Shown here piece after piece: positions 1-64,000 of a stretch of 64,000 nt of DNA. This DNA is from Eutreptiella sp. 'Long Island Sound 2002'. Lineage: Eukaryota > Protista > Euglenida. Below the pieces are notes generated by a model that worked only from the letters and a program-made list of their open reading frames with translations, did no database searches and was not told where the DNA came from. The stretch covers positions 2,790,001-2,854,000 of the forward strand of contig OZ038379.1 in NCBI GenBank assembly GCA_964036045.1, given 5' to 3'. The translations under genes were made by a program, and so were the position numbers. Each line of letters starts with the position of its first letter. Within the stretch, counting starts at the first letter, position 1.

Positions 1-1212
1 CGGGCGGAACTGGAATTTGGGGATTGGAAGAAACTTATTGTGGCAGGACCCACTATTGGGTCGGTGGCTGGTGCACGTGGTACCCAGTGCGTCTACGTGG
101 AGGCGACTAAGGATGATATTCCCCACAGCCAGGACATCATCCAAATCGCCAACGGAGGTACACCAGTTATTGTACTGGGCCGCGGCACCGTCGTCCAAGA
201 TTGGTTAGACCAGAATTGTACTGATGGAGCCTCGCAGGCTAACAATTTCCGGACTGTAAGTACTATTTACTTGGGGTCAGCTGAGGAACGGCAGTTGTTC
301 CTCCCTGACCCAAAGCAGACAGGTCTTGCAGGTTCCCTGGTGATGGCCATTTTGAGCCCTAAGGCTATGGTCCTCCCTAGTTACATTGGGAGTCAACTAG
401 GTTTGCGGGCCAGTGTCATGGCCTTCCCCGTGTTGAAACTGGGGTTGAAGCCCGATCTCAATCAGGGGAATTTTCGGTGCTTGGCACTGGCCTTGAACCC
501 AGGGCGAACAGATGGTATGCTTTTGACTGCCAGTTTGGCAGATGAGTTTCCCCGTTGGCAGATTTCTGTGGTCAGTGAGCCACATAATTTGTCACATTTT
601 GACCACAATCTGGCGACTGCCACATCCAAGTATTATGGGACTGTGTCTGCAGACCTGGCCCATGAGGTAACACTTTTGTGCAAGGGCCAGGTTCTGGATG
701 ACCAGAACATTGCTGTTCTTAGTGTGGAGGAGAGGGCAGCCCAGCGTAGGCGTGTTGGCGAACTGGTCGCCCAGCATAAGAGGGAGCAGAAGAGGAAGGC
801 CCAAAGGGAAAAGGCTGAGACCAAGAAGGCGGTAAAAACCGCCCTGCAGGGACGAAAAACACAGAAGGCTGCCCAGAGTAGTGGGGCAGCCCTGGAGACT
901 GCTGCAGTTGCAGCCCCATCAGATGAAACAGGTATCGTGGGCAACAGTGCCCAAACTCCAAGTAAAGCAGCAGCAGCTAGGCAGGATGCAGCTGACATTG
1001 TCGCTGCAAAGGCAGGTACCCCTGCCAAGGCAGGGACCAGTATGGGGAGCGGTACCGCCTCCCCAAGCAGCAAGAAGAGGCTAGCCAGGGCCCCAGGGCT
1101 TCGGTCTAAGAGGCCTAAGCTTCCAGCAGTTGCCGAGCCTGCTGCACATGGGGATAGGGCTGAGGTTCTTGGTACCACTGAGTTGGAGGCCCTCTTTGTC
1201 GGGCTGCCGTAG
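1..1212 (+). CDS. 3' exon (truncated by the window start) of the orphan 771-aa gene carried by the giant TIR element; Lys/Ala-rich low-complexity C-terminus
   Basis: Near-identical to 51802..53013; the frame is open from position 1. Confidence 0.75.
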   Translation, partial: RAELEFGDWKKLIVAGPTIGSVAGARGTQCVYVEATKDDIPHSQDIIQIANGGTPVIVLGRGTVVQDWLDQNCTDGASQANNFRTVSTIYLGSAEERQLFLPDPKQTGLAGSLVMAILSPKAMVLPSYIGSQLGLRASVMAFPVLKLGLKPDLNQGNFRCLALALNPGRTDGMLLTASLADEFPRWQISVVSEPHNLSHFDHNLATATSKYYGTVSADLAHEVTLLCKGQVLDDQNIAVLSVEERAAQRRRVGELVAQHKREQKRKAQREKAETKKAVKTALQGRKTQKAAQSSGAALETAAVAAPSDETGIVGNSAQTPSKAAAARQDAADIVAAKAGTPAKAGTSMGSGTASPSSKKRLARAPGLRSKRPKLPAVAEPAAHGDRAEVLGTTELEALFVGLP

Positions 1213-1425
1213 TGTACATTACGGTGATACATTACATTGACTACACTACATTGATTATGTTCATACTCCATTACCAGACAGTTGTGCGTTATGGTTATCC
1301 TCCGTTTTTGGGAGCGATCAAACTGTATGAACACATGGGGCACAAATTGAACTGTTTTTCTACCTATTGCTTGCCCGTTTCCTTTTGGGGTGTTCCATTT
1401 TTTGCGCCTCAAGCGCCGTAGATTT

Positions 1426-1447
1426 TTTACGGCGCTTCAGCCGTAAA
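1426..1447. repeat. 22-bp palindrome TTTACGGC-GCTTCA-GCCGTAAA (degenerate second copy just upstream, ~1401-1422)
   Basis: Read directly; member of the palindrome family. Confidence 0.9.
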
Positions 1448-1839
1448 CAGCATGCGTCAATGACATGGAAGATGAAACAGTTCCGTTGGCATTCCATTAC
1501 AAAATTTGGTGAAATTTCATAATTTTTCCACAGTGAGATGCTAAGTCGATTGCATACATCAGAAAGGGGTGCAGGATAAATAGGTAATAGCTTCATACCT
1601 AGCAGTTGACGTGACATTTTTTTTCACTGCCTGCTAATACACGTCAAATCGAAAGGTGACTCTTTTTCACACAAAGTGGTATGTGTTAGTTGGATACTGC
1701 AAGCCACCTGTAAGCACGGTGATCTGCACATCAATGCTCAGCAAGGATCTTTGTCACCCCCCTTTTCTGTAGAATTTTTGTCGTATTTTGTGTTGCATTT
1801 TGACGTAACTTGGGGCACGTTCGTTTTAGGGTACATTTT

Positions 1840-1861
1840 TTTACGGCTCCGGCGCCGTAAA
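1840..1861. repeat. Subterminal 22-bp palindrome TTTACGGC-TCCGGC-GCCGTAAA
   Basis: Read directly; ends 138 bp inside the outer end of the right TIR (1999). Confidence 0.9.
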
Positions 1862-1971
1862 TTTTCGCAAACAAGTGAAATCTGCTGCAAACCCCCATGT
1901 TTTCACGATGTGCTCGCGTTTTTGTACGTTTTTGGGGCATTTACGGCACCTGCATTTTGGGGGGGACTGCC

Positions 1972-2004
1972 GGCAACCTTGCGAATAGTGCACCCCAAGA
2001 CAAA
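1972..2004 (-). mobile_element. Right TIR (1972-1999) plus TSD ACAAA (2000-2004) of the preceding copy of the giant element
   Basis: GGCAACCTTGCGAATAGTGCACCCCAAG is the exact reverse complement of 25779-25806 and is followed by ACAAA. Confidence 0.75.
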
Positions 2005-2344
2005 AACAACGTTCCAAATTCTGTCCAGTGATGTGCTGATGGACACCAATTGCTTTGCAGTTGGATGTCCCCAGTAGAACACCTGGCTCATCGCTGGACA
2101 TCCGAACGTAGATCTGAGGCGAATGTAATAATATGGCCCTCAATTGTCCAAAAAAAATGGGCGAATGGCAGGAAAAGCGCGATCCAATGGGATTCCTGTG
2201 GCAGTTCCTTCTGCTCATTCTGCTGGGCGCTGCGACCCAATTCTGTTTGTTAGGCTGTGAATTCCAGCCATGGCTAATGTTGCTGTTCCTGGCATGGCCT
2301 GTTAAGGGCAAGGTGTAGCCCCAAAGAGTCATCCAGAGGGGAGT

Positions 2345-3706
2345 GTGACAGCAAGCATGATGCAGCATGCTAGGTATTTTGGCAGTCATGTCCCTACCTC
2401 TCTTGCAGCGCAGTCTTTTACAATGCGGAACGCAACAGTGATGGGATTTCTTCGCTTGCCTTTTGAACTTGTGGAGGAGGTAGCTGCATGGCTGTGGTCG
2501 GATGTCCTGAGCATGGTTTGCCGCTGGCTGCGGAGACTTGGCAGGAGATACGTGAAGATGAAGTGTGAGACCCACAGAGCCATGGCAGTGTTACAGTCTG
2601 CAGCCCCGACACTACGAGTGTTGATTATTTATGTGGACCCTGGTGTGGGCCCTTCAGCATTTGCTTGCCAGAGTGTTGCAACCATACTGCAACAAATTGG
2701 ACCACACGCACGGCATCTCCACACGTTGATACTTCCCCGGGAACTCAGAGGTTCAGTCATGAGCGCTGCCCCCCACCTTCAAAACATGGTCCGACTGTCC
2801 GATCTGCGCATAGACGTGTCACACAGGGCTCAGGAGCCTCGGCTGGTGGGGGCTGAACGCTTCTCTGCCCTGAAGGCTCTTCCTCATCTGCGCAATTTGT
2901 ACCTCAATCTCTCTGGCAACAAGCTTGGTGACACTGGTGCTAAAGCACTGGCAGAGTTGCGTGAGGCTCCGCTGTTGCACAAGCTGCGCCTTGATTGCTC
3001 AAAAACCAAAGTGGGGGATGTTGGTGCCAAAGCACTGGCAGAGTTGTGTGAGGCTCCGCTGTTGCACAAGCTGCACCTTGATTGCTCAAAGACCCAAGTG
3101 GGGGATGTTGGTGCCAAGGCTTTTGCCACTCTCGGGCGTGCCTGCAAGCTCAAAGTTTTGACGCTTAGCCTGGACCACACCTGGGTGGGTCCGTCAGGTG
3201 CTGGAGCACTTGGCCTGTTGAAAGACTGCCCGCGGCTGCGAAGCTTGAAACTTAATCTTTCTTACACGACAGTGAAAGACACCGGGGCCGCTGGACTGGC
3301 AGCTCTTGCAGCTGCCCCAAGACTCCGTTCGCTGGAGCTAAATTTGGAAGGATCGGACCGAGGACCCAAAATCTCAGACAAGGGAGCTCAGGCCCTCGCA
3401 GGGCTACACAAAGCAAGATGTCTTCGTTCCCTTGATCTGAACCTGAGGTTCAATAAAGTCAAGGATGAAGGCGCCAAATGTTTGGCTCTCCTCGGTGCAC
3501 CACAGCTGCACAGCCTCCGTTTAGACCTTGCGGGAAATATGATTGCGTCCAGTGGTGCCAGCGCCCTTGTTGACCGCAGCACTGTCCTGATGCCGAGGAT
3601 ATTCGTCCTCCACTTGGAGAGAAATAAGATTTCCCACAGCACGCAAGTGAGTTTGGAGGCATTGCATGTGGAAGGCTTGAAGTTGGACGTCTCACAGCAA
3701 CGTTGA
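2345..3706 (+). CDS. F-box-like plus ribonuclease-inhibitor-type leucine-rich-repeat protein (likely start ATG 2441)
   Basis: N-terminal LRLPFELVEEVAAWL..VLSMVCR motif; about ten ~28-aa LRRs of the form LxLxLxxNxxGDxGAxAL; uninterrupted 453-codon ORF. Confidence 0.9.
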   Translation: MTASMMQHARYFGSHVPTSLAAQSFTMRNATVMGFLRLPFELVEEVAAWLWSDVLSMVCRWLRRLGRRYVKMKCETHRAMAVLQSAAPTLRVLIIYVDPGVGPSAFACQSVATILQQIGPHARHLHTLILPRELRGSVMSAAPHLQNMVRLSDLRIDVSHRAQEPRLVGAERFSALKALPHLRNLYLNLSGNKLGDTGAKALAELREAPLLHKLRLDCSKTKVGDVGAKALAELCEAPLLHKLHLDCSKTQVGDVGAKAFATLGRACKLKVLTLSLDHTWVGPSGAGALGLLKDCPRLRSLKLNLSYTTVKDTGAAGLAALAAAPRLRSLELNLEGSDRGPKISDKGAQALAGLHKARCLRSLDLNLRFNKVKDEGAKCLALLGAPQLHSLRLDLAGNMIASSGASALVDRSTVLMPRIFVLHLERNKISHSTQVSLEALHVEGLKLDVSQQR

Positions 3707-4018
3707 ACGCCGTTGTTGCTGTGTTGTATCATGGCATGTATGGGCCACGGGTTGTCCTCTTGTTTCCTTGTTTGTCCTCCTCCACGGGGAGCAATGGGGA
3801 GCAATGTGGATTTTCGGGAATCGTGGGCTGGCGCCAAGGGCTGCTCAAGTCCACTGCGGCTGTTGCTCATTGGAAGCTGAACTTGGGGGCACACAGAAGT
3901 CATCTCCGTCGCCGGTGTGGGACTGCCTCTGTGGCAGGCTGTGCACAGGTCAGGCAGTGGAGTCGCAAGTGCATCACCGGCGTCAGGCCCGTGAGCCCGG
4001 ACTACCAGGACTCAGTGG

Positions 4019-4532
4019 ATGGGGGCCCTTGAGAGACTCCAGGTTAGGGTTACTCGGCTGTTGGGCAGGCGGCCTTGTGCCGCGTGCCTGTGTGAGCTGA
4101 CTGCAGGCGATGGGCTGGGTGTTTGGTGCAGCTGGTTCTCCGGTTGCTTAAAGGCTGCCGCTGCGGCCCTGTTGCTGATCACAGGCAGACTTTTGCTCCC
4201 ACGCTGCAGATTGGACATCGTCAGGCCGACCGCCCTGAGGTCATCCTGCAGAGGCAGAGATACAAAGCTCGGGAGTAGATGCCGTAGGGGTACGAGGCGT
4301 TTGAAGTTTTTCCAACACATTTATTGGACCCTGTGCTTGTGTGCTTGAGCAATTTTTCGATGTCGCTTTTCTGTCACCCTCCCCCCCCTGGCTTGCCGTA
4401 GCGCCCGCTGGCGACCATGGAGCGTTTCAGGATTGGATGCATTTGAAGGCTTTTTTCTGGTTTGCAACGAGCCTGTGCTGCAAAGCATTCGGTGTGTAAG
4501 GCTTGAAGTTTGACATATCACAGCGACAATAA
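4019..4532 (+). pseudogene. Decayed tandem paralog of the LRR gene
   Basis: 4485-4532 translates AFGV*GLKFDISQRQ* versus ALHVEGLKLDVSQQR* at the end of the intact gene; degenerate LRR-like text (AAAAALL..RLDI, DTKLG) lies upstream. Confidence 0.6.
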
Positions 4533-7500
4533 GTACCGTTGTTGGAGCCTTTTAAGATTGGACGCATTCGGAGGACTGTCTGGAGTTTATGCTCTCTCGT
4601 ATCATCACAGCTTTGGCACAGTGGTGCCAACGGGGCTCACGGCTCGGAACATGGCGAATTTGGCTGGTCGACTGGTCCCTGGTGAGGGCACACAGGCCCA
4701 GCCGTTGCTTTCATGAGTTCTCCTTCCGAACGTCTCAACGGCATTGGCCCTACGTCAATGTGGTGATCCACAGCATGTGACCTTGGCTCCTACGAAGGAC
4801 GGGTGACCCCCCCCCCCCCCCCACCCAAGCCAGGGTTGCCTCCGTCAATTCACTGGGGGCACTGGGACTGCATGGGTCGGAACGGGCATGGGCCCAGGGC
4901 GGGGGGGGGCGGGGTCGCCCCACCTGCCCTAGGCGACGGCGGTGATAACTGACAGTTAACTGCTCCAAACCAGTTCGCCAACGCACCCCCCAACCCCATG
5001 CCCAACCGCACCTGGCATTGTGGTCTCAGCCTCCATCCCTGCCAATGCATCCCTGCCTCAAGGGCATTTGTCCCCCCCACCCCCCTGATGATCCCACAAG
5101 CGTCGAAACAGATCGGTCAATTTTCGTTTGGTTTGCTGAAAATTCCTGCCACACATTGACCCCCCTCCCCCCCCCTGCTTGTGCACATTTGTGTTGGATT
5201 GTCTTTTGTGTAGGTTTTCGGAAGCTCACTGAGCTGCTGCTGCCTCTGTGTTTGTGTTCTGCTTCATGCAATATACTCAAGCAGCCGCCCCTGATGCTGT
5301 GCCCAATTGCTGCAGCTGCCGTCTCCTCGAGCCCTCTCCTAAGCTGCTCAGGGCACATTTGAAACTCATGATGCAAACTCATTTCGACGGATTTCCACCG
5401 ATGGCCAAACAGCAGTTTGTCGTTACTACTTTGTACTACTGCGCTGGACCCTGAGCACTCCGGTACCCCCCCCCCTTTCCAAACACGGCGTTGTCCAAAC
5501 ACGCTGCCCCCGTTTTTCTGCACTTTTTGAACCATGATTTTTGCGATTCCTACTAAGCAACGCGCGCGGCCTTGTTCAAACACGCTGACCCCGTGTTTCC
5601 GCACTTTTCAGTCTGGCATGGCGTCAGCACCATGCTGGTTAACCTGACATCATGGCCTCAGCTTGCACAAAAACTTCCTCCGGGCAAAAACCAAATTTTA
5701 TAGAAGAAAATTTGTTCGGACGCTTGAATGCTCAAGGGGTGTAGGGTTGGATTGGAGTATTGGAGTATTGGAGTGGAGTCGGGTGGTTGCGGAACCAACG
5801 GAACCTCATACTGACTCATGGGGTCATCTTTCAGGGCCTCGCAATCAGGTGGTGGTGAAACCAGTGGGACCGCATAGAGGTCCTGTGTGTCACTCATATG
5901 CTCTGGTGAGAGGCACGGGGAGGAGGTGGGTGGGGACGAGGGGTCGGAGATCCAAAGGTTTGTGTACAAGTGCAGCTGACCAGTCCAAGGGTGCAACAGT
6001 GCTTCGAACAGCCAGGTCAGGCCAGAGGACGATTGCAGGAACCCTTTCCTGCACACACCACCATGGTGTACAGCATGGCTCCTATGAGTGCGCCCCCCCA
6101 TCAACAGGGTGCCATCGTGGGACATGGACAGACGGCCCGTGAACAAACCTAACCGTTTGTGCTGACGGAACCTCTTGCCATACAGGCGAGGTGCTCACGC
6201 CATCAATATATTTCCTCGCTGAAGGGGGTCCGGATAGAAGTATGGCCCCGAGCCCATGGTCTATAGCTGCTCAATATTACGCCCCCCAACCTCCTCTCCT
6301 TCTAATGCAACCCTGCCCAACAACCCAAGCACCTGACAGGGCATGGTTTTCTCTGTGATGCCGGTCACGGCGGTGCCCTTGCGGGAGCGCAGCTGGGCAC
6401 AAACTCTTAACAGTGACAGCGTCCCTGGCCTTAGTCTACTTCTTTGCGAAGATAGAGGGTAGGCTGTTTGGACCAGTTGTACCCAACACAAATGGTCTCA
6501 GCGCTTGTTGAGCAGGGTAGCACTGCACCTCACAATGGCGGACAGTTCAAAATTACCAAACAGGGTGGGGTATCCCTCTTTGCGTCAAGAATGCTTCCCA
6601 GTGTCAATCCGAGAGTCTGGTGTTATATTATACTTGTTGCTTTATCCCGGGCTGATGCTCGAGTGTCAGTGAGACCTATCCTGACATGGGAAAAAAAATA
6701 AAAATAAGAGGGTGGAGTAGTGTCCCAGTAATCACTGTGTCACCGTGAACAGATACCAACAGTGATACAGTACCTCTGTCGTATTGCGTGCTTCGTTCCT
6801 GGAGTGCCAATGGTAGTGCTAGACTCCTGCTCGCCTCGGAGCAGGAGTTGCTAGCTTTCTGGCGTGATGATCTGGAAACCTCTACAGAAGTTTGGGGCTG
6901 AATTCCGGCAGTGACTTGCCACTGCCTGCGGACCGACACTCTTGAGTGTTGTACAGTACTTTTGTACCAGCGCGTTGCAACGGAAAAGCAATTGGGCCAG
7001 CCTTTTATTAAATTTCGCAGCTACTTTCACTTGTGCCTTTTCCTTGGCTTTGCACTTTTGGGCATGGCAATAGCCCACTGCGACTCAAAGGTGACAAGTG
7101 TCTGTTGCAGTTTTAGTGAATGGTACTACTGCCTTGGCGGTCTCATGTATGCACATGCAGAACTTACCTAAGTCCGGCATGCCAGAGTTTCTTGCTCTCA
7201 TGGCAATGTGAGGACTTCATCCACAACCGCTCTCTGAGTCTGAGGGAAAAAGCCCAACACCGCGACTCCCTAAGCCGTTCAACATGCATTCCTCCCCTCT
7301 CATATACATGAATGCAGGATCACTCATGTAACATCTTACCGGACATCTCATTCCGGTCTAATGACCGAGCTTTTGCAAGGGACACGTAAGTCTGAGTACC
7401 AAAAATGCAACAGGGATTCAACGCCAACAATGTGAACAGATCCACTGACGCATCACTGATCGTGCCGCCAGCATGGGTGTGGGAAGGCGAGGTAAGTGAC

Positions 7501-9660
7501 AGCTACTGGCTGGAGAAACCCCTGCCCCAACTGTACATTCATACCTGTTGTACATTCCTTTGCGTTGTTGACGCGTCTGTTGGCACCTCCTTGTACTTTG
7601 TACCTGGACAAGTCGAATCACATGTGGACCATGAAGATACTTCTGCAATGCCCTCCAGTTTCTTATGCACTTTTGTGCAGGCTACTGGGTGCTCAGATGG
7701 CCCAACTCTTGAGGGGTAGGTGATACACAGGCGTGGCACTGCATAAATTCCCACTGCATAAATTGGTATCCAAGTCAGCTCATCCTCACTACTTGTCAGA
7801 TCTGCTACCACAGTCATTTGTGGGATTATCGTCAGTGAGCGGGCTATGCCAGCTCATCTTGGTCTGTCCCCCACAAAACAATTGACACATAGATGATAAA
7901 TGGGGAGGTCAGGGTTCTAAACGCACCACCGCCATTTCTTCGCATCCATTTCGTTGCTGCCGCCAATTACACACTCATTTCGGAGTCTCCTGTGGGCAGA
8001 CTATAGACTGGAACAAAACCAAACGTGCACATTCATGGTGGTCGTTGCAGAAGCACGTGGATACCAGGGCAGTGCCACAAAATGCGCCATTTGACCAGGA
8101 AGTGGGGATGAGGTGATGAGGGGGGATTCACCTCCTGGTCAAAAGGCGTTCTACTTGCTGTTCAAATAAACATTGCTGGTCGTTGCGCAACTGGGGGTCA
8201 CAATTTCGCCTCTGTGGAAGATGAGGGAAAATTCCCCTGCGAAACATAGGGACTTAGGGTGCTGCACTACTGGTACATGTGAAGATTTGTCTGGCTATAA
8301 CGGCGGGTGAAGATTTCGTTTTCATGTTTGAGTCCCCAAAAAATTGCGAGAGGGGCAGGGGTTGGAGCACCTTCATCATTTCGTCAATGATGGCCAAGTG
8401 CCATCCCCGAGGTTTCAAATTAGTCACTGGGGAGAAGAAGAGACCACAGAACCAGAACCTACCATCGAAACCCGAACCTTGCGAGGCATTCCATCCATCA
8501 AATTTCGTTGTGAACCAAGGAGAGACTTGTGAAAGGGAGTGCACCGTGCACTGTAAGAAAACGTATACGCCATTCTCTCTTTGTTCCTTGGAGAAGTCGT
8601 AGTTGAATGGTTCGTGTAGGCAGAATTGAAAGATGGGGATTGCCATGTTGGACGAAGGCCACAAAGCAAACGTCACAAGGGGGTGTGCCATGCGTTCATA
8701 GCCTGTGTATCCATGCTATGTGATAACTGTTGAGCCTGTGCCCGTTAGGTTTTGTATTGTGTTCACATGCTTCCTTCTCCACACGGATCCTCAGTTCCCA
8801 GGACAATCTAATTTTCGGGGGTGCTCGCCACCACTGATTTAGGAAATACAACACAGGCCCAGGGTGTTCTAGAGCACCAAATGTGACATATCAGTGTTGC
8901 GCAGCATTGCAAGGCATTTGGCCAGATCGGAAAAAGTAAGGGTGGTTTGGCCCTGTAGTTCGTGGGTAGGGCCGCCCGTCCCTTTGTGTGGGCCGTGGAA
9001 CCCCCAAGAGTCTGAACTCAATGTTAAAATGTGTCATTTTGTTCAAACCTTACACTTGTTTCTGCTTTTTTGAATGGCCCATGCAGTTCTGATCATTTTG
9101 AGGAAGGGGTGAACGAGAACATTCACTTGCAAATGCCACCAAAACTTCAGGCACCTGCGGCACCAGGATTTGGACAACCATGGTCAGGTATGGTAATTGG
9201 AGGCCCCCAGGAAGTGGGGGGCTTGGTATCTGAACACTAGGGCGTTCCTGCCATCATCATGAAATAAGCAAAATGGAGCTAGGGGAGGGTTCGGAATGAG
9301 CAGATGAGGTGCACCATGAGGGCCAGCTGCGAGAATGCTTCCCCACTCACGTCTGCCGCGGCGTGGTGGTACCCATCAGTTGCATCGCACCACTTAACGT
9401 GTGTTAGGATTTGGCAGCAGTCCAGGCGCACTGATCGAAAGCATGGAAAAATCAAAAGAGCCAGTGGAAATCTGCAAGATAGTGGCCGTGTATTTTTTTT
9501 GGGGAGAGGGAGTAAATTGGAAAGGTAGGTGGGGTGGGTTGTGGGCTGGTTTGGATTTTTTTTGGGTGGGCACCATATGCATGCTTGAATAAGGTGAATT
9601 AGTCTGCAAGAGTAACCAACATTTTCAAAAGATTACCCAATTGTATCACGGACCTAAGGG

Positions 9661-11400
9661 TTTGTCCAAGGACATGTATACGCGGAGATCAAGGATTATT
9701 ACAACATCAATGAAACGAAGTCAAATCTTACGGATCTCTTTATTTGTAAAGGTTGAATTGTGTCGGAAGATGACATCGTTCGCACACAATAGTCCACTAT
9801 AAAAAGTACATGACATTTTCTTTCAATCACAAGCGGATATATATAGCAATTGCAATTGAGGCAAGACCACGCAACTGAAACACATCAAGTAGGTCAAGCA
9901 AACTTGGCAATGTTTGGCAGATCCTTAAGCAACAAGATTACTAGATGCTTGGCACAACTGAGAAATCACATTGAAAATCATAAATGGAGCTGTGCATCCA
10001 CAAATTTTACTCGCACTACATGTTTGCAGTGCGGCGGTGATGCGAAATAAGAGTCCAGCGGCGTCGCCGTATAAATGCAGTGTGTGCGCACACAAAAAAG
10101 AAGTAGCAAAACAAATTGAAAATAATTAGAGCGCCAAGTTTTCTTCTTTCTTTGGAGGCTTATGCCCTAATACTTCTGAACACAAATGGTAAATGTACCA
10201 GGTCTAATGCGAGCACGCATGTTGTGGGAGCACAGACCCCCAGTGATTTGAGTGATTGATTTTTGATTTTGAAAGTGCTAAGAGTTTCCCGGAAATTTTT
10301 ACAGATGAAAATCAAATTGTGAATAGGTTTGGGGTCACAAGAGTATAGCACTTTGTGTGTACTGCAGACTCGTGTTGAAATGATGTTTTGAAGCATTCAT
10401 CTTCATGTACTATGACATTTGGTAATCAAGAATGAAGGGGTCGAGTTACATACGGGATCAAGAAGAAATTCAATCCAAAAGAAGATTAGAGGTTTTGAAG
10501 GATTTTAGCGCAGAAAAGTTTTGTGAGAACCGCCCCCGCCAACCTCGTTTTTGTAAATTGCCCAATTATTAAGCCGAGAACAACAACAGATAGTAGCAGT
10601 AAACATTGCCATAGAAATTGAAATTGCCGTAGAGTTTTATTGAACATTCTTTGGACATTCAAAATCACTTCGCAAGTAGAACACAATTGTACAATCTCCA
10701 GGTTTTCGGTGTAGGGAGAACAGAGGGAGGGGGGGGTGGGGGCAGTGGCACTTACACAACCTTGTGCAGCCTTGTGTGGGCATTGTTCTAGAATACATGC
10801 GGACAAAATATGATGGACAAAGCACAATAAATAATTCTTCGACAACAATATCCTGGACCCTGAGAAACAAACTACAAATCATTTGTAGATGCAAACTCCG
10901 CACTATCTTATTTCATTCACCATGCGCCAAAGTTTGAACAACTACCTTGGTACCTTTTTTTTGTTCCGCGCGAGCATATGAAAGAAGCCATCCCATACAA
11001 AGAGGCAACAACTTAGAAAGATTTGATTTGTGGAGAGAAAATAATGTAGTATGAGTGCTTGTGCATTATAAGAGGAAGCCGAAAGACACCGTTGCAGAAA
11101 GTCACTTTTGTCGTGAGTAAAGTCGTGGCCCTCCCAAGACAATATCTTCGAAAGTGGATATGGCGGCGATTGACTTTGGAGTACACAAATAAGGCAAAAA
11201 CACCCAGTAGAGGTAGAAAATCAAGCAAAATCAATATGTTGAAGAGACAAACAAGACGTAGGGTTTTCTACTTTGAGGGCAAAAATCTGGTTTGGAGAGG
11301 ACCTTTTGACTTTAGAGAACATCTACTTTGCAAGAAACTTTGTAATGGTGTGACTCTAAGCCACTAAAAACCAAGAAATTACTCCCAAAATCTTCAAAAT
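9661..11400 (+). pseudogene. AT-rich, heavily decayed coding-like region of unknown (TE or viral?) origin
   Basis: From 9661 one frame reads as protein-like text broken by scattered stops (FVQGHVYAEIKDYYNINETK...TCLQCGG); CxxC motifs are present; base composition is clearly more AT-rich than the flanks. Confidence 0.35.
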
Positions 11401-12917
11401 AGAGCAACCTCTATGGTGCATAACAAAAAAAAGAAGAGGAAGTGTGACTTAGAACACCCAAAAACCTACATGAAATCAAATGGTGTACCGTTTACCAACG
11501 CTGTCTTTCGGCTCCGCTCTGTATAGCACTTGTGGTGAAATATGCAAAAGTGCCTAGCTTTCGGTGTTCACGGCCTATGGGTTGTTGGATACTTCGTCGT
11601 CAAATGACTACTGATGATCTTGAAAAGTACGAGGAATGTTCAACTCCAACGCAACCTTTTGTTTACCTCTCAATTCTAATTTCTAATTAATCAAAAGCGG
11701 TCCGTCCAATAACTAGTAAGTGGCCCATTAATCGGTCTATTCATCTCACAGGTTGCTTTTTTCAGAGCAAAAAGATAGTTGATCAACACATTTGACACAA
11801 AAATCTACCAGTAAATTCCTATTTTACTTAGTGCAAAAAATTTTCCTTGGGCACAATCCAAGGAAGCCTTTGCTGCATAAACTTGTGATGAATTTGAACC
11901 TGGCTAAGCTTGTAAACACCTGCTGCTTTTTCAGCGAACTTCGGCTTGCCAAAAACTCTTGTTCAGCCCATGGCTAGGCCGCGTTGGTGCATTATGTTGG
12001 CACAGGACAACCATGCAAAAACCAAACCTGCACTTAACGACAAAGTTGTATCTAAGGTTCAAAATTGCTTTCATGTAAAATAATCGATTATTACCAAGTA
12101 TTTCTGAGAAAATAACCAATTGTTCCGATTATGGTGCATCAAAATGATCAGCTTTTTCCCATTATTGCTCTCTTTCCAGATAAACAATTGGTGGCAAAAA
12201 ATTTTACTTTTTGAAAAATTGGAAAATACAAGCGAAGTAGAAAGGTGAAGACTACACAAAAAAGTCGGTTTCTTTTAAATACACGCATGCATGTGTGAAT
12301 GCGAATCACTTTTTTCCATACATAAGAAATAACCTAGTGTATGGATAAAAGAATTATTGGCCATTTCTAATTTGTCCGATCAATTGGTTAGAAACAATTG
12401 TGAAAATAAACGGTCGTGTCGATTACTTTCCGAATCACCTCCAATAATTGCCGATGATTGGTTTTTCCGATTATTTGGTGAAATAAGCTCCGAACCTTAC
12501 TTGCGGCAACATACCAGTGCGTAGTGCAAGGATTACTCAAAGGAACGGTTTGATGGGCAAGCATCCACACAACAAACATAATTGTTACCGGGAGCAGGAG
12601 CCTCACGTCACACAAGACACGTACATGTTTCTCCGCATTTTGCATCTCATGTGTGAGATGCTTGGGGGGGGGGGGGGGGTCGGCTTTGTGCTTCACCCAT
12701 GCATCTTACTCCTAAAAGTGATTTGTTTCCAAGGGATGATTTCTAATGCTGATTGTTAGGTCTCAATTTTTGCCACAACACAGCTTGTGGCGTGTTTGCT
12801 CAATGCAGCCTTCAAACAAGGTTTTCGATTTCCGCTCAGTAGGATTCTTACGGACACATTACTTCTTAGACGGCCGAAAGTGGTACACTTTTTACCGGGG
12901 ATGGCGGCCGCTTTGTG

Positions 12918-13258
12918 GTAGGTAATTCTATCAATTACCCTAGTTTCTGAAGGGGACAAAATGGAGTAGTGACTTTTTTCTCCGAATGACTCTCATTTTT
13001 GCATGTTTTGAGGGCATAAAAGGGTCAAATGATTCGGGCAAGTTACCTACTGTTCTTTTCGGGGACGTTTTTTTGTCCGCCAAAAACCCTTGTTTTGTGT
13101 TTTCTGTTGTGTTCGGCAACTTTTCTCCTTTCTTTTTTTTTGTGGATTTTTTCAAATTGTCGAACGCAACGATGGACAAATCATGCCATTTTTCCAAGCC
13201 TATTGCGAGGCCTCGCAATACAAAATACAAACTAGGGTAATTAACGTAAATTACCTAC
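12918..13258. mobile_element. MITE-like segment with ~29-bp imperfect terminal inverted repeats
   Basis: GTAGGTAATT-ctatc-AATTACCCTAGTTT (12918-12946) versus AAACTAGGGTAATT-aacgta-AATTACCTAC (13229-13258). Confidence 0.5.
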
Positions 13259-13436
13259 ATTTGGATTAGGATTGCGAAGCCCCACAATCAAAAGTGGGTA
13301 CCGAAGCCAGTTTACTCTACTTTTGAGATTGCCTCCCCAAAAAGGATAAACATTTACTCCAATCTTCACAATCACAGCACAAAAACAATAGCATATTTTC
13401 ACTGTTTTCAAGATGCATTGCGAAGCCTTGCATTAC
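13201..13436. repeat. Perfect 20-bp palindrome TATTGCGAGGCCTCGCAATA with degenerate copies
   Basis: Perfect copy at 13201-13220; degenerate copies at ~13270-13289 and ~13417-13436. Confidence 0.6.
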
Positions 13437-14156
13437 AGAAAGAGGATATCTAAGCGGAATCACCCATGATTTTCACAATAGGCTGTGAAGCGAGTGGTAG
13501 ACAAAATACGTCTACCGGAACAGTAAGACTATTAAGGCTGGATCATTCCATACTGTTCCAGAAGACGCGAGAGTTGTTCCAGAAGACGTGATACGTCTAC
13601 CGGAACAGTAAGACAAAAAGTTAGACGTAGGATCCACCTCTACCAACCAACTCCAGCCCAGACCCACCCACTATGTTATATTATGTTATCATATGTTATG
13701 TTATGTGTAACCATGTGCAAGAGACATGTTTAATGTGTGTTGTTTCGACATATGTATGTGTTTTCATGTGATTGATTCAACAAACCAGAAGCTGCAAGAA
13801 CTCTAGCAGAATATTTTCTCACTGCTTCTGCCACCTGCTGACCGTCGGCATTGCTCTCCTGTGATCCGTCATCCATGATCCATCCCACAGTGTTCCAGAC
13901 AATTTCGTTTGGTGGTCATCTGTTGAATTTTTTAGCGAAATATTGTTTTGCTGCAAGAAATCTACTTGGAGTTGGTAGGACTACTGAATTACTGAATCAA
14001 GGCACTGATTGTTGTTCACGCCGAATGGTCCCATTTTTGTTTTCAGTAGTTCATGATGCTTTAGCATGTTTTAAAGTGCATTTTTTCCATGCTGAGCTGA
14101 GTTACACACAGAGTAGCTCCCTCCAAAGCCAGTAGATCTTGGGAGAAGGTGCATCG

Positions 14157-14669
14157 ATGTTTTGGAAAGGGGCCGGCACCATTGCCGCCGTCACCACCGG
14201 TGCCGTCGTTGGTGCCGGCGTTGCGGGTGCCGCCCTTGTTGCTGCCCCGCCTGTGGCCGCTGCGATTGCAGGGGGAAGCACGTCCTTTGCTACGGCCGCT
14301 GTCGGCGGGAGTGTCGCTGTGGGCGGGACCATTGCCGGTGGTGCTGCCTCCGGCGCGCTGACGACGTATGGAGTGGCACAGCTGGTGTTTGATGAGGCGA
14401 AACTGTGCGCTGAAGAGAAGTGGAACAGCGGCGCCGGTTCCGGCGCTTGGTATGTGTTGACGGGGGGCGCGCTGAAGGACCACAACGGCAATGTGGGCGC
14501 GTGTGCTTTGAAGTTGCGGAAAGCCACGCCTGAATTCGTGGTGTCGCACGGCGCGTTCACCGAATTGTCCAAGCCCAAGTTCTACACGAGCACCGACAAC
14601 GAGAAGAAATATCCGCCGCAGAGCGCCCACAAGTGCCTGCCGCAGTGCACGACAGATTGCGGCCTCTGA
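14157..14669 (+). CDS. Small protein with a Gly/Ala-rich hydrophobic (glycine-zipper-like) N-terminal half and a Cys-containing C-terminal domain
   Basis: 170-codon ORF with GC-rich codon usage distinct from the flanks; repeated GxxxG motifs (GAVVGAGVAG, GGSVAVGGTIAGG). Confidence 0.65.
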   Translation: MFWKGAGTIAAVTTGAVVGAGVAGAALVAAPPVAAAIAGGSTSFATAAVGGSVAVGGTIAGGAASGALTTYGVAQLVFDEAKLCAEEKWNSGAGSGAWYVLTGGALKDHNGNVGACALKLRKATPEFVVSHGAFTELSKPKFYTSTDNEKKYPPQSAHKCLPQCTTDCGL

Positions 14670-15996
14670 AGCTCCGGGTGCTGTCCGCATCATCGCTTTG
14701 GTGGCGTCTCGGAAGGCGTCTCGGAATGGAATATATGTACTTTCCAGGGCTACACCAGTACACCTCTTCCTTCAGACCTACCCCCCCGCACTCACACCAC
14801 ATCTTCATTTCTTGTCCGCGCCACCCGCACTTCTTTTCTGCTGCTGGTCACACATACGCACTCAGGAGCACAAGGTTGCTGTACTACGCCATGAGCTGAC
14901 ACCTCGTTAGTAATCAATCCCCTGTGCACTTGGCGGGCGGTGTTGAAGAACAGTTCCCCCAATGTACATCTGTGATAGCATTAGCAAAGGGCTAAGAGGC
15001 CCATGGGCGTGGCAGCCTCAGCATTCATCCAAGCAAAGGTGAATCCTCTGAGGTGTGGATTGGGACATACAGCGCTTGTTGGACTGCGTCCGGAAGTGGC
15101 TGTTGCGCAGGGCAACCCGGAGTATCTTTCTGACCTATGTGAGCCCGAGGTGTAAGAACAGGTCTCATACCTCTAAATATGTGTGGATTTACCGTGCGCC
15201 AGCGATTAGCAGCGCCAACCAACAGACAACATCTGTGGAGCTTCGATGGATATACACCCTCAGAGTGTTCTTGGGTAGGAGTGGAACGCGGCTGTGTCTA
15301 ACGCCGTTTGATGTGCATCTTTGCCTGCTCATGCCTGAGCCCATGCAACCCACCCAGCACCCAGCGTCTCTACCGGGCCCCTGTGTGGCCCCGGTGTTGG
15401 TGGCTCCCATGGGTCTGAGACAGATGGCAGCCATCGCCCAAGTGATCGGATTTGTAACACCTGCTCCGGGTGTTTCTCTGTATTGTTTCATGGCAAATCC
15501 TCAACGGACTGCTCTGCCGATGACAACATCGTCGAGTCGTACGCAGTCCTCATTTGCAGGAGACAGGCATTGTCGGAGACAGGCAGCTATCAGTCCATCG
15601 CTGCGTTGGGCTATTGTCTTGTCGTCTTGTTGCTCCTGCTCCTGCTGCTTGTCCATAGCATCTGACATTATATTGCACCTCCTCAAACTGTACATTAGCA
15701 GTAGTCAGAGCGTGCTGCATTGACGAAATGACTTGTGCCGTGTTTGCTTCATGAAACCCTGGCACATAGCCGCACCCTCTTTTCTTTGTGAATAGGTTGT
15801 GGGGCACTTTCGCTGCGGTTGGTTGACGTAGGTGGGCAATTTTCCACTTTGTTGGCATTTTTGTCTTCGTTGCGCAGAAAGCACCCCCTACTAAAGGATC
15901 CATACAGGGGACCTACTAAAGGACCCATGGCAGGCGCACTCAAGGTCATCGACGAGACAGCATGAGACATGAAGTCCTTATTTCCAGTAGCCCATA

Positions 15997-16316
15997 GGGC
16001 CAGCGGTCCATTGCAACTCCGGGGAGGGGGGCCCTTCGAGCCGGTGTGAATAAGGGGAGGGGGGGTCTGAAAAACAGGCTCGAAGGGCCGGGCCTTATTT
16101 TTCCCCATTGACATTGGTCCGGAACAGATTTTTGGAAAAAAACTGGTGGTGAACCAGATTTGCCAAATTTATGTGTAAAATCACGTGTTTCAGCAATTTC
16201 AGACGTCCTGCGGTGCTTGTGGTGGGCTAGGCCCTTGGAGCCCAATTAGAGGGGGGGCGGTCTGGGAAACAGGCTCAAAGGGCCCCCCTCCCTGGAGTTG
16301 CAGTGGGCCACGGGCC
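15997..16316. mobile_element. MITE-like element with ~38-bp TIRs, possibly flanked by TA
   Basis: 16005-16042 matches the reverse complement of 16272-16309 at 34/38; TA at 15995-15996 and 16317-16318. Confidence 0.55.
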
Positions 16317-17894
16317 TAGGGGTGTTTTGTGTGGATGTGCCCATTGTCACACCTACAGAGGCCACACAGCCCGGTCGTGTCCATGCCCTGTCACGTCCCC
16401 GCGACATGGAGATTGCCCATGACATGCCCATAAACCAAGCCTGACCCGGGGCGTCATTAGATTCCCTGCCGCCACCGTTCATATGGCAAGGCATGTAAGC
16501 GTTGAGGCAGGGGAGATCCGGGGCGCTCTTGACGGCAATGAGGTGCCCAGCAAGCCGTACGGTCAGGGTGCAGCTTGACGTGATGGTGTGTCGAACTGTG
16601 GGCCATCTGGACGCACATATGTTTTCAGAGGTACGCAAAATGGCAGGAGATCATGGATAACCACCCGAAGAGTGGAAACGCACATCCCCTCCCCCAGAGT
16701 GCCTGCAGATCACTGTGTATGTGGCGGAAACCCCGGGCTGAGCTGCTGCACCCTGTCCAGCTGCTACCATGACCACACATGGTGTTCTGATTATCTCTAA
16801 GTCAGACTCGAGGGCACGCAGGAGATTTCAGAAATTCACGAAAATTCACGGAAATGGAACCGGACCCTCCTGTCTATGCAAGGGGATGGTTTCCCTCCCT
16901 TTGAGTGCCGGCAAGGTGACAAGTTGGGGACAAACCACTGCGCCTTTCTCAGCCAGGTGTCATCAAATACTGCGGAGCCCAAAAAAGCAGCCTACAGGAA
17001 ACACAATCCATGCACATGCTTTCACATGGTGGTCCATGGGATTGGAAGTCTTCAACGCCTGTGTGATGTGCCTCTGGTGGGCTTGGCCTTCTTGCATGGC
17101 TTAGAGGGGCTACATAAAGGCGAATGACCACAAGATGGTGGTGGACTGGGTGTAGTGTCCTCTGTCGATGGGTATATCTACATTGTCCCGGTACATGCAC
17201 CGAAAGTGGCACATAGGACAAACATTCTGTCTTCTAGTGCATTCTCCAGAGATTAAGCATTGCATTCCAAGCTTCAAACTTGTGTATGGGGTGTATATAC
17301 TCGCTTTCAAACTGCAAGTTTTTCGGTGGGTCCAAAAGTGGGCATAGGACCCTGACCTAGAAGGGCACTAGTGGTGATGCGGTCGGGACGGGCGGGTGTG
17401 TGGGCAGACTTTTGAGAAGCGGTAAATCAGGACTGATCCCCGCTGACTAGACAAGCTGTTGGTGGTCTCAATACCGAATTCTGCCTGTGGGGTCTTGTGG
17501 GGCTGCGGTTGGCAGTGGGCGGCCGCAAGTAAAACCAGAACGGACCGTGGCGTGGCCATGATTCCGCTCCCTGCCAGGGGCCCAACTCAGGACTGGCGGA
17601 TGCACAAAAAAAAATTGCAGTTGTTGAGAGGCCAGTGTCTCCTGTGCAGTGCAGCATGGTGTATCTCCCAGATACACTGGGCCTAGTTGGTGCATCCCCA
17701 ATGCAGATTTTGAGGGAACCAAACCGCTGGTGTGGTGAGATGGTGTTGGGCCTCAGCATTTGTCTCCACAGATGGGGGGCTTCCTTAGGAGTGCCTTGAG
17801 GTATGTGCGTGAGCCTTGGCAGTGTTTGGGTTGCTTGGTTGCTCTCTTCAGATGCATGATATTCCTCATGTGGGTGTTTCTTATGTTTGCCGCC

Positions 17895-18135
17895 ATGGTT
17901 CACAGCAGGACCATCACAACTGCCGCCAGCCAGAAGAGCCGCGCAGCTGCCTTCTCCCCCACAGGGCAGCATGTTGCATACAGTGACTCCCAGGAGAAAA
18001 TCCATGTCTGGGATGTGCAGACCCAGCGTGTGACCCACATGATCAGCTGGGGCCCTGAGGCATTCTGGTACGATATCTTTGCGGTGGCATTCTCCCCGGA
18101 CGGCCAGCGCATTGCATTTGGCAGCTTCTCTTCAG
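17895..18135 (+). pseudogene. WD40-repeat exon or fragment
   Basis: AAFSPTGQHVAYSDSQEKIHVWDV and AVAFSPDGQRIAFGS are typical WD40 blades; a possible donor AG|GT follows at 18136. Confidence 0.65.
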
Positions 18136-18142
18136 GTGGGCC

Positions 18143-18279
18143 GCTGGCTGGTGGTTTGAAGGCGCTGGCTGGTGATTTGAAGGCGGTGACTGGTGGTGTG
18201 AAGGCGCTGGCTGGTGGTTTGAAGGCGCTGGCTGGTGGTGTGAAGGTGCTGGTTGGTGGTGTGAAGGCGCTGGCTGGTG
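18143..18279 (+). repeat. 21-bp minisatellite GCTGGCTGGTGGT(T/G)TGAAGGC, ~6.5 copies
   Basis: Read directly. Confidence 0.95.
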
Positions 18280-18424
18280 CATTCCAATGCCTCTGAGATG
18301 CAGCAACAAGGGTGCAGGTCACACAGGGTCGCATACACAGTGGTGCATGGTGGTTGTAACTCTATCATGGGTGATGGGCGTGTGTGCCCATGAAAGGCCT
18401 CTTGTGGAGTGCACTCTGATCTTG

Positions 18425-18519
18425 TGCTGTTGCTGTCGCTATTTCTTCTGCTCCCGTTGCTGCTGCTGTTGCTGCTGCTGTTGTGGTCGTGGTTGTTATT
18501 GCTGCTGCTGCTGTAGTTA

Positions 18520-18555
<36 letters not shown>
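18425..18555. repeat. Imperfect (GCT/GTT)n trinucleotide microsatellite
   Basis: Read directly. Confidence 0.9.
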
Positions 18556-19971
18556 TGTGCTTTCTTCAGGCCTTACAGTCCGCAGCCTCCACGTGTTCAG
18601 TGTGGATTGCCACTCCGCGCAGTGCCCGCCGGCTTTGGCAATCACGGTCCGTCTCTTTGGGAGACGATACCTTAGCTACAACTTTGGGTCCACCACACTT
18701 GAGTCCCGACACCACGTGCACACTGCATCAAGTGCTCCCCACATGGGTTGCCTGTACGCATGGCAACCTGGTGAAAATGTTACTGCATGTTAAAGGATCT
18801 AGAGCAGCTGCTGTGAAAGAGATTTATGTGTGGTTGCAGCAGAAAGCAAGTGCAAGACTTGCTTCTCTACAATTCAAACATTATTTGACCACGAGCAAGC
18901 AAATTTTGTGGCACGGATATCAAAACTGCATCAATGTGACGACCAGCCCATTGGCTCCTACAGCGGAGCAATAATATAGGTTCCATGCATAGTTTTTGGT
19001 GATTGCTGGGATCAGAAAAGCCAGATTGGGGCAACGGCTGCTCGAATGCCAAACCCGAGTGTCAGAATTTCCAAGAATGTTAGTATCATGAGTGCGCGCT
19101 AATGAGAGATCGCCGATCCAAAGGTTTGGACCTGTAGGGTAACAAGAATGAATTGTGAGACCATTGCGCACTTTTGTTGTACTTGGTGGCCAGGTCCCAA
19201 CCTCCAGCCTTGGGGCGGGGGCAACAATGCGCCATGGGGTGATGGATCCAAGATGGAATATTTCTTCCATTTTGGGGTTGCACCATGCCACGGAGAGGCA
19301 AGATTGTTCCCAAAAGCTCCATTTTTTTTTACATTCTTCCTAACTTCCTCAGAAACTATTCGTTGTGAACGCACTGTGCAGACTTGCCCCGATAGCTCCC
19401 AACCCACAGGTCGTGACACGAGCAACAATTTGAGGAACAGCAGATGAAGGACAGGTGCATTGGCAAGAGCAAGGGCACACCTCAATGGTCCCAAACATAC
19501 AAGTTCAGCATGGAAGACTGCAATTGGCATGAAACTCATGTGACAGGTGGTCGTCCGGGATTAGGATGATGATACACCATGCTTTAGCCAGTGAATTCTG
19601 GATGCACAACCGTGTCTGGCTTATTCATGTGAAGTAGGCCCCACTGACTTAACAACAATCGGTAAAAATATGGGAGTCTGGGATTGTGTCCATACGGCTA
19701 TTGTACTGCGGGGAGAATACTCAGCCTTCGGGGATGGTTAATTCAGAAGGTGTGTGCAGTGCGCTTTCAGGGAGGCTCATCTCGGACTTGATGTGTTGCA
19801 GCTCTTTCAGGGCAATTTTGCCACGAGCATGGCACTACAACGCCCCATTCAGTCCCTGTTTGGCGAGTTCCGTATATCAGTGCCCTTGCCAGCATCCTAC
19901 CCAACATGACAGTGGCTGGAGCAGTCCTCGAGCCGCCATATGATGTGTGGCCACTGCACTCTGTGCCGAAG

Positions 19972-22076
19972 GCCTAGCCTGGCATTCCACCACCTCTCGT
20001 CATGGCTCGCGGAGTGTACACAAGGAGCTCGGCAGCGACAGCGTCGTATTCAAGAATGAAAGTTGGAGGGAGCAGTTGGACATTGTCGGGACCCAGATCC
20101 AGTCGGTTCTGTCGCCTCAATTCGACATTGTACAGACCGAATTCTGCAGGTAGCTGATGTGCCCACCCCACCGACCCCATCGGCAATTCTTCTGATTTTT
20201 TTTTTAAAAAAAACCACCATCTCAACCACTCTGCACACACGCACTTTCATACGAGTGTCCTGTGTCATCTTCATTGTCTCTCTTCACCTTTCTCGTCCGC
20301 CGGACGGTTTGCTGGCCGCTTACCCATGGTACAGCGGGCCTGTCGCTGTGCTCCCGCCCTCCTGGCCCTCTTCCTAACCTACCTCGTAAAGAGGAGGATC
20401 AATCAAGCCGTGTTGTTTGACATGATCTGAGGCACTTGCAATAGGTCCTGTCACGTCTCCCTGATCGCGTTCAAACAGCGGCATGTCCAGCCCCCCCCCC
20501 CCCCCCCAAAAAGACGGGTGTGGTATGCTGCAACCATCCCCAAATGACCCATTTTGCCGTACAAAAGTTCTGAGCACGTGTGTCATAAGGTCGTGCACAG
20601 ACAACAGCCCTGTCCAAAACAACACACTGACATCAGGGATTGTGCCAGAAGTGTCGGTGGGAGCAAAACCTGGGACCCAGATGGCTACGAAGGTTTCCGC
20701 ATTGGTTGTTGTCCCAAGGTTTTCAGGCCCGGAATATGTTTGGATTCTGGCATACAGTGTCGTGTGGAGGTGTAGCGCACTGCACTGCACGTTGAAAGAC
20801 CGTTGGCCAGCCAGGGAGTCCACATGGTTTCCCCCTGGCGCAGAATCTGAGGGCGTCTGTAACCCCCAAGGATGCATTGGACCTTCATGCCACACATTTT
20901 GGAGGGATGGGGGCACGGGGGCTTCCCCTTCCCAAGTGTCAATTTTGCCAGCTCCATCCTGCGACCTATGGAACCACACTGTCTGCTCCGTAGCAACCCA
21001 TTCCTTCCGCACATGCATGCACGCATGCACGTAGGCACGGACCGACGGATGTATTGCATGCATGCTCGCATGGGGACTCATAGTGACTGATCCCCTGACG
21101 CAAGACTTGGAATTCGGACCATCCGAAGGCTCTTCTTCCATGCGTGTTGCAGGTGTCTCATGTACCGGGGTTGCGAATGGGTGTGCAAAGATGCTCCACG
21201 CCGCCCAGACGTGTTCGGCACGCTCCTGTTTGTCCTGCCGATGAAGGACTCGGATGTGCAAGTGTCGCTGTGCTCCGCCCACGCCGCTGACGCTGCCGTG
21301 GTCTCCACACATCGCAAGGAGTGCCGGTGGGTGGCCTTCTACTCCGGCGTGCGCTGCGCCATCCGGCGCAGTCACGAGGGATACCTGCTGCTGCTGAGCT
21401 ACAACCTCGTCCGGCGCGGCCACCGGCCCATGGAGGTGCACCCGAGCCCAGCGGCGCGCGTGCTCTTTGCGGCGATTTCCGCGCTGCTGCACGCCAACTG
21501 AGGGAAAAAACGATGGAACGGCGTGTCGTTCCGGCTGCAGTTCACATACCCCCCCGGAGCCCGTGACGCCCGATCAACTAAACAGCGCAGATGCGCGGTT
21601 CTACCAGATCGCCGTGCAGCAGCGGGAGTTCGACGTCTGTCTGCACTACACCATTCGGGATTGCGAGGACTCTGAGGACCGACGGCGTCGACCATTTCCT
21701 GTTCCTGACCCTCAGTTCGCCGGCCGGCCGTCCAGTGAAGGAGGGGGGCTGCCCCGGGCACCGCGACAGCGGCCCCCAGAGCCCCGGCGGGCCTCCGAAG
21801 GGGCGCGTGGACACCCTTTTCACAAAGCTGCAGAAGGACAACCTCTTCAGAAGGCTGTCGCTGGACAGTGCACTGGACCGGCGCCAGGGGGTCCCTGGGC
21901 CGAGGCACACATGCAGCCCGAAGACCCGACCGGGGGCGGGGCGTGGAGACAGGCCCCCGAGCGCGTCGGCCGCGCCCGGCGCCGAGGCCGGCGCGCCCGG
22001 GCCCTTGCTGACGCGGCTTCAGAGGACTTGTGCGTCCCCCAACCTTCGAAGGATGCAGCGCAGGGCCACCCAGTGA
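19972..22076 (+). pseudogene. Spliced 2OG-Fe(II)-oxygenase-fold-like gene (P4H-like type), catalytically degenerate and disrupted
   Basis: Exon to 20149, GT-AG intron 20150-21152 and exon from 21153 join in frame: ...NESWREQL..FCR-CLMYRG..FGTLLFVLP..AFYSGV..GYLLLLSYNL. After that come a TGA at 21499 and frameshifts in a C-run (~21550) and near 21670, with homologous-looking text continuing (QLNSADARFY). Confidence 0.6.
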
Positions 22077-22237
22077 GAGGGCGACGTCCCCATGCAACCC
22101 CCCTTCACCCTGGCCCCAGCGCAGCCCTGTCTGGCCCGGCGACCTCGTGTGACCGTTGTGTGGCTCAACGCCGTTTTCGTGGGTGACACGGATGTGAGCG
22201 CAAGTCAGCGGGGGAGAGGGGTTGGGTCACGCACACG

Positions 22238-22353
22238 CTGCAGGAGCCCCACTGCCCACTGCCCCCTGCAGTGCAGCGGTGTACTGAAGGAGCCCCAATG
22301 CCCACTGCCCCCTGCAATGTGGCAGTGTACTGGAGGAGCCCCACTACCCACTG
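22238..22353. repeat. 46-bp tandem repeat, ~2.5 copies
   Basis: CTG(C/A/G)AGGAGCCCCA.. starts at 22238, 22284 and 22330. Confidence 0.85.
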
Positions 22354-22686
22354 GCCGCTTCTGCCCACAAGAACGTTGTGCCTCGGAATGCACCCCATTT
22401 CTGCCCGCGGTGGAGGCAATTGTGAACGGCACATTTCGCTTGGGGGCCGTGGCAAGTTACCGGGGTACCTACTGTGATTGTGTGAGGCGGGGCACCAACC
22501 ACCACACCCCCGGAGCACCAATTACTGGGCTCCACTAACGCGAAAGCGAAACCAGCAGGAACACAGGCCGCAGTGGCCGACAGAACATGGCCACCCGACG
22601 CAGCACGCGAAGGGAAGAACGGGTGACTGTCCAGGGCCCCGTAAAGAATCAGCAACCCGACGGAATGTCACACAGGGGGTGGGGCT

Positions 22687-22710
22687 CTTTCTGAGTGTCT
22701 ATTGTTTTCG
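22687..22710 (+). other. Euglenid spliced-leader (SL) mini-exon-like relic
   Basis: CTTTCTGAGTGTCTATTGTTTTCG versus the Euglena gracilis SL as recalled, ACTTTCTGAGTGTCTATTTTTTTTCG. It is not followed by a GT donor; an ATG lies 12 nt downstream (22723). Confidence 0.8.
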
Positions 22711-22940
22711 CGAAAGGCGCTTATGGCATTGTCACTGAAGAGCTTGCATTCTGACTGTTGTTGCTTTGCAGCCTGTGCCTTGGGGGGTAACGGTTAGCAT
22801 TCAACATCTGCATCCCACAGTGGGGGCTTCCCCCTTTTGCCCGTGCCTTGTCCAGGTGGGTGTCACAGCCTTCTGCACCAGGCCCCAACGCCTCCCCTGA
22901 ATCCTCCCCAGGGCTGTGCCACAGCGGGTCCCAATTCCCC

Positions 22941-23036
22941 GTGCCAGTCTGCACCAGTCAGGACCGCGGCTGATGCCTTTTCGTGGGAGTGCCAGTCTGC
23001 ACCAGTCAGGACCGCGGCTGATGCCTTTTCGTGGGA
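22941..23036. repeat. Perfect 48-bp tandem duplication
   Basis: GTGCCAGTCTGCACCAGTCAGGACCGCGGCTGATGCCTTTTCGTGGGA x2. Confidence 0.95.
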
Positions 23037-23326
23037 ATGCGGGTTGCACCCGACGGTGCCTGTGCTGAGAAGCTGATCGATCTGTGGGCACCGCCCAGTC
23101 ATTGCTCGATTAATGAGGGCGCCTGCGCCGCTGGGTCTGGACAGGGCTGTCAGAAGGGGAGGGGGGGTCCAACAAGACTGCACAAGATACCTTTGTGCAT
23201 GGTTTGAAGTTTAAAGCTGGAAGGTGAGGGGGACCGAGGCAGGGGGGGGATTAAGCAAATGCACAATTTTGCATAATTTGCAGATTGGGTCTTTGGGCAT
23301 AATTTGCATAAGTTGCATTATTTTGC

Positions 23327-24373
23327 GGCCAATAATCTTATGCAGACGGCTCAATCACTGATCACAGGAACCGTGAGGGGAATCTTGGCGCAACGACAGG
23401 TTACTATCAGGGTGGTAGTGACATGGGCCTCACACGTGGACGCCTGCGCTAGGGTGCTCGCCGTGTCCGCTCGGCGCACGCGGTTTTGGTTCCACCATAG
23501 TGTTCGCGTGACTCTCTATGCGGCGCACCGCACACGTCAATGTGTCCTGTTGGGCACACTTTCCAGCCTGCGCCGCCTCACCACAAGGGTCCTGCGGCAT
23601 ACAGAAATGCTGGAACTGGCGCTGCGCTCCGCGCTCGCCCACTCGGCCACAGTTGCCCGGGCCAACATCAGCCACCAGCAGCTGGCCTACCAAAAGTTCC
23701 GCACATGGGCTGCTATGGTGACCCATAAGCTGGGGGACAGGGACACGTGGTTGACCGCAGCCATGTGCGATACCTTGCAACTTGCCCGCGTCAGCCAACA
23801 TAGATCCATGAAACAATGGCGGCAGGAGTCACTGGAGGAGGTGCGGGCCTGCATGAGCCGGTGGCTGATGGAGTACCAGGCCTGGGTGGAGGAAATTGCA
23901 GAGCGGTGGAGCCTTGTCAGGGAACAGAAAAAGAGGCCTGCGAGTGCAGTCGCCTTATCACCGGGTCGGCGTTTCAAGCGATACAGGACGCACCACCCTG
24001 ACACCCCGGACTACATCCAGCTCACTGGGGACCCTGAACCGACAGACCCATGGGAGATTCAGCTGACTGGATCTCCCAGGACCCACCGCACGTGACCCTT
24101 GGCTCGCTACCACCACACTAGAAAATCACTTGAAACTTCGGACTGGGCAGCCAACGCCCGTGGCAGAGCAGATCTGCACACCACTGTCAGCCGACTTGTG
24201 GGATAACTTGTCCCCACAGGCGTCCTCGATGGACGTGCATAACCCGCACGAAGCCTGTGGCTATAGTTACAACGGCTGTACTGATGCTAGGCGACCTGCC
24301 TATGAGTGCCCCTTCTTTGTTCATAGTGAGACTTTGAACTTCGAACTTATGTGGCGCCGGAAGTAAAAAAAAA
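23327..24373 (+). mobile_element. 5'-truncated non-LTR retrotransposon or retroposed insertion with poly(A) and a 19-bp TSD
   Basis: ATAAGTTGCATTATTTTGC at 23308-23326 and 24374-24392; A-tract at 24365-24373; the frame is open from the 5' junction to 24095; no RT motif in the remnant. Confidence 0.8.
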
Positions 24374-24533
24374 ATAAGTTGCATTATTTTGCATTATTAT
24401 GCAACCATCGGGGCGCCTGAAGCGCAGTGCGCGCGTAGTGCAACTATTTGGGCGTCTGGCCGTACTAGAGACCCATACTTTGAGATACTAGGGGCCCCTA
24501 GGGGCATCATGGTGACCCCTAGCGGAGGTTTTG

Positions 24534-24612
24534 ACTTCTGATTTTGTCCCCCTTTGTTTGGGGACCCCCGAGAATGCAAGGGTGACGTAGCATTTCCGCC
24601 CTCTTTTGGGCC
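24534..24612. repeat. Isolated divergent monomer related to the 85-bp satellite
   Basis: ACTTCTGATTTTGTCCCC..GGGGACCCCCGAG..GCAAGGGTGACGTAGC aligns with the satellite consensus and even better with 35268-35348. Confidence 0.75.
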
Positions 24613-24911
24613 CCAACCTTCCGGTGCTATTGAGGAAAGTGAAGGGACATTGTATGGATTATGAGATTGGCTCCATGGATGGTGCATACAAGGGGCGCCT
24701 CCATGTGGCATGGCCATTTATCGGTCGAAAGATGTTGACCGAGCGGCAAAAGGAGTACAATGATGTTCATGGTTTCTATAGGGCATGCATTGAGCATTTG
24801 TTTGCACACCTGTGGCACTGGGGCATCGTAAGGAACATATGGAGGGGATCCGGTACGGAGTTGCATGAGTACGTGCGTGTACTCTTGCATTTGCAGCAAT
24901 TTTTGATTTGA
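24606..24911 (+). pseudogene. C-terminal fragment of a PIF/Harbinger-type (DDE_Tnp_4-like) transposase
   Basis: DGAY..LHVAWPF..LTERQKEYNDVHGFYRACIEHLFAHL matches the D..Y / PF / YN..H...R..IE pattern; the N-terminal half is missing. Confidence 0.75.
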
Positions 24912-25905
24912 AGACAGGTGGAACAGAAAGACAGTTCTGTGTTCTTGAGGGTGGCGACCAATGCGCTGTTCATGGCTTTTCCAGTTGTGCATGATGTGTG
25001 TTATGTGAAGGGAAGGTAGTTTGCAGCTTTCTTGAGCTAGGGCAGTTTGGGTCACCTAATTCTAAGGGCGTTTCAAGGGGTTTGCTTGGGGGCTCTTCGG
25101 GGGGAACATAGTCTAAAAGTAGCGCGCAGTGCGCGCGCAGTGCAAAGACTCCCCCCATGAATCTGACATTGGTTGCCTGCTTGGCACTTTGTTTGCTGCT
25201 GTGTTTGTTCACTTTTGTCACAGTTGTTTGCCCTTTTCATTAATGGACATTGCACAATGGGAGGCACGGATTTGCATAATTTCCCCCTCCCTCACCGAGA
25301 GGGGCGGGCCCAGGGCCTTGTTTTCTAGGAAGACACAGCAGCTGTGCTCCCAGGCACCGCTTCTGTGCACGCCTTAAATTTGAGCACCAGTAGAGAAACT
25401 TTACTTGATCAAGGGGTGGCCAAGATGTGGCCTTGTCCGAGATGCGGATACATGGACAGTGCTGCTGCGGTAAGTGTACGCACGTGGATGCATGTTATGT
25501 TTACGCGTGTATACAATACATGCGTGCAGGTTCCATGCGTGTACGGTAAACAGGCATGCATGTTGAAACTGTGAGGTTTTGCAATGCGTTTTTCATGTGC
25601 ACACGTCTACGGTGCCTAGGGACCATTCTGTCGTCATACTGCCGAGCTACACCCGGTCTACGATTCCTGTGGCACATGAGCCGTCCATATTCGGGATGTG
25701 GCCGTGTCTTAAACAAAGGGGAGCCCCCTGTGCGCCTTCTTGTATGTTTGCATCATTGGCGCTCATGGTATCCACAAACTTGGGGTGCACTATTCGCAAG
25801 GTTGCCAGGAGTGCTTTGCGCGCGCAGAACTTTTTTTCATGTTTTTCCTTGCACCAGGGTCCGTGACCCCCTGTTTTGCATCCTGCCCCCGTTCTGTGAC
25901 ACATT

Positions 25906-25927
25906 TTTACGGCTGAAGCGCCGTAAA
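25906..25927. repeat. Subterminal 22-bp palindrome TTTACGGC-TGAAGC-GCCGTAAA
   Basis: Read directly; starts 127 bp inside the outer end of the left TIR. Confidence 0.9.
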
Positions 25928-26552
25928 ACGTTTGCCTCTGCAGGCGGAAACAACGCGGCAGCAGAATGAAATACAAGACTTGAAACAGCTATGTTGTGTG
26001 TGTGCGTGGGTTAATGGCACAGGAAATGTACAAAGGTGGTGCAAGGCATCAGGCACCTATGAATTGAAAGACTGAGAAGCAAAGGGTCAAAAGGGTCAAA
26101 ATGGTCAATAGTTAGACAAGGAAGGGCGGGAACCTGCTGTTTTCCCGCATGTCGTTCGACAGGATGAACGAGAAACCTCTCAGTGCCCCCAGTGTGCCAA
26201 AGTGATTTATTTGTCTTGGGATGCGGAACTGTTTCTTCGATGAATTTGCTGGTTGATGATTGTCACGTGACAATCAGTGCTGTGGATGGAAACCCCTCCT
26301 CAACTCGCCAGCAAGGATTGACATGGGGAGTTGATCCAGGAGGCGGCGGTAAAAAGTAGAAACCTGCGGGCGAACGTTTCTGCTGGGGGGAAAACAGCCC
26401 ACCCGCGCAAACCAAGGACTTTAGGACAGACAAGCCCCGCCTTAGGCTGCGGCTACACATGCATCCGGTCCGGCCACGGTGCTTGCAGTGGTTGAGCGTG
26501 GGCTCTCACTGTAGGTGGTCGTGAGCTGGCTCAGCTAGCACTACACAATCCC

Positions 26553-26876
26553 CATATATGGGCCAACTCCTTAAAACCGGTTTGTTTTCTCTGTTTTCTG
26601 CTCTTTTGGTGCCCTTTGTTACCTGTCATTGAAACGGGCACCCTCAAAATATACACAAAAATGGTATTATACATGAAAAATGAATTTTTTGACCTCAAAT
26701 ACCCCCTCATGGGGTTTGAACCCACACTCTACAAACCTTAGAGTTGCGTTTTACCTCTAAGCTACGACCTGTCGTCCACGATCTCAGAGAAAACCGTAGT
26801 ATAATAAAAAAAAATTGGAAAATCAGTACTCCTTACATGCTCCAACCACTATTAACCTCCCATGCTCTTAAAACCG
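26553..26876 (+). repeat. DIRS left inverted terminal repeat (324 bp)
   Basis: Reverse complement of 31118-31441. Confidence 0.95.
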
Positions 26877-26977
26877 GTCACGCGCTCACTGAGTTGTTCA
26901 ACTAGTGATTTGCTGTACCCAGAGCTTTGATTTCTGATGCAATCCAAATTGTTTTAAGGATATAAAATTTTAACAAA

Positions 26978-27964
26978 ATGACAGAAGGAAGTGAGACACT
27001 GGATTTTCACGAGTTCGTGCTGAAATTGCCGGATTCGGCGTGGAACCTGAGTTCTGAGTCGTTGGAACATGCAGCACAGTTGGCAAAGGAAGGCGCAATG
27101 AGTGGTCTCAGTCCTTGGCAGGCAGCGTCACTGTATTCCAAACTTACAGGAAAGAAAACACTGGCCACTGTCAAAGACACGATGGCCTTGGTTCGTGATG
27201 CCTTACTCACTTTAAAGGGCGACGACATTGGCAGAACAGGAACGTCGTCGCATCGAGAAGACGTCTTCTTGGCATGCGAAACTTTGAGCGGTCCCAAGGA
27301 CCACGCTGGCCCCGCGTCGGACAAGGAGTCCACGTTCGTGTGGCGCGATGAGGTTCTGTCGCTTCCTTCACGCTTGTCTGCACTCCTGGAAGAGCGAAAG
27401 GTTTTGCAAGACGAGTTTCGCAGAAAAAAGATGTTGAAGCACCTTCCAGTGTTCGACGAGTTCCATAGGGCAGCTGTTAATAACGCGCCAACGCACAAAC
27501 ATCCAGCGGACGCGGAGAAGCGTCGTTGGGAACAACAGGTAAAAGACGCCATGCGAGTCCTGGGAGTAGTCTTAGCACGCGAAGAAGACACAACGGTAGC
27601 TCCGGAAGCACCTGTTTCATTGGTACTATGTGAACATTTGTTTGCAATGTTGGGTGCGTTGGACTACAGCATCCAAAGCTCCCGGCGAGTGGCAGTAGAT
27701 AAACGGTTTGAACAACCTGCGATTGCACCAGAGTTACTCTCGAAGGATGACATGTCACTACTTCAGTCGCGCAACAAATTACAAAAAGACCTGAGAGGCA
27801 CGCGTTTCTCCCCTTACTCGCATCGTAGTTCTTTCCGTTCGTTTTCAACACGAGGTCGTTTTGATCCACGGAGATCTGGCAAAGGAGGCAAAGGCAAAGG
27901 TAAGGGTTTCACCCAAAGATTTGTGCCACGTAACGACAAGTTAGATGAACGACCACAGCAGTAG
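26978..27964 (+). CDS. gag: DIRS ORF1, gag-like protein (328 aa)
   Basis: First ORF after the left ITR; basic RG/KG-rich C-terminus; overlaps ORF2 by 20 nt. Confidence 0.8.
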   Translation: MTEGSETLDFHEFVLKLPDSAWNLSSESLEHAAQLAKEGAMSGLSPWQAASLYSKLTGKKTLATVKDTMALVRDALLTLKGDDIGRTGTSSHREDVFLACETLSGPKDHAGPASDKESTFVWRDEVLSLPSRLSALLEERKVLQDEFRRKKMLKHLPVFDEFHRAAVNNAPTHKHPADAEKRRWEQQVKDAMRVLGVVLAREEDTTVAPEAPVSLVLCEHLFAMLGALDYSIQSSRRVAVDKRFEQPAIAPELLSKDDMSLLQSRNKLQKDLRGTRFSPYSHRSSFRSFSTRGRFDPRRSGKGGKGKGKGFTQRFVPRNDKLDERPQQ

Positions 27965-29978
27965 CTTGACTGTAGAGGATTTATTGGCACCAGCCGTGTG
28001 CGTGCCACCGCCGATCCATCCCCACATGCCACTCTATTTGCGCTGTCGTGCACAATTGCATGAATGGGGAACGTTGAAGGACACATACGCGGCGTCGGTG
28101 ATTCGCAATGGGCTGCAGCTGGATTGGGTTGGCGGTTTTGATCCGGATCGGCCAACCGACGACTTCCGTCCTCGTTCTTCCCACGCAGAGGTAACCGACC
28201 CTGAATTGGTAAAACACGTGTTAGATGCAGTGCAACAGGGTTGCATGGAACGCGTCGAGCGAAAAGACATTAAGTGTTGTGCAAGTATGTTCGCAGTGGA
28301 CAAAGCGTCAGACGAGGCACATCCTGAGGGAGGCCGTCGACCTATCACCAATTTGAAGAACGTGAACCAGTTTGTACAGACCACCTATTTTCGTTTGGTC
28401 ACTCTGTGGGGCATTTTACCGTTCTTGAGACCCGGTCAGTATGCTTGCAAAATTGACCTGAAAAGCGCTTATTTTCACATGGGTATCCATCCGCGGGATC
28501 GACCTTATTTGGGGGTCTACGTCGACGGTGAATTTTACAGGTGGTGCGTTTTGCCGTTTGGATTAAACGTTGCACCACGGGAATGGCAACGCCTCATGCA
28601 ACCAATTTTAAATGCCGTGCGCGAACACGGGGCACTCGTTTGGGTCTACTTGGACGATTGGCTCATCATTGGCAATACTTACCGTGAATGTCTGGAACAC
28701 ACACGTTTTTTGGTACAACTTTTGCATCGGTTGGGTATATTGGTCAATGTCCCAAAATCATGTTTGGAGCCGTCTCAAGAAATTATAATGCTTGGTTTTA
28801 TGCTAAACTTCAGGGAAGGATTCGTCGCGGTACCTCCAAAGCGCCTACAAGCAATTTTTCGGGACGTGAACAGACTGGCACACAGTCACACACCATCAGT
28901 GAGGCGATGCGCCTCCGTTCTTGGAAGAATCCGTTCCTTGTTGTTCGCCATGCCCCATATCCGACTCCTCAGCGACGCCCTGGCGGTGCACGTGGCGGTG
29001 GCAGCCCAAACTGGCTGGGAAGCAGACGTGGCGCTCCCGGAGCGCGTGTCACGTCAGTTGATGGATCTGGCGGACGAGTTACACCAGTGGAAGGGACGCA
29101 CCTTCGTAGTTTCCATGGGTCACGTCAGGGACATGTACTCGGACGCGTCGGATCTGGCGTGGGGCGGAGTCCTTCAAGGGAATGCCCAAGCAGCGTTCGG
29201 TTGGTTCCTGAATCGGGAGGAACACATAAACGTCAAAGAGTTCAGGGGAGCCCTACTGACTATTCAAGCGTATGCGCTGAGGGACACCACGCTGCGATTT
29301 TTCACCGACTCAATGGTCCTTTACTGGTATCTCCGCAAGTGGGGAGGTCGCAAGCCGCGGTTCAACGCATTGATTCTCCAACTGTGGAATTTTACACAAG
29401 CCAATCGCATCGAGATTCAACCGTTTTACGTGCACACCTCGGTGAATCCGGCGGACATTTGGTCTCGGCTTCGTTGGACACCGTCGGAGGCTACCTTCCC
29501 GTCGGACGTGTTGACTTGGATCCTGGAGGAGTTCAAAAGTTGGATTCAGCCGGAAATCGATTGGATGTCAAGGAGTTCCAATGCGGTGTGCAGCAAGTTC
29601 GTCAGTCCGTGTCCTCAGCCGGGGGCTTACGCCATCGATGTCCTCTCCCAGAATCTAACTTTACTTTCACCGGGGTGGGTCTTCCCACCGTTCAAGCACA
29701 TACCTCAGTTGGTCAACAAAGTGTTGGAGTCACCAGGGGTGAAGGTTCTCATGGCTCTGCCGTACAGGCCGCGCGAGGTTTGGTGGAACCTATTGATGAA
29801 ACACGTGAAGTTCGCAGTGAACACGTCGGAGTTCCGTTTGCAAATGCCAGACGGCACGGAGACACAACCACGTTTCGTGTTGACCTTGGCGTATGTTTGC
29901 GTGAATACTATCAATTGCGAGGAGCTACCAACGAAGAGGCGACGCTTATCATCAATGAAATCGGGAAGGACACCTTGA
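27945..29978 (+). CDS. pol: DIRS ORF2: reverse transcriptase, RNase H and N6-adenine-methyltransferase-like domain (677 aa)
   Basis: KIDLKSAYFH, LPFGL..AP, YLDD (RT); YSDAS, HINVKE, FTDS, NPAD (RNase H); IDWMSR..N, WVFPPF (MT-like). Confidence 0.95.
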   Translation: MNDHSSSLTVEDLLAPAVCVPPPIHPHMPLYLRCRAQLHEWGTLKDTYAASVIRNGLQLDWVGGFDPDRPTDDFRPRSSHAEVTDPELVKHVLDAVQQGCMERVERKDIKCCASMFAVDKASDEAHPEGGRRPITNLKNVNQFVQTTYFRLVTLWGILPFLRPGQYACKIDLKSAYFHMGIHPRDRPYLGVYVDGEFYRWCVLPFGLNVAPREWQRLMQPILNAVREHGALVWVYLDDWLIIGNTYRECLEHTRFLVQLLHRLGILVNVPKSCLEPSQEIIMLGFMLNFREGFVAVPPKRLQAIFRDVNRLAHSHTPSVRRCASVLGRIRSLLFAMPHIRLLSDALAVHVAVAAQTGWEADVALPERVSRQLMDLADELHQWKGRTFVVSMGHVRDMYSDASDLAWGGVLQGNAQAAFGWFLNREEHINVKEFRGALLTIQAYALRDTTLRFFTDSMVLYWYLRKWGGRKPRFNALILQLWNFTQANRIEIQPFYVHTSVNPADIWSRLRWTPSEATFPSDVLTWILEEFKSWIQPEIDWMSRSSNAVCSKFVSPCPQPGAYAIDVLSQNLTLLSPGWVFPPFKHIPQLVNKVLESPGVKVLMALPYRPREVWWNLLMKHVKFAVNTSEFRLQMPDGTETQPRFVLTLAYVCVNTINCEELPTKRRRLSSMKSGRTP

Positions 29979-30886
29979 AACGTTACAATTCTGCGTGGCA
30001 CATGTTTGGTACGTTCTTGTTACAAGACGCGGCACTTGCTCCACTGTTGAAGGTGGAGCGCTTTGGTCAAATCCCACTGATGACGGTGGCGGTGCAACTT
30101 TTAAAGTTTTCACGCACGCATTCTTTAAGTGCTGGGCGTATGGCGTATTCAGCAGTGTGTTTATTCCCGTGCTTTTCGCAACTACGTTTCGAGGGTATGC
30201 TACGCAACTTGAAACGTGACTGGTTCGTCAGTGTTCCTCATTATCATCGTTTCTATGATGTACGGCGTCTTATACAAGTCATGCATCAGCAACCTGTGGA
30301 GACGGAAGCTCAGCTGCGCTTGCAAGCCATTTTGTCCTTGAGATTCTTTGCCTTGTTCCGAGGCGTTGATCTGGCGCGATCACGTAGGGATATCCAACGT
30401 GCTGCTCAGCCTTGGTTCATTTCTGCTAAGCGCAAAGGGAGAAGATACTATGCACGTTATCCTATTCACAATGTTACGCCACCGTCAATTGATCCGCAGC
30501 GCTGCTTAGCGCGTTATTTGGAGGCTACTGGTGATTACGAGGGTTCTGAGATTTTTGTGTCCCTACGAAAGCCACGGAAGCCTTTATCATCTGATACCAT
30601 CAACGGTCTCACTACTCGCTGGTTAAGGAAACACCTACTGGAATTGGGGGAACTGGAGGCGGATTCGTTTTCCGCGCATTCTACACGAGGAGCAGCAGCA
30701 ACTGCACTAATCTATCTTGGCGTGGATCCGCATGTGGTAGCAGCATTGGGTGATTGGTCCTGTTACGATACATTCAGAAAGTTTTACGACAGGACCAGAG
30801 CTCTGTTGCGCATCGCGCAAATTCTGGTCCCTCCTGATCTGGCGACTGGAGAAGCGGCGCGCGCTTCACGCCTGGCGATTAATTAA
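29890..30886 (+). CDS. DIRS ORF3 tyrosine recombinase (the frame is open from 28688)
   Basis: LFRGVDL (R), HSTR (HxxR), LGDWS (W) and FRKFY (Y); N-terminal T..RY...W..F motif. Confidence 0.93.
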
Positions 30887-30934
30887 TCCTTATGAAGGGT
30901 TCAGTTCACGGGAGCTCAGTTCTTCCGTTCTGTT

Positions 30935-31046
30935 GCCCATATATGGGGATTGTGTAGTGCTAGCTGAGCCAGCTCGGATTTACCCGAATAGGTGAGGAGG
31001 AAAGAAGAGATGGCGAAGCAATAGCACTACACAAGACACATATATG
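30935..31046. other. DIRS internal complementary region (ICR)
   Basis: 30935-30975 is the reverse complement of the left terminus (26523-26563). 30974-31046 is the reverse complement of the right extension (31434-31506). The two parts overlap at a GA/TC dinucleotide. Confidence 0.95.
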
Positions 31047-31117
31047 CCCACCCTGTCCCTCCCTTAAGTTCTTCGCTCACCGTGAAAAGCAGTTGACACT
31101 TGGGTCGTCGGTTGCCA

Positions 31118-31506
31118 CGGTTTTAAGAGCATGGGAGGTTAATAGTGGTTGGAGCATGTAAGGAGTACTGATTTTCCAATTTTTTTTTATTATACTACGG
31201 TTTTCTCTGAGATCGTGGACGACAGGTCGTAGCTTAGAGGTAAAACGCAACTCTAAGGTTTGTAGAGTGTGGGTTCAAACCCCATGAGGGGGTATTTGAG
31301 GTCAAAAAATTCATTTTTCATGTATAATACCATTTTTGTGTATATTTTGAGGGTGCCCGTTTCAATGACAGGTAACAAAGGGCACCAAAAGAGCAGAAAA
31401 CAGAGAAAACAAACCGGTTTTAAGGAGTTGGCCCATATATGTGTCTTGTGTAGTGCTATTGCTTCGCCATCTCTTCTTTCCTCCTCACCTATTCGGGTAA
31501 ATCCGA
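31118..31506 (+). repeat. DIRS right ITR (31118-31441) plus right extension (31442-31506)
   Basis: Reverse complement of the left ITR; the extension is mirrored in the ICR. Confidence 0.95.
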
Positions 31507-31951
31507 AAGCACATCCCCAAGACCTCAAGCAAGGCCTCAGGCTGTTTCCGAAGAGGATCCACCCTTGCTCTGCCCCTCATGGCAGTTGGGTGAGTGGGGC
31601 GTCGTGGTGTCGTGCGGCCACACTTTGGACAAGGACAACAAAACTCAAAGGCTTTCATTGGGCCCACAACTTTAGGCGTAGGTGGGAAATTTGGGGACAG
31701 GGCAGCCACCTTGTGCCGTGCACCAGGTGGTTAGTTCGACATGGGCAGGATTCCTATGATCTATGTCTTATTAGCGCGGTAAGACTTATGAGGTATGTTC
31801 TGTTTTTTCCTGTTGGTTTGGTATAGGTCCCTTTTTCATGGGGCGTTTTTGATGCCCCGGAAGCAAACCAGGGTTGGCGTTGGGTTGGAAACCCTGAGGG
31901 TCAACAATACCCAGCGGCTCTGGTTCTTTCCACCCGAAAACGTGTTATTTT

Positions 31952-31973
31952 TTTACGGCTCCAGCGCCGTAAA
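31952..31973. repeat. 22-bp palindrome TTTACGGC-TCCAGC-GCCGTAAA
   Basis: Read directly; immediately past the stop of the minus-strand transposase-like frame. Confidence 0.9.
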
Positions 31974-32959
31974 CTTAAGAACACATTCTTTTTCTTCGTA
32001 TCTCCACGAAATCGGGGATGTCCAAAGCGTTTCGCTTCGCAGGCGGACGTACCATAGGCTGCTTTACAACATCCGGTGGTGGTCGAGGACCCGGTTTAGG
32101 TTTGGGTTTTGGCTTAGGAAGGCCATGTGCAGCCTTAGGCCTAGGCTTAGGCTTGGGCTTAGGCTTCGGCCTATTGTTTAGAAGCTTTTCATCAATGGAA
32201 GCCAACAGCCTTTGAGACTCTATGGTTAAGGCTTCGATATTAGGTGAGGGCATAGCACCAAAAATATCCTGGGCCTGTTGCATAGCCTCGGGAGCGGTAG
32301 TGCCATCTCTAAGCTCAATTGGAGCCATTAGGTTACGCAAAAGCTTCACCGCCTGAACCTTTACTGTTAGGTCAGGAGGATCGACCCATAGCCGGTCGGG
32401 AAAGGTGAACCCTGGTGGCCACGCAGTATACGGTCTACCCTGAGACATGGGTTGGGAGGTTAACGGCATGTAGGGTAAAGTACCAGCTAAAATACGGGTA
32501 ATCAGCCGTCCGGTTCTATATTGTACACCGGCGGTAAAGCTACGTGCCAGGTGGGGCTCCGTTAGATTCCGGGGCTCATTAGGTTTCCGATTAAGGTACC
32601 GGTAATGCTTTGCATGCTCCCCAAACGTGATAATGGTTGCGTCATCTTCTTTAGCTTATTGAAGTCCACTCAGAGTGGACTCCAATTTTTCTTCACAGAA
32701 GGATGCACCGGGCAGAGCATCCAGATCTGGCTCCCACTGCAGCAAAGCCAATAGTGTAGCATCCAGGTACTGTTGGCGACCCTGAGTGTCTCTTAGGGCC
32801 ATCAACATGACAGTGCTGAATTGCAACACCTCATGTGCATCAGCACCTGTCCAGGCATCGTGTCGCCTCCAGTGAAGGGTACGCACCCTGTACCCGAGAT
32901 AAAATAGGGCAGGCACATAGTCCCGAAACAGGTACAATAGAGCCTGTAAGCGCTCCTTT

Positions 32960-32981
32960 TTTACGGCGCTAGCGCCGTAAA
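32960..32981. repeat. Perfect 22-bp palindrome TTTACGGCGCTAGCGCCGTAAA, in a candidate 120-nt intron (33063-32944, minus strand)
   Basis: Read directly; GTACTAAG...TTACAG boundaries, length a multiple of 3. Confidence 0.8.
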
Positions 32982-34270
32982 TTGCCTGAGGCCCGTCAAC
33001 AGAGGCAAGTGCACCTCGTATATGGGGTGTTACTCTTCCAGAGATTAGGAAAGCACTTAGTACCATCTGCTCCATCATTCCCACATGGAAGTGGGTGCGA
33101 ATGGTTACCGCTGTAGGATTGTCCAGGAAACCCGGGTGTTCAAGGGTTGTCCACAATGTTAGAAACTTGCGGTAACTCATAGTCAAACAATATTTATAGG
33201 CATGCCACAATCCAAAACGGAGCAGTGTGTCTTGCAAAAACGTACTTGTATCCACAACAACCTATGTTGTGCTGTGATGCAGTTTGTGTATTCTAAAGTA
33301 CAGATCCACATCACATAGCACTGGACTGTACTGGTGGTTAGTTCTCTGGTGCCATTCTAATAGGTCAGAACATACTTGCAGTATCCCCTTCCGGGCTGAT
33401 GCGTTGCATGGTAGGACATCTGCCGTCCACCATGGAGCCATAGTCACTCCGTATCGGTGGATGTCCAGTGGCGTCCGCACCGAGTCATAGTTCAGGTGGT
33501 GTGACCTTAATGTGTCTATCCTTGACCGAGATAGGCGGCTGGCTTCTCTTAGTTTTTGAGGCAAGAGTTGTGCAGCCCGTAGGAGATCTGGAATAGACAA
33601 AACCCCTCTGCGTGGTGGGAACCCACCATCAGGATGTGGCACAGGGAGGACTGCAACACATGTTGCGTTGATGGACATGTCCCTTTTACGACATAAGTTC
33701 CGACTGTAGCGCCACTCTTTGTAGTTATCAATCCAAAGCACAGTACAATGCTTTGTGGCCAAATCCACAATTGTACGTGCAAACTCCATTGCTGCCTGCG
33801 CAATATTTTCCTTGCGGGGTAGCACAAGACCAGTGCCAGCAACAACTGCAGCCTTCGATCGGCTTAGGTCCTCTAGCCGCCGCTCCACCATGGTTGCTGC
33901 ACAGGAGCTTCTTCCCAGTACACCACTGCTCCACCTTTTCTTGGACGTAAAACAGGTCCAAAGACTTTGGGCAAAACTTGTCACCCATCGGCTGCCGGCG
34001 CGGCCACCACGTCTAGGCCAGTCTTTCACCAGGTTCGTTCACACCTTTTGACACCTTTTGTCCCGGCGGGACAAACTGAGGAACCACAGCACAAACATTC
34101 TGCACGGACCACCCACCAGGACGTCCTCAACAATGGCCTCCACATAGGTATACCCTTTGAGGGAACACAGCCCCTGTATGTAGTCGCCCGGGAGGTATAG
34201 GTCATCAACTCCACTGTGAGTGGTACGGCATAGCTTCCTTCGCCGTTTCGCGGCCCCTCCTCGGGAAAAT

Positions 34271-34292
34271 TTTACGGCTGAAGCGCCGCAAA
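34271..34292. repeat. 22-bp palindrome with one mismatch, TTTACGGC-TGAAGC-GCCGCAAA
   Basis: Read directly. Confidence 0.85.
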
Positions 34293-34876
34293 TTTCATCA
34301 TAGTCTGGTGTTTTGTCTGTGAGACCATCATCAGGCATTGATGTTCATAGTGGCGAGAATGCAAATGTGACACAAACACTTGTACAAGTGTGGAATCGGT
34401 TACCATTAGGCAGTTGAAAAACCTCTTTTTCAGGTGGTATGCCATAACCCCAGTCACGCACATGAAATGTGTTTTAATCACATCTACAGCACACACTTAC
34501 CTGGCAGTTATTGGCGCCAGATACTATCTTGGCTCACCAAAATGGAGCATAGACAACTGCGGCTTTGTTGGTGTCGCATTTCAGCTGTGTGCATTCTTGC
34601 CAATTTTATTTTGTTATAGGTATGCACTATTTTGCAGGAAAATACCACCGTTCGTAGTTGCACTTTGTTCCTAGGACCTTGACACATGGGGTCTGTTCAC
34701 TGGCAGTATGCCACTCCGTGTAGATGCGAATGTGGCCACAAGTGCTAGACAGGGGTAAAACCGCCATGCATGCCTGTTTTTTTCCCCGAATAGGGTGTGC
34801 ACTGCAACCTGCCAAAAGGGGTTACAGAGGTGCTGCAACTTGGTACACCGAGGGTGAAATTGCACCCTCCACCTAG

Positions 34877-35078
34877 TTGCAGACACAAAACTACCGCAAA
34901 ATGGCACCGCGTGGTGGCAAACGGGCCCCGCGAGCAGCAGCAGACAAACAACCTCGAAACGAAGAAGACAGTAGTGCTGGTGACGGAAGGGCCTCAGACT
35001 TGGGTACAACAATGTACACGGCGTCCCTTGACGGTCACACCGAACAGGAGTCCCCTTCTGGGCGTCCTGGTGACATAC
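34877..35078 (+). pseudogene. 5' half of a split acidic-protein gene (MAPRGGKR...RPGDI)
   Basis: Joins in frame to the minus-strand text starting at 49969 through the shared GGTGACATAC. Confidence 0.65.
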
Positions 35079-35190
35079 AAGGGGGCGGGGTTTCTGAGAA
35101 ATCTGATAGCGTGGGGGGTTTTGAACCCCCCCCCCCCCTGTTTTAAAAATGGTCTGAGGGGGGGTTTTAAGGGTGTTTTTCGACGCAGAC
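35079..35190 (+). mobile_element. Left end of a small TIR element that split the acidic gene
   Basis: AAGGGGGCGGGGTTTCTGAGAAATCTGATA resembles 49970-50001; flanked by an 8-10-bp TSD. Confidence 0.6.
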
Positions 35191-35344
35191 ACATCATTTG
35201 TGCGAATCGTTTTTCGTGGTATTCTTTTGGACTACACATCCAAAGTTTTGTCCTCGCCTCCGATTCAGCCACTTTTGATTTTGTCCCCTTAGCTAGGGAC
35301 CCCCCATAATGCAAGGGTGACGTTGCATTACCGCACTTTTTTGG

Positions 35345-38300
35345 ACACTTCGGATTTTGCCCCCCGCTTTGAAGCGGTGGGGATCCCCGAGGCGGCAGGG
35401 GTGATGTAGCCACCTTGCCCACTTGTGGTCCACGTCTGATTTTGCCCCCCGCTTTGAAGCGGTGGGGATCCCCGAGGCCGTCAGGGTGATGTAGCCACCT
35501 TACCCATTTATGGGCCCCTTTTGATTTTGCCCCCCGCTCTGAAGCGGTGGGAATCCCCGAGGTGGCAAGGGTGATGTAGCCACCTTGCCCATTTATGGTC
35601 CACTTCTGATTTTGCCCCCCGCTCTGAAGCGGTGGGGATCCCCGCGGCGGCAAGGGTTATGTAGCCACATTGCCCATGTATGGGCCACTTCTGATTTTGC
35701 CCCCCGCTCTGAAGCGGTGGGGATCCCCGAGGCGGCAGGGGTGATGTAGCTTGCTTGCCCACTTGTGGGCCACTTCTGATTTTGCCCCCCGCTCTGAAGC
35801 GGTGGGAATCCCCGAGGTGGCAAGGGTGATGTAGCCACCTTGCCCATTTATGGTCCACTTCTGATTTTGCCCCCCGCTCTGAAGCGGTGGGGATCCCCGC
35901 GGCGGCAAGGGTTATGTAGCCACCTTGCCCATGTATGGGCCACTTCTGATTTTGCCCCCCGCTCTGAAGCGGTGGGGATCCCCGAGGCGGCAGGGGTGAT
36001 GTAGCTTGCTTGCCCACTTGTGCGCCACTTCTGATTTTGCCCCCCGCTCTGAAGCCGTGGGGATCCCCGAGGCGGCAAGGGTGATGTAGCCACCTTGCCC
36101 ATTTGTGGGCCAATTCTGATTCTGCCCCCCGCTGTGAAGCGGTGGGGATCCCCACGCGGCAGCGGTGATGTAGCCACCTTGCCCATTTGTGCGCCACTTT
36201 GGATATTGCCCCTCGCTGTGAAGCGGTCGGGAACCCCGAGGCGGCACGGGTGATGTAGCTTGCTTGCCCACTTGTGGGCCACTTCTGATTTTGCCCCCCG
36301 CTGTGAAGCGGTGGGGAACCCCGAGGCGGCAAGGGTGATGCAGCCACGTTGCCCATTTATGGGCCACTTCTGATTCTGCCCCCCGCTTGAAGCGGTGGGG
36401 ATCCCCGAGGCGGCAGGGGTGATGTAGCCACCTTGCCCACTTCTGGGCTACTTCTGATTTTGCCTCCCGCTCTGAAGCGGTGGGGATCCCCGAGGCGGCA
36501 GGGGTGATGTAGCCACCTTGCCCACTTGTGGGCCACTTCTGATTTTGCCCCCCGCTCTGAAGCGGTGGGAATCCCCGAGGTGGCAAGGGTGATGTAGCCA
36601 CCTTGCCCATTTATGGTCCACTTCTGATTTTGCCCCCCCGCTCTGAAGCGGTGGGGATCCCCGCGGCGGCAAGGGTTATGTAGCCACCTTGCCCATATAT
36701 GGGCCACTTCTGATTTTGCCCCCCGCTTTGAAGCGGTGGGGATCCCCGAGGCGGCAGGGGTGATGTAGCCACCTTGCCCATGTATGGGCCAATTCTGATT
36801 CTGCCCCCCGCTGTGAAGCGGTGGGGATCCCCGAGGCGGCAAGGGTGATGCAGCCACGTTGCCCATTTATGGGCCACTTCTGATTCTGCCCCCCGCTTGA
36901 AGCGGTGGGGATCCCCGAGGCGGCAGGGGTGATGTAGCCACCTTGCCCACTTCTGGGCTACTTCTGATTTTGCCTCCCGCTTTGAATCGGGGGGGGATCC
37001 CCGAGGCGGCAGGGGTGATGTAGCCACCTTGCCCATGTATGGGCCACTTCTGATTTTGCCCCCCGCTTTGAAGCGGTGTTGATCCCCGAGGCGGCAGGGG
37101 TGATGTAGCCACCTTGCCCACTTGTGGGCCACTTCTGATTTTGCCCCCCGCTTTGAATCGGTGGGCATCCCCGAGGTGGCAAGGGTTATGTAGCCACCTT
37201 GCCCATGTATGGGCCACTTCTGATTTTGCCCCCCGCTCTGAAGCGGTGGGAATCCCCGAGGTGGCAAGGGTGATGTAGCCACCTTGCCCATTTATGGTCC
37301 ACTTCTGATTTTGCCCCCCCGCTCTGAAGCGGTGGGGATCCCCGCGGCGGCAAGGGTTATGTAGCCACCTTGCCCATTTATGGGCCACTTCTGATTTTGC
37401 CCCCCGCTTTGAAGCGGTGGGGATCCCCGAGGCGGCAAGGGTGATGTAGCCACCTTGCCCATTTGTGGGCCAATTCTGATTCTGTCCCCCGCTGTGAAGC
37501 GGTGGGGATCCCCCCGCGGCAGCGGTGATGTAGCCACCTTGCCCACTTGTGCGCCACTTTGGATTTTGCCCCCCGCTGTGAAGCGGTCGGGAACCCCGAG
37601 GCGGCACTGGTAATGTAGCTTGCTTGCCCACTTGTGGGCCACTTCTGATTTTGCCCCCCGCTGTGAAGCGGTGGGGAACCCCGAGGCGGCAGGGGTGATG
37701 TAGCCACCTTGCCCATGTATGGGCCAATTCTGATTCTGCCCCCCGCTTTGAAGCGGTGGGGATCCCCGAGGCGGCAAGGGTGATGCAGCCACGTTGCCCA
37801 TTCATGGGCCACTTCTGATTCTGCCCCCCGCTTGAAGCGGTGGGGATCCCCGAGGCGGCAGGGGTGATGTAGCCACCTTGCCCACTTCTGGGCTACTTCT
37901 GATTTTGCCTCCCGCTTTGAAGCGGTGGGGATCCCCGAGGCGGCAGGGGTGATGTAGCCACCTTGCCCACTTCTGGGCCACTTCTGATTTTGCCCCCCGC
38001 TTTGAAGCGGTGTTGATCCCCGAGGCGGCAGGGGTGATGTAGCCACCTTGCCCATCTATGATCCACTTTTGATTTTGCCCCCCGCCGTAAAGCGGTGGGG
38101 ATCCCCGAGGCGGTAGGGGTGATGTAGCTTGCTTGCCGATTTATGGGCCACTTCTGATTTTGCCCCCCGCTTTGAATCGGTGGGCATCCCCGAGGTGGCA
38201 AGGGTTATGTAGCCACCTTGCCCATGTATGGGCCACTTCTGATTTTGCCCCCCGCTTTGAAGCGGTGGGGATCCCCGTGGCGGCAGGGGTGATGTAGCCA

Positions 38301-41300
38301 CCTTGCCCACTTGTGGGCCACTTCTGATTTTGCCCCCCGCTTTGAAGCGGTGGGGATCCCCGAGGTGGCAGGGGTGATGTAGCCACCTTGCCCATTTATG
38401 GGCCACTTCTGATTTTGCCCCCCGCTTTGAAGCGGTGGGGATCCCCGAGGCGGCAGGGGTGATGTAGCCACCTTGCCCATTTATGATCCACTTTTGATTT
38501 TGCCCCCCGCTGTGAAGCGGTGGGGATCCCCGAGGCGGCAAGGGTTATGTAGCCACCTTGCCCACTTGTGGGCCACTTTTGATTTTGCCCCTCGCTTTGA
38601 ATCGGTGGGGATCCCCGAGGCGGCAGGGGTGATGTAGCCACCTTGCCCATGTATGGGCCACTTCTGATTTTGCCCCCCGCTTTGCAGCGGTGGGGATCCC
38701 CGAGGCGACAGGGGTGATGTAGCCATCTTGCCCACTTGTGGGCCACTTCTGATTTTGCCCCCCGCTTTGAAGCGGTGGGGATCCCCGAGGCGGCAGGGGT
38801 GATGTAGCAGCCATGCCCATTTATGGGCCACTTCTGATTTTGCCCCCCGCTTTGAAGCGGTGGGGATCCCCGAGGCGGTAGGGGTGATGTAGCCACCTTG
38901 CCCACTTGTGGGCCACTTCTGATTTTGCCCCCCGCTTAGAAGCGGTGGGGATCCCCGAGGCGGCAGGGGCGATGTAGCCACCTTGCCCATTTATGGGCCA
39001 CTTCTGATCTTGCCCCCCGCTTTGAAGCGGTGGGGATCCCCACGCGGCAGGGGTGATGTAGCCACCCCGCCATTTATGGGCCACTTCTGATTTTGCCCCC
39101 CGCTTTGAAGCGGTGGGGATCCCCGAGGCGGCAAGGGTGATGTAGCCACCTTGCCCATTTGTGGGCCAATTCTGATTCTGCCCCCCGCTGTGAAGCGGTG
39201 GGGATCCCCCCGCGGCAGCGGTGATGTAGCCACCTTGCCCACTTGTGCGCCACTTTGGATTTTGCCCCCCGCTGTGAAGCGGTCGGGAACCCCGAGGCGG
39301 CACTGGTAATGTAGCTTGCTTGCCCACTTGTGGGCCACTTCTGATTTTGCCCCCCGCTGTGAAGCGGTGGGGAACCCCGAGGCGGCAGGGGTGATGTAGC
39401 CACCTTGCCCATGTATGGGCCAATTCTGATTCTGCCCCCCGCTTTGAAGCGGTGGGGATCCCCGAGGCGGCAAGGGTGATGCAGCCACGTTGCCCATTTA
39501 TGGGCCACTTCTGATTCTGCCCCCCGCTTGAAGCGGTGGGGATCCCCGAGGCGGCAGGGGTGATGTAGCCACCTTGCCCACTTCTGGGCTACTTCTGATT
39601 TTGCCTCCCGCTTTGAAGCGGTGGGGATCCCCGAGGCGGCAGGGGTGATGTAGCCACCTTGCCCACTTCTGGGCCACTTCTGATTTTGCCCCCCGCTTTG
39701 AAGCGGTGTTGATCCCCGAGGCGGCAGGGGTGATGTAGCCACCTTGCCCACTTGTGGGCCACTTCTGATTTTGCCCCCCGCTTTGAAGCGGTGGGGATCC
39801 CGGAGGCGGCAGGGGTGATGTAGCCACCTTGCCCATTTATGGGCCACTTCTGATTTTGCCCCCCGCTTTGAAGCGGTGGGGATCCCCGAGATGGCAAGGG
39901 TGATGTAGCCACCTTGCCCATTTATGGGCCATTTCTGATTTTGCCCCCCGCTTTGAAGCGGTGGGGATCCCCGAGGCGGCAGGGGTGATGTAGCCACCTT
40001 GCCCATTTATGATCCACTTTTGATTTTATCCCCGCCGTAAAGCGGTGGGGATCCCCGAGGCGGTAGGGGTGATGTAGCTTGCTTGCCGATTTATGGGCCA
40101 CTTCTGATTTTGCCCCCCGCTTTGAATCGGTGGGCATCCCCGAGGTGGCAAGGGTTATGTAGCCACCTTGCCCATATATGGGCCACTTCTGATTTTGCCC
40201 CCCGCTTTGAAGCGGTGGGGATCCCCGTGGCGGCAGGGGTGATGTAGCCACCTTGCCCACTTGTGGGCCACTTCTGATTTTGCCCCCCGCTTTGAAGCGG
40301 TGGGGATCCCCGAGGTGGCAGGGGTGATGTAGCCACCTTGCCCATTTATGGGCCACTTCTGATTTTGCCCCCCGCTTTGAAGCCGTGGGGATCCCCACGC
40401 GGCTGCAGTGATGTAGCCACCTTGCCCACTTGTGGGCCACTTCTGATTTTGCCCCCCGCTTTGAGGCGGTGGGAATCCCCGAGGTGGCAGGGGTGATGTA
40501 GCCACCTTGCCCATTTATGATCCACTTTTGATTTTGCCCCCCGCTGTGAAGCGGTGGGGATCCCCGAGGCGGCAAGGGTTATGTAGCCACCTTGCCCACT
40601 TGTGGGCCACTTTTGATTTTGCCCCTCGCTTTGAATCGGTGTTGATCCCCGAGGCGGCAGGGGTGATGTAGCCACCTTGCCCATCTATGGGCCACTTCTG
40701 ATTTTGCCCCCCGCTTTGCAGCGGCGGGGATCCCCGAGGCGACAGGGGTGATGTAGCCATCTTGCCCACTTGTGGGCCACTCCTGATTTTGCCCCCCGCT
40801 TTGAAGCGGTGGGGATCCCCGAGGCGGCAGGGGTGATGTAGCCACCTTGCCCATGTATGGGCCACTTCTGATTTTGCCCCCCGCTTTGAAGCGGTGTTGA
40901 TCCCCGAGGCGGCAAGGGTTATGTAGCCACCTTGCCCATGTATGGGCCACTTCTGATTTTGCCCCCCGCTTTGAAGCGGTGGGGATCCCCGAGGCGGTAG
41001 GGGTGATGTAGCCACCTTGCCCACTTGTGGGCCACTTCTGATTTTGCCCCCCGCTTAGAAGCGGTGGGGATCCCCGAGGCGGCAGGGGCGATGTAGCCAC
41101 CTTGCCCATTATGGGCCACTTCTGATCTTGCCCCCCGCTTTGAAGCGGTGGGGATCCCCACGCGGCAGGGGTGATGTAGCCACCTTGCCCATTTATGGGC
41201 CACTTCTGATTTTGCCCCCCGCTTTGAAGCCGTGGGGATCCCCACGCGGCTGCAGTGATGTAGCCACCTTGCCCACTTGTGGGCCACTTCTGATTTTGCC

Positions 41301-44300
41301 CCCCGCTTTGAATCGGTGGGGATCCCCGAGGCGGCATGGGTGATGTAGCCACCTTGCCCATATATGGGCCACTTCTGATTTTGCCCCCCGCTCTGAAGCG
41401 GTGGGGATCCCCAAGGCGGCAGGGCTGATGTAGCCACCTTGCCCATTTATGGGCCACTTCTGATTTTGCCCACCGCTTTGAAGCGGTGGGGATCCCCGAG
41501 ATGGCAAGGGTGATGTAGCCACCTTGCCCATTTATGGGCCACTTCTGACTTAGCCCCCCGCTTTGAAGCGGTGGGGATCCCCAAGGCGGCAGGGCTGATG
41601 TAGCCACCGTTCCCATTTATGGGCCACTTCTGATTTTGCCCCCCGCTTTGAAGCGGTGGGGATCCCCGAGGCGGCATGGGTGATGTAGCCACCTCGCCCA
41701 CTTGTGGGCCACTTCTGATTTTGCCTCCCGCTTTGAAGCGTCGGGGATACCCGAGGCGGCAGGGGTGATGTAGCAGCCGTGCCCATTTATGGGCGACTTC
41801 TGATTTTGCCCCCCGCTTTGAAGCGGTGGGGATCCCCGAGGCGGCAGGGGTGATGTAGCCACCTTGCCCATTTATGCGCCATCTCTGATTTTGCCCCCCG
41901 CTTTGAAGCGGTGGGGATCCCCGAGGCGGCAGGGGTGATGTAGCCACCTTGTTCACTTGTGGGCCACTTCTGATTTTGCCCCCCGCTTTGAAGCGGTGGC
42001 GATCCCCGAGGCGGCAAGGGTTATGTAGCCACCTTGCCCATGTATGGGCCACTTCTGATTTTGCCCCCCGCTTTGAAGCGGTGGGGATCCCCGAGGTGGC
42101 AGGGGTGATGTAGCCACCTTGCCCACTTGTGGGCCACTTCTGATTTTGCCCCTCGCTTTGAAGCGGTGTTGATCCCCGAGGCGGCAGGGGTGATGTAGCC
42201 ACCTTGCCCATGTATGGGCCACTTCTGATTTTGCCCCCCGCTTTGAAGCCGTGGGGATCCCCGAGGCGGCAGGGGTGATGTAGCCACCTTGCCCACTTGT
42301 GGGCCACTCCTGATTTTGCCCCCCGCTTTGAAGCGGTGGGGATCCCCGAGGCGGCAGGGGTGATGTAGCCACCTTGCCCATGTACGGGCCATTCTGATTT
42401 TGCCCCCCGCTTTGAAGCGGTGTTGATCCCCGAGGCGGCAAGGGTTATGTAGCCACCTTGCCCATGTATGGGCCACTTCTGATTTCGCCCCTCGCTTTGA
42501 AGCGGTGTTGATCCCCGAGGCGCAGGGGTATATGTAGCCACCTTGCCCATGTATGGGCCACTTCTGATTTTGCCCCCCGCTTTGAAGCGGTGGGGATCCC
42601 CGAGGCGGCAGGGGTGATGTAGCCATCTTGCCCACTTGTGGGCCACTCCTGATTTTGCCCCCCGCTTTGAAGCGGTGGGGATCCCCGAGGCGGCAGGGGT
42701 GATGTAGCCACCTTGCCCATGTATGGGCCACTTCTGATTTTGCCCCCCGCTTTGAAGCGGTGTTGATCCCCGAGGCGGCAAGGGTTATGTAGCCACCTTG
42801 CCCATGTATGGGCCACTTCTGATTTTGCCCCCCGCTTTGAAGCGGTGGGGATCCCGGAGGCGGTAGGGGTGATGTAGCCACCTTGCCCACTTGTGGGCCA
42901 CTTCTGATTTTGCCCCCCGCTTTGAAGCGGTGGGGATCCCCGAGACGGCAGGGGCGATGTAGCCACCTTGCCCACTTGTGGGCCACTTCTGATTTTGCCC
43001 CCCGCTCTGAAGCGGTGGGGATCCCCGAGGCGGCAGGGGCGATGTAGCCACCTTGCCCATTTATGGGCCACTTCTGATTTTGCCCCCCGCTTTGAAGCGG
43101 TGGGGATCCCCACGCGGCAAGGGTGATGTAGCCACCTTGCCCATTTATGGACCACTTCTGATTTTGCCCCCCGCTCTGAAGCGGTGGGGATCCCCAAGGC
43201 GGCAGGGCTGATGTAGCCACCTTGCCCATTTATGGGCCACTTCTGATTTTGCCCACCGCTTTGAAGCGGTGGGGATCCCCGAGATGGCAAGGGTGATGTA
43301 GCCACCTTGCCCATTTATGGGCCACTTGTGACTTAGCCCCCCGCTTTGAAGCGGTGGGGATCCCCAAGGCGGCAGGGCTGATGTAGCCACCGTTCCCATT
43401 TATGGGCCACTTCTGATTTTGCCCCCCGCTTTGAAGCGGTGGGGATCCCCGAGGCGGCATGGGTGATGTAGCCACCTCGCCCACTTGTGGGCCACTTCTG
43501 ATTTTGCCTCCCGCTTTGAAGCGTCGGGGATACCCGAGGCGGCAGGGGTGATGTAGCAGCCGTGCCCATTTATGGGCCACTTCTGATTTTGCCCCCCGCT
43601 TTGAAGCGGTGGGGATCCCCGAGGCGGCAGGGGTGATGTAGCCACCTTGCCCATTTATGCGCCATCTCTGATTTTGCCCCCCGCTTTGAAGCGGTGGGGA
43701 TCCCCGAGGCGGCAGGGGTGATGTAGCCACCTTGTTCATATGTGGGCCACTTCTGATTTTGCCCCCCGCTTTGAAGCGCTGGCGATCCCCGAGGCGGCAA
43801 GGGTTATGTAGCCACCTTGCCCATGTATGGGCCACTTCTGATTTTGCCCCCCGCTTTGAAGCGGTGGGGATCCCTGAGGTGGCAGGGGTGATGTAGCCAC
43901 CTTGCCCACTTGTGGGCCACTTCTGATTTTGCCCCTCGCTTTGAAGCGGTGTTGATCCCCGAGGCGGCAGGGGTGATGTAGCCACCTTGCCCATGTATGG
44001 GCCACTTCTGATTTTGCCCCCCGCTTTGAAGCGGTGGGGATCCCCGAGGCGGCAGGGGTGATGTAGCCAGCTTGCCCACTTGTGGGCCACTCCTGATTTT
44101 GCCCCCCGCTTTGAAGCGGTGGGGATCCCCGAGGCGGCAGGGGTGATGTAGCCACCTTGCCCATGTATGGGCCACTTCTGATTTTGCCCCCCGCTTTGAA
44201 GCGGTGTTGATCCCCGAGGCCGCAAGGGTTATGTAGCCACCTTGCCCATGTATGGGCCACTTGTGATTTTGCCCCTCGCTTTGAAGCGGTGTTGATCCCC

Positions 44301-47300
44301 GAGGCGGCAGGGGTTATGTAGCCACCTTGCCCATGTATGGGCCACTCTGATTTTGCTGCCCGCTTTGAAGCGGTGGGGATCCCCGAGGCGGCAGGGGTGA
44401 TGTAGCCATCTTGCCCACTTGTGGGCCACTCCTGATTTTGCCCCCCGCTTTGAAGCGGTGGGGATCCCCGAGGCGGCAGGGGTGATGTAGCCACCTTGCC
44501 CATGTATGGGCCACTTCTGATTTTGCCCCCCGCTTTGAAGCGGTGTTGATCCCCGAGGCGGCAAGGGTTATGTAGCCACCTTGCCCATGTATGGGCCACT
44601 TCTGATTTTGCCCCCCGCTTTGAAGCGGTGGGGATCCCAGAGGCGGTAGCGGTGATGTAGCCACCTTGCCCACTTGTGGGCCACTTCTGATTTTGCCCCC
44701 CGCTCTGAAGCGGTGGGGATCCCCGAGGCGGCAGGGGCGATGTAGCCACCTTGCCCATTTATGGGCCACTTCTGATTTTGCCCCCCGCTTTGAAGCGGTG
44801 GGGATCCCCACGCGGCAAGGGTGATGTAGCCACCTTGCCCATTTATGGGCCACTTCTGATTTTGCCCCCCGCTTTGAAGCCGTGGGGATCCCCACGCGGC
44901 TGCAGCGATGTAGCCACCTTGCCCATTTATGGGCCACTTCTGATTTTGCCCCCCGCTTTGAAGCGGTGGGGATCCCCGAGGTGGCAGGGGTGATGTAGCC
45001 ACCTTGCCCACTTGTGGGCCACTTCTGATTTTGCCCCCCGCTTTGAATCGGTGGGGATCCCCGAGGCGGCATGGGTGATGTAGCCACCTTGCCCATTTAT
45101 GGGCCACTTCTGATTTTGCCCCCCGCTCTGAAGCGGTGGGGATCCCCAAGGCGGCAGGGCTGATGTAGCCACCTTGCCCATTTATGGGCCACTTCTGATT
45201 TTGCCCACCGCTTTGAAGCGGTGGGGATCCCCGAGATGGCAAGGGTGATGTAGCCACCTTGCCCATTTATGGGCCACTTGTGACTTAGCCCCCCGCTTTG
45301 AAGCGGTGGGGATCCCCAAGGCGGCAGGGCTGATGTAGCCACCGTTCCCATTTATGGGCCACTTCTGATTTTGCCCCCCGCTTTGAAGCGGTGGGGATCC
45401 CCGAGGCGGCATGGGTGATGTAGCCACCTCGCCCACTTGTGGGCCACTTCTGCTTTTGCCTCCCGCTTTGAAGCGTCGGGGATACCCGAGGCGGCAGGGG
45501 TTATGTAGCAGCCGTGCCCATTTATGGGCGACTTCTGATTTTGCCCCCCGCTTTGAAGCGGTGGGGATCCCCGAGGCGGCAGGGGTGATGTAGCCACCTT
45601 GCCCATTTATGCGCCATCTCTGATTTTGCCCCCCGCTTTGAAGCAGTGGGGATCCCCAAGGTGGCAGGGGTGATGTAGCCACCTTGTTCACTTGTGGGCC
45701 ACTTCTGATTTTGCCCCCCGCTTTGAAGCGGTGGCGATCCCCGAGGCGGCAAGGGTTATGTAGCCACCTTGCCCATTTGTGGGCCAATTCTGATTCTGCC
45801 CCCCGCTGTGAAGCGGTGGGGATCCCCGAGGTGGCAGGGGTGATGTAGCCACCTTGCCCACTTGTGGGCCACTTCTGATTTTGCCCCTCGCTTTGAAGCG
45901 GTGTTGATCCCCGAGGCGGCAGGGGTGATGTAGCCACCTTGCCCATGTATGGGCCACTTCTGATTTTGCCCCCCGCTTTGAAGCGGTGGGGATCCCCGAG
46001 GCGGCAGGGGTGATGTAGCCACCTTGCCCACTTGTGGGCCACTTCTGATTTTGCCCCTCGCTTTGAAGCGGTGGGGATCCCCAAGGTGGCAGGGGTGATG
46101 TAGCCACCTTGCCCATTTATGGGCCACTTGTGACTTAGCCCCCCGCTTTGAAGCGGTGGGGATCCCCAAGGCGGCAGGGCTGATGTAGCCACCGTTCCCA
46201 TTTATGGGCCACTTCTGATTTTGCCCCCCGCTTTGAAGCGGTGGGGATCCCCGAGGCGGCATGGGTGATGTAGCCACCTCGCCCACTTGTGGGCCACTTC
46301 TGCTTTTGCCTCCCGCTTTGAAGCGTCGGGGATACCCGAGGCGGCAGGGGTTATGTAGCAGCCGTGCCCATTTATGGGCGACTTCTGATTTTGCCCCCCG
46401 CTTTGAAGCGGTGGGGATCCCCGAGGCGGCAGGGGTGATGTAGCCACCTTGCCCATTTATGCGCCATCTCTGATTTTGCCCCCCGCTTTGAAGCAGTGGG
46501 GATCCCCAAGGTGGCAGGGGTGATGTAGCCACCTTGTTCACTTGTGGGCCACTTCTGATTTTGCCCCCCGCTTTGAAGCGGTGGCGATCCCCGAGGCGGC
46601 AAGGGTTATGTAGCCACCTTGCCCATTTGTGGGCCAATTCTGATTCTGCCCCCCGCTGTGAAGCGGTGGGGATCCCCGAGGTGGCAGGGGTGATGTAGCC
46701 ACCTTGCCCACTTGTGGGCCACTTCTGATTTTGCCCCTCGCTTTGAAGCGGTGTTGATCCCCGAGGCGGCAGGGGTGATGTAGCCACCTTGCCCATGTAT
46801 GGGCCACTTCTGATTTTGCCCCCCGCTTTGAAGCGGTGGGGATCCCCGTGGTGGCAGGGGTGATGTAGCCACCTTGCCCACTTGTGGGCCACTTCTGATT
46901 TTGCCCGTCGCTTTGAAGCGGTGTTGATCCCCGAGGCGGCAGGGGTGATGTAGCCACCTTGCCCATGTATGGGCCACTTCTGATTTTGCCCCCCGCTTTG
47001 AAGCGGTGGGGATCCCCGAGGCGGCAGGGGTGATGTAGCCACCTTGCCCACTTGTGGGCCACTTCTGATTCTGCCCCCCGCTTTGAAGCGGTGGGGATCC
47101 CCAAGGTGGCAGGGCTGATGTAGCCACCTTGCCCATTTATGGGCCACTTCTGATTTTGCCCCCCGCTCTGAAGCGGTGGGGATCCCCGAGGCGGCATGGG
47201 TGATGTAGCCACCTTGCCCATTTATGGGCCACTTCTTACTTAGCCCCCCGCTTTGAAGCGGTGGGGATCCCCAAGGCGGCAGGGCTGATGTAGCCACCGT

Positions 47301-48289
47301 TCCCATTTATGGGCCACTTCTGATTTTGCCCCCCGCTTTGAAGCGGTGGGGATCCCCGAGGCGGCATGGGTGATGTAGCCACCTCGCCCACTTGTGGGCC
47401 ACTTCTGCTTTTGCCTCCCGCTTTGAAGCGTCGGGGATACCCGAGGCGGCAGGGGTGATGTAGCAGCCGTGCCCATTTATGGGCCACTTCTGATTTTGCC
47501 CCCCGCTTTGAAGCGGTGGGGATCCCCGAGGCGGCAGGGGTGATGTAGCCACCTTGCCCATTTATGCGCCATCTCTGATTTTGCCCCCCGCTTTGAAGCA
47601 GTGGGGATCCCCAAGGTGGCAGGGGTGATGTAGCCACCTTGTTCACTTGTGGGCCACTTCTGATTTTGCCCCCCGCTTTGAAGCGGTGGCGATCCCCGAG
47701 GCGGCAAGGGTTATGTAGCCACCTTGCCCATGTATGGGCCACTTCTGATTTTGCCCCCCGCTTTGAAGCGGTGGGGATCCCCGAGGTGGCACGCTTTGAA
47801 GCGGTGGGGATCCCCAAGGTGGCAGGGGTGATGTAGCCACCTTGCCCATGTATGGGCCACTTCTGATTTTGCCCCCCGCTTTGAAGCGGTGGGGATCCCC
47901 GAGGTGGCAGGGGTGATGTAGCCACCTTGCCCACTTGTGGGCCACTTCTGATTTTGCCCCTCGCTTTGAAGCGGTGTTGATCCCCGAGGCGGCAGGGGTG
48001 ATGTAGCCACCTTGCCCATGTATGGGCCACTTCTGATTTTGCCCCCCGCTTTGAAGCGGTGGGGATCCCCGAGGCGGCAGGGGTGATGTAGCCACCTTGC
48101 CCACTTGTGGGCCACTTCTGATTTTGCCCCCCGCTTTGAAGCGGTGGGGATCCCCAAGGTGGCAGGGGTGATGTAGCCACCTTGCCCACTTATGGGCCAC
48201 TTCTGATTTTGCCCCCCGCTCTGAAGCGGTGGGGATCCCCAAGGCGGCAGGGGTGATGTAGCCACCTTGCCCACTTGTGCGCCACTTCT
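35345..48289. repeat. Satellite array, 85-bp monomer, ~150 copies, with higher-order repeats
   Basis: Consensus GGGCCACTTCTGATTTTGCCCCCCGCTTTGAAGCGGTGGGGATCCCCGAGGCGGCAGGGGTGATGTAGCCACCTTGCCCATTTAT; variant monomers recur at multiples of ~85 bp. Confidence 0.99.
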
Positions 48290-48651
48290 CCAGGGAATCT
48301 CTTCTCATTTTGCTCCCTTTGTTGGTCGTATTGCCCTTTATTTTGCTCGGATGCATGTGTTTTTTTTCAGGTAAGTGGCAGCACGGGCGGTTCCCTTGAA
48401 AAATGCAAAGGTGGCCAATCGTCCTCATTTGAATGCAGAGCCATACCTTGGTGTGGCACATACCAACATGCAGCCCGCGGAAGCAATAGAGTTTTGTTTG
48501 TTTTGTGGAGCGGCCATTGCTTTGGCAAGGATGCGTCATCATGTGGCAGTGCACTGCAGAAAAGAGACGTGGTAACGGACCCAAGGATGCGTGGTGAGGC
48601 CGAACTTATGGTTTTTGTGGACGCACAACAGCCACATATACCACAAGTATT

Positions 48652-49272
48652 GTGCGCAAGAAAATCAGTAGCACATGCCCGTGTCTGGTCCCATTGAAGC
48701 TCGCAATGGCCATGCGCAAACAAGAAAACATGCCCCGTGAATGTCCTATTCCCGGGTGCAGTGCCACCCCGTGGGTTTTGAACATCAAAACTCACTTGGC
48801 TCGGTGCCATCCAACCGTGCCACCCATCACCGTTGATTTGACGGAATGGGTTGTAGTCGGGCAGGACGATGAGAAAAAAAAGGGGCGAGCCAAAAAAATC
48901 CCCATGGTGATGAAGCCCAAGATCACTTTGAAAGTGGCAAAGGCGGTCGACAACGAGAGTGCGTCCTTCTGTGAAGCCTCTCTTGGACGCTCCGACTGTG
49001 ACCGGTAACCGGAGGAGGATGCAAGCTCTGTGGAATCTAGGTCTTCCGCAGATAACGATTCGTCTAGCGGTAACGAGAGTTCCGCAACTTCCGAGGATGG
49101 CAATAGCTCCTCTTCTTCCTCATCTTCTTCCGCTTCTACCTCTTCTTCCGGGGTGGAAGTTCTCCCGGAAAAGAAAGCTGTTCCTGGCAAGGGCACAAAG
49201 CGGCCCATCACCACTACCAAGCAAAATGCGAAGAAGCGTTGCACGGTGAAGACGTCAGGGCGGAAGAAGTAG
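48652..49272 (+). pseudogene. C2H2-like zinc finger plus Ser/acidic and Lys-rich protein with one premature stop
   Basis: CPIPGC-x11-H-x4-H; the ORFs 48652-49008 and 49030-49272 are in the same frame across TAA 49006-49008. Confidence 0.5.
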
Positions 49273-49284
49273 GCGGAGCTACAT

Positions 49285-49285
<1 letters not shown>

Positions 49286-49313
<28 letters not shown>
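49286..49313. repeat. (CA)n microsatellite
   Basis: Read directly. Confidence 0.95.
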
Positions 49314-49318
<5 letters not shown>

Positions 49319-49365
49319 CAAACGGATACCCCCCCCACCCCCTACACCTCCTCGCTCTCCCTCTC

Positions 49366-49412
49366 CTTACGGCGCTTCAGCCGTAAAATTTTTACGGCTG
49401 AAGCGCCGTAAA
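49366..49412. repeat. Two 22-bp palindromes in inverted arrangement forming a ~47-bp near-perfect palindrome
   Basis: CTTACGGCGCTTCAGCCGTAAA-ATT-TTTACGGCTGAAGCGCCGTAAA. Confidence 0.92.
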
Positions 49413-49462
49413 AATTGTACGCCGTATACGATAGCGATAGTAGCGGTAAAAAACTAACATAC

Positions 49463-49969
49463 CTGCACAGTCCTTTAGGACAATGCTTATGCCACTCAAG
49501 GGATCGCCTTGAGCTAATCCATCTACGTATCGCTCGACTAGTGTGTCGTCCAGTATACGACATTGCCCAAACATCCCCTCGGTGTCAAAGTTAATGTCGT
49601 CGACACTGACGTCTGTTGCAGTACTTATGATGTACTGGCTGATGTCGTAGCCAAAAGCTGCTGTACATCTCTGAGTTGCTCGTCGGTAGTGTTAGTGCGT
49701 CGGGCACTGGTCTCCAGAACCGGCTGCCCCTCCCCCTGGGTAGGGATGGCGTACTGTGGCAGTGTTGTCTGTCGCAGTCGCGGCTTGCTCTGTTGCACCA
49801 CACGCCTCAGGTCTATGTCCTGGTATTCCTCAGCCTCCAAATCCTCCTGGTCCTGGCCTTTGGGTATCCCAAGATATTCGGATTCGTAGTCGTCCGCGGT
49901 TCCGTCGTTTACGTGTGCCAGTTCGTCTCCACTGGATTGTAGATCGGCGTCCAGATGCTGTATGTCACC
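49463..49969 (-). pseudogene. 3' half of the split acidic-protein gene, now inverted
   Basis: GDIQHLDADLQSSGDE...EAEEYQD...; an 11-bp insertion near 49625 (AGTAC duplicated) breaks the frame; GTATGT donor at 49462. Confidence 0.6.
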
Positions 49970-50140
49970 AAGGGGGGCGGGATTTTCGGAAATCGGATAT
50001 CATGCCTAAAAAACCCCCCCAGAGCCAAATTTAAAACAGGGGGGGTTTGGGGGGGGGGGGTTAAGGGGGTTTTTCGCTGCGCGAGGGTATTGTCTGCGGA
50101 AAGGGCACCCCGGCCCCCCAAACCGCCCCCCCCCCCCCCA
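49970..50140 (-). mobile_element. Inverted right end of the small TIR element
   Basis: AAGGGGGGCGGGATTTTCGGAAATCGGATA, adjacent to the reverse complement of the TSD (GTATGTCACC, 49960-49969). Confidence 0.6.
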
Positions 50141-50301
50141 TGAAGAACATAGTGTCGGGCACCTCCGAACAGTTGGGTATGCGGCCCAAGTGTGATCCGA
50201 CAATTCGCACCGCCCCTACCAACGTCTATCGTAGGGCTTCATCGGCTTGGGTATTTCCGGCCGTGGGTACCAGAAACCTCGGGGCTGTGGGTCTCCGAGG
50301 C

Positions 50302-50425
50302 GGTCATGGGGTTCGAAGTACACCATGGGGTTAGAATTGCAGCATGGGGGTTGACCCGCATCAAGGTCCGTCATGGGGTTCGGAATGCATCATGGGGCCA
50401 GAAATACACCATGGGGTGGGAAATG
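50302..50425. repeat. Array of six CATGGGG-core ~19-bp repeats (spacing 19,19,29,19,19)
   Basis: CATGGGG at 50305, 50324, 50343, 50372, 50391 and 50410. Confidence 0.85.
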
Positions 50426-50506
50426 CGTCAAGGGGAGGGCATAAAAGAAGGGGTGTGTGTGTGACTATACTGGTCGGCCGACGCAACTCGGGAGGCCCTT
50501 AAGGCT

Positions 50507-53013
50507 ATGGCAGGCCAGGCCTCCCTCCCCGCGCCATTGTGTGGCCTTCCAGTCCGTTTTACTACAAACTTGCATCACATCACTAACTGTGTGCACCGGC
50601 TTACATACATGGTCATAGGGAACAAACCAATATGCATTGGTGGCCAACATATTACCAAGGCCTGCAAGACTCGACGCAACTACCTGGTGGACACTGGCGT
50701 ACCCTTGCATCGGATATGCCGGCATCTCCAGGTTATGTCGGCCACCATTTTTGCCTCGGACACCCCCCTCCATATTCTAGAGGAGGCGGCGGGCCGCCAC
50801 CAGAGGCAACAGCACGGCATATCCGAAAGTCGGACTGCCGACCTGGTAGATTTTCTCCTTAGGAGAATTAGGAGGCAAAATGCCGGCGGGCTAGGCATAC
50901 ACCTGAGCCCAGATAACTTATTTGCAGCCATACTAGCGTCTGGGGTACGTTTGATGGACGTTGGGACTACTGAGGAACAGAAAACCAGGTCACCTCAACA
51001 GCAGAAGGAGATGCTGGACAAACGGGTATGTTCGTAGTATCTTGTCAACATCTTTCGTATTGTTTATTTCTGCTTATCTATGTCCTCCATTTAGAGGGGT
51101 GACGCTATTAGGCGCTTTACTGGTTTGGGTTATGTCGTCACTGCCGCATCGTACGACGACACCTTTTCAAAGGTGGTTTGGTCAATCAACGAATATTTCG
51201 AGGCTCCCTATGAGCCGATCAAAGCAACAACGTTCCGTGACTACAGCAGTGGCCTGGCCATCTCCGATGTACAGGACCTAGTGCAGTGGCTGTCTGACCG
51301 GCCGTTGAGTGTTACAGGAAACAAGTTGAGCGAGTTTTTGCGGTTTCTGAAAACCAGACGCAACATTATTTGGAATCTATGTCACCCCAAGAATACACTA
51401 GTGGCACCAGAGAACAGTATGTTCCTTCCAGTCCCCTTACTTCGTAGTACTAGTATACGCCATTCCGCCTTTTAGTTGTTGTACCGTTTACGGCGCTAGC
51501 GCCGTACATTATTACTTCTCTGCTGCTGCGCATCACAGAGTCCCTCGAGATGTGTACGAGGCTGGCAGAAGTGATGGCCCAGAAGCACAGCGACAAGTGG
51601 ATGCCAAAAGGTGGCCTTGGCGGAAGGGCGTATGCGGAGCTGAGGACAGGCCGTGCAGACTGGCCTCAGTGGACGGCTCTTCTAGAGAGCCCAATCTGGA
51701 CGGATGCATCCTGTGCGGAACTCCGTTCCAGGTTGCAGAATCCTTCTGGGAACGCGACCGTCACGTCGGCCAAAGGGCCTACTTGTACTGGTGCCCTCGT
51801 TCGGGCGGAACTGGAATTTGGGGATTGGAAGAAACTTATTGTGGCAGGACCCACTTTTGGGTCGGTGGCTGGTGCACGTGGTACCCAGTGCGTCTACGTG
51901 GAGGCGACTAAGGATGATATTCCCCACAGCCAGGACATCATCCAAATCGCCAACGGAGGTACACCAGTTATTGTACTGGGCCGCGGCACCGTCGTCCAAG
52001 ATTGGTTAGACCAGAATTGTACTGATGGAGCCTCGCAGGCTAACAATTTCCGGACTGTAAGTACTATTTACTTGGGGTCAGCTGAGGAACGGCAGTTGTT
52101 CCTCCCTGACCCAAAGCAGACAGGTCTTGCAGGTTCCCTGGTGATGGCCATTTTGAGCCCTAAGGCTATGGTCCTCCCTAGTTACATTGGGAGTCAACTA
52201 GGTTTGCGGGCCAGTGTCATGGCCTTCCCCGTGTTGAAACTGGGGTTGAAGCCCGATCTCAATCAGGGGAATTTTCGGTGCTTGGCACTGGCCTTGAACC
52301 CAGGGCGAACAGATGGTATGCTTTTGACTGCCAGTTTGGCAGATGAGTTTCCCCGTTGGCAGATTTCTGTGGTCAGTGAGCCACATAATTTGGCACATTT
52401 TGACCACAATCTGGCGACTGCCACATCCAAGTATTATGGGACTGTGTCTGCAGACCTGGCCCATGAGGTAACACTTTTGTGCAAGGGCCAGGTTCTGGAT
52501 GACCAGAACATTGCTGTTCTTAGTGTGGAGGAGAGGGCAGCCCAGCGTAGGCGTGTTGGCGAACTGGTCGCCCAGCATAAGAGGGAGCAGAAGAGGAAGG
52601 CCCAAAGGGAAAAGGCTGAGACCAAGAAGGCGGTAAAAACCGCCCTGCAGGGACGAAAAACACAGAAGGCTGCCCAGAGTAGTGGGGCAGCCCTGGAGAC
52701 TGCTGCAGTTGCAGCCCCATCAGATGAAACAGGTATCGTGGGCAACAGTGCCCAAACTCCAAGTAAAGCAGCAGCAGCTAGGCAGGATGCAGCTGACATT
52801 GTCGCTGCAAAGGCAGGTACCCCTGCCAAGGCAGGGACCAGTATGGGGAGCGGTACCGCCTCCCCAAGCAGCAAGAAGAGGCTAGCCAGGGCCCCAGGGC
52901 TTCGGTCTAAGAGGCCTAAGCTTCCAGCAGTTGCCGAGCCTGCTGCACATGGGGATAGGGCTGAGGTTCTTGGTACCACTGAGTTGGAGGCCCTCTTTGT
53001 CGGGCTGCCGTAG
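50507..53013 (+). CDS. Spliced orphan gene, predicted 771 aa (exons 50507-51025, 51095-51416, 51539-53013)
   Basis: Two GTATGT...AG introns (69 and 122 nt) join three ORFs in frame: 519+322+1475 = 2316 nt; no recognisable domain. Confidence 0.72.
51487..51508. repeat. 22-bp palindrome TTTACGGCGCTAGCGCCGTACA inside intron 2 of the orphan gene
   Basis: Read directly. Confidence 0.88.
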
Positions 53014-53772
53014 TGTACATTACGGTGATACATTACATTGACTACACTACATTGATTATGTTCATACTCCATTACCAGATAGTTGTGCGTTATGGTTATC
53101 CTCCGTTTTTGGGAGCGATCAAACTGTATGAACACGTGGGGCACAAATTGAACTGTTTTTCTACCTATTGCTTGCCCGTTTCCTTTTGGGGTGTTCCATT
53201 TTTTGCGCCTCAAGCGCCGTAGATTTTTTACGGCGCTTCAACCGTAAACAGCATGCGTCAATGACATGGAAGATGAAACAGTTCCGTTGGCATTCCATTA
53301 CAAAATTTGGTGAAATTTCATAATTTTTCCACAGTGAGATGCTAAGTCGATTGCATACATCAGAAAGGGGTGCAGGATAAATAGGTAATAGCTTCATACC
53401 TAGCAGTTGACGTGACATTTTTTTTCACTGCCTGCTAATACACGTCAAATCGAAAGGTGACTCTTTTTCACACAAAGTGGTATGTGTTAGTTGGATACTG
53501 CAAGCCACCTGTAAGCACGGTGATCTGCACATCAATGCTCAGCAAGGATCTTTGTCACCCCCCTTTTCTGTAGAATTTTTGTCGTATTTTGTGTTGCATT
53601 TTGACGTAACTTGGGGCACGTTCGTTTTAGGGTACATTTTTTTACGGCTCCGGCGCCGTAAATTTTCGCAAACAAGTGAAATCTGCTGCAAACCCCCATG
53701 TTTTCACGATGTGCTCGCGTTTTTGTACGTTTTTGGGGCATTTACGGCGCCTGCATTTTGGGGGGGACTGCC

Positions 53773-53805
53773 GGCAACCTTGCGAATAGTGCACCCCAAG
53801 ACAAA
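53773..53805 (-). mobile_element. Right TIR (53773-53800) plus TSD ACAAA (53801-53805) of the giant element
   Basis: Exact reverse complement of 25779-25806; palindromes at 53227-53248 (one mismatch) and 53641-53662 lie inside it. Confidence 0.75.
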
Positions 53806-54145
53806 AACAACGTTCCAAATTCTGTCCAGTGATGTGCTGAGGGACACCAATTGCTTTGCAGTTGGATGTCCCCAGTAGAACACCTGGCTCATCGCTGGAC
53901 ATCCGAACGTAGATCTGAGGGGAATGTAATAATATGGCCCTCAATTGTCCAAAAAAAATGGGCGAATGGCAGGAAAAGCGCGACCCAGTGGGATTCCTGT
54001 GGCAGTTCCTTCTGCTCATTCTGCTGGGCGCTGCGACCCAATTCTGTTTGTTAGGCTGTGAATTCCAGCCATGGCTAATGTTGCTGTTCCTGGCATGGCC
54101 TGTTAAGGGCAAGGTGTAGCCCCAAAGAGTCATCCAGAGGGGAGT

Positions 54146-55507
54146 GTGACAGCAAGCATGATGCAGCATGCTAGGTATTTTGGCAGTCATGTCCCTACCT
54201 CTCTTGCAGCGCAGTCTTTTACAATGCGGAACGCAACAGTGATGGGATTTCTTCGCTTGCCTTTTGAACTTGTGGAGGAGGTAGCTGCATGGCTGTGGTC
54301 GGATGTCCTGAGCATGGTTTGCCGCTGGCTGCGGAGACTTGGCAGGAGATACGTGAAGATGAAGTGTGAGACCCACAGAGCCATGGCAGTGTTACAGTCT
54401 GCAGCCCCGACACTACGAGTGTTGATTATTTATGTGGACCCTGGTGTGGGCCCTTCAGCATTTGCTTGCCAGAGTGTTGCAACCATACTGCAACAAATTG
54501 GACCACACGCACGGCATCTCCACACGTTGATACTTCCCCGGGAACTCAGAGGTTCAGTCATGAGCGCTGCCCCCCACCTTCAAAACATGGTCCGACTGTC
54601 CGATCTGCGCATAGACGTGTCACACAGGGCTCAGGAGCCTCGGCTGGTGGGGGCTGAACGCTTCTCTGCCCTGAAGGCTCTTCCCCATCTGTGCAATTTG
54701 TACCTCAATCTCTCTGGCAACAAGCTTGGTGACACTGGTGCTAAAGCACTGGCAGAGTTGCGTGAGGCTCCGCTGTTGCACAAGCTGCGCCTTGATTGCT
54801 CAAAAACCAAAGTGGGGGATGTTGGTGCCAAAGCACTGGCAAAGTTGTGTGAGGCTCCGCTGTTGCACAAGCTGCACCTTGATTGCTCAAAGACCCAAGT
54901 GGGGGATGTTGGTGCCAAGGCTTTTGCCACCCTCGGGCGTGCCTGCAAGCTCAAAGTTTTGACGCTTAGCCTGGACCACACCTGGGTGGGTCCGTCAGGT
55001 GCTGGAGCACTTGGCCTGTTGAAAGACTGCCCGCGGCTGCGAAGCTTGAAACTTAATCTTTCTTACACGACAGTGAAAGACACCGGGGCCGCTGGACTGG
55101 CAGCTCTTGCAGCTGCCCCAAGACTCCGTTCGCTGGAGCTAAATTTGGAAGGATCGGACCGAGGACCCAAAATCTCAGACAAGGGAGCTCAGGCCCTCGC
55201 AGGGCTACACAAAGCAAGATGTCTTCGTTCCCTTGATCTGAACCTGAGGTTCAATAAAGTCAAGGATGAAGGCGCCAAATGTTTGGCTCTCCTCGGTGCA
55301 CCACAGCTGCACAGCCTCCGTTTAGACCTTGCGGGAAATATGATTGCGTCCAGTGGTGCCAGCGCCCTTGTTGACCGCAGCACTGTCCTGATGCCGAGGA
55401 TATTCGTCCTCCACTTGGAGAGAAATAAGATTTCCCACAGCACGCAAGTGAGTTTGGAGGCATTGCATGTGGAAGGCTTGAAGTTGGACGTCTCACAGCA
55501 ACGTTGA
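54146..55507 (+). CDS. Second copy of the F-box-like/LRR gene
   Basis: 453-aa ORF differing from copy 1 at two residues that I noticed (R to C, E to K). Confidence 0.9.
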   Translation: MTASMMQHARYFGSHVPTSLAAQSFTMRNATVMGFLRLPFELVEEVAAWLWSDVLSMVCRWLRRLGRRYVKMKCETHRAMAVLQSAAPTLRVLIIYVDPGVGPSAFACQSVATILQQIGPHARHLHTLILPRELRGSVMSAAPHLQNMVRLSDLRIDVSHRAQEPRLVGAERFSALKALPHLCNLYLNLSGNKLGDTGAKALAELREAPLLHKLRLDCSKTKVGDVGAKALAKLCEAPLLHKLHLDCSKTQVGDVGAKAFATLGRACKLKVLTLSLDHTWVGPSGAGALGLLKDCPRLRSLKLNLSYTTVKDTGAAGLAALAAAPRLRSLELNLEGSDRGPKISDKGAQALAGLHKARCLRSLDLNLRFNKVKDEGAKCLALLGAPQLHSLRLDLAGNMIASSGASALVDRSTVLMPRIFVLHLERNKISHSTQVSLEALHVEGLKLDVSQQR

Positions 55508-55819
55508 ACGCCGTTGTTGCTGTGTTGTATCATGGCATGTATGGGCCACGGGTTGTCCTCTTGTTTCCTTGTTTGTCCTCCTCCACGGGGAGCAATGGGG
55601 AGCAATGTGGATTTTCGGGAATCGTGGGCTGGCGCCAAGGGCTGCTCAAGTCCACTGCGGCTGTTGCTCATTGGAAGCTGAACTTGGGGGCACACAGAAG
55701 TCATCTCCGTCGCCGGTGTGGGACTGCCTCTGTGGCAGGCTGTGCACAGGTCAGGCAGTGGAGTCGCAAGTGCATCACCGGCGTCAGGCCCGTGAGCCCG
55801 GACTACCAGGACTCAGTGG

Positions 55820-56332
55820 ATGGGGGCCCTTGAGAGACTCCAGGTTAGGGTTACTCGGCTGTTGGGCAGGCGGCCTTGTGCCGCGTGCCTGTGTGAGCTG
55901 ACTGCAGGCGATGGGCTGGGTGTTTGGTGCAGCTGGTTCTCCGGTTGCTTAAAGGCTGCCGCTGCGGCCCTGTTGCTGATCACAGGCAGACTTTTGCTCC
56001 CACGCTGCAGATTGGACATCGTCAGGCCGACCGCCCTGAGGTCATCCTGCAGAGGCAGAGATACAAAGCTCGGGAGTAGATGCCGTAGGGGTACGAGGCG
56101 TTTGAAGTTTTTCCAACACATTTATTGGACCCTGTGCTTGTGTGCTTGAGCAATTTTTCGATGTCGCTTTTCTGTCACCCTCCCCCCCCTGGCTTGCCGT
56201 AGCGCCCGCTGGCGACCATGGAGCGTTTCAGGATTGGATGCATTTGAAGGCTTTTTTCTGGTTTGCAACGAGCCTGTGCTGCAAAGCATTCGGTGTGTAA
56301 GGCTTGAAGTTTGACATATCACAGCGACAATA
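55820..56332 (+). pseudogene. Second copy of the decayed LRR paralog
   Basis: Duplicate of 4019-4532. Confidence 0.55.
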
Positions 56333-59300
56333 AGTACCGTTGTTGGAGCCTTTTAACATTGGACGCATTCGGAGGACTGTCTGGAGTTTATGCTCTCTCG
56401 TATCATCACAGCTTTGGCACAGTGGTGCCAACGGGGCTCACGGCTCGGAACATGGCGAATTTGGCTGGTCGACTGGTCCCTGGTGAGGGCACACAGGCCC
56501 AGCCGTTGCTTTCATGAGTTCTCCTTCCGAACGTCTCAACGGCATTGGCCCTACGTCAATGTGGTGATCCACAGCATGTGACCTTGGCTCCTACGAAGGA
56601 CGGGTGACCCCCCCCCCCCCCCACCCAAGCCAGGGTTGCCTCCGTCAATTCACTGGGGGCACTGGGACTGCATGGGTCGGAACGGGCATGGGCCCAGGGC
56701 GGGGGGGGGCGGGGTCGCCCCACCTGCCCTAGGCGACGGCGGTGATAACTGACAGTTAACTGCTCCAAACCAGTTCGCCAACGCACCCCCCAACCCCATG
56801 CCCAACCGCACCTGGCATTGTGGTCTCAGCCTCCATCCCTGCCAATGCATCCCTGCCTCAAGGGCATTTGTCCCCCCCACCCCCCTGATGATCCCACAAG
56901 CGTCGAAACAGATCGGTCAATTTTCGTTTGGTTTGCTGAAAATTCCTGCCACACATTGACCCCCCTCCCCCCCCCTGCTTGTGCACATTTGTGTTGGATT
57001 GTCTTTTGTGTAGGTTTTCGGAAGCTCACTGAGCTGCTGCTGCCTCTGTGTTTGTGTTCTGCTTCATGCAATATACTCAAGCAGCCGCCCCTGATGCTGT
57101 GCCCAATTGCTGCAGCTGCCGTCTCCTCGAGCCCTCTCCTAAGCTGCTCAGGGCACATTTGAAACTCATGATGCAAACTCATTTCGACGGATTTCCACCG
57201 ATGGCCAAACAGCAGTTTGTCGTTACTACTTTGTACTACTGCGCTGGACCCTGAGCACTCCGGTACCCCCCCCCCTTTCCAAACACGGCGTTGTCCAAAC
57301 ACGCTGACCCCGTTTTTCTGCACTTTTTGAACCATGATTTTTGCGATTCCTACTAAGCAACGCGCGCGGCCTTGTTCAAACACACTGACCCCGTGTTTCC
57401 GCACTTTTCAGTCTGGCATGGCGTCAGCACCATGCTGGTTAACCTGACATCATGGCCTCAGCTTGCACAAAAACTTCCTCCGGGCAAAAACCAAATTTTA
57501 TAGAAGAAAATTTGTTCGGACGCTTGAATGCTCAAGGGGTGTAGGGTTGGATTGGAGTATTGGAGTATTGGAGTGGAGTCGGGTGGTTGCGGAACCAACG
57601 GAACCTCATACTGACTCATGGGGTCATCTTTCAGGGCCTCGCAATCAGGTGGTGGTGAAACCAGTGGGACCGCATAGAGGTCCTGTGTGTCACTCATATG
57701 CTCTGGTGAGAGGCACGGGGAGGAGGTGGGTGGGGACGAGGGGTCGGAGATCCAAAGGTTTGTGTACAAGTGCAGCTGACCAGTCCAAGGGTGCAACAGT
57801 GCTTCGAACAGCCAGGTCAGGCCAGAGGACGATTGCAGGAACCCTTTCCTGCACACACCACCATGGTGTACAGCATGGCTCCTATGAGTGCGCCCCCCCA
57901 TCAACAGGGTGCCATCGTGGGACATGGACAGACGGCCCGTGAACAAACCTAACCGTTTGTGCTGACGGAACCTCTTGCCATACAGGCGAGGTGCTCACGC
58001 CATCAATATATTTCCTCGCTGAAGGGGGTCCGGATAGAAGTATGGCCCCGAGCCCATGGTCTATAGCTGCTCAATATTACGCCCCCCAACCTCCTCTCCT
58101 TCTAATGCAACCCTGCCCAACAACCCAAGCACCTGACAGGGCATGGTTTTCTCTGTGATGCCGGTCACGGCGGTGCCCTTGCGGGAGCGCAGCTGGGCAC
58201 AAACTCTTAACAGTGACAGCGTCCCTGGCCTTAGTCTACTTCTTTGCGAAGATAGAGGGTAGGCTGTTTGGACCAGTTGTACCCAACACAAATGGTCTCA
58301 GCGCTTGTTGAGCAGGGTAGCACTGCACCTCACAATGGCGGACAGTTCAAAATTACCAAACAGGGTGGGGTATCCCTCTTTGCGTCAAGAATGCTTCCCA
58401 GTGTCAATCCAAGAGTCTGGTGTTATATTATACTTGTTGCTTTATCCCGGGCTGATGCTCGAGTGTCAGTGAGACCTATCCTGACATGGGAAAAAAAAAA
58501 ATAAGAGGGTGGAGTAGTGTCCCAGTAATCACTGTGTCACCGTGAACAGATATCAACAGTGATACAGTACCTCTGTCGTATTGCGTGCTTCGTTCCTGGA
58601 GTGCCAATGGTAGTGCTAGACTCCTGCTCGCCTCGGAGCAGGAGTTGCTAGCTTTCTGGCGTGATGATCTGGAAACCTCTACAGAAGTTTGGGGCTGAAT
58701 TCCGGCAGTGACTTGCCACTGCCTGCGGACCGACACTCTTGAGTGTTGTACAGTACTTTTGTACCAGCGCGTTGCAACGGAAAAGCAATTGGGCCAGCCT
58801 TTTATTAAATTTCGCAGCTACTTTCACTTGTGCCTTTTCCTTGGCTTTGCACTTTTGGGCATGGCAATAGCCCACTGCGACTCAAAGGTGACAAGTGTCT
58901 GTTGCAGTTTTAGTGAATGGTACTACTGCCTTGGCGGTCTCATGTATGCACATGCAGAACTTACCTAAGTCCGGCATGCCAGAGTTTCTTGCTCTCATGG
59001 CAATGTGAGGACTTCATCCACAACCGCTCTCTGAGTCTGAGGGAAAAAGCCCAACACCGCGACTCCCTAAGCCGTTCAACATGCATTCCTCCCCTCTCAT
59101 ATACATGAATGCAGGATCACTCATGTAACATCTTACCGGACATCTCATTCCGGTCTAATGACCGAGCTTTTGCAAGGGACACGTAAGTCTGAGTACCAAA
59201 AATGCAACAGGGATTCAACGCCAACAATGTGAACAGATCCACTGACGCATCACTGATCGTGCCGCCAGCATGGGTGTGGGAAGGCGAGGTAAGTGACAGC

Positions 59301-62300
59301 TACTGGCTGGAGAAACCCCTGCCCCAACTGTACATTCATACCTGTTGTACATTCCTTTGCGTTGTTGACGCGTCTGTTGGCACCTCCTTGTACTTTGTAC
59401 CTGGACAAGTCGAATCACATGTGGACCATGAAGATACTTCTGCAATGCCCTCCAGTTTCTTATGCACTTTTGTGCAGGCTACTGGGTGCTCAGATGGCCC
59501 AACTCTTGAGGGGTAGGTGATACACAGGCGTGGCACTGCATAAATTCCCACTGCATAAATTGGTATCCAAGTCAGCTCATCCTCACTACTTGTCAGATCT
59601 GCTACCACAGTCATTTGTGGGATTATCGTCAGTGAGCGGGCTATGCCAGCTCATCTTGGTCTGTCCCCCACAAAACAATTGACACAGATGATAAATGGGG
59701 AGGTCAGGGTTCTAAACGCACCACCGCCATTTCTTCGCATCCATTTCGTTGCTGCCGCCAATTACACACTCATTTCGGAGTCTCCTGTGGGCAGACTATA
59801 GACTGGAACAAAACCAAACGTGCACATTCATGGCGGTCGTTGCAGAAGCACGTGGATACCAGGGCAGTGCCACAAAATGCGCCATTTGACCAGGAAGTGG
59901 GGATGAGGTGATGAGGGGGGATTCACCTCCTGGTCAAAAGGCGTTCTACTTGCTGTTCAAATAAACATTGCTGGTCGTTGCGCAACTGGGGGTCACAATT
60001 TCGCCTCTGTGGAAGATGAGGGAAAATTCCCCTGCGAAACATAGGGACTTAGGGTGCTGCACTACTGGTACATGTGAAGATTTGTCTGGCTATAACGGCG
60101 GGTGAAGATTTCGTTTTCATGTTTGAGTCCCCAAAAAATTGCGAGAGGGGCAGGGGTTGGAGCACCTTCATCATTTCGTCAATGATGGCCAAGTGCCATC
60201 CCCGAGGTTTCAAATTAGTCACTGGGGAGAAGAAGAGACCACCGAACCAGAACCTACCATCGAAACCCGAACCTTGCGAGGCATTCCATCCATCAAATTT
60301 CGTTGTGAACCAAGGAGAGACTTGTGAAAGGGAGTGCACCGTGCACTGTAAGAAAACGTATACGCCATTCTCTCTTTGTTCCTTGGAGAAGTCGTAGTTG
60401 AATGGTTCGTGTAGGCAGAATTGAAAGATGGGGATTGCCATGTTGGACGAAGGCCACAAAGCAAACGTCACAAGGGGGTGTGCCATGCGTTCATAGCCCG
60501 TGTATCCATGCTATGTGATAACTGTTGAGCCTGTGCCCGTTAGGTTTTGTATTGTGTTCACATGCTTCCTTCTCCACACGGATCCTCAGTTCCCAGGACA
60601 ATCTAATTTTCGGGGGTGCTCGCCACCACTGATTTAGGAAATACAACACAGGCCCAGGGTGTTCTAGAGCACCAAATGTGACATATCAGTGTTGCGCAGC
60701 ATTGCAAGGCATTTGGCCAGATCGGAAAAAGTAAGGGTGGTTTGGCCCTGTAGTTCGTGGGTAGGGCCGCCCGTCCCTTTGTGTGGGCCGTGGAACCCCC
60801 AAGAGTCTGAACTCAATGTTAAAATGTGTCATTTTGTTCAAACCTTACACTTGTTTCTGCTTTTTTGAATGGCCCATGCAGTTCTGATCATTTTGAGGAA
60901 GGGGTGAACGAGAACATTCACTTGCAAATGCCACCAAAACTTCAGGCACCTGCGGCACCAGGATTTGGACAACCATGGTCAGGTATGGTAATTGGAGGCC
61001 CCCAGGAAGTGGGGGGCTTGGTATCTGAACACTAGGGCGTTCCTGCCATCATCATGAAATAAGCAAAATGGAGCTAGGGGAGGGTTCGGAATGAGCAGAT
61101 GAGGTGCACCATGAGGGCCAGCTGCGAGAATGCTTCCCCACTCACGTCTGCCGCGGCGTGGTGGTACCCATCAGTTGCATCGCACCACTTAACGTGTGTT
61201 AGGATTTGGCAGCAGTCCAGGCGCACTGATCGAAAGCATGGAAAAATCAAAAGAGCCAGTGGAAATCTGCAAGATAGTGGCCGTGTATTTTTTTTGGGGA
61301 GAGGGAGTAAATTGGAAAGGTAGGTGGGGTGGGTTGTGGGCTGGTTTGGATTTTTTTTGGGTGGGCACCATATGCATGCTTGAATAAGGTGAATTAGTCT
61401 GCAAGAGTAACCAACATTTTCAAAAGATTACCCAATTGTATCACGGACCTAAGGGTTTGTCCAAGGACATGTATACGCGGAGATCAAGGATTATTACAAC
61501 ATCAATGAAACGAAGTCAAATCTTACGGATCTCTTTATTTGTAAAGGTTGAATTGTGTCGGAAGATGACATCGTTCGCACACAATAGTCCACTATAAAAA
61601 GTACATGACATTTTCTTTCAATCACAAGCGGATATATATAGCAATTGCAATTGAGGCAAGACCACGCAACTGAAACACATCAAGTAGGTCAAGCAAACTT
61701 GGCAATGTTTGGCAGATCCTTAAGCAACAAGATTACTAGATGCTTGGCACAACTGAGAAATCACATTGAAAATCATAAATGGAGCTGTGCATCCACAAAT
61801 TTTACTCGCACTACATGTTTGCAGTGCGGCGGTGATGCGAAATAAGAGTCCAGCGGCGTCGCCGTATAAATGCAGTGTGTGCGCACACAAAAAAGAAGTA
61901 GCAAAACAAATTGAAAATAATTAGAGCGCCAAGTTTTCTTCTTTCTTTGGAGGCTTATGCCCTAATACTTCTGAACACAAATGGTAAATGTACCAGGTCT
62001 AATGCGAGCACGCATGTTGTGGGAGCACAGACCCCCAGTGATTTGAGTGATTGATTTTTGATTTTGAAAGTGCTAAGAGTTTTCCGGAAATTTTTACAGA
62101 TGAAAATCAAATTGTGAATAGGTTTGGGGTCACAAGAGTATAGCACTTTGTGTGTACTGCAGACTCGTGTTGAAATGATGTTTTGAAGCATTCATCTTCA
62201 TGTACTATGACATTTGGTAATCAAGAATGAAGGGGTCGAGTTACATACGGGATCAAGAAGAAATTCAATCCAAAAGAAGATTAGAGGTTTTGAAGGATTT

Positions 62301-64000
62301 TAGCGCAGAAAAGTTTTGTGAGAACCGCCCCCGCCAACCTCGTTTTTGTAAATTGCCCAATTATTAAGCCGAGAACAACAACAGATAGTAGCAGTAAACA
62401 TTGCCATAGAAATTGAAATTGCCGTAGAGTTTTATTGAACATTCTTTGGACATTCAAAATCACTTCGCAAGTAGAACACAATTGTACAATCTCCAGGTTT
62501 TCGGTGTAGGGAGAACAGAGGGAGGGGGGGGTGGGGGCAGTGGCACTTACACAACCTTGTGCAGCCTTGTGTGGGCATTGTTCTAGAATACATGCGGACA
62601 AAATATGATGGACAAAGCACAATAAATAATTCTTCGACAACAATATCCTGGACCCTGAGAAACAAACTACAAATCATTTGTAGATGCAAACTCCGCACTA
62701 TCTTATTTCATTCACCATGCGCCAAAGTTTGAACAACTACCTTGGTACCTTTTTTTTGTTCCGCGCGAGCATATGAAAGAAGCCATCCCATACAAAGAGG
62801 CAACAACTTAGAAAGATTTGATTTGTGGAGAGAAAATAATGTAGTATGAGTGCTTGTGCATTATAAGAGGAAGCCGAAAGACACCGTTGCAGAAAGTCAC
62901 TTTTGTCGTGAGTAAAGTTGTGGCCCTCCCAAGACAATATCTTCGAAAGTGGATATGGCGGCGATTGACTTTGGAGTACACAAATAAGGCAAAAACACCC
63001 AGTAGAGGTAGAAAATCAAGCAAAATCAATATGTTGAAGAGACAAACAAGACGTAGGGTTTTCTACTTTGAGGGCAAAAATCTGGTTTGGAGAGGACCTT
63101 TTGACTTTAGAGAACATCTACTTTGCAAGAAACTTTGTAATGGTGTGACTCTAAGCCACTAAAAACCAAGAAATTACTCCCAAAATCTTCAAAATAGAGC
63201 AACCTCTATGGTGCATAACAAAAAAAAGAAGAGGAAGTGTGACTTAGAACACCCAAAAACCTACATGAAATCAGATGGTGTACCGTTTACCAACACTGTC
63301 TTTCGGCTCCGCTCTGTATAGCACTTGTGGTGAAATATGCAAAAGTGCCTAGCTTTCGGTGTTCACGGCCTATGGGTTGTTGGATACTTCGTCGTCAAAT
63401 GACTACTGATGATCTTGAAAAGTACGAGGAATGTTCAACTCCAACGCAACCTTTTGTTTACCTCTCAATTCTAATTTCTAATTAATCAAAAGCGGTCCGT
63501 CCAATAACTAGTAAGTGGCCCATTAATCGGTCTATTCATCTCACAGGTTGCTTTTTTCAGAGCAAAAAGATAGTTGATCAACACATTTGACACAAAAATC
63601 TACCAGTAAATTCCTATTTTACTTAGTGCAAAAAATTTTCCTTGGGCACAATCCAAGGAAGCCTTTGCTGCATAAACTTGTGATGAATTTGAACCTGGCT
63701 ATGCTTGTAAACACCTGCTGCTTTTTCAGCGAACTTCGGCTTGCCAAAAACTCTTGTTCAGCCCATGGCTAGGCCGCGTTGGTGCATTATGTTGGCACAG
63801 GACAACCATGCAAAAACCAAACCTGCACTTAACGACAAAGTTGTATCTAAGGTTCAAAATTGCTTTCATGTAAAATAATCGATTATTACCAAGTATTTCT
63901 GAGAAAATAACCAATTGTTCCGATTATGGTGCATCAAAATGATCAGCTTTTTCCCATTATTGCTCTCTTTCCAGATAAACAATTGGTGGCAAAAAATTTT

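Follow-up and report, generated by a model that had tools for sequence, protein, structure and literature searches.

An apparent 28-kb cargo carrier is a degraded copy of an 8.2-kb DNA transposon with CTTGG termini and 5-bp target-site duplications: a candidate new DDE superfamily

The window analysed here, a stretch of DNA of 64,000 nucleotides, contains two perfect 28-bp inverted repeats that lie 28 kb apart with ACAAA directly outside both, and this arrangement raises the question of whether everything between them is one mobile unit. A sequence-only reading had recognised these ends correctly and interpreted them as those of a giant cargo-carrying transposon. In particular, the terminal inverted repeat (TIR), CTTGGGGTGCACTATTCGCAAGGTTGCC, shows 0 mismatches between the two ends and 0 matches in 100 shuffles (chance expectation for the pair, 0), and also delimits five other complete copies. 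With a probability of about 0.85, the segment 25779-53800 is an old, inactivated and rearranged copy of an autonomous TIR DNA transposon of ~8.2 kb (Table 1). The right end followed by ACAAA is found again at 1972-2004, which had been taken as a further occurrence; however, positions 1-12205 of the window repeat positions 51802-64000 with 99.73% identity, flank included, so that the end at 1972-1999 is not an independent third insertion but the same locus, carried by a segmental duplication with identical flanks.

Table 1. Features of the window copy and its surroundings (window positions)
Feature	Position	Strand	Remarks
Right end, preceding unit of 51.8-kb direct repeat	1-1999	+	same locus as the 53773-53800 end
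Left target-site duplication, ACAAA	25774-25778	.	direct reading; identical 5 bases at 53801-53805
Left 28-bp TIR, starting 5'-CTTGGGG	25779-25806	+	perfect match to right end
Left arm, consensus 1-741	25779-26521	+	consensus blast, 91% identity; subterminal palindrome at 25906-25927
Subterminal palindromes	25906; 53641		127 bp inside left end; 138 bp inside right end
Nested DIRS retrotransposon	26522-31503	+	interrupts consensus between 741 and 742; in no other copy
DIRS inverted terminal repeats, 341 bp	26536-26876; 31118-31458		99% identical to each other
DIRS ORFs	26978-27964; 27945-29978; 28688-30886	+	
Element segment, consensus 742-4322	31504-35063	-	transposase gene and its upstream region; consensus blast, 93% identity
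Internal palindrome	31952-31973	.	1 bp past transposase stop
Transposase pseudogene	31978-34338	-	one ~790-codon frame, three stops
Transposase stops	TGA 34041-34043; TAG 33262-33264; TAA 32656-32658	-	
Further palindrome starts	32960; 34271; 49366; 49391; 51487; 53227		
Copy-specific extra DNA	35064-49366	.	232 bp, satellite, then 1.1 kb; in no other copy
85-bp satellite	35296-48289		~152 units, ~13 kb; in no other copy
"C2H2" and "acidic" ORFs	48290-49366		missing from every other copy
Palindrome pair at inverted segment	49366-49412		
Consensus 4331-4930	49367-49966	-	inverted relative to all other copies
ORF-B exon 0	within 49367-49966	-	conserved IDD..FD..GQ.R.L motif
Second copy-specific extra segment	49967-50551	.	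in no other copy
Right arm, consensus 4936-8191	50552-53800	+	ORF-B exons; consensus comparison
ORF-B exons in right arm	first ends 51025; 51095-51416; 51539-53013	+	
ORF-B introns	51026-51094; 51417-51538		both start GTATGT and finish AG
Right 28-bp TIR	53773-53800	-	inverted copy of left end
Right target-site duplication, ACAAA	53801-53805	.	direct reading

Five further complete copies, 8,133-8,192 bp long, were identified on different Mb-scale contigs of the same metagenome assembly (ENA ERZ25074135). Pairing their ends and tabulating the target-site duplications (TSDs), as had been proposed, gave a perfect 5-bp TSD in every one (TTTGT, equivalent to ACAAA, ATTTT, CTAGG, TAAAT and GGTAT), a match expected by chance with a frequency of 1/1024 per copy, and four of the five sets of flanks are distinct and unrelated. 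These independent copies, rather than the supposed third end in the window, establish a genuine family of TIR DNA transposons that makes 5-bp TSDs, the latter being demonstrated in one genome only. No empty, pre-insertion site was found within the ~250 kb of sequence examined. Copies are 82-98.5% identical in pairwise comparisons, and their consensus of 8,191 bp has an open transposase frame of 812 codons; all nine sampled transposase genes carry stops or frameshifts, with no demonstrably autonomous copy among those. The canonical element consists of two divergently transcribed genes, gene A for the transposase and the spliced gene B, enclosed by TIRs of 28-31 bp that start 5'-CTTGG. L010, L011 and L012, distant relatives that come from other assemblies, have a CTTGG terminus as well; the transposase of L010, the only one of the three compared, is ~27% identical to that of the family. 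In these relatives, the 5-bp sequences that flank the candidate ends do not match, and the three may be chimeric short-read contigs.

Among the copies of the family, only that of the window contains the DIRS and the satellite, together with ~1.9 kb of additional DNA, and its extra segments do not occur elsewhere in ~170 kb of related loci. Two components had been identified correctly, namely the nested DIRS of ~5 kb, whose inverted terminal repeats are accompanied by Pfam matches to a reverse transcriptase (RVT_1, E 6.5e-18) and a tyrosine recombinase (Phage_integrase, E 1.1e-7), and the ~13-kb satellite, with its 85-bp unit running across the whole interval. The gene content had been overestimated: at least four genes had been counted, whereas the canonical element has two, and the DNA of the C2H2 and acidic proteins is present in no other copy. 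The transposase, rightly called DDE-like on the basis of its fold, is a single frame broken by its stops into four pieces that align, in order, to homologues of 700-820 aa. Similarly, the spliced orphan of 771 aa corresponds to a real and spliced second gene, but the conserved first exon, inverted in this copy, was missing from it.

These observations bear directly on the idea of a giant multi-gene transposon, of ~28 kb or with a ~10-kb core, in which satellite, DIRS and extra genes would be mobile cargo. TIRs and TSD do enclose all 28 kb, and the swollen element is present in both tandem units of the locus; nevertheless, this explanation is very improbable, since all other complete copies measure 8.1-8.2 kb and the extras are confined to one dead, rearranged copy, with three stops in the transposase and gene B split by an inversion. 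Moreover, one of the five other complete copies, the paralogue L002, has the exact flanks and duplication of the window copy without DIRS, satellite, inversion or extras, and is in fact the satellite-free short copy that had been predicted, while the second occurrence of the swollen element reflects segmental duplication with identical flanks rather than transposition. The Starship-like pattern of the same cargo at different insertion sites was not observed, as this locus is the only one with the satellite, the DIRS and the extra ORFs. The 8.2-kb element would have swelled to 28 kb only after insertion: it received the DIRS, a 600-bp segment was inverted, with filler DNA at the two breakpoints, and the 85-bp satellite expanded; as a last step, duplication of the whole swollen locus would have produced the 51.8-kb direct repeat.

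The product of gene A is a protein of ~790 aa. A phmmer search of 1.84 billion representative proteins returned 148 relatives (clusters at 50% identity), so far from metagenomes only, the full-length ones being 700-820 aa long; none of 20 relatives looked up is present in NCBI or UniProt. Pfam gave no match for 20 sequences of the transposase family, even at E ≤ 10, and a profile search of PDB sequences, Hermes included, found nothing at the same threshold. The family looks new because its transposase matches no catalogued family in either collection. In other words, the earlier proposal of a new multi-gene transposon family survives in its TIRs, its 5-bp TSDs and its uncatalogued transposase, and loses its cargo and its four genes.

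Structural prediction places this protein more precisely. The AF2 model of a close relative, P0157 (pLDDT 86.2, pTM 0.82), displays a predicted RNase-H-like DDE core with an all-helical insertion domain of ~170 residues. As for the predicted catalytic residues (P0157 numbering), the model puts D229 on strand b1, D368 behind b4 and E574/575/578 on the helix after the insertion domain; 85-97% of relatives retain them, and their positions in the secondary structure are the canonical ones. In Foldseek, the PDB structures that match best are those of Hermes (hAT) and of the P element transposase from Drosophila, with probabilities of 0.77-0.92; specifically, the P element structure 6pe2 ranks second (probability 0.92, target-normalised TM-score 0.41), and in BFVD a hAT-family protein of Pandoravirus comes first (E 8.8e-3). 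Since none of the Foldseek matches attains E < 1e-3 and the TM-scores lie at only 0.2-0.4, the fold assignment rests on the consistency of the top ranks together with secondary-structure and residue logic. According to the model, gene A is a DDE RNase-H-fold transposase of hAT/P architecture, and its product would be the presumptive catalyst of the reaction: it would bind the CTTGG ends, excise the element and insert it across a 5-bp staggered cut.

A further hallmark of the element is a 22-bp palindrome, TTTACGGC-N6-GCCGTAAA, with about ten sites per copy. The window contains 16 matches against 0.01 expected, every one in element DNA, and across copies 68 palindromes fall in 59.7 kb of element DNA versus 0 in 109 kb of flank. 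The two sites originally described, 127 and 138 bp inside the ends, were both recovered (at 25906 and 53641), and others are located in the shared promoter region, shortly past the stop codons, in an ORF-B intron and in frame in the transposase ORF. In L010, L011 and L012 this placement is kept and the palindrome sequence is different in each. Most likely, as judged from sequence, the palindromes are bound by a dimeric protein that the element encodes, whose binding would assemble or regulate the transpososome.

Alternatively, the palindromes could act as RNA or as structure-forming DNA, a possibility that covers 3'-end or terminator hairpins, small-RNA sources and break-prone cruciforms. The transposase stop is indeed followed after 1 bp by a palindrome (31952) and the gene B stop after ~200 bp by another, L010 and L012 have palindrome clusters directly after both stops, each palindrome offers a 9-bp stem flanked by T and A runs, and one inversion breakpoint of the window copy adjoins a palindrome pair. 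We consider this alternative unlikely, as several of the subterminal, promoter, intron and in-ORF sites are places where termination would do harm or serve no purpose, there is no Rfam match, and a palindrome whose sequence varies by lineage while its placement is kept is what would be expected of a co-evolving DNA-binding protein.

Candidates for the protein that would bind the palindromes are the transposase, through its helical N-terminal domain, and the product of gene B. Gene B is a spliced, fast-evolving orphan in which only an N-terminal motif is conserved, hPIDDhxFD..GQxRxL..V..L, followed ~45 residues on by Y.C.SGQH..A.K, and its structural model is unusable (pLDDT 36). The spacing of this motif presumably resembles that of ParB boxes I and II, and ParB proteins bind dispersed palindromes, hence the thought that gene B might encode a ParB/sulfiredoxin-like DNA-binding protein acting on parS-like sites. 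Such an identity is decidedly improbable, given the lack of any ParB match at E ≤ 10 in Pfam, NCBIfam, PHROGs and PDB sequences and a probability of 0.2% in the hhalign comparison of gene B with phage P1 ParB.

New transposon superfamilies are rare and come mostly from poorly sampled protists. At present, Repbase distinguishes 23 superfamilies of eukaryotic DNA transposons (PMC10045372). Since the transposase is confidently modelled and no named protein resembles it in sequence, the family may help to reconstruct the deep history of the hAT/P group. Proteins of ~790 aa that are now "hypothetical" or unnamed in metagenome catalogues can be labelled transposases. The palindromes, with placement kept and sequence changed, make it possible to test directly whether a transposon and its own DNA-binding sites co-evolve; if this holds true, we know of no operator-like palindrome network of this kind described for other eukaryotic transposons. 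The locus is also a warning that a nested, rearranged dead copy is easily misread as a cargo carrier.

With regard to classification, we tentatively propose, at somewhat less than even odds, that the family represents the first member of a superfamily not described before, defined by CTTGG termini, 5-bp TSDs, a second protein and a co-evolving, lineage-specific palindrome repeated ~10-fold. It might instead represent a very divergent hAT lineage, for example one related to the hAT5 group, which appears somewhat unlikely. The best structural matches in two libraries (PDB and BFVD) are hAT transposases, the core has an all-helical insertion domain like that of Hermes, and hAT families with 5-bp duplications exist: hAT TSDs are of 8 bp, or of 5, 6 or 7 bp in the hAT5, hAT6 and hAT7 groups (PMC12730594), so the TSD of this family fits the minority hAT5 type only. 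On the other hand, no Dimer_Tnp_hAT, BED or other hAT Pfam domain was detected in 20 sequences at E ≤ 10, nor did Hermes emerge from the profile search described above. By sequence, hAT5 falls inside the animal Blackjack-type hAT (PMC12730594), so that Pfam recognition would be expected, which counts against a hAT affiliation. Furthermore, the terminus reads C-T-T-G-G in all four lineages examined, with T as the third base, which is always G in hAT (PMC1131882), and the C/DxxH signature reads GxWH, in a block after b5 (G-[VIL]-W-H-x-Y) where H is found in 89% of relatives and G replaces the expected C/D. More generally, hAT elements (Hermes, Ac, hobo) share with this family cut-and-paste TIRs, a DDE core and a helical insertion between b5 and the catalytic E; the family differs in its second divergent gene and its dispersed internal palindromes, and is without a BED finger.

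The 5-bp TSD had been regarded, together with the terminus and the gene set, as unlike known families; for the TSD itself this view does not hold, as Transib and hAT5 also produce 5 bp (PMC1131882, PMC12730594). Transib, the ancestor of RAG1, has CACAATG heptamer termini (PMC1131882) instead of CTTGG, and neither RAG1 nor Transib was among the best 50 Foldseek matches or in the PDB sequence search. The CMCT clade (EnSpm, Mirage, Chapaev, Transib, Plavaka and others) is characterised by 5'-CA..TG-3' termini and TSDs of 2-5 bp (PMC12730594), whereas the termini here are CT..AG, and Pfam gave no match to Transposase_21, KDZ or Plavaka in 20 sequences. For the Repbase superfamilies that lack Pfam models, the typical TSDs differ from the 5 bp of this candidate new DDE superfamily: TTAA for Kolobok, 8 bp for Novosib, 4 or 8 for Sola, 3 for Zator, 6-7 for Dada and 3-4 or 9-10 for Academ (in part from PMC10045372).

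P elements and THAP9 have in common with the family a DDE core with an insertion domain; this domain binds GTP in the P element, in contrast to the all-helical one found here, and the family is without a THAP domain and without a Tnp_P_element Pfam match. P elements, which make 8-bp duplications, have internal transposase-binding sites too, as the family may have. A second protein, repeated subterminal motifs and head-to-head pairs are known from En/Spm (TnpA and TnpD) and PIF/Harbinger (transposase and a Myb-like protein), which belong to other transposase folds and families, with 3-bp duplications and CACTA or other termini. Their motifs lie in the subterminal 200-300 bp, whereas the perfect palindromes of this family are spread over the whole element.

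The interval 25779-53800 of the window is bounded by a perfect 28-bp inverted repeat, CTTGGGGTGCACTATTCGCAAGGTTGCC, located at 25779-25806 on the plus strand and at 53773-53800 on the minus strand (0 mismatches, 0 expected by chance). As the sequence-only reading had described, ACAAA lies directly outside both ends and a palindrome, TTTACGGC-N6-GCCGTAAA, is set in from the termini, by 127 bp on the left and by 138 bp on the right. A 255-aa piece of the transposase, compared with 1.84 billion representative proteins, identifies 148 relatives, and the closest protein cluster (22 members) is encoded on Mb-scale linear contigs of the ENA metagenome assembly ERZ25074135, at 31-49x coverage. Eight loci of this cluster were fetched, comprising five complete elements and three truncated copies, with a pairwise identity of 82-98.5% and a family consensus of 8,191 bp. 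All five complete copies are delimited by the terminal repeat and by a perfect 5-bp direct repeat (see table); since four of the five sets of flanks are unrelated, transposition with a 5-bp target-site duplication is established. The remaining copy, L002, has exactly the flanks and the duplication of the window element and is therefore a paralogue of the window locus. Satellite-free short copies, sought as a check on the element, do exist: L002 measures 8.1 kb despite sharing the window's flanks, and all five complete copies fall between 8,133 and 8,192 bp. An empty paralogous or allelic site is predicted to read ...GGTATCCACAAAAACAACGTTCC.... A terminal-repeat search of JGI metagenome contigs gave no match.

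Features of the window copy, of related elements and of the transposase model
Feature	Position or source	Length or place	Detail
Window copy, consensus 1-741	window 25779-26521
Window copy, DIRS insertion	window 26522-31503
Window copy, consensus 742-4322	window 31504-35063
Window copy, copy-specific DNA	window 35064-49366		satellite plus 1.1 kb
Window copy, consensus 4331-4930	window 49367-49966		inverted
Window copy, copy-specific DNA	window 49967-50551
Window copy, consensus 4936-8191	window 50552-53800
Gene B, exon	window, ends 51025
Gene B, exon	window 51095-51416
Gene B, exon	window 51539-53013
Complete copy L002	ERZ25074135	8,133 bp	duplication TTTGT (= ACAAA)
Complete copy L003	ERZ25074135	8,156 bp	duplication ATTTT
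Complete copy L006	ERZ25074135	8,160 bp	duplication CTAGG
Complete copy L008	ERZ25074135	8,188 bp	duplication TAAAT
Complete copy L009	ERZ25074135	8,192 bp	duplication GGTAT
Distant element L010	ERZ6864647	7.6 kb	candidate terminus CTTGGTTGGCGC; palindrome CGTAAC-N-GTTACG (20 sites)
Distant element L011	ERZ28616029	7.8 kb	candidate terminus CTTGGGGTGCAC; palindrome CACGCGGA-NN-TCCGCGTG
Distant element L012	ERZ27246217	6.7 kb	candidate terminus CTTGGGGGTGCA; palindrome ACGGGATCGATCCCGT (8 sites)
W-x-D229-N	P0157 model	on strand b1	candidate catalytic/signature residue
D368	P0157 model	just after b4	candidate catalytic/signature residue
G-x-W-H404	P0157 model	after b5	candidate catalytic/signature residues
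E574/E575/E578	P0157 model	helix after all-helical domain	candidate catalytic residues

Outside the elements, the opening 12 bases of the terminal repeat recur as scattered near-matches (L003 871, L003 21062 and L006 16896), which may mark the termini of a related family or of short non-autonomous derivatives. The same genome also has a piggyBac-like transposase gene (PF13843), at L008 17922-19211, a few kb away from an element copy.

Compared with the consensus, the window copy is an interrupted and rearranged element. The nested DIRS retrotransposon is confirmed by its 341-bp inverted terminal repeats (99% identical) and by RVT_1 and Phage_integrase matches; it appears intact, with three long ORFs. 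Its RT ORF (27945-29978) weakly resembles Dam adenine methyltransferase (E 0.07), and a 2026 preprint reports that retrotransposons have co-opted adenine methyltransferases (10.64898/2026.05.21.726589). The 85-bp satellite is likewise present, at 35296-48289 (~152 units of ~90% identity), and among the family copies it occurs in the window copy only. The 'C2H2' and 'acidic' ORFs, formerly counted as element genes, sit in copy-specific segments and are absent from every other locus examined. On the minus strand, the transposase gene forms one frame of ~790 codons (34338-31978) that three different in-frame stops break into four pieces, and these pieces are collinear with full-length homologues; a reassigned genetic code as the cause of the stops is ruled out, as they are TGA, TAG and TAA. 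With these stops and with segments seen in no other copy, the window copy is a dead one that became larger after its insertion. The proposed giant carrier of cargo, with at least four genes, is not supported, and nothing indicates that the 28-kb form has ever moved. Internal inversions are found in two different old copies, namely in the window and at L006 10677-12729 (consensus 462-2517), and a head-to-head palindrome pair adjoins one breakpoint of the window inversion.

The locus itself is repeated. Self-comparison of the window shows that positions 1-12205 equal 51802-64000 at 99.73%, flank included, so that a direct repeat with a unit of 51.8 kb is present ~1.24 times in the window. Consequently, the third end noticed at 1972-1999 does exist, but it is not independent. 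A 487-aa ORF at 51550-53013 matches exactly a 45.5-kb ERZ25074135 contig labelled circular, which represents the same locus; its coverage of 85x, against 31-49x for neighbouring contigs, together with the circular label suggests either a tandem array of ~2-3 units or an extrachromosomal circle. The L002 locus also duplicates ~4.4 kb of the left flank and 0.8 kb of the right flank of the window element. An ORF of leucine-rich-repeat (RNI-like) type that contains 87-bp repeats (2345-3706 = 54146-55507) starts ~350 bp from the insertion site. Elsewhere in the window, ORFs with long stretches of poly-Cys and poly-Ala come after a 21-bp tandem repeat of 6.6 units at 18142-18793. As for the genomic background, the DNA has 52-56% GC with a CpG observed/expected ratio of ~0.6, and Rfam and tRNA scans of the window gave no matches. 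A dinoflagellate host was rejected, spliced-leader relics being absent. The best named match for a host gene is that of a flanking HECT fragment, which shares 54% identity with a protein from the euglenid Eutreptiella gymnastica, the next named match being at 36%; the host may thus be a euglenozoan.

Full-length relatives of the transposase (gene A) measure 700-820 aa. Pfam matched none of ten full-length homologues, none of 20 members of the alignment even at E <= 10, and no transposase family in ten ORFs; the profile found nothing relevant among PDB sequences; of 20 clusters checked, none has an NCBI or UniProt entry or an informative name; a word-index search with the family alignment returned only three proteins, all already known; and the 19 pattern matches in JGI metagenome contigs included no true relative. 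An AlphaFold2 model of the near-intact relative P0157, built on a 147-sequence alignment (pLDDT 86.2, pTM 0.82), shows strands and helices in the order of an RNase-H core, with an all-helical domain (402-572) coming next, and the residues proposed as catalytic or as signatures are 85-98% conserved in the family. Foldseek ranks Hermes (hAT) and the Drosophila P element transposase at the top of the PDB (probability 0.77-0.92, TM-score <= 0.41), with no RAG1 or Transib structure among the top 50 matches, and in BFVD a hAT-family protein of a Pandoravirus comes first (E 8.8e-3). As no structural match reaches E < 1e-3, the matches support the fold class but no particular relationship.

Gene B is divergent in transcription from gene A. 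Its window exons are separated by two introns, both beginning with GTATGT and ending with AG, and an additional exon upstream of them (consensus 4330-4854) is inverted in the window copy. This exon carries the N-terminal motif IDD..FD..GQ.R.L, the sole part of gene B common to the distant relatives; beyond it, similarity between distant elements is undetectable. Pfam, NCBIfam, PHROGs and PDB gave no match, a word-index search with the 487-aa exon found only three clusters, all from the same genome, and the AF2 model of exon 3 is unusable (pLDDT 36). A ParB-like identity is unsupported by these four databases and by hhalign against P1 ParB.

The consensus contains ten palindrome sites, and over the eight loci 68 palindromes fall in 59.7 kb of element DNA against none in 109 kb of flank, which excludes genome-wide mobile mini-elements. 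The sites lie in both subterminal regions, as a head-to-head pair in the promoter region between genes A and B, 1 bp beyond the stop codon of the transposase, ~200 bp beyond that of gene B and in gene B intron 2. In addition, two palindromes (32960-32981 and 34271-34292) are read in frame in the open transposase frame as ..YGASAVK..; the first belongs to the insertion domain and partly overlaps residues that are also kept by a relative with 43% identity, and the second lies in the unmodelled N-terminal region (pLDDT < 50). An intron nature is excluded, one palindrome sitting in conserved coding sequence. Three distant elements from other assemblies carry different palindromes at the same kinds of place. 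This conserved placement with changed sequence suggests that the element encodes a dimeric, co-evolving DNA-binding protein, of which the palindromes would be the sites; the main rival is a role at the RNA level or in DNA structure. In these distant elements the 5 bp outside the two candidate ends mismatch, and the 5-bp rule is therefore demonstrated in one genome only.

With regard to known families, the 5-bp duplication, once considered unmatched, is also produced by Transib, with CACAATG termini (PMC1131882), and by the hAT5 group of hAT (PMC12730594). Transib and the CMCT clade both differ from the element in termini and similarity. Kolobok, Novosib, Sola, Zator, Dada and Academ, which have no Pfam models, usually make duplications of lengths other than 5 bp. 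No description of the family was found in the literature; it is a genuine family of DNA transposons whose transposase appears not to have been described. The element departs from hAT in the signature of its termini, in its lack of sequence similarity and in the C/DxxH motif (PMC10045372), whereas the modelled fold of its transposase resembles that of hAT or P; the family is a candidate for a new DDE superfamily or for a very divergent hAT-like lineage.
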